Part shown: positions 1 through 50,171 of the stretch, piece after piece | How the letters are laid out: every line of letters starts with the position of its first letter | Numbering within the stretch: position 1 is the first letter of the stretch | Source: Gaiellaceae bacterium | Lineage (GTDB): Bacteria; Actinomycetota; Thermoleophilia; Gaiellales; Gaiellaceae | Length of the DNA: 50,171 nucleotides | Assembly: GCA_035317565.1 (NCBI GenBank) | Contig: DATHGN010000086.1 | Coordinates: forward strand, 1 to 50,171 | Direction of reading: 5' to 3' | Position numbers and translations under genes: made by a program | The notes under the pieces: generated by a model | Databases searched by the model: none | Seen by the model: the letters and a program-made list of their open reading frames with translations, nothing else | What the model was told of the DNA's origin: nothing

Positions 1-369
1 TCCGCCACGAGGCTGGTGCAGGACACCCCTTAGCCGATCGGGGCAGGCCTAAACCTCTCAGCGTGACTCGGGGGCCGGCGCGGGGGACGCACATCTCGGT
101 GTCGGAGCGCTTGAGCCCCAGCGCCGGCCTCGTGCACCTAACGGCTCTTGTGTCCGTGCCGCCTCTGGGTTAAAGATCGGGCGGGGCGGGCCTGCGGCCT
201 CTGTAACGTGAGCGACTTGTTCTCTCCCCGTCGCCGCGTTGCGACTGTCGCAAAGGCTCTGAGGAGAGTCCTCGGGAAACTCTCCACGCCCGCCCCATCT
301 GTGCGGCAGAGCAAAGTGTTACCGGAGTTCTTGACACGTCCTTGGTCGGGGCGCACACCGATATCCGTG

Positions 370-440
370 TCGAGGTAGCTAGTTGAGCGAAGTGCGTCGG
401 TGGTCGAGCTCGACCTCGGTCACCTCGAGGAGGCCGCGCC
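370..440. repeat. ~70-bp repeat, copy A (partner 805-875, roughly 88% identical)
   Basis: By-eye alignment: TCGAGGTAGCTAGTTGAGCGA and TGGTCGAGCTCGACCTCGGTCACCTCGAGG blocks are identical in both copies. On the minus strand it encodes ...LLEVTEVELDHRRTSLN-stop with no start codon upstream. Confidence 0.8.
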
Positions 441-480
441 GAATCTTGAAACCGAAGCAGCGACGCAGTACGGTCGCAGC

Positions 481-783
481 ATGACCGGGGACAGCATGAC
501 CCCCCCGGGGGACGTATATCCAGGGCCACTTCGCAGGTTCTTAGCGGCGGTCGCAGCGGACCCTGACCCCCTGGATAAGTGGTGGCCGGAAGGCCCGGGC
601 CGAGCGAAGGGGAAGTACAACCATCTCTGGATCAAGCTGAGCCCGGAGCAACAGATTGCCCTCCAAAGCCGCAATCTTGACGAAATCGCGCGGGTGGTCC
701 ACGAGGAGGCTACGAAATTCCCGAAGCCGGGCGAGGAGGTTGACTCGGCTAATGGGTTAGCCTGGGCGCTGGTCCGGGTCTAG
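481..783 (+). CDS. hypothetical protein (about 100 aa, start uncertain)
   Basis: ORF 400..783 trimmed to the ATG at 481. The C-terminal half looks protein-like (LDKWWPEGPG...LSPEQQIALQSRNLDEIARVVHEEA). No family recognised. Confidence 0.35.
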   Translation: MTGDSMTPPGDVYPGPLRRFLAAVAADPDPLDKWWPEGPGRAKGKYNHLWIKLSPEQQIALQSRNLDEIARVVHEEATKFPKPGEEVDSANGLAWALVRV

Positions 784-804
784 GCTCACTCGGGGCAGCA
801 AGAC

Positions 805-875
805 TCGAGGTAGCTAGTTGAGCGAGGTGTGTTCGTGGTCGAGCTCGACCTCGGTCACCTCGAGGCGGCCGCGCC
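805..875. repeat. ~70-bp repeat, copy B (partner 370-440)
   Basis: See copy A. Confidence 0.8.
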
Positions 876-988
876 ACTTGGGGCTCGTCCCGCAGACAAT
901 CCTCGAGCGCACGGCGCGCGTCCTCCTCAGTGATGAAGAGCTCTATCGCTTCCGGGTCGTGAAGCTCGGTGAGCGCGTACAGACGCAT
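814..988 (-). pseudogene. small conserved-looking ORF (~57 aa) with an apparent +1 frameshift in a C-run; contains repeat copy B
   Basis: Track ORF 749..988 starts MRLYALTELHDPEAIELFITEEDARRALEDCLRDEP, then becomes Arg/Pro-rich junk. Removing one C near 880 gives ...DEPKWRGRLEVTEVELDHEHTSLN-stop at 814-816, matching the tail encoded by copy A. Confidence 0.4.
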
Positions 989-1153
989 CGCGTGGGGCCG
1001 TATTCGGCTACCCGTGGCGAAGCAAGCGTTTCAGCGTTTCGACCCCGGTGTTTCGGTGGCCGTGCCGAAGCTCGGCGAGTGCTGACGCAGCGAGCGCCAG
1101 GCGGCCGAGCAGGTCAGATCAAGACCACTCGGGCGTAATAGGCTGCCTGGTCG

Positions 1154-2479
1154 ATGCCGCCCCCGTCTCGGCTTGCAGTGTCGATTGCTGTCGGACTTGC
1201 AGCGACCGTACTCGCCTTCGCGGCCTGGGCCGCGGTCAGGGCACCGTTCGATGCCGGTATCGACCTTCCGATCTACGAGGAGGATACGACGATTCTGCTC
1301 GGGGGGAAGATGCCCTACCGGGATTTCGCGATCGAATACCCGCCCGGAGCGCTGCCGATGTTCGTGCTGCCAGCGGTCATGTTCGGCGACGCGCGCGACG
1401 CGCACTGGTCGCCTCCGAACGACCACGGCTACCGCTACCAGCGTGCTTTCAACTCGCTCGTCGTCGCGCTCACCGCCACCATGGTGATCCTCACCGCTCT
1501 CTCTCTGGACGCTCTCCGGCGCACCACGACGGTCCGGCTGTTCGCGATCGCGGTCGTCGCCTCGTCGCCGCTTCTGATCGGCCACGTGTTCGTCCAGCGC
1601 TACGACGTCTGGCCGGCCGCGCTCACTGCGGCGGCGCTCGCCGCAGCGCTCCACGGACGCTTCCGGCTGGGGGCAGCCGCGCTCGGCCTGGGCGTGGCGG
1701 CGAAGGTGTACCCGTTGCTGCTCTTACCTGTGCTGCTAATCGTGGCCGCGCGCCAGCGAGGAGTTCGCGAGGCGATCACGGCGGCAGCGTCCGCTGTCGC
1801 GGCGGCGGCGCTCGTGTTCGCGCCCTTTGCGATCGCGTCCTGGAACGGGACCTGGCAGATGCTGCGAAACCAACTCAGCGGTGGTCTTCAAGTCGAGACC
1901 GTCACCAGCTCGCTGCTCGTGATCACGCGCCATCTCAGCGACTGGGTAGGGCTGCATACATCCGAGCTAACCGTCCGCCCGGAGCAGCACGGCTTGAACC
2001 GGGCGATCCTCGCGGGAACGGGCACTGAGGCCACAAAGACGGCGCTCAACCTGCTGCTCGTGCTTGCGCTCTGCGTGATCTGGGGCGCGCTCGCGCGCAG
2101 CAGAAACGATCCGCTCGAAGACCTCGTCCGCTACTCGGCGCTTACCGTCGCGGTCGCGCTCGTCCTCGGCACCGTGCTCTCGGCGCAGTACATCACCTGG
2201 CTCGTCCCGCTCGTTCCCCTCGTGGCCGGCCGCCGCGGCGCAGTCGCCACCTCCGCATTCGTCGTCGCGGCCGCACTCACGCACGTTTGGTTTCCGAGCG
2301 CTTTCTACGGCAGCTACCTCGGCCACTTCGACCTCGGCGCGACCTCTCTGCTCTTGGCGCGAAACCTCGCGCTGGTGGCGACGGCCCTTGCGCTCGCGCT
2401 CCCAGGCCCCGGGGCGCTCCGTCGCCTGCTCGTTCCCGAAGCGCGATCCACGTCCGCGGGAGCGTTCGGCCCGACCTAG
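1154..2479 (+). CDS. polytopic membrane glycosyltransferase, GT87/DUF2029-like
   Basis: 441-aa ORF with many TM segments. N-terminal motif GGKMPYRDFAIEYPPGALPMF is typical of DUF2029/GT87 mannosyltransferase-like proteins. Confidence 0.7.
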   Translation: MPPPSRLAVSIAVGLAATVLAFAAWAAVRAPFDAGIDLPIYEEDTTILLGGKMPYRDFAIEYPPGALPMFVLPAVMFGDARDAHWSPPNDHGYRYQRAFNSLVVALTATMVILTALSLDALRRTTTVRLFAIAVVASSPLLIGHVFVQRYDVWPAALTAAALAAALHGRFRLGAAALGLGVAAKVYPLLLLPVLLIVAARQRGVREAITAAASAVAAAALVFAPFAIASWNGTWQMLRNQLSGGLQVETVTSSLLVITRHLSDWVGLHTSELTVRPEQHGLNRAILAGTGTEATKTALNLLLVLALCVIWGALARSRNDPLEDLVRYSALTVAVALVLGTVLSAQYITWLVPLVPLVAGRRGAVATSAFVVAAALTHVWFPSAFYGSYLGHFDLGATSLLLARNLALVATALALALPGPGALRRLLVPEARSTSAGAFGPT

Positions 2480-3060
2480 AGCCGAAGTCTCAGAAAGCGG
2501 CGATTCAGCACAGCCCTGGTTGTCACCAATCGAGAAGCGATATTGGGCTGTTTCTCACTGCCAGAGCCGGAGCGGAACGGGTGGCCGGAGGCGTACTACC
2601 CCCTTGTTCAAGGAAGTAGTAACGCCGAAGGTTCTGCCGTCTGCCGTCGCGTTGACGGTACGGCCATCGGCACGGAAACTCAAACGCGGCCAGGTACGTC
2701 CTTCCCCCGCTCGTTTCCGCCTGCCCAGCGCCTCACGGCGCTAACGACTATGAAGCCGCGCCGGGGCGGGTGCGGCTCTGGTGGCTGAGTCCCTTCCGGC
2801 TTGCGCCTCGTTCTGTATCGACCTGTTCCTGGGCCGCGTGTGCGATGCTGTGGCCGCACTTTCCTGGTGAAAGTTAGGTGCGGGCGGGAGCGTCACCGAA
2901 CTCGGAGCGACGTTCCCGCTGTTTTCTGTTCTCCACGCCGCACCTGCGCGGAGCGCCATACAGCTAGGCCAGGGGCATCACCTCCCCGGCGTGACAAGCA
3001 AACCTGACTAAAAGCTGACTAAGCGGCTCGCGTTGCGGCGGCGTTAGCGGCCAGAGCGCA

Positions 3061-3087
3061 GAAAAACCCGCCGGTAGCAGCGGGTTT
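3061..3087 (-). terminator. intrinsic terminator just 3' of the tRNA-Gly fragment
   Basis: Stem AAACCCGC/GCGGGTTT (3064-3071 / 3080-3087), 8-nt loop, and a TTTTT run on the minus strand. Confidence 0.6.
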
Positions 3088-3092
3088 CGGAA

Positions 3093-3137
3093 AGCGGATG
3101 ATGGGACTCGAACCCACGACCTTCTGCATGGCAAGCA
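3093..3137 (-). repeat. distal att-like repeat: 45-nt exact copy of the tRNA-Gly(GCC) 3' half, with no 5' half
   Basis: AGCGGATGATGGGACTCGAACCCACGACCTTCTGCATGGCAAGCA is identical to 21165-21209. Sequence diverges immediately on both sides. Confidence 0.9.
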
Positions 3138-3316
3138 ACCGAGATGTTTGCCCGGCCATTCCCGTTTGGCTTAGTGAGGCGAATTCGCTTCCTGCTGTTC
3201 CCTGCCGATGCCCTGCGTTTCCACTAGTCCGCTGACCCGTTGCTGACCCGTACGCGGGGGTGCTCCGGGGTGGGGCGTCGGGGTTCGGGATCGGCGTCCG
3301 ACGACTGCCACTCGTC

Positions 3317-3754
3317 TCATTCACTCCCAACGCTTCGACTGGCAAGCATCTTCTCGACCCGGTCCAGCCGCTGATCGATGCTTAGCAGGCGGGCTTCGAT
3401 TCGCACCTCGGCGTCGTCCTCGTCCGCAGCTTGGGCACGCTCGCGTTCCTTAGATGCTCGCGCCACGAAGGTCGAGGTGATCGCGGCGGTGGTGATGGCG
3501 AGGAAAGCGATGCCCTGAAGCATCACGAGGATTGCGACGATTCTCCCGGAGGGGTTCTTCGGTGTGACGTCGCCATAGCCCACCGTCGTCACTGTCTGCA
3601 GGGCCCACCACATGCCGACCCAGACGTTCGAGTACTCGCCATGGTCGAGCAGCCGCATGAACACGCCGCCGGCGACGACCACGACGGTCGTCGCGGTGAC
3701 GATAACGCCGGCAGCGGTCCGGACGGACGGCGGTTCTCTTAGAAACCGCGTCAT
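3317..3754 (-). CDS. two-TM potassium channel (KcsA-like, ion_trans_2)
   Basis: Selectivity filter TVGYGD. Start set at MTRFLREPP (ATG 3754) because the track ORF extension to 4126 is Ser/Arg-rich junk overlapping the next gene. Confidence 0.85.
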   Translation of the reverse strand: MTRFLREPPSVRTAAGVIVTATTVVVVAGGVFMRLLDHGEYSNVWVGMWWALQTVTTVGYGDVTPKNPSGRIVAILVMLQGIAFLAITTAAITSTFVARASKERERAQAADEDDAEVRIEARLLSIDQRLDRVEKMLASRSVGSE

Positions 3755-3794
3755 GCGGCGCTCGATGACGTTCAATCGACCTGTTTGCGGCACG

Positions 3795-4697
3795 CTAGCC
3801 CTTGCGGTCGTTCTCGCCTTGCCGCCATTCGGCCCAGACTGGTCCGAAGACGGCGCAGACCATCGAGATCGTGACGGCGATGAGGATGTAGGCGACGAGC
3901 GCGATGACGACCCCGAACGCGCCGAACGCTTTTCCGTTCTGGTCCAGCGTGGGTCCGATCCAGAGCGGTGAGGTGGCGATCGTCCCGCCGAGCACGAAGG
4001 TCGCGAGGAGCGCCCCGGGTAGAAGTGAGCGAAGCGAGATCGCGCGATGGAGCAGGAAGCGCGGGGTCCAGAGCCAGAAAACCATCGAGCCGGCGATCCA
4101 GACCGGAAGCAGCGCAAGCCACCCACCCGTCCGGAGCCCCGACGCCGACACGGTCAAGAGCGCGACGACTCCGGTGAACGCGAAGAACCAGATCGTGAAC
4201 CGCACCTGGTCGGCCGCCGTGCCTACGTGGATGCGCCAGGCCCGCGCGTAGATGTCCTGGTACTGCTGTCCGATCGACAGTCCCCAGAGCAGGAACCCGA
4301 TCACGATCGTGACAGACGCTGCCACGAGATTGTTCGCAGTGGTGCCAAAGAGGTCGTGGACGAGGCTCGCGGTCGACCCGTTGAGGTTCATGTGCGAGAT
4401 CAGACGGTCCGCGAATGCGTTCTCGTCTCCTTTGGCAAGGTTGAAGATCGCGATGATGACAAGCGCTGTGGGGAACACTGACAGCGTGATGTATGTCGTT
4501 GCCGCTGAGCCTGAGTTACGGCTCGCCTCGAAGTAGCGGCGAAACCAGAGGAGCACAAGCCGGCCGAGGCTCGAATCTGTCCGCTCATGTAGCCAACCTT
4601 GCGCCGCCGCTAGGCGACTGCCGCCTGTGCCGGGAGACTCGGTCACCGGCTGCGAGTCCTGGCCCACGACGGAGGCAGGAGTTTCTGGTGTCGTCAC
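3795..4697 (-). CDS. YihY/BrkB (ribonuclease BN-like) family membrane protein
   Basis: 300 aa, about 6 TM, motif AATTYITLSVFPTALVII typical of the YihY family. Confidence 0.8.
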   Translation of the reverse strand: MTTPETPASVVGQDSQPVTESPGTGGSRLAAAQGWLHERTDSSLGRLVLLWFRRYFEASRNSGSAATTYITLSVFPTALVIIAIFNLAKGDENAFADRLISHMNLNGSTASLVHDLFGTTANNLVAASVTIVIGFLLWGLSIGQQYQDIYARAWRIHVGTAADQVRFTIWFFAFTGVVALLTVSASGLRTGGWLALLPVWIAGSMVFWLWTPRFLLHRAISLRSLLPGALLATFVLGGTIATSPLWIGPTLDQNGKAFGAFGVVIALVAYILIAVTISMVCAVFGPVWAEWRQGENDRKG

Positions 4698-5641
4698 CTA
4701 CGCTCCTTTCGGCTGAGCTGCTCCTGGTAGAGCGAGCTATTGAGTACCGGTGCGGTCACGACGAGCGTTGCGAGCAAATAGATGAAGAAGATCACCGTCG
4801 TCGTGGCGCCGAGACCGCCGTACAGCGATGTCGACTTGTCGAGCTTGGGCACCAGAAAGCTCAGGACCAGCGCGTGGAGCACCGGGATTCCAATGCCAAC
4901 GAGGAGCGCGCCGGGAAGCAGCGCCTTCCAGGGAGCATCTCTGTGCGGAAGATGAAGAGAGACCCAGAGCCACAGCGCCGTGAGCGGTCCGAACGTGAGC
5001 ACGGGAGCGAGGACGCCTGGCCAATCGCCACGGACCCACCACGTCAGCGCGACTATGGCCCAGACCGCCACCAGCACACCGGTGAAAGTCAAAGACCACT
5101 GAAGTGGCTTCGCCTTCTTGGGAGGCTCGTCCCAGACGAGCGAATGAACGAGCTGAACTGCCTTCGCGCCAGAGAATCCCGCCCAGAGGAGGAGGGGCAC
5201 GCCGACCGCGAGGAGCCACCACGAGTTGGAGTGCGCGGAACGCGAAGCGTCGCCGACCGCGTTGCTGATCGCCCCCGGAAGGCCGCCTTTCGAAACCGCT
5301 TTCTCGGTGCTGCCCGCGTTCAGGAAGCCGAGCGCACCTCCGGCGAGCAAACCGAACGGCAGCAGCCACAGGAACAGCCGGTACGCGAGGCCCCCGGCGA
5401 GAACGCTCGCCGCGACGCGCCGGTTTCGTTCCGCCGCTCGAAGGGGGACCGCGAGCGCCACGTGCTTTTCGCTCGCGCTCTTCGCACTCGCCATCGCGCC
5501 CGTGAGCTTTTCGCGCGCACGATCGGCCCGGCCGGCACCGGACGCCTGGTCAGAACCCCCAGCTGCCTCGGCTCGTCGATCCCGGGCGTCGTCGGCGGCC
5601 GCCACATCTGTCTCCGGTTTCCTCATGCCCGCGGCAGGCAT
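4694..5641 (-). CDS. YihY/BrkB family membrane protein (tandem paralog)
   Basis: 315 aa with GGLAYRLFLWLLPFGLL and C-terminal TM bundle ...LYGGLGATTTVIFFIYL. Its 3' end overlaps the downstream paralog's start by 4 nt. Confidence 0.75.
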   Translation of the reverse strand: MPAAGMRKPETDVAAADDARDRRAEAAGGSDQASGAGRADRAREKLTGAMASAKSASEKHVALAVPLRAAERNRRVAASVLAGGLAYRLFLWLLPFGLLAGGALGFLNAGSTEKAVSKGGLPGAISNAVGDASRSAHSNSWWLLAVGVPLLLWAGFSGAKAVQLVHSLVWDEPPKKAKPLQWSLTFTGVLVAVWAIVALTWWVRGDWPGVLAPVLTFGPLTALWLWVSLHLPHRDAPWKALLPGALLVGIGIPVLHALVLSFLVPKLDKSTSLYGGLGATTTVIFFIYLLATLVVTAPVLNSSLYQEQLSRKERR

Positions 5642-5647
5642 TCGCAG

Positions 5648-6379
5648 CTAATCGAGGGTGTGGATCGTGAAGGCGACCGCGAACCCGAGCGTCGTCACGA
5701 CTCCGACGAACTTGCCTCCGTGCTCGTAGGCCTCGGGCATCATCGTCTCCGCGAGCATGGTGAGGATCGCACCACCTGCAAAGGCGAGAACGAAGGCGGT
5801 GGTGCCGGGTGAGGAATCTTGGAAAAGCCCGTAGCCCGCCAGCGAGGCGAGCCCGGAGATGAGTGCGATCGCGGTCCACATCCACAGGATTCGTGACTTC
5901 TTCCATCCGCTTGTGGCGAGGCCGGCGGTCGAGGAGATCGACTCCGGCAGGTTCGAGATGAAGACCGCAGCCAGGTAGGCGGCGCCCACCGCTCCGCCTT
6001 CGAAGATCGTCAGGCCGATCACCATCGACTCTGGGATCCCGTCGAGCACGCTTCCGAGGACGATCGAGAGCGACGAGCCGCCCTCCTGGTTGCCGCTTGG
6101 GTCCTTACGTTGACTGCCCCCGAGGCGGTCGATCAGCCGGTCGCCGCCGAAGAAGACCAGACAGCCGGCGAAGAAACCCCCGACGACCCAGCCGTGACCG
6201 GATGACTTGTCGACCGCCTCCTGGACGAGATCGAACGAGATCGCGCTGATCAGCACGCCCGAGCCGAAGGCCATGATCAGCCCGATCGTGCGCAGGCCGA
6301 TGCTGAAGATCAGCGCAACAATCGCGCCGATCACGAGCGACGAAGCAGCCAGGGTCCCCCAACCGAAGGCGGCACCCAT
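5648..6379 (-). CDS. ZIP family metal transporter (ZupT-like)
   Basis: 243 aa, about 8 TM, motifs DGIPESMVIGL and ISNLPESISS. Confidence 0.85.
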   Translation of the reverse strand: MGAAFGWGTLAASSLVIGAIVALIFSIGLRTIGLIMAFGSGVLISAISFDLVQEAVDKSSGHGWVVGGFFAGCLVFFGGDRLIDRLGGSQRKDPSGNQEGGSSLSIVLGSVLDGIPESMVIGLTIFEGGAVGAAYLAAVFISNLPESISSTAGLATSGWKKSRILWMWTAIALISGLASLAGYGLFQDSSPGTTAFVLAFAGGAILTMLAETMMPEAYEHGGKFVGVVTTLGFAVAFTIHTLD

Positions 6380-6554
6380 CTAGTGCTGCTCTCTGCTCGC
6401 TACGGCAACCGGTGTGGATGCTGCACCGACCGCGGCACCGGCGGGTGTGCTACACGGGCCGAGAAGAAGCTCAGCCTCCTTGCCGTGCGCAGCTACCTCC
6501 ACGGTTGCCCTGTCCGTTTCTGACCCGCCTCGGCGCCACTTCGGCTTGAGACCA

Positions 6555-8153
6555 CTAGTCCAGGGCTTCGATCTCGCTCGGCCGCCACGTCTTGTCGAAG
6601 AACGGCTGCAGCGGATTGTAGAGCCGGAGGATCGGGAACCAGCCCTTGTCGGGGTTGGTTTGCAGCCAGTTCGATTCTTTGCCCTCGGGTGCGGTGGGAC
6701 CGAAGTAGATGTCGGTCGAGCCGTCGGTATTGGTTTCGACCGTACCCGACTGACTGCCGAGGTCCGGCATCCCTTGGTCGGTCTGGAGCATGGAGCGCGT
6801 CTGACGGTCATAGGCCATCACCGACCAGAACCGGCTCTCGGGGATGTCGGGAGGCAACGTGATCCGGTAGGAGCGCGCACCGTCGAGGTAGTCGCCATTG
6901 GAGTCGCGTGTGGCGAAGATGTATTGCGAGCCGATCCCGGTGAGTCGCATACACATCGCCGGAGTGACGCCGGTGTATGCGTAGAAGAACGCGATGCGGG
7001 CGTTGTGCTTGCGGGCGCCGTCGCTCGGGGACTGCTCGACCCCCTTCGGAGTGATCAGCGGCGGGGGTGTGAGGAACTCATAGCCCTCCCACATCATGGT
7101 GAACCACGCCGAGCCCGGGTAGAACGCCCAGCCTTCTTGTTCGCGCGGGTCGAGAGCCAGCGTGCGGGCGGTCGCGTTGCCCACTTTGACCGCGTCGCTG
7201 AGGATCTTGCGCATCCGCGCGTCAGGTGCAAACGGTTGCCCCTTGACGATCCCGACCGAAGCGAGCAGGCCGAGGATCTCGGGGTTTCCCGCCTCCACCG
7301 GCTCCGTTTGTACAACTTCGTTGATGAGGTCCCAGTACGAGTCATCGACCGGCGGCACCGTGTTGAACGACTTGTGGACCGCGTCGACGAAGCGGGTCGG
7401 CGCCGGTTCGGTCGCAGGTGCGAACGGGCCCGCACCGAAGAGGTACGTCGAGACCGGCGACCCCACCCCGCCAGGCTGGTACGGATAGATCTTCAACCCG
7501 TTGCGGATGACTTCGTCAGCCGGTGCGGGGTCGTTGTCAACCTTGAACGCTCGAGCGAACCACCACGCCCGCGTCGTGCGGCAATGCGACACGAAGTACC
7601 CATCGTCCGGTAGCGGACCGTCATAACCCGGTCCGACGATGAGGTAACGCCCGCCGGTACCTCGGTCCCGCCCCGGGAGCCCCATGTCAGTCACCCAGTT
7701 GAACCACATGTCGTCGACCCCACCCAGGATCCCAGTCGGCGGACCCAACGCCGGCAGTTCGACGACCATCGGGCCGTTCGTCAGGTCCAGGAACGAGATG
7801 TAGTAGAGCGTGTCGCAGTTCGCGGTCAGGAACAGCGACTGCGAGTCCATCAACTCGGGGAACGCCAGTACGTCGTTGTCCTCGACGCCGATGCTCAAGA
7901 ATCCTTGGCGCATCGCCGCCAGCGACGCTCCGGGGAAGCTGTTGATGAACGCCTCGACGCCGTGCATGAGGTCGAGGTTGTCGTAAAGCAGCGCAGCCGT
8001 CTCCTCAGACGGTGCGCCGTCGTCGAACTTCAACGTCCCGAGGCTTGTCTCGACCCGATCGGGGGTCGAAATCGACTTCAGCGTCTCGGCCGAAACGCCC
8101 TGCTTCACGGCAACGCCCATCACGCCCTCCTCACTCAGACAATCGAGGCTCAA
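6555..8153 (-). CDS. DUF1254/DUF1214 domain protein
   Basis: 532 aa. C-terminus WFPILRLYNPLQPFFDKTWRPSEIE is typical of DUF1214. Paralog of 8685..10256. The start may be the internal MGVAVKQ (8120). Confidence 0.8.
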   Translation of the reverse strand: MSLDCLSEEGVMGVAVKQGVSAETLKSISTPDRVETSLGTLKFDDGAPSEETAALLYDNLDLMHGVEAFINSFPGASLAAMRQGFLSIGVEDNDVLAFPELMDSQSLFLTANCDTLYYISFLDLTNGPMVVELPALGPPTGILGGVDDMWFNWVTDMGLPGRDRGTGGRYLIVGPGYDGPLPDDGYFVSHCRTTRAWWFARAFKVDNDPAPADEVIRNGLKIYPYQPGGVGSPVSTYLFGAGPFAPATEPAPTRFVDAVHKSFNTVPPVDDSYWDLINEVVQTEPVEAGNPEILGLLASVGIVKGQPFAPDARMRKILSDAVKVGNATARTLALDPREQEGWAFYPGSAWFTMMWEGYEFLTPPPLITPKGVEQSPSDGARKHNARIAFFYAYTGVTPAMCMRLTGIGSQYIFATRDSNGDYLDGARSYRITLPPDIPESRFWSVMAYDRQTRSMLQTDQGMPDLGSQSGTVETNTDGSTDIYFGPTAPEGKESNWLQTNPDKGWFPILRLYNPLQPFFDKTWRPSEIEALD

Positions 8154-8628
8154 GAAGTACCAAGGAACTACTCAGACCTAGTCCGAGCACCGTAGGCGTT
8201 CACGCCGCAACGCAACATCATCCAAACTGTATGAAGCGACTCGTCAGTCTTCTGATTGCGACGGGTGGCCGAAATCCGCTACTGCCTGTTCGCTTCAGCG
8301 GAGCTCGATAACTGTGTCTCCACAGTCGAAGTTCAGGCAAAGGATCCGAAGCCACCAGAGTGTTCAAATGCTGACGCGAATGGTCTCTCGCGGGTGTGTA
8401 AGCAGCCCCGCTTTCGTTGGGTTCTCCTCAGCAGCTCCGGCATGCGTTCACGAATCGATCCCCGCGCTGAGTGGCAAGTGCCTCGCACGACATGCACAAC
8501 AGGTCTGGAAACTGTCGAGTCGCGGCGGCGGGAATCGAGTCCTGCAAGGTTTCAAACGGCTTGGACAGTAGTAAGCGGGACGGAGGTTCATACGATCAGG
8601 ATGAGGAAGCGGGGTTAGGTCCTCTTTA

Positions 8629-8662
8629 CGTTCTCGGCTAAGAGCCGTTCTCGGCTACGAGC
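8629..8662 (+). promoter_or_regulatory. tandem 17-nt direct repeat (2 units) upstream of 8685 CDS
   Basis: CGTTCTCGGCTAAGAGC / CGTTCTCGGCTACGAGC, 16/17 identical, ending 22 nt before the ATG and just upstream of the AGGAGG RBS. Confidence 0.45.
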
Positions 8663-8684
8663 CGGAGTAGGAGGAGGGACCGCA

Positions 8685-10256
8685 ATGCACGCCACTGTTG
8701 CAACCAAGACATCTGTGCCCGAAGCGATCACTACCCCGTCGAGCGTGAAGGCCGGGATCGGGAAGCTGGAGTTCACCGACGGCTACCCGAACGGTAAGAC
8801 CGCGGAGAAGCTGCGTGACCACCTGGACTACCTGCACGGCGTCGAGACGTTCATGAACACCATCCAGGGGGTGTCCGTGTTCGCCATCCGGAAGGGGTTC
8901 CAGGACGCCGGCGTCGCGGATGGTGACGTGCTGATCTTCTCCGAGCTGATGGATTCCCGGTCGCTGTTCTTGACCGCGAACGCCGACACGGTCTACTTCT
9001 GGTCCTTTCACGACCTGTCGCAGGGACCACTGGTGTTCGAGACACCGTCCGAAACGCTGGGCCTCTTCAACGACATCTGGTTCCGCTGGATCAGCGACTT
9101 CGGCCTGCCCGGTGCGGACCGCGGCCAGGGCGGGACATACCTGCTGGTCGGCCCCGAGTACGACGGCCCGCTGCCCGAAGGTGACTACTACGTGCGGCAC
9201 TCGCGCGCCAACCACGTGACCTTGATCGGCCGGGCGTTCATCAACGAGAATCCTGGCGCTGACCCCGCCCCCACCGTCGCCCGGATCAAGGAGCAGCTGA
9301 AGATCTATCCCTACGCCGCCGGGGGCGTCGGCAGCAGTATCGGCTCCTACCTGACGGGCAAGGGCCCGCTCGGCCAGGCAGCCAGTCCGCAGAGCCCCCG
9401 GTTCGTGGAGGGGAGCGGTCTGGCGATGAACACCGTCCCGCCCAACGACTTCGGCCACTACGAGATGCTCGACGCCTTGGTGCAGCTTGAGCCGGCCGAG
9501 GCGCTCGACACCGAACTGGCCGGGCAGTTCGCCGCGATCGGCATCGTCAAAAACGAGAAGTTCGCGCCCGACGCTCGGCTGCGCGGGATCCTCGACGATG
9601 CCGTGGCTGTCGGCAACGCCGCGTCCCGGATGCACGGGATGGGTGCGTCCCCGACCGAGGGCTTCCGCTACTACGACGGCGACTCCGCCTGGTGGAACAT
9701 GCTGTTCGTCGGCGGGTTCGAGTTCACCAACCCGCCGCCCGAGATCACTCCGGAAGGCGTCAAGCCCTACCCGAACCAGGGCGCCCGCCGGTTGCACTCA
9801 CGCACCTCGATGTTCTACACCGCCACCGCCATCACCCCCGCCATGTGCATGCGGCTGACCGGCGTCGGGTCGCAGTACTTGATCGCCAACGTGGACGAGA
9901 ACGGCATACCGTTCGACGGCGCGGAGACCTACCGGGTAAGGCTGCCCAAGGACATCCCGGCGGCCCGGTTTTGGTCTCTCAACGTGTACGACAGCCAAAC
10001 CCGCTCCCTGCTGCAGACCGAGCAGCTCTACCCCCGGGCCGGCAGCCAGGAATACCCCTCACCCGCCGCGGCGGCCGAAGACGACGGCTCCACCGTCATC
10101 TACTGCTCGCCCGCCCGGCCCGACGACGTCGCCCCGGGCAACTGGATCCAGACCGATCCCGAGAAGGGCTGGTTCGTCATTCTGCGCTGCTACAGCCCGC
10201 TGCAGCCCTTCTTCGACAAGACCTGGAGGCCGGGCGAGTTCGAGCTGGTGAGCTAA
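8685..10256 (+). CDS. DUF1254/DUF1214 domain protein (divergent paralog)
   Basis: 523 aa. C-terminus WFVILRCYSPLQPFFDKTWRPGEFE. RBS AGGAGG upstream. Confidence 0.85.
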   Translation: MHATVATKTSVPEAITTPSSVKAGIGKLEFTDGYPNGKTAEKLRDHLDYLHGVETFMNTIQGVSVFAIRKGFQDAGVADGDVLIFSELMDSRSLFLTANADTVYFWSFHDLSQGPLVFETPSETLGLFNDIWFRWISDFGLPGADRGQGGTYLLVGPEYDGPLPEGDYYVRHSRANHVTLIGRAFINENPGADPAPTVARIKEQLKIYPYAAGGVGSSIGSYLTGKGPLGQAASPQSPRFVEGSGLAMNTVPPNDFGHYEMLDALVQLEPAEALDTELAGQFAAIGIVKNEKFAPDARLRGILDDAVAVGNAASRMHGMGASPTEGFRYYDGDSAWWNMLFVGGFEFTNPPPEITPEGVKPYPNQGARRLHSRTSMFYTATAITPAMCMRLTGVGSQYLIANVDENGIPFDGAETYRVRLPKDIPAARFWSLNVYDSQTRSLLQTEQLYPRAGSQEYPSPAAAAEDDGSTVIYCSPARPDDVAPGNWIQTDPEKGWFVILRCYSPLQPFFDKTWRPGEFELVS

Positions 10257-10328
10257 CCGCCGGCGCTGAGCCCGAAGAGAAGCCGAGCGCCTGCGCTCGC
10301 TCCGCTCCTCAGGAACCTAGCAAGGTGA

Positions 10329-10550
10329 TCACGCCACGCCTTCCGGGCTGACGCACGCCGCCACGGCCGCTCGAATCGTCGGGTGGAAGTGGCTCCTGCC
10401 GATCGCCTCGGTCACTCCAGCATCTGCGAACTGTTCCTCCATGCGTGTTCGCAGCCGGGCGACGACCAGCGTGATCTCGTCGCGCCGCAGATGCTTCGCC
10501 AGCTGGTCGAGCGCGTCGAGCCCGGTCGAGTCGACGTTTGTGTCGCGTCG
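10329..10550 (-). pseudogene. remnant of a SulP-type STAS domain C-terminus (no start, no transporter body)
   Basis: Minus-strand frame reads ...VDSTGLDALDQLAKHLRRDEITLVVARLRTRMEEQFADAGVTEAIGRSHFHPTIRAAVAACV-stop. An in-frame stop lies at 10593-10595 and there is no start codon. Confidence 0.5.
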
Positions 10551-10551
10551 C

Positions 10552-10728
10552 TCAGGCCAGGACTGTTCTGTCCGAGACCATGTATGCCGCGATCAAGGCC
10601 AGCGGGAAGAAGAGCAGGCTGAGGACGAAAAAGCCGAAGAAGCTGTGTCCCTTACGCGCGGCGACCCGCGCGGGCCAGAAGGCGATCGCAACCCACACGA
10701 TGATGAAGAGAATCGACCACAACCACAT
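10552..10728 (-). CDS. small two-TM membrane protein (58 aa, below track cutoff)
   Basis: MWLWSILFIIVWVAIAFWPARVAARKGHSFFGFFVLSLLFFPLALIAAYMVSDRTVLA. GGAGG lies 9 nt upstream of the ATG. Preceded by box a and a GATAGT hexamer. Confidence 0.55.
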   Translation of the reverse strand: MWLWSILFIIVWVAIAFWPARVAARKGHSFFGFFVLSLLFFPLALIAAYMVSDRTVLA

Positions 10729-10793
10729 TTTGGACCTCCGTCTCGAGGGGCACGCCGTGTCGTTCCAGCCACTATCCCCTTGAGAACGCGCGA

Positions 10794-10817
10794 CTTCGTC
10801 ATACAGATCGCACGATT
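10794..10817 (-). promoter_or_regulatory. dyad box a (read in gene direction: AATCGTGCGATCTGTATGACGAAG), with GATAGT hexamer at 10771-10776
   Basis: One of five related boxes. There are 21 nt between ATGAC and the hexamer. An extra ATGACGAAG half-site lies at 10821-10829. Confidence 0.6.
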
Positions 10818-10869
10818 CTCTTCGTCATGCTGGTGAGACGAGGTCACCAGTGAACGCACGCCGCGTACG

Positions 10870-11205
10870 CTACTCGAGGGCTTGCTCGACGTCGTAGCCG
10901 AGCGCCAGCGCGAGCTTCGGCGCGCTGACGACGGTACGTGCTGCGCCGATCACCGGTGTCACTGCCTCAAGCGTGGCGACGATCTCGTCGCTCGTCGCTC
11001 CGGCCGCGAGGGCGTACGCCACGACACGCTGGAACGAGGCACTTGCTCCGTCGACGGCGACCGTGGCCGCGACGCGAGCGAGTGCCTCCGTCCTCTCGTC
11101 GATGACGTGTGTCGCGAACGAGCTGCCCTCGATGGCTATCGCTTCGAGCAGCGCATCGTCGTGCAGGGCGAGTCGACGCAGGTGCTCCATGTAGTCGGCC
11201 ATCAC
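10870..11205 (-). CDS. carboxymuconolactone decarboxylase (AhpD-like, CMD) family protein
   Basis: 111 aa with the CMD-like pattern ...DERTEALARVAATVAVDG...AGATSDEIVATLEAVTPVIG. Candidate starts are GTG 11205 and ATG 11202. Confidence 0.85.
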   Translation of the reverse strand: MMADYMEHLRRLALHDDALLEAIAIEGSSFATHVIDERTEALARVAATVAVDGASASFQRVVAYALAAGATSDEIVATLEAVTPVIGAARTVVSAPKLALALGYDVEQALE

Positions 11206-11329
11206 GGCGACCGCGGTGCGTCGTTCCGCTCGGACGCGTCGCTCATGATGCCTCCCTTTGTGGGCATGACGGACTAAGTCCCTGCCGATCCGTCTCCTTG
11301 TCCAGGACTATCGGCGCGGAGGCGCCGCT

Positions 11330-11353
11330 CTTCGTCATACAGATCGCATGAAC
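11330..11353 (-). promoter_or_regulatory. dyad box b (GTTCATGCGATCTGTATGACGAAG), with GATAGT hexamer at 11307-11312
   Basis: Same box and the same 21-nt spacing as box a, but otherwise unrelated flanks. Upstream of the CMD gene. Confidence 0.6.
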
Positions 11354-11381
11354 TTCAACGGTCCGCGCGCTTCGCGACCCT

Positions 11382-13655
11382 TTATGCCTCCTCGAAGAGA
11401 TGTGCAAGCGGTGGGAAGATCGAGCTGTCCAGGAGCCCGACTTCGATCGCTCGTTCGATCGCCTGGCTGCGCGACGAAGCGCCGAACTTGCGATAGATGG
11501 AGACGGCTTCGGTCTTCGCGGTGTTGCGGGAGACGAATAGCCTGCTTGCGATTTCGGGAATCGTGAGATGCGTCGCCAGGTATGGGAGCAGCCGGAGTTC
11601 CGCGCCGGTGAGGCTCATCGCCCACGCCCCGGCTGGCCCGGAGGTCGCCGCCACGCGTTCGTGGAGCGCTCGTGCCTCGTCGACGAGTGAGCCGAGCTGC
11701 GGGCGAAGCTCGAGGACTTGCTCGGTCTCGGTGAGCACGGTGCGGGCGGCGCTTGCTTCACCGAGTGCGAGATGCGCGCGGGTGAGCTCTAGCCCGACCT
11801 GGACCGTGAGCCAGGGTAGGCCGTGGTTGAGTAACGGCCGGAGCCGGTGGGCGCGCGCCAGCGCCATGCGAGCATCATCCACGCGGGCCTCGTGTAGTGC
11901 GACGCGTGCGGTCACGACGAACGCAATAGCGCTCGTCGAATACTCACCGAGCCCCGCCTCTTCGAGGAGCGCAAGGGAGGCCTCTGCATAGACTCGGGCG
12001 TCGCCCCAGGCCCCTTGCCCGGCAGCGAGAAGCGCGAGTTGCGCCTGCGCGACGAAAACGTCTTCGAACGCGCCGACCTGCAACCCCTTCTCGACTGTGG
12101 CGGTCAGGTCGTCAGTCGCACGGTCGCTCGCGCCCAGCAACGCATGCGAAATGCCACGAGCCGCGAGCGCCACCGGGATCCAGGCGCTCGCCGGTGAGAG
12201 CTCCTTCAACGCCAACTCGGCGTCCGCGAGTGCCTGCTCGACCCCGTTTGGCATCATGTGCGCCCGCAGCGTGGCGACCCAGGGTTGGATCGTGGCGCTG
12301 CCGTCCGAGAGTGGGATCGTCGACTTCGCCCCGTCGGCGAGAGCGAGCCAGCGCTCGGCGTCCGCGGGGCGCCCTATCAGCACATGAAACCAGGCGCCGT
12401 AAACGGCGAGTGCCGGAAACAGCACCAACTCATCTTCAGTGAACCATTCGAGCCACTCTTCGACCGTTTCCCTTCTACCGTCGTAATACAGAGGAAGGAC
12501 TAGCTCGTCGATCAATCCGGCCACCGCGGAAGTCTCGCCAGCTGCGTGCCCGTAGACAATCGCGGCCTCCAAGAAGTCGTTGTCGACGCACCAAGCCATC
12601 GCTCGACGGTTGAGCTCGGCCACCAGATCCGGCTCGCTGCGCTCGAGCTCGTTGCGGAGCAACTGGCCGAACAGATGGTGGTAGCGGTACCACTCGAGAT
12701 GCCGGTCGAGCGGCACGACGAAGCAGTTCGCACGTTCGAGTGCTTCCAGCGTGCGAGCCGATCCGGTCGCCTGGAGCACAGCGTCGCACAAGCCGCCGCA
12801 CATCCGATCCAGGATCGAGGTGTACTTGAGGAACCTGGCCTCCGCTTCTGGCAACCGGGAGAGCAGCTCGAGGCGAAGGTACTCGGACACGAACCGGTCG
12901 TCGCCGTCAAAATCCCCGACGCCTGCCGTGCTCGTGGCCCCGGCCTGCAGCGACAACGCTGCGAGGTACAAGCCGGCGGGCCAGCCCTCCGTTCGCTCGG
13001 TCAGTTCGATGACTTCGGCTTCGTCGAGCTCGACTCCTGCAACTCTGAGTAGGTGGTCCGCTTCCTGCTCGTCCATGCGGAGGTCGACGACACCGATCTC
13101 GTCCACTTGTCCCTCCGTTCGCCAGCGTGCAAGCGGCAGCGCCGGCTCCTCTCTGCTCGCGATTGCGATTTGCGAGCCCGCCGGGACGTACCTGAGCAGC
13201 GCCTCGAGCGCATCCAGGCAGGACTGATTGTCGACGGTGTGCAGATCGTCGAGTACGAGCACAACCGCACTCTCGAGCCCAGCTAGCGCACGGCCGACGC
13301 GTGGGACGCGAGTCGCCCAGTTAGACGTCGCCCGTCCTGACAACGACTCGAAGACGTCAGGAGGAAGTGGCGCGATGCCGTGGATCGCGGCTGCGATGTA
13401 GCGCATGAACATCAGGTCGTCATCGTCTTGCCCGTCGAGGGCAACCCACGCGAACGAGCGCGAGTCCGCCTCGGCCCAATGGGCAAGCAGGGTGGTCTTG
13501 CCGTACCCGGCAGGCGCGATCACGGTCACCAGCGGTGATCGCGACGCGCACAGCCGTGCGATCGCGCTCGCTTTCGCGACTGTGCCCGGCCGGCGAAACG
13601 GGGCGGCCAGCTTGGCGTCCACGAGGTCGAAAGGAGCTTCCGCGAGCGTCACCAC
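11382..13655 (-). CDS. large ATP-binding LuxR-family regulator (LAL/MalT-like)
   Basis: 757 aa. N-terminal P-loop APAGYGKTTLL, a long TPR-like middle region, and a C-terminal LuxR HTH LTGAELRLLPYLATHLTIPEIASRLFVSRNTAKTEAVSIYRKFG. Confidence 0.9.
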   Translation of the reverse strand: MVTLAEAPFDLVDAKLAAPFRRPGTVAKASAIARLCASRSPLVTVIAPAGYGKTTLLAHWAEADSRSFAWVALDGQDDDDLMFMRYIAAAIHGIAPLPPDVFESLSGRATSNWATRVPRVGRALAGLESAVVLVLDDLHTVDNQSCLDALEALLRYVPAGSQIAIASREEPALPLARWRTEGQVDEIGVVDLRMDEQEADHLLRVAGVELDEAEVIELTERTEGWPAGLYLAALSLQAGATSTAGVGDFDGDDRFVSEYLRLELLSRLPEAEARFLKYTSILDRMCGGLCDAVLQATGSARTLEALERANCFVVPLDRHLEWYRYHHLFGQLLRNELERSEPDLVAELNRRAMAWCVDNDFLEAAIVYGHAAGETSAVAGLIDELVLPLYYDGRRETVEEWLEWFTEDELVLFPALAVYGAWFHVLIGRPADAERWLALADGAKSTIPLSDGSATIQPWVATLRAHMMPNGVEQALADAELALKELSPASAWIPVALAARGISHALLGASDRATDDLTATVEKGLQVGAFEDVFVAQAQLALLAAGQGAWGDARVYAEASLALLEEAGLGEYSTSAIAFVVTARVALHEARVDDARMALARAHRLRPLLNHGLPWLTVQVGLELTRAHLALGEASAARTVLTETEQVLELRPQLGSLVDEARALHERVAATSGPAGAWAMSLTGAELRLLPYLATHLTIPEIASRLFVSRNTAKTEAVSIYRKFGASSRSQAIERAIEVGLLDSSIFPPLAHLFEEA

Positions 13656-13684
13656 TGGATGCTACGACGGTCCCGGAGGGCTTT

Positions 13685-13708
13685 ATTTCATGCGATCGGC
13701 ATGACCAG
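13685..13708. promoter_or_regulatory. dyad box e (ATTTCATGCGATCGGCATGACCAG), 30 nt upstream of the LAL start codon
   Basis: Best dyad of the five (TCATGC-N5-GCATGA). No ATAGT hexamer at the conserved spacing. Lies between the divergent LAL and DedA genes. Confidence 0.5.
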
Positions 13709-14091
13709 AGCGAATTTGCGGACGGCAGACACCGTGAGCGTCCGACGGCGGCGAGGGACGTGGGACAGCCCGGGAAGCCCCAAACGGGGGTCGACGGTTC
13801 GAGTCCGTACGGAGGGGCTTCCTATTTCTTCCTGCCTAACGGCGGGCTTTTGCTTCGGCCATCGAGGATGGTCCCGGACGGGATCGTCATCGGCCAAGCG
13901 GCGATCTCGCGAACGAAGCTCGCTCCCAGAACCGTCTGCGGCAACGCCACCTTGACCATGCTGCCCGAGGGATGCATCGGAACGGACCGCCTACGACGGC
14001 CGGCAGCGGGGCGCAAATCTCATCCAGAGAGTATGAGGTGCGAGCAACCCTCAAAGTGTTCGATGGACGCCGCGATGGACGAAGGCCGGCA

Positions 14092-14856
14092 ATGAACGAC
14101 GAGGTCCATACATCCGAGAGTCGGCATCACCTGCCGAGCCTACGCAAGCTCATCTACATCGCCCTTGGCGCGCTCGCTCTTCTGTGGGTCGTGCCGGATA
14201 TCGTCGCGGCGCTCGGCTCGATCGACATCCAAGGCGTCGAGCGCCCTTACCTCCTCACATTCCTGTTTGTCTGGTGGGACGCCGTCGTTCCCGTCTTCCC
14301 GAGCGAGTCGCTGCTGAACACGGGTGCGACGCTGATCGCGTCCGGAGACCTGGATCTCAAGCTCTGGCTGCTGATCCTCGTGGGCGCATCCGGCGCGATC
14401 ATCGGCGACAGCACCCTCTACTGGCTCGCGAGGACGGTTGGTCGCAAGCACCTGGCGGCCAAGCTGGAGAAAGCAAAGGAAAACCCCAAGGTCAGCACCG
14501 CGTTCAAGGTGCTCGGCACAAGCGCCCCCCTGGTGATAGTCGCCGGCCGGTTCGTGCCCGGGATGCGGTTCGTGATCGGGGTGACGATGGGCCTGGAACG
14601 CTATCCGTACGCCCGATTTCTCTCGTTCTCGATGCTCGGCGGCTTCCTCTGGGCGGCCTTCAACTGCGGGTTCTCCTACCTCATTGGCTCGACCAGGCTC
14701 GGCGAGTACTCAGTGCTCTCGCTTCTCACATCAGCGGCAGTCACCGGGGGCATTCTCGCCGTCCTCTACAAATCCCTGAAGCGCAGCTATGAGGAGCAGA
14801 ATCAGACAGCAAGCTCCCAGCCGAAGTCCGTCGGGCTGGCCGATCACCCTGCTTGA
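14092..14856 (+). CDS. DedA/VTT family membrane protein
   Basis: Start trimmed to MNDEVHTSE. DedA-like motifs: PVFPSESLL, GDSTLYWLAR, GRFVPGMR. Confidence 0.85.
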   Translation: MNDEVHTSESRHHLPSLRKLIYIALGALALLWVVPDIVAALGSIDIQGVERPYLLTFLFVWWDAVVPVFPSESLLNTGATLIASGDLDLKLWLLILVGASGAIIGDSTLYWLARTVGRKHLAAKLEKAKENPKVSTAFKVLGTSAPLVIVAGRFVPGMRFVIGVTMGLERYPYARFLSFSMLGGFLWAAFNCGFSYLIGSTRLGEYSVLSLLTSAAVTGGILAVLYKSLKRSYEEQNQTASSQPKSVGLADHPA

Positions 14857-14897
14857 GCAACCCGGTGCTCGCAAGGTAACTGGGTTAGCGCGACAAG

Positions 14898-14990
14898 GTG
14901 ACACCGATGATCGGCGCAGCGCGTACCGTCGTTAGCGCACCGAAGCTCGCGCCGGCGCTCGGCTACGACGTCGAGCAAGCCCTCGAGTAG
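14898..14990 (+). pseudogene. fragment of a CMD-family gene (last 30 codons plus stop only)
   Basis: VTPMIGAARTVVSAPKLAPALGYDVEQALE-stop. 88/93 nt identical to the reverse complement of 10870-10962. An in-frame stop lies at 14886-14888. Confidence 0.75.
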
Positions 14991-15031
14991 CTCAGACTGC
15001 ACGCGTTCACCGGTGACCTCGTCTCACCGGC

Positions 15032-15075
15032 TTGACGAATAGTCGCGGCCCGATTTATCACCCGAATCGGGTGAT
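15032..15075 (+). promoter_or_regulatory. candidate promoter (TTGACG-N17-TTATCA) overlapped by a 19-bp perfect palindrome ATCACCCGAATCGGGTGAT (15057-15075)
   Basis: Read directly from the sequence, 64 nt upstream of ATG 15139. Confidence 0.5.
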
Positions 15076-15138
15076 GTTCCATTGCGTCCGACACGCCACT
15101 GTCACGAGCGATCGGTCTTCGGAAAAGGAGCAACTTCG

Positions 15139-15579
15139 ATGGCATCACCAGCGATAACAGAAGACAGGGCAGTCGCATCGTCAGACTCGTGGACCGGGTG
15201 GATCGTCTTCGCCGGGTTCGTGCTGATCATCGTCGGCGCCATCGACGCGCTGCAGGGTCTCGTCGCGATCGTCAAGGACGACTACGTTGTGGCAACGCCG
15301 AAGGGCGTCGCGATCGTCGATGTGACTGCATGGGGTTGGGCGACGCTGATCTGGGGCGTGGTGCTCGTCCTCGCCGGCCTAGGATTGCTCGGCGGGGCCG
15401 GCTGGGCGCGCTGGCTCGCCATCATCGGCGTGGCCGTCAATGCGATCGGACAGATGGCATTCATGGCGAACTACCCGCAGGCGTATCCGCTCTGGAACAT
15501 CCTGATCGTCGCTCTCAACATCGTCGTGCTGTACGCGTTGACCGCGCACTGGCGTGGCTTCAAGAACTCTCTCGCCTGA
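15139..15579 (+). CDS. four-TM membrane protein of unknown function (146 aa)
   Basis: RBS AAGGAG lies 8 nt upstream of ATG 15139. Sequence: SWTGWIVFAGFVLIIVGAIDALQG...WARWLAIIGVAVNAIGQMAFM. Confidence 0.7.
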   Translation: MASPAITEDRAVASSDSWTGWIVFAGFVLIIVGAIDALQGLVAIVKDDYVVATPKGVAIVDVTAWGWATLIWGVVLVLAGLGLLGGAGWARWLAIIGVAVNAIGQMAFMANYPQAYPLWNILIVALNIVVLYALTAHWRGFKNSLA

Positions 15580-15643
15580 TTCAGGACTCCGACGCCGATC
15601 GAGGGACGCGGCTCGTCCGTGTCCCTCGATCCGCGGCTCCGAA

Positions 15644-15667
15644 ATTCGTGCGATCCATATGACGAAG
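15644..15667 (+). promoter_or_regulatory. dyad box c (ATTCGTGCGATCCATATGACGAAG), with GATAGT hexamer at 15686-15691; orphan copy
   Basis: Box, hexamer and ~35 nt of leader are homologous to the box a module, but no ORF follows. Points into the 3' end of the convergent GFA gene. Confidence 0.55.
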
Positions 15668-15752
15668 TCGGGCCGTTCTCGGACCGATAGTCGCTCGAAC
15701 GACACCGCGTACACCTCGAAGCACCTCGAGGCGCTCGCGCGTCATTCGTTGG

Positions 15753-16220
15753 TCACGCTCGTGTCCCGCCTTGTGATGTTCCATCGTGGTCATGATGCCC
15801 CCCCGGCATCGGAAGATCCGAGGGGTTCATCGACCACGGATGCCCGTAGGCTTCGAAGCCGGAAATCATTGGCGGCGGAAACGTCGGGTCGGTGAAGGCG
15901 CCCACCGCGACCCCTACGATGTCCGAAGCGTTGGAGATCTCCCAGTACACGGTCGAACCGCACTCAGGGCAGAAGTGATACGTGCCCCCCATGCTGTCGC
16001 ATCGACTGGCCGGCTTCCCGCTGTCGCTCGGAACCGTCCACGTCGTCGATTGGCCTTCTATCGTCAGGTGCTCGATCGGAAGTCGCGCTTGTACGCTAAG
16101 CACGCTGCCCGTCCGCCTCTGGCAGTCGTAGCACTGGCACAGGGATATGCGCTCTGGGTCGGGCCCTTCGTAGGTAACGGTGAGCTTTCCGCAATTGCAC
16201 GAAGCCTTACGGGTGGCCAT
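15753..16220 (-). CDS. GFA (glutathione-dependent formaldehyde-activating enzyme) family Cys-rich zinc protein
   Basis: SCNCGKLTV...LCQCYDCQRRTGS...FCPECGSTVYW. RBS AGGAGGAG upstream. Confidence 0.85.
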   Translation of the reverse strand: MATRKASCNCGKLTVTYEGPDPERISLCQCYDCQRRTGSVLSVQARLPIEHLTIEGQSTTWTVPSDSGKPASRCDSMGGTYHFCPECGSTVYWEISNASDIVGVAVGAFTDPTFPPPMISGFEAYGHPWSMNPSDLPMPGGHHDHDGTSQGGTRA

Positions 16221-16401
16221 TTCTCCTCCTGTTCGTTGCGACCACGATCATGGCGTTGTCCTCACGGCTTCGATCTCGTTCGGAGTTCGAACGAATCTCC
16301 CTAGAAACGGACACTGGATCAGGTCTCCGTACGCTCTACTTCGCCGCGCACGAATCGCTTTGTTGAGATCTGCACTGACTATGGCCGGAGGTGCGCCTGC
16401 C

Positions 16402-16424
16402 CGCGTCATACGGATGGCATGAAT
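16402..16424 (-). promoter_or_regulatory. dyad box d (ATTCATGCCATCCGTATGACGCG), with CATAGT hexamer at 16378-16383
   Basis: Same 21-nt ATGAC-to-hexamer spacing. About 150-nt leader to the GFA start. Confidence 0.5.
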
Positions 16425-17176
16425 CAGGCATCCACTACGAGGGGACGTCTTCCAAAGCACCCGGCTGGGTGCTCTCTCACACCAGCAAGTCTCCCGACGA
16501 GACGGCGGCGCAATCCCGGCCCGGAGTGCATGCCAGGTGTTTACGCATCTCTCAGGGCCAGACTCTCGTCGGATTTGGGGCCCCAGGGAAGGAGTCCCAC
16601 TTGCTCGGCGTCCCGCGGGGGTGCCCGGGGGATGGCTCCTCGGACCCAAGGATGGGACCCCGAACGCCCGAGGCCTTGCGCGGGGGATGCCCCCCGTCTG
16701 GGACTCCGGCGCGCTCGAGTCCACGCTAGGCGGAAGCGTGCAAGTCGGGTGGCGCCGGAGTGACGGTCAGCAAGCGGATCGACCCGAAAACGCTGACCCT
16801 TTGATGACCCGCGCTCCGTAAACGCTCAAGCCGAGTGCGTTTGAGGAACAACCCTTTGCACGCTGAGTAGAAGACACGTAGGTGCCCCGCTAGGCACCGC
16901 TTCGTCAGGGTCAACAGGACGCTAAGGGGCCGCGTCACTCTGCTGACATGTCCCGCTCAAAGGCCGCCCTCTTCGCCGCTTTACACGGGATCGGGCAAGG
17001 CTCTCGTTCACCGGGCGGCCATCGATAGCTACCGATGGCACTACAAGCAACTACTTAAGCCGAGCCGGCACTTCCGCAAGCCGATCTCCAAGATCTCAAC
17101 CAACGACGTCGCGGCCTTCATCCTCGACCTCAAGAAGTACCGCAAGGCTAACGGCGAGCCGCTGAAGGGGTGGACA

Positions 17177-17995
17177 ATGCGAGGAGCAGTGAGCGTGCTT
17201 TCCGGGATCCTCACGGAGGCGGTCGAGCAAGGCGTCCTTGCTTCGAACCCAGTGCAGAAGGTCTCAAAGAAGAAACGTGAAAGACTCGGCGACGAATCGC
17301 CGAAGCGGGTCTTGACTGCGGATGAAATCGAGCAGCTCGTCGGCGCCGCTGAGCAACGCGGCATCCGTTGGGCAGTGCTCGTCGCGCTCGGCGTGTACGC
17401 AGGCCTTCGGCTCGGCGAAGCCCTCGGCGTTCGGTGGCAAGACATCGATCTCGATACGGGAATGATCCACGTTCGCAGGCAACGCGACTCAAAGACTGGC
17501 GCCTCCCGCGACCTGAAGACCAATGCTGCCAAGCGCGAAATCCCTATCGCCTCCCCACTCCGCCGCCGCCTGGTCGAGTGGAAGCTGCAGAGCAATCATG
17601 CGAAAGAGCACGATACGGTCGTCTCCACTGTCACGGGCCTATCGATCTCACAACGCAACGGCCTCCGCGCGCTCTGTGCGATCGCCGAGTCATGCGCGAT
17701 AAATGTTCCGCGCAACAAGGAAACGGCGGAGCGACCCAATCTTGACTTCCATTCCCTGAGGCACACCTTCGCCTCAGCGATGATCAAGGCCACAAAGGGA
17801 GACGCCGAAAAGGTGCGACGTTGGATGGGACACGCCGACACCAAGGTGCTGCTCGAGCGCTACTCACATGAATTTGAGTCCGTGCGTGGAGGCCGAAGAA
17901 TCGAGGCCGACATTGCCGAAATGGACGCTGCTTACGGTGGCTCTCCCACTCTACGGCCGGTCGCAGCTTCCGCACCACGGCCGGCGCCCGGTTAG
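17177..17995 (+). CDS. tyrosine recombinase/integrase, apparently 5'-truncated
   Basis: Catalytic region AGLRLGEALGVRW...HSLRHTFAS...GHADTKVLLERYSH. Core-binding-domain-like sequence (SYRWHYKQLLKPSRHFRKPISKISTNDVAAFILDL) continues in frame upstream to about 16982, with no ATG/GTG/TTG before 17177. Confidence 0.85.
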   Translation: MRGAVSVLSGILTEAVEQGVLASNPVQKVSKKKRERLGDESPKRVLTADEIEQLVGAAEQRGIRWAVLVALGVYAGLRLGEALGVRWQDIDLDTGMIHVRRQRDSKTGASRDLKTNAAKREIPIASPLRRRLVEWKLQSNHAKEHDTVVSTVTGLSISQRNGLRALCAIAESCAINVPRNKETAERPNLDFHSLRHTFASAMIKATKGDAEKVRRWMGHADTKVLLERYSHEFESVRGGRRIEADIAEMDAAYGGSPTLRPVAASAPRPAPG

Positions 17996-18010
17996 CGAGC
18001 AGACTCTGTC

Positions 18011-18031
18011 GCGGGAGTAATCGAACCCGCG
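18011..18031 (-). repeat. tRNA T-arm-like fragment (degenerate copy of 19012-19037)
   Basis: GCGGGAGTAATCGAACCCGCG against GCGGGAATCGAACCCGCG at 19 kb, 16 nt after the integrase stop. Confidence 0.4.
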
Positions 18032-18179
18032 CAACGTTTCCCTCGTGCCTATGCGCCTGAAACGCGAACGTGCGATGGCCAGCGCGTGCTAAGCGCGCAC
18101 GCCGCAATGAGCCGCGTAGAAAGGCCTAGCTAACTTCCGACTGCGGCACCCGGCATGCCAGAGGCGAGGGCGAGATCGG

Positions 18180-18974
18180 TCACCGCTCTGCAAGGTATGC
18201 GTATCGCGACAGGCGTCGCTCGTGTGCGAGAAGGTGACAAACTGCTAGGAAGCGCTGAACGCCTTCGAACGTCGACTCCCCCTCATCGGCCACCAGTTCA
18301 TCGTGGGATTGCGCGCGGGCAGTGTGCCAGCGACCGGCCATCGAGGCCATATTCTCGGTCAGGTCTTCGCGGCGGATGACTTCGAATCCAGCGCTGGAGA
18401 GCAGCTCCTCGTTTACCGACTGGGCCGAGAAGACGTAGATTCCCACGGCGCTTCGGGTTGCAATCTCGGCGTCGGTGACGAGACCTGTAACGATCGTCGG
18501 GTCGGTGAAGAGAACCCGCGCGCCGGGTGCGGTGACGCGGCGCCACTCGCGGAGGATGTCGGCGCGGTTGGGGAGGTGACACATCACATCAATCGAGATG
18601 ACGGCGTCAAAGCTCTGATCGTCGAACGGCAGGCGAGCTCCGGCATCGACGCGGACAAAACGGGCACGATCGCCGAGCCCGCGCTCCTCGGCGAGTCGAG
18701 TCGCTGTGACGATGCCCTCCTCGAGGAGGTCGATCCCGACGACGCTCGCCCCCTTGGTCTTCGCAAGGTGGAGAGCGGGGCCGCCCGACCCGCAGCCCAC
18801 GTCGAGCAGGCGTGATCCGTCACCGAGAGCGAGCCACTGCGCAAAACACTCGAGCTCGTCGGACGTAACCCAACCGGATTGCCCGAGGTCGTCGCCATAT
18901 GTCGCGCGACGGACCTGGTCGCGAGCGGTGAAACCCGCGTATGCGGACGCATACAGAGGGACATGCTCACCCAC
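18180..18974 (-). CDS. class I SAM-dependent methyltransferase (small-molecule type)
   Basis: Motif I LDVGCGSGGPALHL. Downstream motifs DAVISIDVMCHL and GARVLFTDP. Confidence 0.85.
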   Translation of the reverse strand: MGEHVPLYASAYAGFTARDQVRRATYGDDLGQSGWVTSDELECFAQWLALGDGSRLLDVGCGSGGPALHLAKTKGASVVGIDLLEEGIVTATRLAEERGLGDRARFVRVDAGARLPFDDQSFDAVISIDVMCHLPNRADILREWRRVTAPGARVLFTDPTIVTGLVTDAEIATRSAVGIYVFSAQSVNEELLSSAGFEVIRREDLTENMASMAGRWHTARAQSHDELVADEGESTFEGVQRFLAVCHLLAHERRLSRYAYLAER

Positions 18975-19011
18975 GCGTTTACCTTAGTACTTCCCTTGCA
19001 AGCGCCCTCGA

Positions 19012-19037
19012 AGCGATGGAATGGAGGCGGCGGGAAT
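19012..19037 (-). other. orphan tmRNA/tRNA-Ala-like 3' end (T-arm plus acceptor strand only)
   Basis: Minus strand reads ACGCGGGTTCGATTCCCGCCGCCTCCA: T-stem GCGGG/CCCGC, loop TTCGATT, acceptor strand CGCCTCC (U70-compatible), discriminator A. No matching 5' acceptor strand or anticodon arm upstream. Confidence 0.45.
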
Positions 19038-19074
19038 CGAACCCGCGTAAGATTTCAATCGGGAGAGCGTCCCT

Positions 19075-20940
19075 CTATCCAGCCAGAGTATCGCGCGTGA
19101 CTTGCTGGATTTGGACGCCCATCCGTGCTGCCGGGATCGCGATTACATCCGCAACGCCCCCCGTCGCGGCATCGATCTTGTGCGCAAGTGACGAGGTGCG
19201 AAGATTCAGCGGCGCGGAGACGAGAAGGTGATCTCGGGCTCGTGTCACGCCGACGTAGGCACGACGGATGCCATCTGCGACGTCGCCGCCAGCAGTGAAG
19301 CTAGCTGTCAAGGCGGTTGCTAAGAACACGACCGGAGCTTGGAGGCCTTTCGCGCCAAAGATGGTCATGACTGGCACGGAGCCGGGCATCTCAGCAGGAT
19401 CCGTCTGACTGTCCTCCGAGCGGTCAACGATCCGCTGGAACAATTGAGATGCTGAGCCAGCGTCGGCTCCTGCTGCGAATTCGGTGACGACCGAGAGGTC
19501 AAGGTCGGTTAGCACTAGTTCTCCCGCGAGAAGCTCGACAACATCGACCGCCCCAATCTCTTGCTCCCCACCAAACTGGGCTAACAGAGCGTCTCCCGCG
19601 GCAAGCGGTCGCGCACAAACATCATCCGACTCAGCTACGGAGCGAAGGCAGCGGAGGTAAGTGGCCTCTCCGGCTCCGAGAATCCGCTTGAGGCGGGTAG
19701 GCCCAAGCCCAGGGGTTTCGGCCACGAGCCTTCTCCATGCCATCTGATCCTCAGCACTTATCAGCAGGCGAACACCGGCGCTCAGTAGACGTACGCCGGT
19801 GTCGCCTCCAAGAGGGTTGCGGCGTCTTGGATCGTAAAACGCGAAACCGAGGTTGTCGACTTGCTCAATCGCTTCGTTGAGTGCGCGCAAAAGGTCATCA
19901 ACGAAGCCGGCTGCCACGATGAGAATCTCGTTCGGGCTAATTCCTTCTGCGATGAACTCGCCACAGCGCTGGACGATCCAGCGCGCTTCGATTGCAGGGG
20001 TAGACGCGCCAATTAACTCGACTGTTCCTTCGTCTTCACGGCCTTCCCACGGCTCCAAGGCGGGCCGGTCGAGCCCCTCTAGGGCGGGCAGCGCCTCTGC
20101 CATTCGATTGGCGAGATCACACACGGCCTGCGGACAGCGCGAGGAGCGCCACAGGTAGTCCGGCGCCTCTAATCCGTAGACCTCCGGGAAGCGGTGGAGT
20201 GCAAGCGGATCCGCGGCGCGAAAGCGGTAGATGGACTGGCGGTCGTCACCGCACGCCTCCACGACGGTGTTGAACTGCTCCTTGAACAGCTGCAAAAGAC
20301 GAAGCTCGCCGGGTGTGAAGTCCTGGTACTCGTCGCAGAGGATGTGAGTAGGCGGATCCGCGAGATCGGCACCCTGGTCGATTAGCCGAATCAGGTCGAA
20401 GGCCAGCTCGTCCATCAGCCTGTATCGAAAGAGTTCGCGTTGATGTTGGAAGACCTGAAAGAGCCTCTGCTCCTCGGGTGACATTTCCGCTGGCTCGGCT
20501 TGTTCAGCCCGGAAAGCCGCACCAAGGCGCTGGATGAAATCCCCTATTCGGTCGCGGCGAATCGTGGCGCCGAATGCGAGTTGAGCACCCTGCTGCAAGT
20601 CGAGTCGAACGAGATCGTCCACATCATCTGGTGCAACCACCCGCCGATCCCAAGCCTCGCCCAGTCGGTTTAGCCAAGTTAACGCGAACGAGTGGAACGT
20701 CTGTGCTCGCCCGTACGGCACACGTTCTGCCAAGCTCTCGACAAGCGACCGCGTTAGCGTCAGCAGCGCGATCCCATCTGGATCGACGCCGCATTGTTCG
20801 ACGAGGAACCGAGCGCGGCACTCAATAGTGAAGGTCTTCCCCGTCCCCGGCCCGGCGACAAGAAGCGCATGCTCGGTGGCGTCGCGCTCGATGAAGCGAC
20901 GCTGCTCAGGGAGGGGTTCGGGAACACCCACGGGCGGCAC
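19075..20940 (-). CDS. UvrD/Rep/PcrA-like superfamily 1 helicase
   Basis: 621 aa. Walker A AGPGTGKT, DEYQD, late motif YVGVTRAR. No recognisable nuclease extension at either end. Confidence 0.85.
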   Translation of the reverse strand: MPPVGVPEPLPEQRRFIERDATEHALLVAGPGTGKTFTIECRARFLVEQCGVDPDGIALLTLTRSLVESLAERVPYGRAQTFHSFALTWLNRLGEAWDRRVVAPDDVDDLVRLDLQQGAQLAFGATIRRDRIGDFIQRLGAAFRAEQAEPAEMSPEEQRLFQVFQHQRELFRYRLMDELAFDLIRLIDQGADLADPPTHILCDEYQDFTPGELRLLQLFKEQFNTVVEACGDDRQSIYRFRAADPLALHRFPEVYGLEAPDYLWRSSRCPQAVCDLANRMAEALPALEGLDRPALEPWEGREDEGTVELIGASTPAIEARWIVQRCGEFIAEGISPNEILIVAAGFVDDLLRALNEAIEQVDNLGFAFYDPRRRNPLGGDTGVRLLSAGVRLLISAEDQMAWRRLVAETPGLGPTRLKRILGAGEATYLRCLRSVAESDDVCARPLAAGDALLAQFGGEQEIGAVDVVELLAGELVLTDLDLSVVTEFAAGADAGSASQLFQRIVDRSEDSQTDPAEMPGSVPVMTIFGAKGLQAPVVFLATALTASFTAGGDVADGIRRAYVGVTRARDHLLVSAPLNLRTSSLAHKIDAATGGVADVIAIPAARMGVQIQQVTRDTLAG

Positions 20941-21131
20941 GGTACGGCCGGAGCATTACCGGAGTCAACGCCGGGAGGGTTCTTTCTTACGCGAGCATGA
21001 CTCCCCGACACCCGCCGATCGGGGGTCACGCGCAGCGCCGACTAGGGGCCTGGAGCACACGCGGAGGCTTTTGCTGACCCACGCGCTGACCCAAGCGCCG
21101 AATCTGCCTCTCCCGCCGTCAGTCGCGGCAA

Positions 21132-21157
21132 CAAAAAAGGCCCCATTCCGGGGCCTT
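21132..21157 (-). terminator. intrinsic terminator 3' of tRNA-Gly
   Basis: Stem AAGGCCCC/GGGGCCTT, loop ATTCC, then TTTTTT on the minus strand, 7 nt after the tRNA 3' end. Confidence 0.7.
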
Positions 21158-21164
21158 CACGAAG

Positions 21165-21238
21165 AGCGGATGATGGGACTCGAACCCACGACCTTCTGCA
21201 TGGCAAGCAGACGCTCTAGCCAACTGAGCTACATCCGC
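21165..21238 (-). tRNA. tRNA-Gly (anticodon GCC)
   Basis: Manual cloverleaf: GCGGATG TA GCTC AGTTGGCTA GAGC G TCTGC TTGCCAT GCAGA AGGTC GTGGG TTCGAGT CCCAT CATCCGC T. CCA is not encoded. Confidence 0.93.
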
Positions 21239-21258
21239 GAACGACGGCCAGTATAGCC

Positions 21259-21660
21259 TCAGGCTTCGGCGTCCAGAGCCTCGTTCACGAGCCGGTCGGC
21301 CAGCTCGTTGTGGGCCCGGCGCACCGCGGTATAGCGCACGCGGCCGAGCTTCTTCTCCAGATCCGAGGCCTCCTCCCAGAGCTCACGCAACGCCTCGTTC
21401 TTGACCTTGTATTCGCCCCGCATCTGCTTCACGAGGAGCTCTGAGTCCGAGACCACATCCAGCTCGCGGATGCCAAGCTCCGCGGCCTTCGCGAGGCCGG
21501 CGACCAGGCCGCTGTACTCCGCGACATTGTTCGTCGCGCGACCGATCGCCTCGCCGTGCGCCGCCAGCACGTGCCCATCCTCTGCCTCGAGCACGTAGCC
21601 GTACGCCGCCGGACCGGGATTGCCACGCGCGCCGCCGTCCGTAAAGAGCTTCGCTTTCAC
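21259..21660 (-). CDS. rnhA: ribonuclease HI
   Basis: 133 aa with DGGARGNPGPAAYG, NNVAEYSGL, SDSELLVKQM, NELADRL. The GTG start overlaps the upstream stop (GTGA). Confidence 0.85.
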   Translation of the reverse strand: MKAKLFTDGGARGNPGPAAYGYVLEAEDGHVLAAHGEAIGRATNNVAEYSGLVAGLAKAAELGIRELDVVSDSELLVKQMRGEYKVKNEALRELWEEASDLEKKLGRVRYTAVRRAHNELADRLVNEALDAEA

Positions 21661-22028
21661 AGCAGCGCATAGACGTCGAACGCCGGCTCCTCGTACGGAT
21701 GCGCCGAACGGAGAGCCGCGATCACATCTGCCTGCCGCTCTTCCGGGAAGACCGTCTCGAGCCGCAGCTCGGCAACTCGCTGCTCACGCCCGGCTTCACC
21801 GATCGCCGGGCTCGTTCCCTCCCCGCCGAGAAACGTGCCCGTCCCCTGCGTGTACCAGGAGCAATGCTCGTACTCACCGATGCGCCCGGCACCCGCGTCG
21901 AAGAGGGCGCTGCGGACGGCGTCGAGCGCCTCACGCGGAACGAAGACGACGAGTTTGCGGTTCAGATCTCGGTATCGATCTGCGCCTTCTGCAGCTTGCC
22001 GCTGTAGTCGACGTAGATCGATTTCCAT
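21657..22028 (-). CDS. stand-alone NIF3/YqfO insert-domain-like protein (start uncertain)
   Basis: KLVVFVPREALDAVRSALFDAGAGRIGEYEHCSWYTQGTGTFLGGEGTSPAIGE...AHPYEEPAFDVYALL. The nearest in-frame start, MEIDL at 22028, overlaps the ALDH 3' end. Confidence 0.6.
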   Translation of the reverse strand: MEIDLRRLQRQAAEGADRYRDLNRKLVVFVPREALDAVRSALFDAGAGRIGEYEHCSWYTQGTGTFLGGEGTSPAIGEAGREQRVAELRLETVFPEERQADVIAALRSAHPYEEPAFDVYALL

Positions 22029-23461
22029 TCCGTGAAGACGTCGAGCGCGGCCTGCCCGGCCTCGCGATGGCCGTTGCCCGTGTCCTTGGTGCCGCCGAAG
22101 GGCAGGTGCACCTCGGCGCCGATCGTGCCTGCATTGATGTACGTGATGCCTGCCTGCAGGTCGCGCATGGCGCGAAAGGCTTTGTTGACGTCGTGTGTGA
22201 AGATCGACGACGAGAGGCCGTACTTGATCCCGTTCGAGACTTGGATCGCCTCGTCGAAGTCCCGCACGCGAATCAGCGCAGTCGTCGGGCCGAAGATCTC
22301 CTCCTGCGCAATGCGCATCTGCGGGTCGACGTCGCCGAAGATCGTCGGGCGGTAGAAGTTCCCCTTCTCGAAGCCGTTGCCGGTCGCGACCTCGCCCCCG
22401 GTCAGGAGCTTCGCGCCCTCGCCTTTGCCGATCTCCGTGTACGAGTGAATCTTCTCGAGCGCCTTGGAGTTGATCACCGGGCCGACGTCCGTGTCGTCTT
22501 CCCAGCCGGGCCCGAGGCGGAGCTTCTCCGCTGCATCGACGAGCCTGGACTGCAGCGCCTCGTAGACGCCGTCCTGCACGATCACACGCGACGCGGCCGT
22601 GCAGCGCTGGCCTGACGTGCCGAACGCGGACCACACGATCCCGTCGGCCGCGAGCTCGAGGTCTGCGTCGTCGAGCACGATGATGGCGTTCTTGCCACCG
22701 AGCTCGAGGTGCACGTGCTTGAGGTTCTCTGCAGCGTTCCGCATCACCTCGACACCGGTCTCGCGCGAGCCGGTGAGCGTGATGACGGGGACGTCGGGAT
22801 GCCGCACGAGGCGGTCTCCGACCGCTCCGCCGCCTCCGTGCACGATGTTGATCACGCCGCTCGGCAGGCCTGCCTCGACGAGTAGCTCGACGAAGCGCTC
22901 ACCGAGCAGCGGCGTGTCGGTCGCCGGCTTGAAGACGACCGTGTTCCCGGAAATCAGGGCCGGCGTGATCTTCCACGAAGGAATCGCGATCGGGAAGTTC
23001 CACGGCGTGATCACACCGATCACACCGATCGGCATGCGGACGCTCATGTTGAACTTGTCGCGTAGCTCCGACGGCGTCGTCTGGCCGAACAGGCGCCTGC
23101 CTTCTCCGGCCATGTAGAGGCTCATGTCGATCGCCTCCTGGACGTCGCCGCCCGCCTCCGCCTTGACCTTCCCCATCTCGCGGGCCATCAGGTCCGTGAG
23201 CTCTTCCTTCTCCTCCATGAGGAGGTTCGCGAAGCGGTAGAGGATCTCGCCCCGCTTCGGCGCGGGCACGAGGCGCCAGTCCTCGTACGCCGCTTTCGCA
23301 GCCGCGACGGCGCGGTCGACGTCCTCCGGCGTCGAGCGCGGGAAAGTGCCGATCGTGTCGCCCGACGCGGGATTGACGCTCTCGAAGGTCTCGCCGGAGG
23401 CCGAGTCGACCCACTCGCCCCCGATGTAGTTCAGGAAGGTCTTCGTCCCCGTCAATGCCAC
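21962..23461 (-). CDS. NAD(P)-dependent aldehyde dehydrogenase
   Basis: Motifs ITPWNFP, FKPA, ELGGKNA, catalytic SGQRCTA, EEIFGP. Start trimmed to GTG 23461 to clear the upstream gene. Confidence 0.9.
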   Translation of the reverse strand: MALTGTKTFLNYIGGEWVDSASGETFESVNPASGDTIGTFPRSTPEDVDRAVAAAKAAYEDWRLVPAPKRGEILYRFANLLMEEKEELTDLMAREMGKVKAEAGGDVQEAIDMSLYMAGEGRRLFGQTTPSELRDKFNMSVRMPIGVIGVITPWNFPIAIPSWKITPALISGNTVVFKPATDTPLLGERFVELLVEAGLPSGVINIVHGGGGAVGDRLVRHPDVPVITLTGSRETGVEVMRNAAENLKHVHLELGGKNAIIVLDDADLELAADGIVWSAFGTSGQRCTAASRVIVQDGVYEALQSRLVDAAEKLRLGPGWEDDTDVGPVINSKALEKIHSYTEIGKGEGAKLLTGGEVATGNGFEKGNFYRPTIFGDVDPQMRIAQEEIFGPTTALIRVRDFDEAIQVSNGIKYGLSSSIFTHDVNKAFRAMRDLQAGITYINAGTIGAEVHLPFGGTKDTGNGHREAGQAALDVFTEWKSIYVDYSGKLQKAQIDTEI

Positions 23462-23471
23462 GGGGGCGAGT

Positions 23472-23705
23472 CTACTCAGAGGAGCCCTCCGTCTCGGGGA
23501 AGGTGCCGGGGATCCGGGCGCGGCGCCGGTCGCGGGTCTCCCGCTGCTCCGCGTACTTTGCGTCATCGGCGCCCTTGCGGTTCCTCCTGTCGGGCCCCTT
23601 GCGCCGGTCGATGATCACGGTGACGTTCGGGTTGTCCTTGTAGTACTCGACCATCTTGTCGTACAGCTCGTCGGCGAGCTCCGGCGGGATGACGCAATAG
23701 ATCAC
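23472..23705 (-). CDS. hypothetical small basic protein (77 aa)
   Basis: Structured N-terminal half (MIYCVIPPELADELYDKMVEYYKDNPNVTVIIDRR), Arg-rich tail. No family recognised. Confidence 0.5.
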   Translation of the reverse strand: MIYCVIPPELADELYDKMVEYYKDNPNVTVIIDRRKGPDRRNRKGADDAKYAEQRETRDRRRARIPGTFPETEGSSE

Positions 23706-23744
23706 GCTCTGATTGTAAGACCGACGCGGGTCGGCGCCAGAGCG

Positions 23745-24359
23745 TCAGAGGGGAGAGATCTCCGGCACGAGCCGGCCGTCCGGCTCGATCCGTGCGTTCC
23801 ACCGCTTGTAGCCACCGTCGAGATCGCCGAGCTCGTGGCCGCGCTCGGCCAGCCGGACCGGCTGCGCGGCCTCCGGCGTGACGCGGTACTGGTACCACGA
23901 GATGTCCCACGCGACGGTGACGACGAGCTCCCCCATCACGCCCGAGAGGGGAATGATGCTGGCGCGCGGCTCGCCGAGGCTCTTCGCGATGCCGCCGACC
24001 GTGCGGCGGTAGTCACTCGAGTTGAAGATGTCGGCCGCCTCCACCATCTGCTGTTCGGGAGCAGAGAGCCTGCGCAGAATCGGCTCGGAGACGACGGGAT
24101 CGTCCGGCGGCTGTCGCCTGGGATCGAAGAGGGACGCGAGACCGCGCCGGCGCTTGCGGCGCTGGCTCGGAACGGTCGGGGAAGTCGGGCTGCCTTCCTT
24201 GACCCAGCCGTAGTCGAGCGCGACCTCCTGACAGAGCGGACACACGTCGACGAACTCCTCGCCGTCGGGCGAGAACCGGATCGCGCGCTCGCCGGTCAGA
24301 AGCGTCCGCTCGCAGACCGCGCACACGCGCTTCACTGGGTGTCGGGCAACTTGTCTCAC
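23745..24359 (-). CDS. hypothetical protein with N-terminal CxxC...CxxC zinc-ribbon
   Basis: 204 aa. CAVCERTLL...VCPLCQ. Confidence 0.6.
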   Translation of the reverse strand: MRQVARHPVKRVCAVCERTLLTGERAIRFSPDGEEFVDVCPLCQEVALDYGWVKEGSPTSPTVPSQRRKRRRGLASLFDPRRQPPDDPVVSEPILRRLSAPEQQMVEAADIFNSSDYRRTVGGIAKSLGEPRASIIPLSGVMGELVVTVAWDISWYQYRVTPEAAQPVRLAERGHELGDLDGGYKRWNARIEPDGRLVPEISPL

Positions 24360-24414
24360 ACGCCATGGACACTAGCCCACGCTCCACGCCGGGCAACTGT
24401 TGCTAAGGTCGATC

Positions 24415-24433
24415 ACATGTGTGTTTTACATGT
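24415..24433. promoter_or_regulatory. candidate PadR operator ACATGTGTGTTTTACATGT
   Basis: An ATGT-N7-ACAT inverted repeat in the divergent promoter region, just before the PadR start. Confidence 0.45.
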
Positions 24434-24442
24434 AAGAAGGCG

Positions 24443-24832
24443 ATGAGGTCCCGGGGCGGCCGCGGAGCACGTTGCCGGCGAATGGTCCGGCCCGGCCACT
24501 GGGGCGTGCGCGCCCGAGTGGAGCGGTTCAGCGAACCGGCCCTGCTGCTGTTGCTGCGCGAGCGCGCCACCCACGGTTACGAGCTCCTCGAAGCGCTGCC
24601 GAGCCTGACCGGCGAGGCGCGTGTCGACATGGGCAACCTCTACCGGGTCCTCCGGGCGCTCGAGGAGGACGGCCTCGTCACCTCTCGCTGGGAGTCGGGC
24701 GAGCCCGGCCCCGCGAAGCGCACCTACGAGCTGACCGAGGAGGGGCGGCGCCTCCTCGACGAATGGGCCGGCGCCCTCCGGCGCTCGCGCAGCCGCATCG
24801 ACGATTTCTTGGAGCGCTACGAAGGGAGGTGA
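24443..24832 (+). CDS. PadR family transcriptional regulator
   Basis: HGYELLEALPSLTG...GNLYRVLRALEEDGLVTSRWE...KRTYELTEEGR. Start trimmed to ATG 24443, past the operator. Confidence 0.85.
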   Translation: MRSRGGRGARCRRMVRPGHWGVRARVERFSEPALLLLLRERATHGYELLEALPSLTGEARVDMGNLYRVLRALEEDGLVTSRWESGEPGPAKRTYELTEEGRRLLDEWAGALRRSRSRIDDFLERYEGR

Positions 24833-24834
24833 AC

Positions 24835-25011
24835 ATGCACCACGGACGCAGACGACACCATCGAGGCTTCGGCCAGCGCTGGTACGACCGTGAGAACGTC
24901 CTCGAACGGCTCGAGTCGTATCAGCGAGACCTGGAACAGGAGCTCGCCGACGTCTCCGATCTGATCGAACGGCTCAAGCCGAGCGGATCGCAACAGACGC
25001 AGAGCGTGTAG
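24835..25011 (+). CDS. small His/Arg-rich coiled-coil protein (58 aa, below track cutoff)
   Basis: GGGAGG lies 6 nt upstream of the ATG, which follows 2 nt after the PadR stop. MHHGRRRHHRGFGQRWYDRENVLERLESYQRDLEQELADVSDLIERLK... Confidence 0.5.
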   Translation: MHHGRRRHHRGFGQRWYDRENVLERLESYQRDLEQELADVSDLIERLKPSGSQQTQSV

Positions 25012-25035
25012 TTGAAAGAGCGGCAGGCGACGGCC

Positions 25036-25449
25036 TCAGGCCGTCGCCTCTGCGTGTTGCAAGAGGGCGAGCACGTCGCGGGCCTGCTCGCCACCCGCTT
25101 CTGCGTGCTTGACGAGCGGAATCCCGTGTGGCCCGAGCGCGTCGCGCGCGTCTGGAGTCGAGGCGAGCATCGCCTGGACAATCTCGGTCTCGCCGAGCAT
25201 CGCCGCTGCAAAGATGTCCATGCGCGCACCGTGGTCGAGCAGGAAGAGGGCGATCTCGCGGTGACCGACGTGTGAGGCTGCCCCGAGACCGGTCTCCCAG
25301 TCGCCTCCACCCCAGTCCCACGCGCAGTTCACGAGCGCCGGCGCTTGCTCGAGGAGGCGCTGCACCGTGTCGAGATCGCCGTGCGCCTTCAACACGAACT
25401 CGTTGACGAGCTCGGGCTCGAGCGCGGGCGGCTTCTCGCTCGCGATCAT
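25036..25449 (-). CDS. ankyrin-repeat protein
   Basis: 137 aa with ANK-like repeats (GHREIALFLLDHGARMD; GETEIVQAML). The start overlaps the EF-G stop (TGATG). Confidence 0.7.
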   Translation of the reverse strand: MIASEKPPALEPELVNEFVLKAHGDLDTVQRLLEQAPALVNCAWDWGGGDWETGLGAASHVGHREIALFLLDHGARMDIFAAAMLGETEIVQAMLASTPDARDALGPHGIPLVKHAEAGGEQARDVLALLQHAEATA

Positions 25450-27497
25450 CAGACCTTGGCCTCCTCCTGTTCCTTCTTCGCGCCTTCGATCACCTTTTGC
25501 GCGATGTGGGTCGGAACTTCTTCGTACCGCAGGAAGTGCATGTGGTAGTCGCCGCGCCCGCCGGTCATCGACGTCAGCGCCTGCGAGTACGTGAGGATCT
25601 CCGCCATCGGGACCTCGGCTTTGATCGTGGTCATCCCCCCGCTCGGCTCCATCCCCTGGAGGCGGCCGCGCCGGGAGTTGAGGTCGCCGTTGACCGCACC
25701 GACGGCCTCGTCCGGTGTCGTCACCTCGAGCTCCATGATCGGCTCGAGGAGAACGGGGTCTGCTTTCTCGTACGCCGACTTGAACGCCATCGAGCCGGCG
25801 ATCTTGAACGCCATCTCCGAGGAGTCGACCGTGTGGTACGAGCCGTCGACCAGGACGACGCGCAGACCCTGCACCGGTGCCCCGGCGAGCTCGCCGTGCA
25901 CCATCGCCTCCTGGATGCCCTTGTCGACCGCGGGCCGGAAGCTCTGGGGAATCACGCCGCCGACGATCTTGTCGACGAACTCGTAGCCCTGGTGACCGTC
26001 CAGCGGCTCGAGGACGATCACGCAGTCGCCGAACTGACCGCGCCCCCCGGTCTGCTTCTTGTAACGGCCTTGCGCGCGCGCTTCCTTGCGGATCGTCTCC
26101 AGGTAGGGAACCCGGGGCTGGTGCAGCTCGACCTCGACGTTGAAGCGGCTCTTCAGGCGGTCGACGGCAACCTCGACGTGGATCTGAGAGAGCCCGGTCA
26201 ACAGCTGCTCGCCCGTCTGCGGATCGCGACGCATCTGAATCGTCGGATCCTCCTCACCGAGCCGGCGCAATCCTGCTGCCATCTTTTCCTCGTCGCCCTT
26301 CGCCTTCGGCGTCACGGCGAAGCTCATTACGGGCTCCGGAAAGCCGATGTCGGGCAGCTCGACCTGCCGCTCGGCGTCCAGCAGCACGTCGCCGGTCTGC
26401 GTCTCCTTCAGCTTGGCGACAGCGCCGATGTCGCCCTCGCCGAACTCCGAGACCTGGACGTGATCCTTGCCCTGCAACTCCATCAGCTGTCCGAGCCGCT
26501 CCTTGGCATGCGAGCGGCCGTTCACGATCGTCGAGTCACCGTTCAGCGTGCCGTTCAGCACCCGAAAGACGTTGATGCGCCCCGCGAATGGATCGGCGAT
26601 CGTCTTGAAGACGAAGGCAGCCGTCCCGCCGCCGTCGACACTGATGGGCGCACCCTTCTTCGCCGGCGACGGAACACCCTCGACGAGCAGGTCGAGCACC
26701 GCTGTCGTGCCGAGGTTCTTCGAAGCGACGCCGCAGGCAACCGGGAAGACGTCTCCGCGTGTCACCGCCTCCTTCAGCGCCTTCGCCACCTCTTCGGTCG
26801 ACAGCTCCTGGCCTTCGAGGTAGCGCTCCATCAATGCTTCGTCCGTCTCGACGACCGAGTCGAGAAGCTTCTCGCGGTACTCCTGCACCTCGGCCTGCAC
26901 TTCGTCCGGGATCGCGGTCGGCTTCGACTCGCGCTCACCGTTCGGATCCATGTACGCCTGCATGTGCAGGAGGTCGACGATCCCGGTCAGCTCGTGCTCG
27001 CTGCCGATCGGGAGATGAACGGCGACGCACTTGTCCGAGAGCTGCGTGCGCATCGCCTCGAGGGCACGGTAGAAGTCGGCACGCTCGCGGTCGAGCATGT
27101 TCACGAAGAGCACACGCGAAAGACCTCCTTCCTCGGCACGGTGCCAGTGCCGGGTCGTCTGCACCTCGACGCCCATGACGGCACTCAGGACGAACACCGC
27201 CCCTTCGACGACGCGCAAAGCGGCGATCGCATCGCCCTGGAAGCCGGCGTCGCCGGGCGTGTCGATCAGGTTGATCTTCCGGCCTTGCCACTCGACGTGT
27301 TCGACGGAGGCCGACAACGACATCTGGCGCCGCTGCTCGTCCTCGTCCCAGTCGCTGACGGTGGAGCCTGCCTCGACCGTCCCGAGCCGGTTGGTTGCAC
27401 CGGCCTGGAACAGGAGTGCCTCGACGAGAGAGGTTTTCCCGGTTCCACGGTGTCCGACAACGGCGACGTTGCGGATCTTGCCCGGCTCGACTGGCAT
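25449..27497 (-). CDS. elongation factor G paralog (EF-G2-like translational GTPase)
   Basis: 682 aa. G1 VGHRGTGKTS, DTPG, full EF-G domain order, C-terminus GGRGDYHMHFLRYEEVP. Confidence 0.9.
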   Translation of the reverse strand: MPVEPGKIRNVAVVGHRGTGKTSLVEALLFQAGATNRLGTVEAGSTVSDWDEDEQRRQMSLSASVEHVEWQGRKINLIDTPGDAGFQGDAIAALRVVEGAVFVLSAVMGVEVQTTRHWHRAEEGGLSRVLFVNMLDRERADFYRALEAMRTQLSDKCVAVHLPIGSEHELTGIVDLLHMQAYMDPNGERESKPTAIPDEVQAEVQEYREKLLDSVVETDEALMERYLEGQELSTEEVAKALKEAVTRGDVFPVACGVASKNLGTTAVLDLLVEGVPSPAKKGAPISVDGGGTAAFVFKTIADPFAGRINVFRVLNGTLNGDSTIVNGRSHAKERLGQLMELQGKDHVQVSEFGEGDIGAVAKLKETQTGDVLLDAERQVELPDIGFPEPVMSFAVTPKAKGDEEKMAAGLRRLGEEDPTIQMRRDPQTGEQLLTGLSQIHVEVAVDRLKSRFNVEVELHQPRVPYLETIRKEARAQGRYKKQTGGRGQFGDCVIVLEPLDGHQGYEFVDKIVGGVIPQSFRPAVDKGIQEAMVHGELAGAPVQGLRVVLVDGSYHTVDSSEMAFKIAGSMAFKSAYEKADPVLLEPIMELEVTTPDEAVGAVNGDLNSRRGRLQGMEPSGGMTTIKAEVPMAEILTYSQALTSMTGGRGDYHMHFLRYEEVPTHIAQKVIEGAKKEQEEAKV

Positions 27498-27575
27498 GCG
27501 CTAGCTCCTCCTGACGACGCGGCTAAGCATCGATCGTACTTCCCTCAGCAAGGCGAGGGGAACCCAGGCGTCTGG

Positions 27576-28367
27576 TCAGGTTTCGAGCGAAGCGCGAGTG
27601 GTGGAACCCGACAGACGGGCCTTCAGGCGCAGGATCGCCTTCGTGTGGAGCTGCGAGACGCGGGACTCCGTGACCCCGAGGACCTCGCCGATCTCGCGCA
27701 GGGTCAGCTCCTCGTAGTAGTAGAGGGTGACCACGAGCTTCTCCCGCTCAGGGAGGCGCGCGATTGCCTCGCCGATCGCCTCCTTCATCTCCGTCTGGGA
27801 CAACGAGCCCTGCGGGTCGGGGGCGTCGATGTCCTCGATCGTGTCGATCATCGCCACCGAGTCTCCCCCGCCGGTATTCACGGTCCAGAGCTCGTCGAGC
27901 GCGGCGATCGAGGAGCGGGAGATGTCGGTGAGCGACTCGTTGAGCTCGTCGACTGAGAGGCCGAGCTTCTCGGCGATCTCCTCGTCGGTCGGAGCCCGAT
28001 GGATCTTCCGCTCGAGCTCGGCGATCGCGCGCTCGATGTCGCGGGCGCGCGCACGCACCGACCGTGGCACCCAGTCCATCGCCCGGAGCTCGTCGATGAT
28101 CGATCCTTTGATCCGCGCGATCGCGTAGGTCTCGAACTTGACGTCGCGCTCGGGGTCGTAGCGCTCGATCGCGCCGATCAGGCCGAGCAGCCCGTAGGAG
28201 ACGAGGTCACCCTCGTCGACGTGCGCGGGCAGCCCGGACCCAAGGCGCCCGGCCACGTACTTGACGAGCGGCGCGTAGGTGAGGATCAGGCGGTCTCGAA
28301 GCGCTTTGTCGTCTTTGTTCGTGCTGAACTGCCGCCAAAGCGACTTGGTGTCTTCGGCCTCGGCCAC
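27576..28367 (-). CDS. FliA/WhiG-type (group 3) RNA polymerase sigma factor
   Basis: Region 2 LVSYGLLGLIGAIERYDPERDVKFETYAIARIKGSIIDELR. Region 4 LTLREIGEVLGVTESRVSQLHTKAILRL. Start GTG 28367; the longer track ORF would overlap tRNA-Trp. Confidence 0.9.
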   Translation of the reverse strand: MAEAEDTKSLWRQFSTNKDDKALRDRLILTYAPLVKYVAGRLGSGLPAHVDEGDLVSYGLLGLIGAIERYDPERDVKFETYAIARIKGSIIDELRAMDWVPRSVRARARDIERAIAELERKIHRAPTDEEIAEKLGLSVDELNESLTDISRSSIAALDELWTVNTGGGDSVAMIDTIEDIDAPDPQGSLSQTEMKEAIGEAIARLPEREKLVVTLYYYEELTLREIGEVLGVTESRVSQLHTKAILRLKARLSGSTTRASLET

Positions 28368-28393
28368 CCGCAGAGGATACGCGGTGTTTCGGC

Positions 28394-28552
28394 TTACCTG
28401 AAAGCGCGGAGAGCGAGCGAGGCCAGCCAGATCGCAAGCGCTGCAGCGGCAAACGCGACGATCCACCGTCCCGCCTCTCCCCCAGCCCCGTGTCCGGCCG
28501 CATAGGCCACGCCGGCGAAGCCGAGCGCGAGCAGGGAAAAGAGCGCACCCAT
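28394..28552 (-). CDS. possible small two-TM membrane protein (52 aa)
   Basis: MGALFSLLALGFAGVAYAAGHGAGGEAGRWIVAFAAAALAIWLASLALSAFR, 26 nt upstream of the sigma factor start. No clear RBS. Confidence 0.3.
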   Translation of the reverse strand: MGALFSLLALGFAGVAYAAGHGAGGEAGRWIVAFAAAALAIWLASLALRAFR

Positions 28553-28615
28553 GGCCGGCCGCTGCCTCACGCGGACAAGGATCGCAAATCAGCCGGGCTA
28601 CAATCCGGCGAGCCC

Positions 28616-28688
<73 letters not shown>

Positions 28689-28701
28689 CTCCTCCGCCGC
28701 G

Positions 28702-28778
28702 AGGTCGGCTCCCCTTCGGCGAGCCGACCTACCCCGTCTCGGGAAAAAATGGGCCACTCGGCCCATGGCGGTTGTTTT
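28702..28778 (+). terminator. two hairpins after tRNA-Trp
   Basis: First: 10-bp stem AGGTCGGCTC/GAGCCGACCT (28702-28730). Second: ATGGGCC-ACTC-GGCCCAT followed by a T-rich GGTTGTTTT (28749-28778). Confidence 0.55.
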
Positions 28779-28800
28779 GGGCTTGCTGTTGAGTTAGCGG

Positions 28801-29943
28801 GTGAAGCTTCTGCGGCTCCTTCTACTCGCCTTGCTTGCGTTCGCCGTCTCCGCTGGGACGCCGAAGCCGGCCCAAACGACTCATCTGAAGCTCATCGTGG
28901 GCGTCACCGACGACACCGCCAAGTGGATGAACCGGCAGGACGGGATCGTCGGCGTCCACCGCGACCTCCGCCTCATGGCGGTCCGGGTGACGATTCCCTG
29001 GAAGCCCGGACAGGTGCGGCCGACGCGACTCCAGCAGGTCTACCTGAACCGGATTGCACGGATGGTGCAGCTGAGCGACCGCATCGTGCTCGCGGTGTAC
29101 AACACCGCCCGCTACGCACCGACGACCGCTCGCCTCCGGAAGCAGTACTGCTCGTTCCTGGGTGGCGTCGTTCGGCGCATTCCGCTCATCCACGACGTCG
29201 AGATCTGGAACGAGGCCAACTCTCCCGCCTACTGGCCCGAGGCCGACGGCGCGGCGGCGTACGCCGCACTGCTTGCGCGCTGCTACGACGTCTTGCACAA
29301 GCGCCCGGGCCCGATCAACGTCATCACCTCGACGGCTTCCCGCCACGATCCGGGGAGCTTCGTGTTCGCATTGGGAGACGCCTTTCGCACGAGCGGTCGG
29401 ACGCGCCAGCTCTTCGACACGTTCGGCCACAACCCGTACCCAGCGGACTCCGCAGAGCCACCCTGGGTCCTGCACGAGGGCTCGGACCTGATCGCGGAAG
29501 GCGATTACGAGACTCTGATGAACGTCCTGAGCACAGCCTTCGAGGACACGCCCCAGCCCCTGCCGGGCGTCCGCGGCGTGACGATCTGGTACGTCGAGGA
29601 CGGTTTCCAGACCGTGGCGCCTCCCGACAAGGTTCGCTACTACCGCGGCCGCGAGAACGACCTGCACGCGATTCCAGCATTGGCGCGGCGCAGGGACAAG
29701 AACGTCGTCGACCAGGCAACGCAGTTGCGCGACGCGATCCTGCTCGCGTATTGCCAGCCGGCCGTTTCCGGATTCCTCAACTTCGGCCTGCTCGACGAGG
29801 ACCGCCTCGGCGGCTGGCAAGCGGGCCTCCTCTGGCGCGACGGGACTCGCAAGCCGTCGTATGACACATTCAAAGCGGTAATCGCCGAGGTCCGCAGGCG
29901 TGACACCGACTGCTCGAAGATCCGGGGCGCGCCGAGCTCCTGA
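28801..29943 (+). CDS. secreted glycoside-hydrolase-like TIM-barrel protein
   Basis: Signal peptide MKLLRLLLLALLAFAVSA. EIWNEAN motif resembles the clan GH-A acid/base NE(P) motif. The function call is tentative. Confidence 0.6.
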   Translation: MKLLRLLLLALLAFAVSAGTPKPAQTTHLKLIVGVTDDTAKWMNRQDGIVGVHRDLRLMAVRVTIPWKPGQVRPTRLQQVYLNRIARMVQLSDRIVLAVYNTARYAPTTARLRKQYCSFLGGVVRRIPLIHDVEIWNEANSPAYWPEADGAAAYAALLARCYDVLHKRPGPINVITSTASRHDPGSFVFALGDAFRTSGRTRQLFDTFGHNPYPADSAEPPWVLHEGSDLIAEGDYETLMNVLSTAFEDTPQPLPGVRGVTIWYVEDGFQTVAPPDKVRYYRGRENDLHAIPALARRRDKNVVDQATQLRDAILLAYCQPAVSGFLNFGLLDEDRLGGWQAGLLWRDGTRKPSYDTFKAVIAEVRRRDTDCSKIRGAPSS

Positions 29944-30047
29944 CCGCGCCGCAAGACCTGGCCTTCCACAGCATCTACTCCACGGCAAGACGGGGAGGTC
30001 GGTCAGAGGGGCTTCCCCGTCTCGCCCTCGCGGTAGGCTGCGCCGCC

Positions 30048-30734
30048 GTGCGTGTCACATTCCTCGTACCCGCCTACAACGAGGCGGCGACGATCATCGA
30101 GATCCTCGATCGTGTCGACGGTCTCGACCTGGAGAAGCAGCTCGTCGTCGTCGACGACGGCTCGACGGATGGGACGGGTGACCTCGTCGAGTCCTGGCGG
30201 GGGGATCGTGACGACGTCGTCCTCATCCGCCAGGAAAACCAGGGCAAGGGAGCTGCAGTGCGTGCTGCCATCCCTCACGCCGACGGCGACATTGCGGTCA
30301 TCCAGGACGCCGACCTGGAGTACGACCCGTCCGACGTCCCCGCACTGATCCAGCCGATCGAGCGCGGCAGTGCGGACGTGGTCTACGGCTCGCGCCTTTC
30401 AGGCGGCAAGCCACAGCGTGCGTACTTCTTCTGGCACCTCGTCGGAAACAAGTTCCTCTCGCTGCTGACGAACATCCTCTTCAACACGACGCTCTCCGAC
30501 ATGGAGACCGGCTACAAGGCGTTTCGCATCGAGGTCTTGCGGTCGCTCGACCTCCGGCAGGACGACTTCGGCATCGAGCCCGAGATCACCGCGAAGATCT
30601 GCAAGCGGAAGCTGCGCGTCTACGAGCTCCCGATCGCCTACTACGGCCGAACCTACGCAGAAGGGAAGAAGATCACATGGAGGGACGGGTTCAAGGCGAT
30701 CCGCGTCCTACTCAGCGTCCGCCTGTTCGGCTGA
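30048..30734 (+). CDS. family 2 glycosyltransferase (polyprenol-phosphate glycosyltransferase-like)
   Basis: VPAYNEAATI, VVVDDGSTDGT, QDADLEYDP. Confidence 0.9.
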   Translation: MRVTFLVPAYNEAATIIEILDRVDGLDLEKQLVVVDDGSTDGTGDLVESWRGDRDDVVLIRQENQGKGAAVRAAIPHADGDIAVIQDADLEYDPSDVPALIQPIERGSADVVYGSRLSGGKPQRAYFFWHLVGNKFLSLLTNILFNTTLSDMETGYKAFRIEVLRSLDLRQDDFGIEPEITAKICKRKLRVYELPIAYYGRTYAEGKKITWRDGFKAIRVLLSVRLFG

Positions 30735-31081
30735 CGGTCGTCGTCGCTGCGGTCTTCCTCGCAGCACTCGCCGTGTCGGCACTCTTCTCGGCGTACCACG
30801 TGCGCGGTCACGTGCGCGACTCGGTCGCCCGCGACTCCAAGCTGACGGCGGCGGCGCGATTGCACGCCGCGGGCGACCGGCTCGGATTCGACCCCGCGCC
30901 GTTCGACGCGTTCCGCGCACGGTTGCTGCGTAAGGAGCGATACGCCGTCGACGTGCCGCCCGGCGCGAAGGGACCGTTCATTACGCGTGGAGCTGTCGTG
31001 CGCGCCTACGCCGCCTTCTACTTTCTGCCTGCGATCCAGGTCACTCGGGCGGATCGGGTGTTCCACTACCGATTCCGATGA
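30677..31081 (+). CDS. membrane-anchored hypothetical protein (start uncertain)
   Basis: Single TM segment LTVVVAAVFLAALAVSALF. Its stop overlaps the next gene's start (ATGA). Confidence 0.45.
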   Translation: MEGRVQGDPRPTQRPPVRLTVVVAAVFLAALAVSALFSAYHVRGHVRDSVARDSKLTAAARLHAAGDRLGFDPAPFDAFRARLLRKERYAVDVPPGAKGPFITRGAVVRAYAAFYFLPAIQVTRADRVFHYRFR

Positions 31082-32457
31082 GAGCCGAGGCGCTCATCGG
31101 CGCCAACCTCTTGATCCTGCTGGCCGGACTGGGCGTGTTGCCCCTCCTCCGCGTCGCACACTCGTGGCGCGAGCTCGCCTACCGCTCGGGGCTCGCCTAT
31201 CTCTGCGGCATCCTGCTCGCCGGCATCCTTTCGGCGCACCTCGCGCTAGTGCACGTCGGCTTCGGCTGGGCCGGCCTCGCGGCGCTGGCCGTCGTCTCAC
31301 TCGCGGCGTGCTTCTGGCTCCTGCGCGGAAGCGAGCAGCCGGGCTGGCCCCGGCCGGGCTGGATTCACGTCGCGGGGGTCATCGCGGTCGCTGCCGTCAT
31401 CGCCGACTACGTGCGCGCTTTCCGGGTCGCCCCGCTGAACCGCTACGACGCCTGGGCGATCTGGGCGCTCAAAGGCCATGCCCTGTATGCCTTCGGCTGG
31501 GCCGATCCCACCGTCTTCGCAGGCGCGGCCTATCGCTTCGCGAACCTCGACTACCCGTTGCTGCTGCCGTCGCTCGAAGCGATCGCCTTTCGCTCGATGG
31601 GGGCGTTCGACACGCGCCTGATCCACGTGCAATTCCTCTTCTTTCTCGTAGCAGCGCTTGCCGCACTCTTCGCATTGCTGCGTGACCGGGCCCCAGCTGT
31701 AGTGCTCTGGCTTTCTCTCTTCTCGATCGCGGTCGCGCCTGCGGTGTTCGACCAGCTCCTCACCGCCTACGCGGATCTCCCGCTCGCGCTCGTCTTCTGT
31801 GTCGGAGTTGCAGCCTCAGGGCGCTGGCTGCTGGCGAACGAGCGCTGGGCGCTCGCGGTTGCGACGTTCTGTTTCGCCGGCGCATTGCTGATGAAGAACG
31901 AAGGCTCCCTTTTCGTTCTCGCGGTGTTCGTCGGGCTGCTGGTCGTCGCTCACCGGCGCTGGCGCGCCCTCGCGGTCGCGGCTGCCGTCGACCTCGTGCT
32001 CCTGCTTCCCTGGCGGATCTACGTTCACGTCCACCAGCTCCGCGACATCAACTACAGCTTCGGCGACAGCTTCGACTACGGCCATCTGCACGGACGCTTG
32101 GGTGTTGGCCGGATCGCGTTCCGCACACTTGGCGGCCAGATGCTCGATCCGCAGCAATGGGGTTTCCTGGTGCCGTTGTTCGCCGTGCTCGTCTTGGCGG
32201 CGTTCGTCGCCGGGAGCCGCGCCTTGCCCATCTTCGGTCTCGTGTGGGCCGGGCTCGCCTGGCTGGGATTGAGCTGGATCTACGTGATCTCGCGCTTCGA
32301 GTACAGCTCCTACCTCGACTCGACGAAGGAGCGCGTGGTCGCGACGATCGTCCTCGGGAGTGCCGCGCTCGTTCCTCTGCTGGCGGCCGAGACCTGGGCC
32401 CGGCTCAGCGCTCGCGAGCGAGCCCCGCTTCGGACCGGTGACGGAGCAGCTCCTTGA
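31078..32457 (+). CDS. polytopic membrane protein, possible GT-C glycosyltransferase or polymerase
   Basis: 459 aa, more than 10 TM, operonic with the GT2 gene. No diagnostic motif recognised. Confidence 0.65.
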   Translation: MRAEALIGANLLILLAGLGVLPLLRVAHSWRELAYRSGLAYLCGILLAGILSAHLALVHVGFGWAGLAALAVVSLAACFWLLRGSEQPGWPRPGWIHVAGVIAVAAVIADYVRAFRVAPLNRYDAWAIWALKGHALYAFGWADPTVFAGAAYRFANLDYPLLLPSLEAIAFRSMGAFDTRLIHVQFLFFLVAALAALFALLRDRAPAVVLWLSLFSIAVAPAVFDQLLTAYADLPLALVFCVGVAASGRWLLANERWALAVATFCFAGALLMKNEGSLFVLAVFVGLLVVAHRRWRALAVAAAVDLVLLLPWRIYVHVHQLRDINYSFGDSFDYGHLHGRLGVGRIAFRTLGGQMLDPQQWGFLVPLFAVLVLAAFVAGSRALPIFGLVWAGLAWLGLSWIYVISRFEYSSYLDSTKERVVATIVLGSAALVPLLAAETWARLSARERAPLRTGDGAAP

Positions 32458-32572
32458 CCTCCCGGAGGAAGCGCGAGCAGTCGGCCTCGTGTTCGTCGGA
32501 GACGAACTGCCCCGGCGGCGCGGGCTGGTCTTGTTTCGGGTCAGGCTGCGCCTGACCGTTGTTCCCACGCAA
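32405..32572 (-). CDS. possible small protein (55 aa, TTG start, below track cutoff)
   Basis: GGTGGAG lies 8 nt upstream of the TTG. About 85% G/C at third codon positions. ...QFVSDEHEADCSRFLREVKELLRHRSEAG... Confidence 0.3.
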   Translation of the reverse strand: MRGNNGQAQPDPKQDQPAPPGQFVSDEHEADCSRFLREVKELLRHRSEAGLARER

Positions 32573-32736
32573 CGGCTCTTCTCCACCTTTGAATTGGCCC
32601 TGTCACGCGCACCGCGGGCTCGAGGGCTAGGACCGCACCGAACCGTCGTACGCCGCCGCGAGTCTAGAGCGTCGGGCGCGAACGACATCACTCGAAAGGG
32701 TCAGGCGCCGCGACATCTCCGCAAAGTGGGAACGAA

Positions 32737-33789
32737 TCAGACGAGCGCGAGCTGGCGATGGCTTGCCAGACCCGAGACGCCGACCCCCACCAGCCGAAGC
32801 GCACCCGGGCGGTCGGTGAGCGCGCGGTCGAGCAGTCCGCACGCGAGCTCACCGATCTGCTCGCCGTCATCGATCCCCACGCGCAACGACGTCGACCGTG
32901 TGCGGATCGAGAAGTCGGTGTAGCGCAGCTTCGTCGACACGGTGCGACCCGTCCTTCCGGTGTCACGGAGGTGCTGCGAAAGCCGCTCGGCCATCCGGCG
33001 CAGCTCCGCGTGCAACTGCGTCCTGTCGGTGAGATCGCGTTCGAAGGTGTTCTCGATGCTGATCGAAATGCGCTGTGTTTGCTGGTCGAGCCCGCGGGGA
33101 TCGGTTCCGCGGGCGCGCTCCTGCAGCATGCGTCCAACACTCCCCGGCAGGAGGCGCCGAAGCTCTCCCTCCGGGAGCGCAGCGAGCGAGCCGATCGTCT
33201 CGACGCCGGCGGCGAGGAGGCGCTGCTCGGCCTTTGGTCCGACACCCGGGAGCCGCCTGACGTCGAACGGCGCGAGGAAGTTCGCCTCGTGGCCCTCGGG
33301 AACGACGGTGAGACCGCCCGGCTTACGGTGGTCACTGCCGATCTTCGCCACGACCTTCGACGTCGAGACTCCGATTGCACAGGTGAGGCTCGTCGCAGCT
33401 CTGACGGCGATCTGCACCGCCTCCGCGACCTTGCGGGCCTGGAGAAACGTCGCGGCCACCTCGCCGACATCGAGGTAACCCTCGTCGAGCCCCGTCTTCT
33501 CGACGGTGGGCACGACGCCTCGCACCGTCTCCCAGACGTGCTCGGAGTATTCGCGGTACAGCGCGTGGCGAGGGCGGAGGAAGACCACCCGGGGACACCG
33601 CCGCAGGGCCTCCGCACAGCTCATGGCGGAGTGGATGCCGAACTTCCGCGCCTCGTAGTTCGCTGTCGCGACGACGCCCCGACCGTGTGGATCGCCGCCG
33701 ACGACGAGCGGCTTCGTCCGAAGGCTCGGGTCTTCGAGCTCCTCGACCGCGGCGAAGAAGGCGTCGAGATCGAGGTGGGCGATGATCAT
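32737..33789 (-). CDS. dinB: DNA polymerase IV (Y-family)
   Basis: [17 protein letters not shown]...VVGG...[17 protein letters not shown]. Start trimmed to ATG 33789. Confidence 0.92.
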
Positions 33790-33979
33790 CGCTCGAAAGC
33801 CTAGACGGCGGACCTTCCGGCACCCGCCTTGCCGCCCCTTACGAGGTACACGTGCGCGCGCGCGCGCGTCCCCACCCGGGTGGGGGTCTTCACCCACCAC
33901 CCACTGCGCTCGATGCTACTCCGGGAAGGCGAAACGGTCTGTGCCAATCTTGCGCCGAAACGCAGCGCTTGCACCTCGG

Positions 33980-35188
33980 TCAGGCAAGGACCCATTTGTC
34001 GCTGCGGATGATCGGGACTGCGGTGCCTCCGGCTTCGAGTCCGTCGACTTCGACCTCGGGGCCGCCGATCATGAAGTCGGTGTGCACGCTCGACGTGTTC
34101 GCCGCGCCCTCCGGAAGCTCGACCTCGGGGTTCCGTGTGAAGGCCAGGCCAGCGCCGTACGCGATGTGGCAGGTGGCGTTCTCGTCGAAGAGCGTGTCGA
34201 AGAACGTCACGCCCAGCTGACCGACACGCGAGGAGCCGTCGACAAGCGCGACCTCGCCCAGCCTCGTGGCGCCGTCATCGGTCTCGAGTTGCGAGCGCAC
34301 GACGTCTTCGCCCTTGGACGCCTTCACCTCGACCACGCGGCCGCCCTCGAAACGCAACTCGAGATCCTGGACCATCACGCCTCCGGCCAGTCCCAGCGGT
34401 CGCGTCGAGCGCACGATTCCCTCGGTGCGGCGCGCATCAGGCGCGGTGAAGACCTCTTCGGTCGGCATGTTGGGCACATGCGTGCGGCCGTCGGCCGTCT
34501 CGAGCTGTGCGGCACCCCAGTTGAACGCCGGTGTCAGCCCGATCGTCAGATCGGTGCCCGGACCTCGGAATCGGAGCGCGTCGAAGCCGCGCTCGGTCAG
34601 CGAAGCCGCCCGAGCGACGAGCCGCCCGATGTGGTCCTGCCATGCCTGTACCGGATCGGGCTCGTCGAGCCGGACCGCCTTCGCGACGTTCTCCCAGAGT
34701 CGATCGACGTCGGGCTCGCCGAACACCTTCGTCGCCCAACCTTCGTTCGGGAACGCGACGATCGTCCAGTTCATCCGGCGATCCTCGAAGATCACTTCGA
34801 GCGCCCGTTGCGAATACTCCTTCGGGCGTGCCTTGCCGACGCGCACACCGTCGAGGTCCGAGAGCAGCTCCGGGTTCGGATCTCCGGTGATCGCGATCTC
34901 GGCGCCGCCGACCTCGGCGAAGTGCTCGAGCTGCGCGAGTTGCCACGGTGGCGACCACTCGAGTGTGTCGTCGTCGGCATGCTGGATCAACTCACGCTTG
35001 AGGTACGTGTCGGCGTAGTCGACGGCGACGTAGCGGGCACCGGCCTCGTAGGCCGCAGCGGCGAGCGCACGGGCGAGCGGTGCATGCTCGACAAAGCACC
35101 TGATGAGAACATCCTGGCCCTCGCCGACGTTGGCTCCCACGCGCACCGCGAGATCGGCGTATCGCCGCAAAAGGCCTTCGTCGGGCAT
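33980..35188 (-). CDS. M29 family aminopeptidase (AmpS/PepS-like)
   Basis: [22 protein letters not shown]...HIAYGAG...VHTDFMIG. Start set at MPDEG (35188) so that it does not overlap the divergent gene. Confidence 0.88.
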
Positions 35189-35212
35189 CGGCGCGATTGT
35201 AGGCTCCTGGTC

Positions 35213-36772
35213 GTGGCGCTCCTCCATTCAACCGTCGAACGAGACGAGACCTTCGAGCGGCGGCGAGACCGGATGGAGGGCCTCGTCGGCGAGCTGCGTG
35301 AGCGGACAGCCCTGATCGCCAAGGGCGGTGGCGACAAGGCGACAGAACGTCACCGGTCGCGGGGAAAGCTGCCGGCACGCGAGCGCATCGACCGCCTCGT
35401 CGACCCGGGCGCAGCCTTCCTCGAGCTGAATGCGCTCGCCGCCTGGGATCTGTACGAGGGGCAGGCGCCGGCCGCCGGGATCGTGACCGGCATCGGTGTG
35501 GTCGAGGGCCGCGAGTGTGTGATCGTCGCCAACGACGCAACGGTGAAGGGCGGCTCGTACTTCCCGCTCACCGTCAAGAAGCACCTACGTGCGCAGGAGA
35601 TCGCGGAGCAGAACAACCTTCCCTGCATCTACCTCGTCGACTCGGGCGGTGCCTTTCTGCCACTGCAGGACGAGGTCTTCCCGGACCGCGACCACTTCGG
35701 CCGCATCTTCTTCAACCAGGCGCAGATGTCGGCCAAAGGCATCCCTCAGATCGCCGTCGTGATGGGATCATGCACTGCCGGCGGGGCGTACGTGCCCGCG
35801 ATGTCGGACGAGACGGTCATCGTCCGCGGCACCGGGACGATCTTCATCGGCGGGCCGCCGCTCGTGAAAGCGGCAACCGGTCAAGACGTGACCGCCGAGG
35901 AGCTCGGCGGCGCGGACGTGCACACGCGGCACTCAGGCGTCGCCGACCATTACGCGACCTCCGACGAGCACGCCCTCGCCCTGGCACGGCAGATCGTCCG
36001 CAACCTGCAGGGACGCACGCCCGACCCGCCGTGGGAGCCGGCCGAGCCCGAGCCTCCGGCGGCCGACCCGGCAGAGCTCTACGGACTAATTCCCGAGGAC
36101 TTCCGCCAACAGGTGGATGCACGCGAGCTGATCGCGCGGATCGTCGACGGTTCCCGCTTCGACGAGTTCAAGGCGCTGTACGGCGAAACGCTCGTGACCG
36201 GCTTCGCCCACGTCGAGGGCTGCCCGGTCGCCATCCTGGCCAACAACGGCGTCCTCTTCGCGGAGTCCTCGCAGAAGGGGGCGCACTTCATCGAGCTCGC
36301 CACGAAGCGGCGCATCCCGCTCGTCTTCCTCCAGAACATCACGGGCTTCATGGTCGGCCAGGAATACGAGGCAGGCGGAATTGCCCGCGACGGCGCGAAG
36401 CTGGTCATGGCGGTCGCGAACGCGCGGGTGCCGAAGTTCACCGTGATCGTGGGCGGTTCGTTCGGCGCGGGGAACTACGCGATGTGCGGCCGCGCCTACG
36501 AGCCGCGACAGCTGTGGATGTGGCCCAATGCGCGCATCTCGGTGATGGGCGGCGAACAGGCGGCCACCGTCCTGACGATGGTCGGTGACGCCGACCCGGA
36601 CGAGATCCGCGCCAAGTACGAGCACGAGGGCAGCCCGTACTACTCCACCGCACGGCTGTGGGACGACGGGATCATCGACCCGCTCGACACACGTCGTGTG
36701 CTCGCGCTCGGACTGTCGTCGGCGCTCAACGGTCCCATTCCCGAAACCACCTTCGGCGTCTTCCGAATGTGA
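35213..36772 (+). CDS. methylcrotonyl-CoA carboxylase beta subunit (carboxyltransferase, LiuB/MccB-like)
   Basis: From memory, resembles Pseudomonas LiuB from its N-terminus ([13 protein letters not shown]... against AILHTQINPRSAEF...). [46 protein letters not shown] start at 35213. Confidence 0.88.
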
Positions 36773-36984
36773 TGCGTCTCTTCAGCAGGAAGCCGAAGCA
36801 GCGGCTGAGGGAGCTCGGCGAGTCGGAGGCGTATCACCATTCCTACGGCGAGCCGCCGCGAGACGTGAAGATCGTGAAGCTCGAACCACGACGCCCCCGC
36901 TATCGACAGGTCCTCGCAGACGGCGAACGCATGCGACAAGCTTTCCTGCAACGACTGGACAACCGAGACAAGGAGGAGCAGTAG
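36772..36984 (+). CDS. hypothetical small protein (70 aa)
   Basis: The ATG overlaps the upstream stop (TGATG). [38 protein letters not shown]... Confidence 0.4.
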   Translation: MRLFSRKPKQRLRELGESEAYHHSYGEPPRDVKIVKLEPRRPRYRQVLADGERMRQAFLQRLDNRDKEEQ

Positions 36985-37346
36985 TGGCCGGATACGACGT
37001 CGCCGATGTCGGCGAACTGGAGGCGGAAGGCCCGGGCGGGATGGTGCGGAAGGTTCGCCGGGCAGTCGACGGAAAAGCCTTCGGCTTCAACTACTTCATC
37101 CTCCCTCCGAATCAGGAAGGCCGCGAGCACGAGCACAGCGACACCAACCAGGAAGAGGTCTACTTCGTGGTGAAAGGGTCTGGAACCATGCGTGTCGACG
37201 GCGACGAAGTCGAGCTGGTACCAGGTCGCTTCGTTCGTGTGGATCCCACCGTAGTCCGCGTGGCCGTCTCCGGGGCCGACGGGCTCGAGTTCGTCACGTT
37301 CGGCGCGCCAATCGACACGCAGTACGAACCCCCTTCATGGGGCTAG
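36984..37346 (+). CDS. cupin domain protein
   Basis: GTG start preceded by AGGAGG. GREHEHSDTNQEEVYFVVKGSGTMRVDGDEVELVPG. Confidence 0.75.
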   Translation: MAGYDVADVGELEAEGPGGMVRKVRRAVDGKAFGFNYFILPPNQEGREHEHSDTNQEEVYFVVKGSGTMRVDGDEVELVPGRFVRVDPTVVRVAVSGADGLEFVTFGAPIDTQYEPPSWG

Positions 37347-37354
37347 GAGGCGTC

Positions 37355-37498
37355 ATGCACTCAATCGAGCTGTCCAACGAAGAGCTGCGGCTCTTGCACG
37401 CAGCACTGCACTCGTATCTCGACGACTTCGGCCACGAAGAGGCCGACCTGCTGCGGAGCGTGAAGGCGCTACTCGCGAAACTGCCACCTCCCGCGTGA
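37355..37498 (+). CDS. possible small helical protein (47 aa, below track cutoff)
   Basis: AGGAGG lies 4 nt upstream of the ATG. MHSIELSNEELRLLHAALHSYLDDFGHEEADLLRSVKALLAKLPPPA. Its stop overlaps the next start (GTGA). Confidence 0.4.
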   Translation: MHSIELSNEELRLLHAALHSYLDDFGHEEADLLRSVKALLAKLPPPA

Positions 37499-37833
37499 TC
37501 CTTCGGTTCGTCCTCTGGAATCTCGCGGACTCCAAGACGACGATCCAGGAGCTGCGCCGCTACCTCCGCGACGAGTCTGCGGACGCCTTCGCCGACGTTC
37601 CAGGCCTGCGCTTCAAGGCCTGGGTCTCGGACGAAGTGACCGAGCGCTGGGGCGCCGTGTACCTCTGGGAGTCCGCCGAGGCCTCCGAGCAAGAGCTGCC
37701 GACCCGGGCCGGTGAGCTGATCGGCAAGGATCCCGATGTCGCCGAGACGTTCGACGTCGAAGCGACCATCGAGGGTCGTTACGTCAACGAGCAGCTGTCG
37801 CGGCTCGGGCTCGCCTTCGAAGCGGGCGGCTAG
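37495..37833 (+). CDS. YdhR-like / ABM-fold small protein
   Basis: GLRFKAWVSDEVTERWGAVYLWESAEASEQ resembles E. coli YdhR [22 protein letters not shown] (recalled from memory). Confidence 0.55.
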   Translation: MILRFVLWNLADSKTTIQELRRYLRDESADAFADVPGLRFKAWVSDEVTERWGAVYLWESAEASEQELPTRAGELIGKDPDVAETFDVEATIEGRYVNEQLSRLGLAFEAGG

Positions 37834-38870
37834 AGAATCAGACTTTCAGGAAACGTGATCTCGCTCGAGAAACGATCCAGCCGGTACGGCGACAGATCGA
37901 GCGACGACTCTCCGTGCACCAGCTCTTCCGCCACGGCGCGGCCGACAGCAGGCGACTGCATGAACCCGTGGCCGGAGAAGCCGCAGGCCGCGTAGAGCCC
38001 GTCTCCGACCGGCCCGATGATCGGATGCGCATCGGGAGTCATGTCGTAGAGCCCGGCCCACGCGCGTGCGATGCGGGTCTCGCCCGCCGGCGGATAGCGA
38101 TGCGCGAGACGCTCGAGCCGGTCGCCGAAGACCGTCTCGTCGACGACTTGGTCGAAGCCCCAGCGCGGCACGGCATCGGTCATCGCGATCCGGAGGCAAT
38201 CGTCGCGTCGCCTGAAGTGGAAGCCGGTCTCGGCCTCGATCACCATCGGCAAGTCGTCCGGCAGGTCCGCAATCGGCTCGGTCTCGAGCAGCTGCCGTAC
38301 GAGCGGGCGGATCGGAAGGCCGACACCGAAGTCACCGGAGTACGCTCCCGCCGCGATGACGAGAACGTCGCGCTCGAGCTCGCGCGCATCGGTGTGCTCG
38401 CGCAGCTCGACGCCTAGCTCGACGGTTCGCCGGACAACCTCCCTGGTCAGCGCGGGCGGATCGGCGACCCCGTCGGTGGGACAAAACGCCGCGCCGAGAA
38501 TGTCATTCGCTTGTAGTCCGGGAACCGAGCTCGGATCGACACGCCTGACCGGCACGCCGAGCTCCGCCTGCAGCTCCCTTCGTGCCTCGAGCTCGTCACG
38601 ACCTTCGGCCGTCGTCGCAATGAAGAGATAGCCGACCTGCTGGAACCATTCGGCGCCGAGCTCCTCGAAGAAGGCGATCGACTCTTGCGCGAGACGCACT
38701 TCGGCCGCGGTCGAGAACTGCTGCCGCACGCCGCCCATTGCCTTGCCGGTCGACCCCGACGCGATCTCGGACCGATCGGCGAGCACGACGTCCTCCGCAC
38801 CGAGGAGGGCGAGGTGATACGCGATGCAAGCTCCTACAGAGCCGCTACCGGCGACGACGATTCGAGCCAT
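37830..38870 (-). CDS. FAD-dependent oxidoreductase (DAO family)
   Basis: N-terminal IVVAGSGSVGACIAYHLA dinucleotide-binding fold. Confidence 0.85.
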   Translation of the reverse strand: MARIVVAGSGSVGACIAYHLALLGAEDVVLADRSEIASGSTGKAMGGVRQQFSTAAEVRLAQESIAFFEELGAEWFQQVGYLFIATTAEGRDELEARRELQAELGVPVRRVDPSSVPGLQANDILGAAFCPTDGVADPPALTREVVRRTVELGVELREHTDARELERDVLVIAAGAYSGDFGVGLPIRPLVRQLLETEPIADLPDDLPMVIEAETGFHFRRRDDCLRIAMTDAVPRWGFDQVVDETVFGDRLERLAHRYPPAGETRIARAWAGLYDMTPDAHPIIGPVGDGLYAACGFSGHGFMQSPAVGRAVAEELVHGESSLDLSPYRLDRFSSEITFPESLIL

Positions 38871-39691
38871 CGCTCGAGCTCCTTCTGCTCCGCGTGTGTC
38901 AGCGTGCGCAACGGCCGGCGAACATCCGGCCCCAGCGGGACTCCACGTCGTGCCACCACGAACTTCGCCGCGGCCTGGAACGGGAACCGCTCGAGCGCCG
39001 CACGCACAGGACCGAGGTCGGCACTACCCGGATCGCGCACCGCCGCCGCGACGAGCTCGGGAAAGGCGGAGCCGAGCGCGGACACTGCACCGACGGCGCC
39101 ACCCGCAAGACCTTGCGGCAGCAACGACTCCGGCCCGACGAAGATGTCGAGGCCCTCGATCAGGTACGGCCTGAAACTCTCCCAGGGCGTGTCCGACACC
39201 TTCAGCCCGCGGAAGTTGGGCGCCGCGTCACGCAACCGCTCCAGGACTGCCGGCGGAACTGCGTAACCACTACGCGCCGCGAACTCGTAGACGTAGAAGG
39301 CCGTCGGGTCGCATGCGCGTGCCGCAGCCGTCAGATGCGCCAACAACTCCGCCTCGTCGAGCGTGAAGTAGGGCGGCGGCATGACAGCGACGCCGGCAAC
39401 GCCGAGATCCGCCGCGTGAGCCGCAAGCTCCACCGTGTCCCACGTCGACTGCGCTCCGCAGTGCACCGCAACGAGCAGGCGTCCGTTCGCCGCCTCGACA
39501 AACAGCTGAGCCGCGCGCATGCGCTGCTCAACGGGCAGCAGAAAACCCTCGCCCGTGGTGCCGAGCGCCAGAAGCCCGTCGACTCCGCCGGCCGCCAGGA
39601 AATCGACATAGGGCGTGAACGCGTCCTCGTCGAGTGCCTCCCCCGCGTCGCGAAGCGGCGTGAGAGCCGCGGCTATTGCTCCTCGCAGCAT
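38834..39691 (-). CDS. dihydrodipicolinate synthase/N-acetylneuraminate lyase family protein
   Basis: AALTPL...GVDGLLALGTTGEG...YF pattern of the DapA family. Confidence 0.8.
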   Translation of the reverse strand: MLRGAIAAALTPLRDAGEALDEDAFTPYVDFLAAGGVDGLLALGTTGEGFLLPVEQRMRAAQLFVEAANGRLLVAVHCGAQSTWDTVELAAHAADLGVAGVAVMPPPYFTLDEAELLAHLTAAARACDPTAFYVYEFAARSGYAVPPAVLERLRDAAPNFRGLKVSDTPWESFRPYLIEGLDIFVGPESLLPQGLAGGAVGAVSALGSAFPELVAAAVRDPGSADLGPVRAALERFPFQAAAKFVVARRGVPLGPDVRRPLRTLTHAEQKELERWLESSSPVAAL

Positions 39692-39714
39692 CGAACGAAC
39701 TCTAAGCTCCAGAC

Positions 39715-40497
39715 GTGGCAGGCCTCCAGATCAAGCGCGACGGGCGCGTACTCCGGGTCACGCTCGCCCGGCCCGAGCGGCGGAACGCCTTCGACGCCGA
39801 GCTGATCGCCGAGCTCACGGAGGCCTTTGCCGACGTCGGGGACGCACGGGCTGTCGTCCTCGCCGGGGAGGGCCCGAGCTTCTGCGCCGGCGCGGATGTA
39901 GAGTGGCAGCGCTCGGCGATCGACCTCTCGCTCGAGGAGAACGTCGAAGACGCGCTGCGGCTCCACCGCATGTGCGAGACGATCGACCGCTGCCCGGCAC
40001 CGGTGATCGCGCGAGTGCAGGGCTACGCCCTGGGCGGCGGCTCGGGCCTCACCGCCTGCGTCGATGTCGCCATCGCAGCGCCGGACGCGGTCTTTGGGTT
40101 CTCCGAAGTGAAGCTCGGGATCATTCCCGCGGTGATCTCGCCGTTCGTCCTGCCGAGGATCGGCGCACACGCGAGGCGTTACTTCCTCACCGGCGAGCGC
40201 TTCGACGCGGAAACGGCCTTGCGCATCGGTTTGATCGAAGAAGTCGCCGCTGACCTCGACGCTGCTGTCGACCGCGTCCTCGCGGACTTCCTGAGCGGCG
40301 GACCCGAAGCGGTGCGTGCGGCGAAGCGGCTGATCCGTGAGCAGCCCGGTGGCGAAGAAGCGGCGAAGACAGCCGCACGGCTGCGCGCCGGAGACGAAGG
40401 GCAGGAAGGCTTGCGTGCATTTCTCGAAGGACGAACGGCACGCCTACCTGACGGCACCGAGTGGGGCGTTCAGCGCGCAACTCGCAAGTTGGAGTAA
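39715..40497 (+). CDS. enoyl-CoA hydratase/isomerase (crotonase) family protein
   Basis: LARPERRNAF, GEGPSFCAGADV, oxyanion-hole pattern GYALGGG. Confidence 0.88.
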   Translation: MAGLQIKRDGRVLRVTLARPERRNAFDAELIAELTEAFADVGDARAVVLAGEGPSFCAGADVEWQRSAIDLSLEENVEDALRLHRMCETIDRCPAPVIARVQGYALGGGSGLTACVDVAIAAPDAVFGFSEVKLGIIPAVISPFVLPRIGAHARRYFLTGERFDAETALRIGLIEEVAADLDAAVDRVLADFLSGGPEAVRAAKRLIREQPGGEEAAKTAARLRAGDEGQEGLRAFLEGRTARLPDGTEWGVQRATRKLE

Positions 40498-40508
40498 CGA
40501 GGCGGCTC

Positions 40509-41285
40509 GTGTTCACCGTTGAGCAGCGGGATGCTCTCCGCGAGCACGTGCTGCGGCTTGCGAAAAACGACGAGCGCGTCGTCGCCGGAGCCGCCGTCGG
40601 CTCGCTCGCCGTGGACAGCGGCGACCGCTTCTCCGACTTGGACCTCACGTTCGGTATCGCCGACAACGTGCCGGTCGCCGAGGTGCTTGACGACTGGACG
40701 AGTCGGCTCATCGGCGAGCGGGACGCGGTGCACCTTGTCGACCTCGAACGCGGTCCAACCATCTACCGCGTGTTCCTTCTGCCGGACGCGCTGCAGTTCG
40801 ACCTGTCGTTGACGCCGGCGGTTCAGTTTCGTCCAGCGGGGCCACGATTCCGGCTTCTGTTCGGCGCTACGGCTCCGGACGACCCCGAGATTCGCACACC
40901 ATCGGTGGCGGGGAATCTGTTCATTCCCACGCCGTTGGTCCCGCACGACCTCTTCGGGTGGGGCGTCATCTACGCGCTCCACGCGCGCGCGTGCGTCGAG
41001 CGGGGGCGTTTCTGGCAGGTCGAGCATTACGTCGGCGCCGTGCGCGACCACGCACTCTCGCTTGCCTGCCTCCGCCAGGGACTGCCCGCGGTGCAGGCGC
41101 GCGGCTACGACGACCTCTCGGCCGAGACCCTTGCTCGGTTCGGGGCTGCGCACGTCGCCGCCCTCGAGCCTGGAGCGCTCCGCGCAGCCCTGACCGCGTC
41201 TGTTCTTGCGCTCATGCGCGAGGGCGCGGAGGCGCGCCTACCGCACGCAGAAGCCGTTGGGCAGCGCATCGAGGGGTGGCGCTAG
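40509..41285 (+). CDS. nucleotidyltransferase-domain protein
   Basis: GS-x(n)-DxD signature GSLAVDSGDRFSDLDLTFG. GTG start at 40509, after the upstream stop. Confidence 0.6.
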   Translation: MFTVEQRDALREHVLRLAKNDERVVAGAAVGSLAVDSGDRFSDLDLTFGIADNVPVAEVLDDWTSRLIGERDAVHLVDLERGPTIYRVFLLPDALQFDLSLTPAVQFRPAGPRFRLLFGATAPDDPEIRTPSVAGNLFIPTPLVPHDLFGWGVIYALHARACVERGRFWQVEHYVGAVRDHALSLACLRQGLPAVQARGYDDLSAETLARFGAAHVAALEPGALRAALTASVLALMREGAEARLPHAEAVGQRIEGWR

Positions 41286-42454
41286 CAGCCTTGCCGGTAC
41301 GCAGGCTGCTGATCCTGACGGGCGCGATCGTCCTCGTCGACACGATGTTCTTCGCGGCGCTGACGCCGCTGCTGCCGCACTACGTCGACGAGCTGGGCCT
41401 CGGAAAGTCCGGAGCCGGCGTCCTGCAGGCCATGTATCCAGCGGGTGCACTCGTCGCGGGAATTCCGAGCGGCATCGTCGCCGCGCGACTCGGTGTCAAG
41501 CCGACGGTGTTGATCGGACTGTCGCTGATGGCATTCACGACGGTGGCCTTCGGTCTCGCCGATTCGGTCCTGGCGCTCGACCTCGCGCGTTTCCTGCAAG
41601 GAGTCTCGAGCGCGTTCTCGTGGACCGGCGCGCTCGCGTGGCTCGTCGCCGCAGCACCCGCCGGCCAGCGCGGCCGCCTGATCGGCTCTGCCTTCGGAGC
41701 AGCGATCGCCGGCGCGCTCTTCGGGCCGGTGCTCGGCGCCGTTGCCTCCTTCACCGGAACCGGGGCCGCCTTCGGTGCGGTCGCCGCCCTTGCGGTCGTT
41801 CTCTTCGTCGGGGCAGCGACGACGCCCGCCGCGGCGCCCGGGCGTCCACAGCCGATCAGCATGCTCTTCGACGCCATTCTCCGCGACCGCCGGATCCAGA
41901 CCGGCGTCTGGCTCTGCCTCCTCCCTGCCCTGTGCTTCGGCACGCTGTCCGTGCTCGCGCCGCTTCGTCTCTCGGACCTCGGCTGGGGTGCCGCCGCGGT
42001 GGGCGGCACGTATCTCGTCTCGGCGGCCGTGGAAGCAGCGTGGGCGCCGGTACTCGGACGGATCTCGGATCGACGCGGCCGCATACCGCCGCTTCGTGCG
42101 GCGCTCGCCGGGTCCGCGCTCGTGGCGGTTCTCCTACCTTGGCCGAACCGCGCCTTGGTGCTTGCGCTGCTCGTCGTCTGCGCGGGCTTTGCGTTCGGCA
42201 GCTTCTGGACTCCGGCGATGTCACTGGTCACCGATGCTGCGGAGGAGCGAGGCCTCGACTACGGGTACGCCTTCGCCCTCGTCAACGTCGCCTGGGCGCC
42301 GGGGCAAGCCGGCGGCGCCGCATTGGGAGGAGCTGTCGCGTCGGTCACAAGAGATGCGGTGCCGTACTTCGCGCTCGCCGTCTTGTGCCTGCTGACGCTC
42401 GCGGCGCTTTCGCGCTACAGGGAAACGGCGGCACCTGTGACCGCCGATTCGTAG
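41276..42454 (+). CDS. MFS transporter
   Basis: 12-TM-like profile. MFS loop motif GIVAARLGVKPT. GTG start at 41276. Confidence 0.82.
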   Translation: MALAALPVRRLLILTGAIVLVDTMFFAALTPLLPHYVDELGLGKSGAGVLQAMYPAGALVAGIPSGIVAARLGVKPTVLIGLSLMAFTTVAFGLADSVLALDLARFLQGVSSAFSWTGALAWLVAAAPAGQRGRLIGSAFGAAIAGALFGPVLGAVASFTGTGAAFGAVAALAVVLFVGAATTPAAAPGRPQPISMLFDAILRDRRIQTGVWLCLLPALCFGTLSVLAPLRLSDLGWGAAAVGGTYLVSAAVEAAWAPVLGRISDRRGRIPPLRAALAGSALVAVLLPWPNRALVLALLVVCAGFAFGSFWTPAMSLVTDAAEERGLDYGYAFALVNVAWAPGQAGGAALGGAVASVTRDAVPYFALAVLCLLTLAALSRYRETAAPVTADS

Positions 42455-43395
42455 AGCGCCTCGATCGTGCGCGCCTGACCAACGGCGTCCTCGCGCCCCA
42501 GGAGAGGATCGGTAGTCCCCCGGATGGCGTCGCTGAGGTTCTCGAGCTCGAGCCGATACGAGTCGGCGCGCTCGAGCTCGATTCGTTCCATCCCATCGTC
42601 GCGGCGGAGCTCGATCACCGGCTCGAGGCAGTGCCATGGATCGTCGAGGAAGAGCGATCCATCGGTTCCGATCACCTCGAGCTCGTCACGCTCGGGAAGG
42701 GCGGTCCCGCAGTCGAAGAGGGCGAAGACGTCGCCCGGGAAGCGCATCGTGCCGGTGAAGACCCAGTCGGTGCCGCTCGCGCCGACAAGCTGCTGCCCGT
42801 ACACGTGCTCGGGCTCGCCGCCGAGCAAGCGGGACCCGCTCACGCAGTAGCAGCCGACATCCATCAGGCTGCCGCCCTCAACCTCCGGCTGCAGGCGAAT
42901 GTTCTCCGTGTCGTACAGCGAATAGCTGAAGCAGGAGCGGACGAGCCGCACGTCCCCGATCACGCCCTCGTCCACGAGCTGACGGAGCCGTTTGGTCTGC
43001 GGGTTGTGGCGGTACATGAACGCCTCCATCAGGATCCGCTGCGCCTTCTCGGCTGCGTCGAATGCCGACTCGACGTCGACGACGTGCCTACTCATCGGCT
43101 TCTCGCAAAGCACGTGCTTTCCCGCCTCCACTGCACGGATCGACCACTCGCAGTGCAGCGTGTTCGGCAGCGAAATGTAGACGGCCTCGACATCGGCGTC
43201 CTCCAGCAGCGCTTCGTACGAGCCGTACGCACGGTCGATCTCCCATTCGCGGGCGTACTCCTGCGCCCGTCCTAAATCGCGGCTCGCCACCGCGATGAGG
43301 TCGACCTGCTGTGACGCGTGGGCGCCGGGAATGACCTTGCGGTTGATGTCGGCGGTCGAGAGGATCCCCCACTTGACGGCTGCGTCTACCCCCAT
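42415..43395 (-). CDS. Gfo/Idh/MocA family oxidoreductase
   Basis: N-terminal Rossmann fold and the EKP motif (VLCEKPMS). Confidence 0.88.
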   Translation of the reverse strand: MGVDAAVKWGILSTADINRKVIPGAHASQQVDLIAVASRDLGRAQEYAREWEIDRAYGSYEALLEDADVEAVYISLPNTLHCEWSIRAVEAGKHVLCEKPMSRHVVDVESAFDAAEKAQRILMEAFMYRHNPQTKRLRQLVDEGVIGDVRLVRSCFSYSLYDTENIRLQPEVEGGSLMDVGCYCVSGSRLLGGEPEHVYGQQLVGASGTDWVFTGTMRFPGDVFALFDCGTALPERDELEVIGTDGSLFLDDPWHCLEPVIELRRDDGMERIELERADSYRLELENLSDAIRGTTDPLLGREDAVGQARTIEALYESAVTGAAVSL

Positions 43396-44093
43396 GACGC
43401 CTCCGTCATCGGACGGAACGCGGTCTCGAGAATGCGATGGTTGCGCGGCCGGGTGAGCACAAAGAGGACGACGTCCGCGACGTCGTCCGCACTCATCATC
43501 CCCGCGAGCGCGTCGTGTGTCCGCCCTCGTCCCGGTTCGAGTGCGAAATCGGTCGCCACGCCGCCAGGGCAGACGTTCGTGCAGCGGACGCCGCGTTCAC
43601 GCAGCTCATGGTCGAGCGCGCGCGTGAATCCGACCTGCGCGAACTTCGAGGAGCAGTAGACCGCCTCGAGCGGAAGACCGCGACGCCCCGCCTCTGACGC
43701 GAGCGTGACGATGTCAGCCTCGCCGCTCTCGAGCAGGTGCGGGAGCGCGGCACGGACGGCATACAGCGTTCCTTTCACGTTAACGTCGATCATCTCCTCG
43801 AGGAAGTCGGGCGCAAGTTCGAGGAAGGGACCATACGCACCGACGCCGGCGTTCGGGACCAGGATGTCCAGCCGGCCGAAGGCGTTCACGGTCGCGGAAA
43901 CGATGTCCTCCACCTGCGCGGCATCGCGGACGTCGCAGGGCTGCGCGACCGCGTCTGTAATGCCGAGGTCGTCCCCACTCCGGGACGCAAGTCCCAGCTT
44001 GACACCCTCCTCCGCGAGCCGTCGTGCGACCGCGGCCCCGATGCCGCGGCTTGCCCCGGTGACGAGGGCAACCTTTCCGTCGAGCGTCGTCAT
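43386..44093 (-). CDS. short-chain dehydrogenase/reductase (SDR)
   Basis: TGASRGIG and YCSSK catalytic motifs. Confidence 0.9.
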   Translation of the reverse strand: MTTLDGKVALVTGASRGIGAAVARRLAEEGVKLGLASRSGDDLGITDAVAQPCDVRDAAQVEDIVSATVNAFGRLDILVPNAGVGAYGPFLELAPDFLEEMIDVNVKGTLYAVRAALPHLLESGEADIVTLASEAGRRGLPLEAVYCSSKFAQVGFTRALDHELRERGVRCTNVCPGGVATDFALEPGRGRTHDALAGMMSADDVADVVLFVLTRPRNHRILETAFRPMTEASWG

Positions 44094-45520
44094 GCGTCCT
44101 CCAAAGGTCGAAGGGCTGGATAGAGCAGTTGGAAGCGGCGGTAACCATGCTCATAGGCGTCAACCCACTGAGGGTCCGGGTCGACCGGGTCGAGCAGACG
44201 GACACAGGTGGAGACCGCCTCGTGCACATCGCGAAAGACTCCGGCGGCCACGCCGCCTAGTAGCGCCGCTCCATAGGCGGAGCCCTCGTCGACCGTGGTG
44301 CGCCGCATGGGCAGGCCGAGGACCGAGGCGAGAATGCGAAGCCAGAGCTCACTGCGGGCTCCGCCACCGGAGACGTGGCCTGCGCGCGGGTCGACCCCGA
44401 GCTCGCGCAGCAGCTCGAGCGAGTCGCGGAGGCCGTAGGCGACCCCCTCCAGGAGGGCGCGGACGAGCGCCCCGCGGTCGTGGCGAAGCGTGAGCCCGGC
44501 GAAAGCGGCCCGGGCGTGCGGGTCCGCGTGGGGCGTCCGCTCACCGGAGAGGTAGGGCAGGAAGGTGAGCCCCTCGGTGCCCGCCGGCCATTCCTCGGCC
44601 GCCGCGGTCAGCTCGTCATACCCGCCCCGGGAGCCGAGAACGTCACGCAACCAGCGCAGCGACCCCGCCGCGGACAACATCACCCCCATGGCGTGCCAGC
44701 CGCCCGGAACGGCGTGGCAGAACGCGTGCACGCGCGCCTGCGGATCGGCGGCGAAGGCCGGCAGCGCAGCAAATACGACGCCTGACGTACCGAGCACTAC
44801 CGAGACCGGTCCCGGCCGGTCGACGCCGACGCCGAGTGCCGCCGCCGCTTGGTCGCCGGCACCCGCGGCGACCGGAATGCCGGCGGCCGTCTCGCCCGAG
44901 ACCTCCGGCGACTCGAGGGCTCGTGGGAGCCAGGCAGCGTCGACCTCGAGAGCCTCGAGCATTTCCCGACTCCAGCGCCGCCTCGCAACGTCGAACAGGA
45001 GGGTCCCGGACGCGTCCGCGGCGTCGATCGCGTGCTCGCCCGTTAGACGCAGGCGGACGTAGTCCTTGGGCAGCAGCACGTGTGCGACCTGCGCGTACGT
45101 CGTCGGCTCGTGCCGGCGCAGCCACAACAGCTTCGGCGCGGTGAAGCCTGTGAGCGCACGATTCCCGGTCAGCTGGATCAACCGGGTGAGCCCGACCCGC
45201 TGCTCGATCTCGACGCACTCTGCTTCCGTCCGCTGGTCGTTCCACAGGATCGCCGGCCGAAGTACGTGATCTCGATCGTCGAGAACGACGAGGCCGTGCA
45301 TCTGACCCGAGAGGCCGATCGAGGTCGTTTCGCCCCCGAGCACGGCCAGCGCCCGCTCGGCTGCCCGCCACCAGTCTTCGGGATCCTGTTCCGCCCACCC
45401 GGGGTGCGGGGTCGAGAGCTCGTAGCTCTCCTCGGCCCGGGCCAGCACATCGCCTTCCGGCGAAAGCGCGAGCGCCTTGACACCCGTTGTGCCGACGTCG
45501 AGACCGACGAGCTGAGTCAC
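44090..45520 (-). CDS. xylB: FGGY carbohydrate kinase, xylulokinase-like
   Basis: GLDVGTTGVKA, GWAEQDPEDWW, C-terminal FGGY pattern. Confidence 0.85.
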   Translation of the reverse strand: MTQLVGLDVGTTGVKALALSPEGDVLARAEESYELSTPHPGWAEQDPEDWWRAAERALAVLGGETTSIGLSGQMHGLVVLDDRDHVLRPAILWNDQRTEAECVEIEQRVGLTRLIQLTGNRALTGFTAPKLLWLRRHEPTTYAQVAHVLLPKDYVRLRLTGEHAIDAADASGTLLFDVARRRWSREMLEALEVDAAWLPRALESPEVSGETAAGIPVAAGAGDQAAAALGVGVDRPGPVSVVLGTSGVVFAALPAFAADPQARVHAFCHAVPGGWHAMGVMLSAAGSLRWLRDVLGSRGGYDELTAAAEEWPAGTEGLTFLPYLSGERTPHADPHARAAFAGLTLRHDRGALVRALLEGVAYGLRDSLELLRELGVDPRAGHVSGGGARSELWLRILASVLGLPMRRTTVDEGSAYGAALLGGVAAGVFRDVHEAVSTCVRLLDPVDPDPQWVDAYEHGYRRFQLLYPALRPLEDA

Positions 45521-46515
45521 TCGCCGAGTGCCGCGTAGACCAGCTCGTACGCGGCGACGGCGTCCTTCTCCCTCTGCGCCGCTCGCAGCGCGGCGTCGTC
45601 AATCCGCGCCGCGATGGAGTCGATGAAGCGCCACTGCAGCACGCTGCGCCGTGTAGCGGCCACTGCGTCCTCCGTATACGGATACAGATCGAAGCCGAGC
45701 CGTTCGCCGTTGTCGCCGTAGCCGGCACGGCGGAGCTCGACCGCGAGCTCGAGCGTCTCCATGAACCGGATCGTGCCGACCATGTTGTCGTCGTCGAACG
45801 TGCCCCAACCGTCGTTCGCGTGCTGGTGCCCGAGTAGTCCTTCGTCGGCGAGCAGCGCCGCGTTCTCCGCGAGGCTCTCGCCGTTCATGAGCAGGTGCTG
45901 CCAGTCCATGTTGACCTGCACGTTGTCGATTCCCTGCGCACGCAGCTTGTGGATCACGTGCAGCGTCATGCCGACGTTGCGCATGAGGATCTTCATCGCC
46001 GGCTCCGAGTTCTTGTGCTCGAGGAAGATCTTGATGCCGTGTTTCGCCGCCCGTTCGGCGGCCAGTCCGACACCCTCGATCAGCCACTGCCACGACTCTC
46101 CGTACGGGCTCTGAAACGGGTAGTTGTAGCCCTCGATCCCGGGCCAGATGATGAACGGGGCCCCGAGCTCTCCGGCGAAGTCGACCGCGTCGAGCGTTCG
46201 CTTCACGGCCTCCGCGCGCGTCGTGTCGTCAGGCGAGACGAGCCCGCCGCGGCCGAAGCGCGGGTCGAGGTGGAGGCCTGTCGCGACCGCGTAGATGTCA
46301 TGACCGTCAAGGGCCGCCCGCACCTCGTCGAGGTTGTCGGGCGACAGCTCTTGCGGGTAGTGGAATTCGTAGCCGTCCATCAGGTCTCCGAGACCTTCGA
46401 CAGCTCGCCGCACACGTTCGCTGGTCGTCTGGTTCGCGAGCTCGGGCTTGTAGCCGGCCGGAACGAACCTCGTCGCCATCGAACCGAACGCCCAGATTCC
46501 GAGCGAGGTCTTCAT
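45517..46515 (-). CDS. xylose-isomerase-like TIM-barrel sugar isomerase/epimerase
   Basis: 332 aa. KIFLEHKNSEP and a metal-ligand-like HANDGWG. Operonic with the kinase. Confidence 0.8.
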   Translation of the reverse strand: MKTSLGIWAFGSMATRFVPAGYKPELANQTTSERVRRAVEGLGDLMDGYEFHYPQELSPDNLDEVRAALDGHDIYAVATGLHLDPRFGRGGLVSPDDTTRAEAVKRTLDAVDFAGELGAPFIIWPGIEGYNYPFQSPYGESWQWLIEGVGLAAERAAKHGIKIFLEHKNSEPAMKILMRNVGMTLHVIHKLRAQGIDNVQVNMDWQHLLMNGESLAENAALLADEGLLGHQHANDGWGTFDDDNMVGTIRFMETLELAVELRRAGYGDNGERLGFDLYPYTEDAVAATRRSVLQWRFIDSIAARIDDAALRAAQREKDAVAAYELVYAALGE

Positions 46516-46575
46516 GTCGCGCCCTCCTGAGACATTTGGGGCTCACTGTTGCCGTGCGCAGCCTAGTATCACGTC

Positions 46576-47031
46576 GTGACCAAAAGCGAGGCGCGCGAGC
46601 GGGCGGCGGCCATGCTCGACGAGGCCGGGATCGTGCTGACGCCGCGTGAGCGTGAGAGCATCGAGATTGCGGACTTCGGTCTCGGCCGCCTCGAGGAAAT
46701 CGGACTGCAGATCGTTGTCTACGTAAATACCGACCGCGTGTGCGCAAAGGAGCTCGTCCTGTTCCCGCACCAGCGTTGCCCGGAGCACCGACACCCACCG
46801 GTCGAGGGCGAGCCGGGCAAGGAGGAGACGTTCCGCGTCCGCCGCGGTGCCGTGCACCTGCACGTCGACGGCGCAGGCGAGATTCTGCTGGGGCCGGGCG
46901 AGCAGTACACGGTCCCGCCGGACACGCTCCATTCATTCGAGGCGGGCGACGAAGGCGCAATCGTCTCGGAGTTCTCGACGACGAGCCGCGACACCCTCGA
47001 CGTCTTTACCGACCCGGAGATCGTGCGTTAG
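46576..47031 (+). CDS. D-lyxose/D-mannose ketol-isomerase family cupin
   Basis: IEIADFGLG...[18 protein letters not shown]...[11 protein letters not shown] pattern. Confidence 0.75.
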
Positions 47032-47060
47032 CGAGCCTGCAGGTGAAGTACAGTCGACGG

Positions 47061-48758
47061 GTGACTGAAGCGCCGGTCGACGCCCTCCGCCGACGGGCCC
47101 GCACCGAGTTGCTCGAGGGCGCCGAGCGTGCTCCTGCACGCGCGCACTTCCGAGCGATGGGCGTCGACCCGGCGCGGCTCGGCGGACCGATCATCGGCGT
47201 CGCGTCGACGTGGACGGGAACGATGCCCTGCAACCTCAACCAGCGCGAGCTAGCGGACCGCGTGAGCGAGGGCGTCACCGCCGCGGGCGGCCTTGCGCTT
47301 GGCTTCAACACGATCGCGGTTTCCGACAACCAGTCGCAAGGAACCCCGGGTATGCGGGCTTCGCTGATCTCGCGCGAGGTGATCGCCGACTCGATCGAGC
47401 TGATGGTTCATGCGCATGACTTCGACGGGCTCGTGTGTCTCGTCGGTTGCGACAAGACGGTTCCTGCCGCGCTGATGGCGCTCGCACGCGTGGACAAGCC
47501 TGCGGTGCTCGTTTACAGCGGTCCAATGCGCGCCGGCCGCTGGCGCGAACGCGACGTGACGATCCAGGACGTGTGGGAGGCGGTGGGGGCGGAAGAACGC
47601 GGGCTCATGTCGCGGGAGGACCTCGACGAGCTCGAGCGCCTCGCCTGTCCGGGCGCGGGCACGTGTGCAGGACACTTCACCGCCAACACGATGGCCGTCG
47701 CGCTCGACTGCCTCGGAATCGCGTGCGTCGGGGATGCGCTCGTGCCGGCGGACGAGCACGAGCTGAAAGGGGAAGCAGCTGCCCGCGCCGGTGCCCTCGC
47801 CGTGCAGCTCGTCGAGCTGGGCGTGACCGCACGCCGTTTCCTCGACCGGCGCGCGCTCCTGAACGCGATGGCCGGCATCGCAGCAACCGGCGGCTCGGCG
47901 AACGGCGTCCTTCACCTGCTCGCGATCGCCCACGAAGGGAGCGTGCCGCTGACGCTCGAGGACCTGACAGGCGTCGCGAGCCGAACGCCGGTGATCGCGA
48001 ACCTCGCGCCCTCAGGACGCTGGATGGCAGCGGACCTCCACCGTGTTGGCGGCACGCGTGCCGTGATCCGCGAGCTGGTGCGCGGCGGGCACGTCGACGG
48101 TGCGGCGCCGACCGTCGACGGGAGGACGCTCGCGGACGCCACCGTGGACGCGCCACAGCCAGACGGCGAGGTCGTCTCCACACTGGAGGAGCCGTTCGAG
48201 CCGACAGGCGCATTACATACGCTCCGCGGCAACCTTGCGCCCGAGGGGAGTCTCGTCAAGCTCTCCGGAACGAAGCGGCGCTCGCATCGCGGCCCCGCAC
48301 GGGTGTTCGAGAGCGAGGAGGCATGCACCGACGGCGTGCGCGCGGGACTCGTCGCGGAGGGCGACGTGCTCGTCGTACGCAATGAAGGCCCCGCAGGCGG
48401 GCCGGGTATGCGCGAGATGCTGAGCGTCACGGCGTCTGTGGTCGGCGCCGGCCTCGGCGAATCCGTCGCACTCGTCACCGACGGCCGCTTTTCCGGCGCG
48501 ACCCGCGGGCTGATGGTCGGCCACGTCGCGCCCGAGGCCGCACGCGGCGGACCGCTTGCGGTTGTGCGAGACGGTGACGTGATCGCAATCGACGTGGACG
48601 AAGGCACGCTCGTCGTCGAGCTGGACGAGCGCGAGCTCACAGAGCGGCTCACCGGTTGGCAGCCCCCTCCCCCGCGCTATGACTTCGGAGTGTTCGCGCG
48701 CTACCGAGCGCTCGTCTCTTCCGCGTCCGAAGGCGCCGTTCTGGTTCCGCCCTCGTGA
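47061..48758 (+). CDS. IlvD/Edd family dehydratase (sugar-acid or dihydroxy-acid)
   Basis: [37 protein letters not shown]. Start GTG 47061, or alternatively 47043. Confidence 0.9.
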
Positions 48759-49561
48759 AAGACGTGTGCCGGCGGACCACTCACTCCCGGCTGCGTGACG
48801 TAGACGTTTCCGTCGGGCGCCGCCGTCGTCACGAAGAGCGAGCGTCCATCGTCCCCACCGAAACAGCACGAGGTGACATTCTCCGCCGGCACTGCGAGCA
48901 CGGCGTCGAGGTGGCCGCTCTCGTCGTAGCGATGAACGCAGCTCCCTCCGTAGAGCGCCACCCAGACGCCGCCCTCGTCGTCGACGGTGAGCCCGTCGGG
49001 GATGCCCTCATTCTCGTCGATCGAGACGAACGGCCGCCGATCGTCGACACGGCCCGATGCGAGTTCGAAGTCGAAGATGTCGACGCGCTGCACGGGCGAG
49101 TCGATGTAGTACATGCGGGTGTCGTCTCGCGTCCAGCCGATTCCATTCGAAAGCGTCACCTCGTCGAGCACTCGCTGGAGCCTGCCGTCGTAGCGGTAGA
49201 GCGCGCCCGCGCCGGGCGTTTGGTCGAGCCCCATCGTTCCGATCCAGAAGCGGCCGGCAGCGTCGCACGCGCCGTCGTTCGAGCGCAGCGCCGACCCGTG
49301 CGGCAGCCGAACGAGGGTACGCACCGACTCGTCGGCCAGATCCACGAGCGCCAGACGGTCGGCCAACGCGACCAGCACCGCGCCGCTGCTGGTGGGCGCC
49401 GCCGCGCCCACCATTGCGTCGAGGCCAATCGCGCGGTCCTCCTCGCTCTCGAGAATGTGCAATTCGCAACCTTCGATGTCGACCCACAGCAGGCGCCGTG
49501 TGGCGGCATCCCAGCGTGGTCCTTCTGCGAGCTTCGCGTTCGCGCGTACAGCGATCTCCAC
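48701..49561 (-). CDS. SMP-30/gluconolactonase/LRE family protein
   Basis: EGPRWD...LLWVDI...[16 protein letters not shown]...SNGIGW. Confidence 0.85.
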
Positions 49562-49575
49562 CTCGGGAGAATCGC

Positions 49576-50171
49576 ATGATCGTGATGCGTTTCGCCGGCA
49601 AGCGTGCGCTCGTCACAGGCGCCGGGTCGGGGATCGGCGCGGCGGTCGCGCGCCTGCTCGCTGCCGAGGGCGCAAAGGTCGTAGCGGCAGACCTCACCGG
49701 AACCGAGGTCCACCTTGACGTCCGCGACGAGGCGGAGGTTGCTGCTGTCGCGTGTGATGTCGACGTCCTCGTCAACGTCGCAGGCATCGGTTCGACGACC
49801 AACGCACCGGAGACACCGATCGACGTTTGGGAGGACGTTTTCGCCGTGAACGTGCGCGGGACGTTCCTTTGCTGCAAACACGCGATTCCGAGCATGATCG
49901 CGCGCGGCGGCGGGTCGATCGTCAACATCGCGTCCGTCGCTGCGCTCGTGGGCCTTCGCAACCGGGCGGCGTATTGCGCGTCCAAAGGCGCGGTGGTCTC
50001 GCTGACTCGTGCGCTCGCAGTCGACCATGTGCACGACGGCATCCGCGTCAACGCCGTCTGCCCGGGAACCGTCGACTCACCGTGGGTGCGGCGGCTCGTC
50101 GAGGAGGCAGGCGAATCGCTCGAAGACCTGACGGCGCGGCAGCCGCTCGGCCGGCTGGGGACACCTGAGGA
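49576..50171 (+). CDS. SDR family oxidoreductase (3' end outside the window)
   Basis: Open frame from ATG 49576 to the window edge. TGAGSGIG, NIASVAA, YCASKGAV. Absent from the track because there is no stop. Confidence 0.85.
   Translation, partial: MIVMRFAGKRALVTGAGSGIGAAVARLLAAEGAKVVAADLTGTEVHLDVRDEAEVAAVACDVDVLVNVAGIGSTTNAPETPIDVWEDVFAVNVRGTFLCCKHAIPSMIARGGGSIVNIASVAALVGLRNRAAYCASKGAVVSLTRALAVDHVHDGIRVNAVCPGTVDSPWVRRLVEEAGESLEDLTARQPLGRLGTPE

Follow-up and report, generated by a model that had tools for sequence, protein, structure and literature searches.

A Probable Tyrosine-Integrase Island at a tRNA-Gly Gene of an Uncultured Gaiellaceae Bacterium

Introduction

Actinobacterial elements of the pSAM2/AICE type, which reside in high-G+C hosts, carry a tyrosine integrase, a xis-int module, and an attP site that overlaps the 3' end of a tRNA gene. 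Islander tDNA islands (PMC4383910) likewise use a tyrosine integrase at the 3' part of a tRNA gene, which is regenerated from island sequence, while a displaced fragment in direct orientation marks the far end; their cargo may be unrelated to phage or conjugation, and they can form tandem arrays at one tDNA.

Here we analyze a 50,171-nucleotide stretch of a Gaiellaceae contig (DATHGN010000086.1, assembly GCA_035317565.1), referred to as the window. Its positions 3093-21209 are best read, with a probability of roughly 0.88, as a genomic island formed by tyrosine-integrase insertion into the 3' half of a tRNA-Gly(GCC) gene of the Gaiellaceae host. The island shares all of the above traits of Islander islands, but differs in its uncultured Gaiellaceae (Thermoleophilia) host, in an integrase pseudogene lying 3.2 kb from the tRNA, and in a variable internal module. 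The integrase, xis-int, and attP traits of pSAM2/AICE elements recur as well, whereas the window yielded no genes for replication or FtsK-like transfer. As in lambda-type attP sites, the core is flanked on either side by short direct repeats, the GCTGACCC pairs, at a distance of 70-95 nt. In contrast to such sites, there is one recognized pair per putative arm and a third pair upstream of the integrase gene.

Results

The intact tRNA-Gly(GCC) gene (21164/21165-21238, minus strand), the presumptive integration target, was found with both ARAGORN and Rfam, the latter at 72.4 bits against a gathering score of 29. Its 3' 45 nt, which begin with the final 3 nt of the anticodon stem's 5' strand and extend to the discriminator base, constitute the attL copy (21165-21209) of the 45-mer AGCGGATGATGGGACTCGAACCCACGACCTTCTGCATGGCAAGCA, which thus lies within a functional tRNA gene. 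At the far end of the island, the attR copy (3093-3137) is a displaced 3' fragment of tRNA-Gly, and the sequence next to 3137 contains no tRNA 5' half. The original prediction of a perfect, same-orientation repeat of the tRNA 3' half at both ends proved exact, as the two copies are identical at 45/45 positions, both on the plus strand, and are the only ones in the window. Allowing up to 3 mismatches still yields no third window copy, with 0 expected from 100 shuffles. The locus therefore pairs an intact target tRNA at one end with a directly oriented, displaced 3' fragment at the other, the arrangement of a tRNA island.

In the absence of a mobile element, a repeat of this kind might be due to chance, to dispersal, or to a past duplication of the tRNA gene at this locus. 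Apart from the general capacity of tRNA genes to duplicate, nothing speaks for such an origin, which we consider negligibly probable. The chance expectation is zero copies, and the 80 related loci contain the sequence only within tRNA-Gly or as a 3' fragment displaced downstream, so that the 45-mer is not the dispersed repeat against which the prediction had cautioned. The locus also has an integrase, matched repeat pairs, and a deviant base composition, and an empty site is known from a relative, as described below.

In the direction of the tRNA, each att copy is followed by its own unrelated hairpin and T-run, as had been claimed, with stems at 3068-3080 and 21136-21158. The inner terminator (21136-21158, minus strand) is island DNA and now ends the tRNA transcript. 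The older outer terminator (3056-3091, minus strand), whose stem sits in a larger hairpin at 3061-3087, lies outside the island and is now 18 kb from the tRNA. In two relatives (L101 and L026), this outer terminator directly follows tRNA-Gly, which, together with the island location of the inner one, supports the proposal that one terminator was brought in by the element. Hairpins similar to the outer terminator follow the tRNA in L021, L023, L024, L027, and L068.

Just inside the island ends are two repeat pairs in the same orientation on the plus strand: GCTGACCC-N4-GCTGACCC at 21073-21092, 73 nt inside attL, and GCTGACCC-N3-GCTGACCC at 3231-3249, 94 nt inside attR. A third plus-strand pair, GCTGACCC-N3-GATGACCC, is found at 16792-16810, ~140 nt upstream of the integrase start codon. 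Chance predicts only 0-0.06 such pairs in the window against the three seen at 3231, 16792, and 21073, and the N3 pattern of GCTGACCC pairs has 2 window matches with 0 expected. About six to seven other elements (L039, L058, L102, L112, and L114-L116) have a GCTGACCC pair 61-73 nt from tRNA-Gly, a degenerate copy occurs in L053, and the order of tRNA, hairpin, and repeat pair is common to L102, L112, L114, and L039. The GCTGACCC pairs are probably arm-type binding sites for the N-terminal domain of the integrase.

The tyrosine recombinase gene within the interval is a pseudogene in this strain (16948-17995, plus strand; Phage_integrase domain PF00589 at 7e-23), and its catalytic domain survives as an open reading frame at 17177-17995. 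Relative to the allele in contig L005, it is frameshifted by one extra A in the run at 16959-16961 and has lost 171 bp at 17018/17019. The catalytic residues R211, H325, R328, H352, and Y362 (L005 numbering) are invariant in integrase alignment A1, so that the R, H-x-x-R, H, and Y pattern is kept. Full-length homologs are ~404 amino acids (aa) long with an extra N-terminal domain of ~60 aa, and intact ones are preceded by an HTH_17 gene; such a domain and an excisionase-like gene ahead of the integrase gene are lambda-type features. A tblastn search of the window, with HTH_17 proteins from L112 and L114 as queries, detected no excisionase remnant. Because the N-terminal part of the integrase is lost and no excisionase gene is left, this copy of the island is predicted to be unable to move itself, and no self-excision is expected.

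Relatives of the integrase are likewise associated with tRNA-Gly. An integrase remnant in L039, 59% identical, lies ~50 nt from its tRNA-Gly(GCC), thus adjoining the tRNA, unlike the gene described here. In L112, a 70% identical integrase is convergent with a tRNA-Gly 2 kb away. A 56% identical integrase resides in a 9-kb element of L114 that is bounded by exact 43-nt repeats of tRNA-Gly(CCC), and with regard to transfer this relative has only a NikA-like gene. For a further 60% identical integrase (P0009 in L113), no nearby tRNA-Gly was found.

The island can be divided into two modules. Cargo module A2 (3138-16456, ~13 kb) encodes membrane, ion-transport, and regulator proteins: a K+ channel (3317-3757, minus strand), two BrkB/YihY copies (3795-4697 and 4694-5641, minus), a ZIP transporter (5648-6379, minus), two DUF1254/DUF1214 proteins (6555-8153, minus, and 8685-10256, plus), and a LAL/LuxR regulator (11382-13655, minus). 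Pfam further identified a VTT/DedA protein (13972-14856, plus), a DUF7144 protein (15082-15579, plus), a GFA-family protein (15753-16220, minus), and a weak match to a CMD-like open reading frame (10870-11205, minus). Variable module A1 (16457-20984, 4.5 kb) contains the integrase pseudogene, an SAM-dependent methyltransferase (18180-18974, minus), and a UvrD-like SF1 helicase (19075-20940, minus). The helicase appears as a 469-aa or a 621-aa protein in different contigs, which reflects different start choices on identical DNA. The gene list given with the original prediction (integrase, helicase, K+ channel, two YihY, ZIP, two DUF1254/DUF1214, LAL, and methyltransferase) is borne out by Pfam. 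So is the view that the cargo is neither phage nor ICE, as a Pfam search of the likely-gene open reading frames of 3138-21164 yielded no capsid, portal, terminase, or tail genes and no conjugation genes (relaxase, T4SS, or FtsK-like Tra with Rep).

The helicase resembles GajB models (2e-24). No GajA-like gene adjoins it, as a Gabija system would require, and the neighboring methyltransferase is a generic match only. A defense-system reading of the pair was rejected, since PADLOC gave only generic matches and partner genes are absent.

Three fragments resembling t(m)RNA 3' ends lie in one orientation at 8505-8560, 18000-18050, and 19007-19062. They are of a kind other than the att repeat. The latter two flank the methyltransferase gene, the first of these also adjoining the 3' end of the integrase gene, and their presence hints that the history of the island was more complex. 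A candidate tmRNA-like gene at 19019-19161 scored 38.6 bits, below the gathering score of 47, and its fold is unexceptional against shuffles (z = -1.55); it was treated as a t(m)RNA 3' fragment.

Base composition sets the island apart from its right flank, as had been anticipated. The tetranucleotide distance to this flank is 0.282 for module A1 and 0.199 for module A2, against maxima of 0.166 and 0.138, respectively, for flank chunks of the same size. In GC3, module A1 (0.66-0.73) falls below the flank (0.84 +/- 0.03), whereas the cargo (0.74-0.90) is close to the host. The modules also differ in their distribution. Cargo A2 shows 99.3-99.9% identity throughout the population contigs, even where the flanks are different, whereas L102 has 330 bp of unrelated DNA in place of module A1, L109 differs from the window right of 16997, and two contigs from different samples end at 16316. 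Genes related to cargo A2 are present in L053 downstream of its own tRNA-Gly. Judged by these alignments, the island is a mosaic in which A1 is replaceable across strains and the 13-kb cargo is conserved.

Such a boundary raises the prospect of two tandem integrations, an older cargo island (3138-~16450) and a later integrase element (~16450-21164), with the middle att site lost and the 3093 repeat belonging to the older element alone. Consistent with this, L102 and L109 retain the cargo but have lost or exchanged A1, the GC3 of A1 is much below that of the cargo, the third repeat pair at 16792 is roughly where an inner arm would be expected, a weak att-like stretch (16651-16686) lies at the predicted distance from that pair, and tandem arrays are known at this locus (L125). 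However, aligning the tRNA locally to 16200-16900 gave a top score of 33, no better than shuffled sequences can reach (mean, 24.7; standard deviation, 3.4; maximum, 36), and the 16651-16686 stretch scores lower still, so that a middle att copy is not supported. Being younger, a middle copy should be at least as intact as the perfect outer one. Moreover, the ends of the island as it now stands carry matching repeat pairs, and L102 retains both the cargo and the attL-proximal 180 nt (79% identical, with the repeat pair) and is different only between them, which resembles internal replacement of a module rather than the disappearance of an entire tandem unit. We thus consider two successive insertions unlikely and infer that the island integrated as a single 18-kb unit.

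The original prediction called for an empty site in which tRNA-Gly joins the terminator left of 3093. Metagenomes were searched for an exact pattern combining the sequence left of 3093, the 45-mer, and the tRNA 5' half, and one contig matched, L101, from a relative ~78% identical in DNA. Here, an intact tRNA-Gly directly joins a homolog of window positions 2999-3092, comprising the 3056-3091 terminator and a repeat pair; the contig ends 90 nt past the shared flank, before any position of the GT87 gene that occupies the left flank of the window. The predicted site is therefore found between species, in L101 and, for the terminator following the tRNA, in L026. Within the species, neither an empty site nor a circular junction was seen, the one metagenome scan having been for the empty-site pattern and the island being present in 40/40 near-identical contigs long enough to show the site. 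GT87 and other left-flank DNA was sought downstream of tRNA-Gly in 80 relatives, where only the 36-nt terminator of L026 matched, and no relative examined has GT87 within 10 kb of tRNA-Gly. The left flank itself is therefore variable.

The same element also occurs in different contexts, a comparison drawn from metagenome contigs that may be chimeric. In three contigs from three samples (L121, L122, and L125), the island is 99.3-99.8% identical and the left flank is different: identity runs through the attR copy and stops at 3061, inside the terminator, and the flank beyond is unrelated. On the right, the picture is partial and comes from the single contig L102, in which 9754-16456 is 99.93% identical and the right flank 94.5% identical to the window. 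The near-identical 13-kb cargo in differing lineages points to recent exchange.

Near-identity and differing flanks could, alternatively, be the work of homologous recombination or flank rearrangement acting on an old, vertically inherited island rather than of recent site-specific integration. This possibility deserves attention, although we think it less probable than not by a clear measure. The integrase is dead in every allele seen, even that of L005, which lacks 16 residues of the N-terminal domain; contigs show mosaic SNP patterns inside the island; L015 combines a variant terminator with the GT87 flank; and the attL-proximal 180 nt of L102, at 79% identity, are more diverged than its flank, which fits recombination inside the island. 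Yet on the left, identity breaks off just beyond the att copy, where site-specific insertion would place the boundary. In addition, vertical inheritance accounts for spread and not for origin, as an integration event is still needed to explain the att arrangement, the empty L101 site, and the relatives of the integrase at tRNA-Gly.

A conserved order of genes for an EF-G-like protein, PadR, an aldehyde dehydrogenase, RNase H, and tRNA-Gly was found in ~75 Gaiellaceae loci, and many Gaiellaceae have other insertions at this tRNA. In seven relatives (L026, L043, L057, L061, L063, L090, and L094), a further tRNA-Gly fragment of comparable extent, beginning at tRNA positions 31-35, lies 0.8-6.4 kb downstream, and shorter fragments occur in L047 and L076. 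Outside attR, the window has a pair of a different repeat type, CTGACTA-N4-CTGACTA (3004-3021). The same pair follows the tRNA in L101, L080, and L085, and variants of it are seen in L024, L041, and L068. In L121 and L125, a 4-kb element starts with this pair and has an integrase fragment and a third att copy at its other end. Population contigs added up to 1 kb left of the window, and no further att copy was found there. The CTGACTA pair is probably an arm remnant of an older element in the left flank, and the tRNA-Gly locus, as far as these arrays reveal, is a hotspot of tandem insertion.

Discussion

The reading of 3093-21209 as a tyrosine-integrase island draws support from the empty site in L101, the differing flanks, the repeat pairs and integrase relatives, the insertion hotspot, and base composition. 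Counting against it are the lack of a same-species empty site, the variable left flank, the 3.2 kb that separate integrase gene and tRNA, the t(m)RNA-like fragments, and a cargo GC3 near that of the host. A circular form of the element would carry an attP core equal to the last 45 nt of the tRNA, its own terminator, and GCTGACCC pairs on both sides. Recombination with the chromosomal tRNA would rebuild an intact gene at attL and leave the displaced 45-nt fragment at attR, and such integration would thereby have placed the old terminator 18 kb away. Beyond the original prediction, the analysis shows that the integrase is a pseudogene, that a 4.5-kb module of the mosaic island is replaceable, and that the locus is a hotspot of tandem insertion.

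More speculatively, the island might be a platform that takes up cassettes, with the three t(m)RNA-like fragments acting as internal att sites for the methyltransferase and helicase modules, and with the 13-kb cargo spreading between ~94% identical Gaiellaceae lineages by recombination through the conserved att and arm ends after the integrase died. We hold this scenario to be improbable as a whole.

This is a textbook integrase-type island, and it leaves the understanding of such islands unchanged. It adds a well-delimited island family, which has tRNA-Gly as its target, GGGTCAGC pairs as a candidate arm-site motif, and a xis-int module, to soil actinobacteria that are abundant and poorly studied. 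Tandem accretion and the swapping of modules are seen as well, as is nearly identical cargo in lineages whose chromosomes are ~5% different, and the family should be of use for annotating Gaiellaceae metagenome-assembled genomes (MAGs) and for studying gene flow in soil populations.

A tRNA-bounded island and its gene content

The window contains two tRNA genes, one of them an intact tRNA-Gly(GCC) on the minus strand (21164-21238; ARAGORN, and Rfam tRNA at 72.4 bits). As the original prediction stated, the 45 nt of this gene from the last 3 bases of the anticodon-stem 5' strand to the discriminator (21165-21209, attL) recur exactly and on the same strand at 3093-3137 (attR). No third copy was found in the window with up to 3 mismatches, and a scan with 20-mers of the entire tRNA revealed no tRNA-Gly 5' half near 3137. 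The presence of only these two copies, with 0 expected by chance, and a survey of related loci rule out that the 45-mer arose as a chance or dispersed repeat. In the tRNA direction, each copy is followed by its own hairpin and T-run, and these are unrelated, again as predicted: the stem lies at 3068-3080 inside 3061-3087 beyond attR, and at 21136-21158 beyond attL. Islands in tRNA/tmRNA genes (Islander; PMC4383910) regenerate the target gene and leave a displaced fragment as a marker of the far end; the island at 3093-21209 is likewise characterized by a regenerated tRNA and a displaced fragment at its far end.

From the attR end, Pfam identifies a K+ channel (3317-3757, -), two BrkB/YihY proteins (3795-4697, -, and 4694-5641, -) with a mutual identity of only 24%, a ZIP transporter (5648-6379, -), two divergent DUF1254/DUF1214 genes (6555-8153, -, and 8685-10256, +) whose proteins are 52% identical, a weak CMD-like ORF (10870-11205, -), a LAL/LuxR regulator (11382-13655, -), a VTT/DedA protein (13972-14856, +), DUF7144 (15082-15579, +), a GFA-family protein (15753-16220, -), a Phage_integrase-domain ORF (17177-17995, +), a SAM methyltransferase (18180-18974, -), and a UvrD-like helicase (19075-20940, -). 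A GT87 glycosyltransferase (1154-2479, +) lies in the left flank, while RNase H (21259-21660, -) and then an aldehyde dehydrogenase occupy the right. In line with the original prediction, the cargo is no recognizable phage or ICE: Pfam detects neither phage structural nor conjugation genes in the island's gene list, and both a prophage and an ICE/AICE fail on this ground. The helicase and methyltransferase content also fails the test for Gabija.

Several smaller features were observed in the interior. A 145-nt inverted repeat (10818-10962 and 14898-15042, 89% complementary) encloses the LAL regulator and VTT gene; one arm is the CMD-like gene 3' end, making the other its partial inverted duplicate, and the enclosed segment may be invertible or a rearrangement product. 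The 20-nt motif TCGTCATACAGATCGCAYGA occurs at 10796-10815, 11332-11351, and 15646-15665 (-), three matches at ≤3 mismatches versus 0 expected, with weaker copies near 13665-13705 and 16401-16422. These sites are intergenic, in the vicinity of the LAL regulator and of the genes for the CMD-like, DUF7144, and GFA proteins, and may be an operator for the island's LuxR-type regulator. Three same-orientation fragments (8505-8560, 18000-18050, and 19007-19062) have about 40 nt in common that resemble a T-arm and 3' acceptor strand (GCGGGTTCGATTCCCGCCGCCTCCA); the top Rfam hit, to tmRNA (19019-19161, -), scores 38.6 bits, short of the gathering threshold of 47. One fragment adjoins the integrase stop codon and two lie on either side of the methyltransferase; all three may derive from a second att-site type, as its relics.

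Integrase and candidate arm sites

Compared with the 405-aa integrase allele of contig L005, the window gene carries one additional A in the run at 16959-16961, which shifts the reading frame, and is shortened by a 171-bp deletion at 17018/17019; together these changes leave only a catalytic-domain ORF. The L005 allele itself is missing 16 residues from the conserved N-terminal domain. A protein search yields full-length homologs of ~404 aa with 54 to 87% identity, and their alignment shows no variation in the catalytic R, H-x-x-R, H, and Y. In intact homologs, the integrase is preceded by a 64- to 68-aa HTH_17 gene that looks like an excisionase, of which the window retains no trace. Judged from its sequence, this island copy should not be capable of self-excision.

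Relatives of the integrase are found at tRNA-Gly elsewhere. At locus L039, a remnant sharing 59% identity with the integrase C terminus lies ~50 nt from the local tRNA-Gly(GCC). In L112, the integrase (70% identical) and a tRNA-Gly 2 kb from it are convergent and separated by a single cargo gene. In L114, exact 43-nt repeats of the tRNA-Gly(CCC) 3' part delimit a 9-kb element whose integrase is 56% identical. More distant integrases directly follow tRNA-Gly in L040 and L077. In L112, an 85-bp unit is repeated four times in tandem (11297-11641) just downstream of the integrase, before an SLFN/AlbA_2-domain gene.

Pairs of GCTGACCC lie on the plus strand 94 nt inside attR (3231-3249), 73 nt inside attL (21073-21092), and upstream of the integrase gene (16792-16810), against a chance expectation of 0 to 0.06. 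The pair is also present 61 to 73 nt from the tRNA-Gly end in L039, L058, L102, L112, and L114-L116, and a degenerate copy occurs in L053. Their position, pairing, and co-occurrence with the integrase family suggest that they are candidate arm-type binding sites, and the matched pairs at both ends argue for entry of 3093-21209 as one unit.

An empty site in a relative

Exact-protein look-ups with RNase H, GT87, GFA, and ZIP gathered 40 soil-metagenome contigs, which share 99.3 to 99.97% identity with the window over aligning stretches, except for part of L102. Scanning species-representative genomes with RNase H gave 80 loci, nearly all from Gaiellaceae, Gaiellales, or Thermoleophilia MAGs; comparative data throughout are metagenome contigs and MAGs. 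The order EF-G-like, PadR, aldehyde dehydrogenase, RNase H, tRNA-Gly is common to ~75 of the 80, and the DNA downstream of tRNA-Gly varies between genomes.

The predicted empty junction (sequence left of 3093, the 45-mer, and the tRNA 5' half) was sought as an exact match in JGI metagenome contigs, and one contig, L101, was found. It derives from a relative with ~78% DNA identity over RNase H, aldehyde dehydrogenase, and EF-G, and its intact tRNA-Gly is joined directly to a homolog of window 2999-3092, comprising the outer terminator (3056-3091) and a CTGACTA repeat pair; the contig stops 90 nt past this homolog. In the closer relative L026, the outer terminator (34/36 nt) also directly follows tRNA-Gly, and similar hairpins follow the tRNA in L021, L023, L024, L027, and L068. 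The outer terminator is therefore the older, and the inner one (21136-21158) arrived with the island, bearing out the proposal that one terminator was imported. Among metagenome contigs and MAGs, we found no same-species empty site or circle junction, and no relative has GT87 within 10 kb of tRNA-Gly.

One island in several contexts

In three contigs from three samples (L121, L122, and L125), the cargo is 99.3 to 99.8% identical up to and through attR, and identity ends at 3061. The unrelated flank beyond has a variant terminator, a TAGTCAG pair, a cNMP-binding gene, small ORFs, a 182-aa integrase fragment, and, 4.07 kb past attR, a third att copy with 2 mismatches, followed by other genes. 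On the other side, L102 has a right flank 94.5% identical to the window (92 to 98% per 200 nt), ~79% identity over the first 180 nt within attL, 330 unrelated bases in place of 16457-20984, and then 99.93% identity from 16456 to 9754, with 5 evenly spread differences; L102, as a single contig, may be a chimera, while the left-flank junction is seen in three samples. Together, these contexts place the repeat-bounded unit in at least two chromosomal backgrounds. Homologous recombination rather than integration may account for some of the population pattern, although an original integration is still needed.

L109 departs from the window right of 16997, and two contigs from different samples both end at 16316. 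Inside the island, conserved cargo (A2, 3138-16456) is combined with a variable attL-side module (A1, 16457-20984), giving a mosaic structure. A two-step tandem origin, with cargo first and the integrase module later, is possible, but there is no significant middle att copy and the L102 structure resembles internal-module replacement.

Measured against the right flank, tetranucleotide distances are 0.282 (A1), 0.199 (A2), and 0.256 (left flank), versus maxima of 0.166, 0.138, and 0.205 for same-size flank chunks; the entire left flank (1-3092) is atypical. GC3 is 0.66 to 0.73 in A1 and 0.74 to 0.90 in A2, versus 0.84 ± 0.03 for 23 flank genes. The expected compositional contrast thus holds for tetranucleotides in both modules and for GC3 in A1, but not for cargo GC3, which is near that of the host and fits exchange among Gaiellaceae of similar composition.

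A recurrent insertion site with tandem accretion

Seven relatives (L026, L043, L057, L061, L063, L090, and L094) carry a second tRNA-Gly fragment, starting at tRNA positions 31 to 35 and located 0.8 to 6.4 kb downstream; the fragments in L047 and L076 are shorter. Downstream of the tRNA in different genomes, a terminator is followed by a pair of another 7- to 9-mer (TAGTCAG, GAGTCCCAG, TGGCAAC, and others), which we read as putative arms from insertions by other integrase subfamilies. The pair outside attR (CTGACTA, 3004-3021) is of the same kind, and in L125 this pair opens a 4-kb element that has both an integrase fragment and an att copy of its own. The distant relative L053 (flank proteins 73 to 80% identical) carries DUF1254/DUF1214 (one 89% identical in DNA), ZIP, CMD-like, and LAL genes in a different order, 3.5 to 10 kb downstream of its tRNA-Gly.

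Other observations concern the surroundings. The ~500 nt separating GT87 from the outer terminator (2480-3000) contain no ORF of host-like codon bias and may be what is left of an older, decayed element; upstream of GT87 is a 71-nt direct repeat (370-440 and 805-875; 93% identical, 435-nt spacing). In L065, a long CT-rich microsatellite (~10503-10560) directly follows tRNA-Gly. Distant integrase homologs occur in L027 (520-1242) and in L040 (2952-3581), the latter convergent with a conserved tRNA-Trp(CCA) (3804-3876) ~220 nt away; in Gaiellaceae, tRNA-Trp (28616-28689 in the window) may be another hotspot of integration.

The structure itself is of a known class, and the interest of this island lies mainly in its host group and in the population-level detail.

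Follow-up and report, generated by a model that had tools for sequence, protein, structure and literature searches.

A MalT-like regulator and its candidate promoter boxes on a tRNA-inserted island of a Gaiellaceae bacterium

The dyad boxes clustered around a LAL regulator gene of a Gaiellaceae bacterium are most likely promoter docking sites of that neighbouring MalT-like (LAL) activator, a promoter type known from Actinoplanes and Escherichia coli. With high probability, judged from sequence, each box serves as activator site in a promoter with a -10 but no -35 element. From the same kind of evidence we infer that the regulator binds the boxes, that it activates rather than represses and where transcription starts.

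The window, i.e. the whole stretch of DNA that was analysed, comprises 50,171 nucleotides. A first, sequence-only reading had described five copies of the box in it, all of which were found, far above chance; the count itself was too low, as a sixth strong box (box f) had been overlooked. The boxes are:
8585-8608, plus strand: box f, GGTTCATACGATCAGGATGAGGAA, 29.9 bits, dyad at 8588-8604, -10-like TACGTT at 8627-8632 (hexamer offset 39)
10795-10818, minus strand: box a, 28.1 bits, -10-like GATAGT at 10771-10776
11331-11354, minus strand: box b, 37.5 bits, -10-like GATAGT at 11307-11312
13685-13708, plus strand: box e, 31.7 bits, degenerate -10-like CAGACA at 13726-13731
15643-15666, plus strand: box c, -10-like GATAGT at 15686-15691
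16402-16425, minus strand: box d, 32.6 bits, -10-like CATAGT at 16378-16383
8217-8236, minus strand: tentative weak seventh box of the Actinoplanes type (TCATAC-N5-GGATGA), TACGGT at 8189-8194 (minus)

The pattern TCRTGCSATCNNNATGAC matched without mismatch at 10798-10815(-), 11334-11351(-), 13688-13705(+), 15646-15663(+) and 16405-16422(-). Allowing up to 2 mismatches gave 6 matches against 0.57 expected, a number reached in 0 of 100 shuffles. A 24-nt weight matrix likewise returned 6 window sites of at least 24 bits, compared with 0.0 per 50 kb in 100 Markov-1 simulations; the loci that trained this matrix are also the loci scored with it, whereas neither the initial pattern search nor the hexamer spacing depends on the matrix. 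The matrix scan detected no box of at least 14 bits outside 8.2-16.4 kb of the window, so that six strong boxes lie within 8 kb around the sole regulator gene and zero in the remaining 42 kb. The weak seventh box scored 13.8 bits in the minus orientation and 20.8 bits in the opposite one. In the dyad TCATGC-N5-GTATGA the consensus pairs 0-16, 1-15, 2-14, 3-13, 5-11 and 6-10 are complementary.

The spacing between the boxes and a downstream hexamer defines the promoter geometry. The [G/C]ATAGT hexamers of boxes a-d lie 21-22 nt after ATGAC, exactly as the sequence-only reading had it, and its proposal that the hexamer is a -10 element gained support from relatives: a NANNNT hexamer was present at offset 38-40 in 117 of 127 unique boxes (at exactly offset 39 in 92), while other offsets mostly gave 0-4 boxes and up to 11 at offsets 50-51. 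The consensus of the -10-like hexamer is CATA[G/C]T, and the spacer positions between box and hexamer carry less than 0.4 bit each. A search of 8100-16600 for a sigma-70-type -35/-10 pattern yielded none, which bears out the reported absence of a canonical -35. With the hexamer at offset 39, the dyad would occupy about -51 to -35 relative to the predicted start sites; as in MalT-type promoters, the box ends near -35 and a -35 hexamer is absent, the position being deduced from the -10-like hexamer. Start sites are accordingly predicted near 10764 for box a, 11300 for box b, 16371 for box d and 8639 for box f. The promoter-proximal half, G(T)ATGA(G/C)G, matches 5 of 6 core and 8 of 10 extended bases of the E. 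coli MalT box; a few sites carry the half-site GGATGA.

Two other readings of this geometry were considered. The conserved stretch could be the -35 region for an alternative (ECF-type) sigma factor, since many boxes have GGAA(C) after ATGA, and sigma-specific promoters typically show a fixed spacing to a downstream element. However, a dyad-symmetric stretch of 17-24 nt is conserved, its distal half (14-20 nt upstream of -35) as strongly as the proximal one, the downstream element is a housekeeping-type NANNNT rather than the CGT/GTT of ECF promoters, and the boxes have no linked sigma gene; this reading is very improbable. The regulator could also be a repressor whose operator, the box, occludes the -35 of otherwise constitutive promoters, and an overlap with the -35 position is indeed typical of repressor operators too. 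STAND/LAL regulators, however, are generally activators, and a conserved -35-like element is absent. In addition, MalT and Actinoplanes MalT activate from the same position (PMC7567727), which leaves repression distinctly unlikely. An RNA element was rejected on the basis of the Rfam scans, which at gathering threshold returned two tRNAs only and in a permissive scan of 10400-17200 gave two matches, both far under gathering scores; moreover, the conserved part lies upstream of the -10. A tRNA-like hairpin at 13772-13823 with the T-arm-like sequence GGTTCGAGTCC was likewise discarded, as ARAGORN made no call and the fold was no better than shuffles (z = -1.15).

The candidate activator is encoded between the boxes:
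11382-13655, minus strand: MalT-family LAL regulator, 757 aa, with STAND ATPase, MalT-type winged helix, TPR-like sensor and C-terminal LuxR/GerE HTH

Sequence comparison identifies the regulator as a MalT homologue. Its Walker A motif PAGYGKTTL aligns with PAGYGKTTL of E. coli MalT within an N-terminal nucleotide-binding oligomerisation domain, and residues 11-419 match the MalT structure PDB 8bob (E=1.4e-37). BLASTP against E. coli MalT gave 26% identity (E=4e-41). The NCBIfam MalT model aligned over residues 11-649 with 290.8 bits, which stays under the equivalog cut-off of 537 for MalT proper (NF003420). Pfam AAA_16 scored 31.6 bits (E=2.8e-07), slightly under its 32.6-bit cut-off, and GerE 28.1 bits against a cut-off of 23.5 at residues 680-735, which align with the C-terminal domain of MalT. 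Precomputed Pfam data assign WHD_MalT (PF25873) to the regulator itself and TPR_MalT (PF17874) to many homologues more than 70% identical to it. The two HTH domains are only about 27% identical, and the T-x-K-T of the recognition helix, common with E. coli MalT, was dropped as a specificity argument, being compatible but too weak. LuxR/TraR quorum-sensing regulators are proteins of about 250 aa with an acyl-homoserine-lactone-binding domain and recognise a 20-bp lux box. The earlier analogy to lux boxes holds for the dyad near -42 to -43, the class II geometry and the GerE-type HTH; the closest analogue, however, is the MalT box. The lux box differs in sequence from the 17-bp box described here and Pfam revealed no autoinducer-binding domain in the regulator.

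The link between boxes and regulator was followed across relatives. Among 28 related loci with LAL orthologues, 24 carry a high-scoring box at most 130 nt upstream of the regulator, in line with the proposed co-occurrence, and all of these boxes read away from it. Eleven loci have a second box 401-412 nt beyond the regulator stop codon. Site density amounts to 12.7 per 10 kb within 500 nt of the regulator gene and to 0-1.8 (about 0.8 overall) at 1-6 kb, a roughly 15-fold drop beyond 500 nt. The linkage is strong and not absolute, as 6 of 17 long GC-rich metagenome contigs contain boxes without a regulator gene within 4-7 kb. A further 24 low-GC contigs from the metagenome pattern scan lacked the marker families and were taken as chance matches. 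The boxes that have no LAL gene within 5 kb (L056, L093, L098 and L116) would suit an unlinked factor, e.g. a global regulator, that binds all boxes and has the LAL gene as a mere regulon member. This is unlikely, given that a box adjoins the LAL gene in the 24 loci, that the motif agrees with homologous MalT motifs of two other lineages and that the LAL is the only regulator of its island; the claim that it is the sole transcription factor there was borne out by Pfam analysis of the island genes, which detected no other regulator gene.

The regulator and every box reside on an integrative island:
3093-21238: integrative island of about 18 kb, inserted in a tRNA gene
14898-15719, plus strand: inverted second cassette copy with CMD 3' end, DUF7144 gene (15139-15579), box c and 5' leader (inverted repeats I1, I2 and I4)

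The tRNA-Gly(GCC) gene is found at 21164-21238(-), and a direct repeat of its 3' part (45 nt, 45/45 identical) at 3093-3137. A tyrosine integrase is encoded at 17177-17995 (Pfam 81.7 bits), and the GC content is reduced at 14-21 kb. Boxes a and c belong to an inverted duplication in which 10743-10962 is 78-89% complementary to 14898-15042 plus 15641-15719. This duplication, together with the clustering on an integrative island with a cassette arrangement that changes from genome to genome, could suggest that the boxes are a short dispersed repeat or an island recombination site without a role in transcription. Yet only box and hexamer are common to a/c, b, d, e and f, which confirms that the flanks of b and d are unrelated to those of a and c, and these two elements show a conservation that the 18-nt spacer between them lacks. 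Every site lies between genes and faces a gene start (box c now without a gene, box e with a degenerate hexamer), and the att repeat of the island differs in sequence from the boxes. A further 29 genomes and some 40 GC-rich metagenome contigs have the box at orthologous promoter positions, and the same sites are kept where the regulators are merely 59-77% identical, which sustains the argument for selection over plain duplication. Scatter of the motif irrespective of gene starts had been named as the mark of a repeat element; within the window, the 42 kb outside the cluster are free of copies and the flanks unrelated, and the repeat reading is exceedingly improbable.

The promoter reading is further detailed by the genes behind the boxes. 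Box f ends 80 nt (counted from its dyad) before the ATG of a DUF1254/DUF1214 gene (8685-10256), the commonest family behind boxes in related loci, and the weak seventh box precedes a row DUF1254/DUF1214-ZIP-BrkB-BrkB (8153->3795). Box a faces the gene of a 58-aa membrane protein (10552-10728), and orthologous small-protein genes follow a box in five related loci (L011, L020, L021, L023 and L026). Box d faces a GFA gene (15753-16220, Pfam GFA 79 bits), as does a box about 80 nt from the GFA gene of L089. These two earlier assignments stand; that of the gene facing box b (10870-11202) as CMD-like is weak (Pfam 17 bits vs a cut-off of 23). In most orthologues the CMD-like gene follows the regulator directly with no box between; the two relatives L068 and L075 (89% identical) keep the box, in the order regulator, box, CMD, DUF7144. 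No coding ORF follows box c, as had been noted; on contig L114 the box c segment is followed by the 58-aa gene, and box c is a relic promoter after gene loss. The families BrkB/YihY, AI-2E and DUF1269, which stand behind boxes in related loci, are also represented in the Actinoplanes regulon (PMC7567727, Table S3).

Box e had been placed 30 nt from the regulator start; the actual distance is 33 nt from the GTG. One additional element belongs to this region:
13660-13665, minus strand: putative -10 (TAGCAT) of a leaderless-type promoter for the regulator gene itself, 6 nt ahead of its second GTG

Of the two functions offered for box e, autoregulation or control of the divergent DedA gene, the latter is favoured and the former has no specific support, since box e and its orthologues read away from the regulator, with the same position and orientation in the 24 loci, and the regulator's own -10 lies at a variable distance from the box. 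The DedA gene (14092-14856) is the next gene after box e, about 390 nt off. The hexamer CAGACA lacks the final T and is no proper hexamer; orthologous DedA promoters have CAGACT, and L068 has CAGACA too, with no adjacent gene. A TAG[C/G]AT-like hexamer stands a few to about 10 nt before the regulator start codon in most orthologues. Because its distance to the box varies from about 30 to 100 nt, the box was dismissed as a generally valid class II site of the regulator's own promoter. The predicted leaderless regulator start is about 42-45 nt from the box centre in the window and in L068, and a local effect of the box on the regulator promoter may exist in these two cases.

In the proposed mechanism, two LuxR-type HTH domains of the regulator, presumably within its ATP- and ligand-induced multimer, would bind the 17-bp imperfect dyad. 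As the promoter-proximal half GTATGA(G/C)G would end at about -35, the bound regulator would replace the -35 contact and recruit RNA polymerase to a -10 element, CATA(G/C)T, located 22 nt further downstream. The controlled set would consist of island genes mostly for membrane proteins (DUF1254/DUF1214, the 58-aa protein, the CMD-like protein and GFA), probably also DedA and possibly the ZIP-BrkB-BrkB row. More speculatively, regulator, boxes and targets might form a self-contained mobile regulon, in which an ancient actinobacterial MalT-like activator, with box architecture and some target families common from Micromonosporaceae to Thermoleophilia, would respond to a non-maltodextrin signal, switch on a shuffled series of promoter cassettes, each with one gene for a membrane or envelope protein, and move between genomes as a tRNA-integrating island. 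LAL/MalT-like regulators number in the thousands, and very few of them have a known operator. The 127 natural variants define a candidate LAL operator at base resolution together with its promoter geometry, and through them the promoter type of Actinoplanes MalT would also be present in a soil lineage that branches deeply and is largely uncultured. DUF1254/DUF1214, DUF7144, the 58-aa membrane protein and the CMD-like protein are thereby assigned a shared regulatory context, with regulator and target promoters travelling together on an integrative island. A new mechanism is not revealed.

Comparison with known systems places these promoters close to two MalT types. Streptomyces LALs (PikD, SCO0877, SCO7173 and SCO6993) are likewise large ATP-binding LuxR-family regulators of actinobacteria but control secondary-metabolite genes of antibiotic clusters; the literature examined on these and similar regulators contained no operator motif in common with the boxes, and nothing relevant was found on DUF1254 plus DUF1214 or on other LAL operators. 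E. coli MalT is a homologous STAND ATPase with LuxR-type HTH, and its proximal box has the same orientation and position, replacing the -35. Its box core is GGA(T/G)GA, extended GGGGA(T/G)GAGG, promoter-proximal, as quoted in PMC7567727 from a 1991 paper. The malP promoter contains GGATGAGGAAGG with CAAACT 22 nt after GGATGA, a spacing equal to that of the boxes described here, whose consensus is GTATGAGGAAGG with 22 nt to CATA(G/C)T. In contrast, E. coli MalT uses one proximal box and a distal direct repeat of two instead of a single tight inverted repeat, measures 901 aa instead of 757 aa and controls maltodextrin genes, whereas no mal-type, amylase or glucosidase genes were found in the island or the related loci. 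In Actinoplanes sp. SE50/110, MalT (ACSP50_3915) has the motif TCATCC-5nt-GGATGA, which overlaps the -35 and whose 3' end lies 34.4+/-1 nt from 17 mapped start sites; deletion of the gene lowered transcription in 42 of 51 cluster genes (Droste et al. 2020, PMC7567727). The evidence there consists of start sites and the deletion, with no EMSA or footprint in the paper (PMC7567727). Both systems share a gene for a LuxR-family MalT-like regulator inside its own cluster (in Actinoplanes a large maltose-regulated genomic region), a 6-5-6 palindrome at -35 with one box per promoter at many separate promoters, mostly poorly characterised membrane-protein targets (among them BrkB/YihY, AI-2E and DUF1269) and a gene order shuffled among relatives with suspected horizontal transfer. 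They differ in the half-site (G[T/C]ATGA here vs GGATGA in Actinoplanes), in the central ATC and 3' GGAA conserved only here, in the host, which is of the Gaiellales/Thermoleophilia type here, and in the main targets DUF1254/DUF1214, CMD-like, 58-aa protein, DedA, GFA and DUF7144, which are unreported in Actinoplanes. Start sites and regulator dependence were measured in Actinoplanes and are predicted here.

All five dyad boxes (a to e, TCATGC-N5-GYATGA) of the sequence-only reading were recovered in the window, where each was matched by TCRTGCSATCNNNATGAC with 0 mismatches, and the [G/C]ATAGT hexamers reported behind boxes a to d were located as well. Allowing up to two mismatches yielded six matches against 0.57 expected, and 0 of 100 shuffles contained six. 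The sixth match, box f, is a real additional box that had been overlooked; its dyad ends 80 nt upstream of the DUF1254/DUF1214 gene 8685-10256.

8588-8605 (+), box f, TACGTT at the usual distance
10798-10815 (-), box a, hexamer 10771-10776
11334-11351 (-), box b, hexamer 11307-11312
13688-13705 (+), box e, hexamer CAGACA only
15646-15663 (+), box c, hexamer 15686-15691
16405-16422 (-), box d, hexamer 16378-16383

A 24-nt weight matrix, trained on the same loci that it scanned, scored at least 24 bits at six window sites, all between 8.5 and 16.5 kb, and at none in simulated 50-kb sequences. Boxes a and c lie within an inverted duplication (10743-10962 versus 14898-15042 plus 15641-15719). The flanks of b and d had been described as unrelated to these, and b and d, like e and f, indeed have only box and hexamer in common with a and c. 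Also as described, no gene follows box c; in the window the 58-aa gene is missing there and the GFA gene converges on the site. In contig L114 this segment, made up of the 3' end of DUF7144, the box and the leader, runs on into the 58-aa gene. Box c is a relic. A GGATGA-type variant box at 8218-8234, with TACGGT at the right distance, faces the DUF1254-ZIP-BrkB-BrkB row.

The box consensus is A-T-T-TCATGCCATCGGTATGAGGAA, with conserved positions TCAT.C.ATC.GTATGA.G, and the 18 nt downstream of it hold almost no information. NANNNT starts at offset 39 in 92 of 127 unique boxes; another 22 have it at 40 and 3 at 38. Elsewhere the count was mostly 0-4 boxes per offset, with a rise to 6 and 11 at 50-51. 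Aligning the hexamers gives the consensus CC-CATA(G/C)T-C. Taken as a -10 element at -12 to -7, the hexamer would put the dyad at -51 to -35 with its centre at -43, as had been calculated, and the lack of a canonical -35 was borne out by the absence of a sigma-70-type promoter with a -35 throughout 8100-16600.

Homologues of the MalT-like LAL/LuxR regulator with more than 70% identity number in the thousands in soil metagenomes, and orthologues with 59-77% identity are encoded at 29 genome loci, labelled mostly Gaiellaceae, Thermoleophilia, Solirubrobacteraceae or simply uncultured Actinomycetes. Matrix scores in these related loci are bimodal, with background reaching ~14 bits and 56 sites exceeding 24. 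The proposed check of co-occurrence placed a box of at least 24 bits within 130 nt of the regulator start, oriented away from the regulator, in 24 of the 28 loci with DNA upstream of it. At 11 loci a second box follows 401-412 nt past the regulator stop codon, after a co-directional CMD-like gene and before the gene of a 58-63-aa protein. Within 500 nt of the regulator there are 12.7 sites per 10 kb, compared with 0-1.8 (about 0.8 overall) at distances of 1-6 kb; farther out, the remaining 35 kb of the window contain none. A consensus scan of metagenomes returned 89 contigs, of which 24 were low in GC and held none of the marker families. Among the 65 GC-rich contigs, 39 held at least one marker family and 23 the regulator, which was present in 11 of the 17 measuring at least 6 kb; five of the six such contigs that are regulator-less carry DUF1254/DUF1214, three of these with GFA, DedA or DUF7144. 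The regulon is clustered, yet not strictly local. Behind boxes in related loci, DUF1254/DUF1214 is the commonest family, and CMD-like protein, small membrane protein, BrkB/YihY, DedA, AI-2E transporter, DUF6325, DUF1269, bestrophin-like protein and Na/H exchanger also recur. Variant boxes of greater symmetry (TTCATCCAATCTGGATGAA, 13-20 bits), of the same type as the Actinoplanes MalT motif, occur 2-6 kb from the regulator at the related loci L005 (10374), L010 (10891), L019 (14176/14192) and L025 (10291); these may have low affinity or may serve a paralogue. At L019 the 3' end of a second LAL gene lies 720 nt upstream of the regulator.

That the boxes are activator sites of the LAL regulator, as first proposed, is the best-supported reading; motif, spacing, conservation and linkage are observed, and binding, sign of regulation and start sites are inferred. 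Each dyad would be contacted by two HTH domains of the MalT-family regulator, which, bound at the -35 position, would recruit RNA polymerase to promoters with a -10 element only. Mostly membrane-protein targets invite speculation about an envelope or ion-homeostasis response.

At 757 aa, the regulator is a STAND ATPase that bears a LuxR/GerE HTH. Its residues 1-420 align to E. coli MalT (PDB 8bob, E=1.4e-37), and it scores 290.8 bits against the NCBIfam MalT model, under the equivalog cut-off of 537. It is the sole transcription factor of the island, as had been noted, with no other regulator in the box-bearing stretch.

6555-8153 (-) and 8685-10256 (+), two divergent DUF1254/DUF1214 paralogues
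11382-13655 (-), regulator
13660-13665 (-), TAGCAT, predicted -10 of the regulator
other neighbours: 58-aa membrane protein, DedA, DUF7144, GFA and a 110-aa protein whose CMD likeness is weak
farther left: one ZIP transporter, two BrkB/YihY genes
17177-17995, tyrosine integrase
18180-18974, methyltransferase
19075-20940, UvrD-like helicase

The 3' 45 nt of tRNA-Gly(GCC) (21164-21238, (-)) are repeated perfectly and in the same orientation at 3093-3137. This repeat and the integrase therefore place the regulator, all boxes and all target genes on an 18-kb integrative island, part of which is reduced in GC content. In L121 (ENA ERZ27257258 contig) the regulator, DedA and DUF7144 are identical to the window and the right-hand gene set differs, which shows cassette exchange at that side; a SulP/STAS sulfate transporter, a SnoaL-like gene and an ion-channel gene replace the window's GFA and integrase. 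The 8685-10256 protein is related (E about 2e-45) to Vibrio VPA0735 (PDB 3vb9, 2p3y), of solved structure and uncharacterised. A 14-codon upstream ORF, MSDASERNDAPRSP, at 11195-11237(-) has a strong ribosome-binding site (AAGGGAGG), and its TGA overlaps the CMD-like gene at the latter's ATG (GTGATGG); candidate explanations are a leader peptide, translational coupling and the remnant of a frameshift. A tRNA-Trp(CCA) at 28616-28689(+) lies inside the first-start ORF of an opposite-strand sigma-70 family gene (27576-28766(-)), whose true start is probably further downstream.

Box e had been linked to autoregulation or control of DedA. A TAG[C/G]AT-type hexamer is conserved in the regulator orthologues, between a few and about 10 nt upstream of the start codon (leaderless type). 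Because its distance to the box varies among loci, the box does not qualify as an activator site of fixed geometry for the regulator's own promoter, and autoregulation finds no specific support. Box e reads toward DedA, orthologues of which elsewhere have a box with CAGACT; DedA is nevertheless an uncertain target because the hexamer is CAGACA, DedA starts about 390 nt away, and in L068, a relative with 89% identity, this box, again with CAGACA, precedes no obvious gene. A weak box (TCATCCAGAGAGTATGAGG, 14020-14036(+), 14.3 bits) lies 56 nt upstream of the DedA ATG at 14092; its left half resembles orthologous DedA boxes, it lacks the central ATC, and NANNNT is absent at the usual offset. Between box e and DedA, a hairpin (13772-13823(+)) begins just past 13750, where homology to the 89% relatives stops. 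Its core GACGGTTCGAGTCCGTA resembles a tRNA T-arm and is closed by a 9-bp stem (GGAAGCCCC/GGGGCTTCC); neither ARAGORN nor Rfam called it, and its fold is not significant (z = -1.15).

In Actinoplanes sp. SE50/110, the MalT-like regulator ACSP50_3915 lies inside a 51-gene region, rearranged among relatives, with DUF1269, AI-2E and BrkB/YihY genes (Droste et al., PMC7567727). There, TCATCC-5nt-GGATGA, a predicted MalT site, precedes 17 mapped start sites and overlaps the -35; a distance of 34.4+/-1 nt separates its 3' end from the start site. Of the 51 genes, 42 were transcribed less after deletion of ACSP50_3915, which was also overexpressed, and no maltose-metabolism genes responded (PMC7567727). 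Both boxes have the 6-5-6 architecture and are alike in predicted position (3' end at -35), differing by one base per half-site; Actinoplanes-like GGATGA variants are few, in related loci and at 8218-8234 of the window. The E. coli malP promoter (K-12 genome) reads GGATGAGGAAGG, then CAAACT after 22 nt, which its spacing suggests to be the malP -10; the consensus here reads GTATGAGGAAGG, then CATA(G/C)T after 22 nt, the same spacing. The system belongs to the MalT-box promoter type, and its mechanism is not new.
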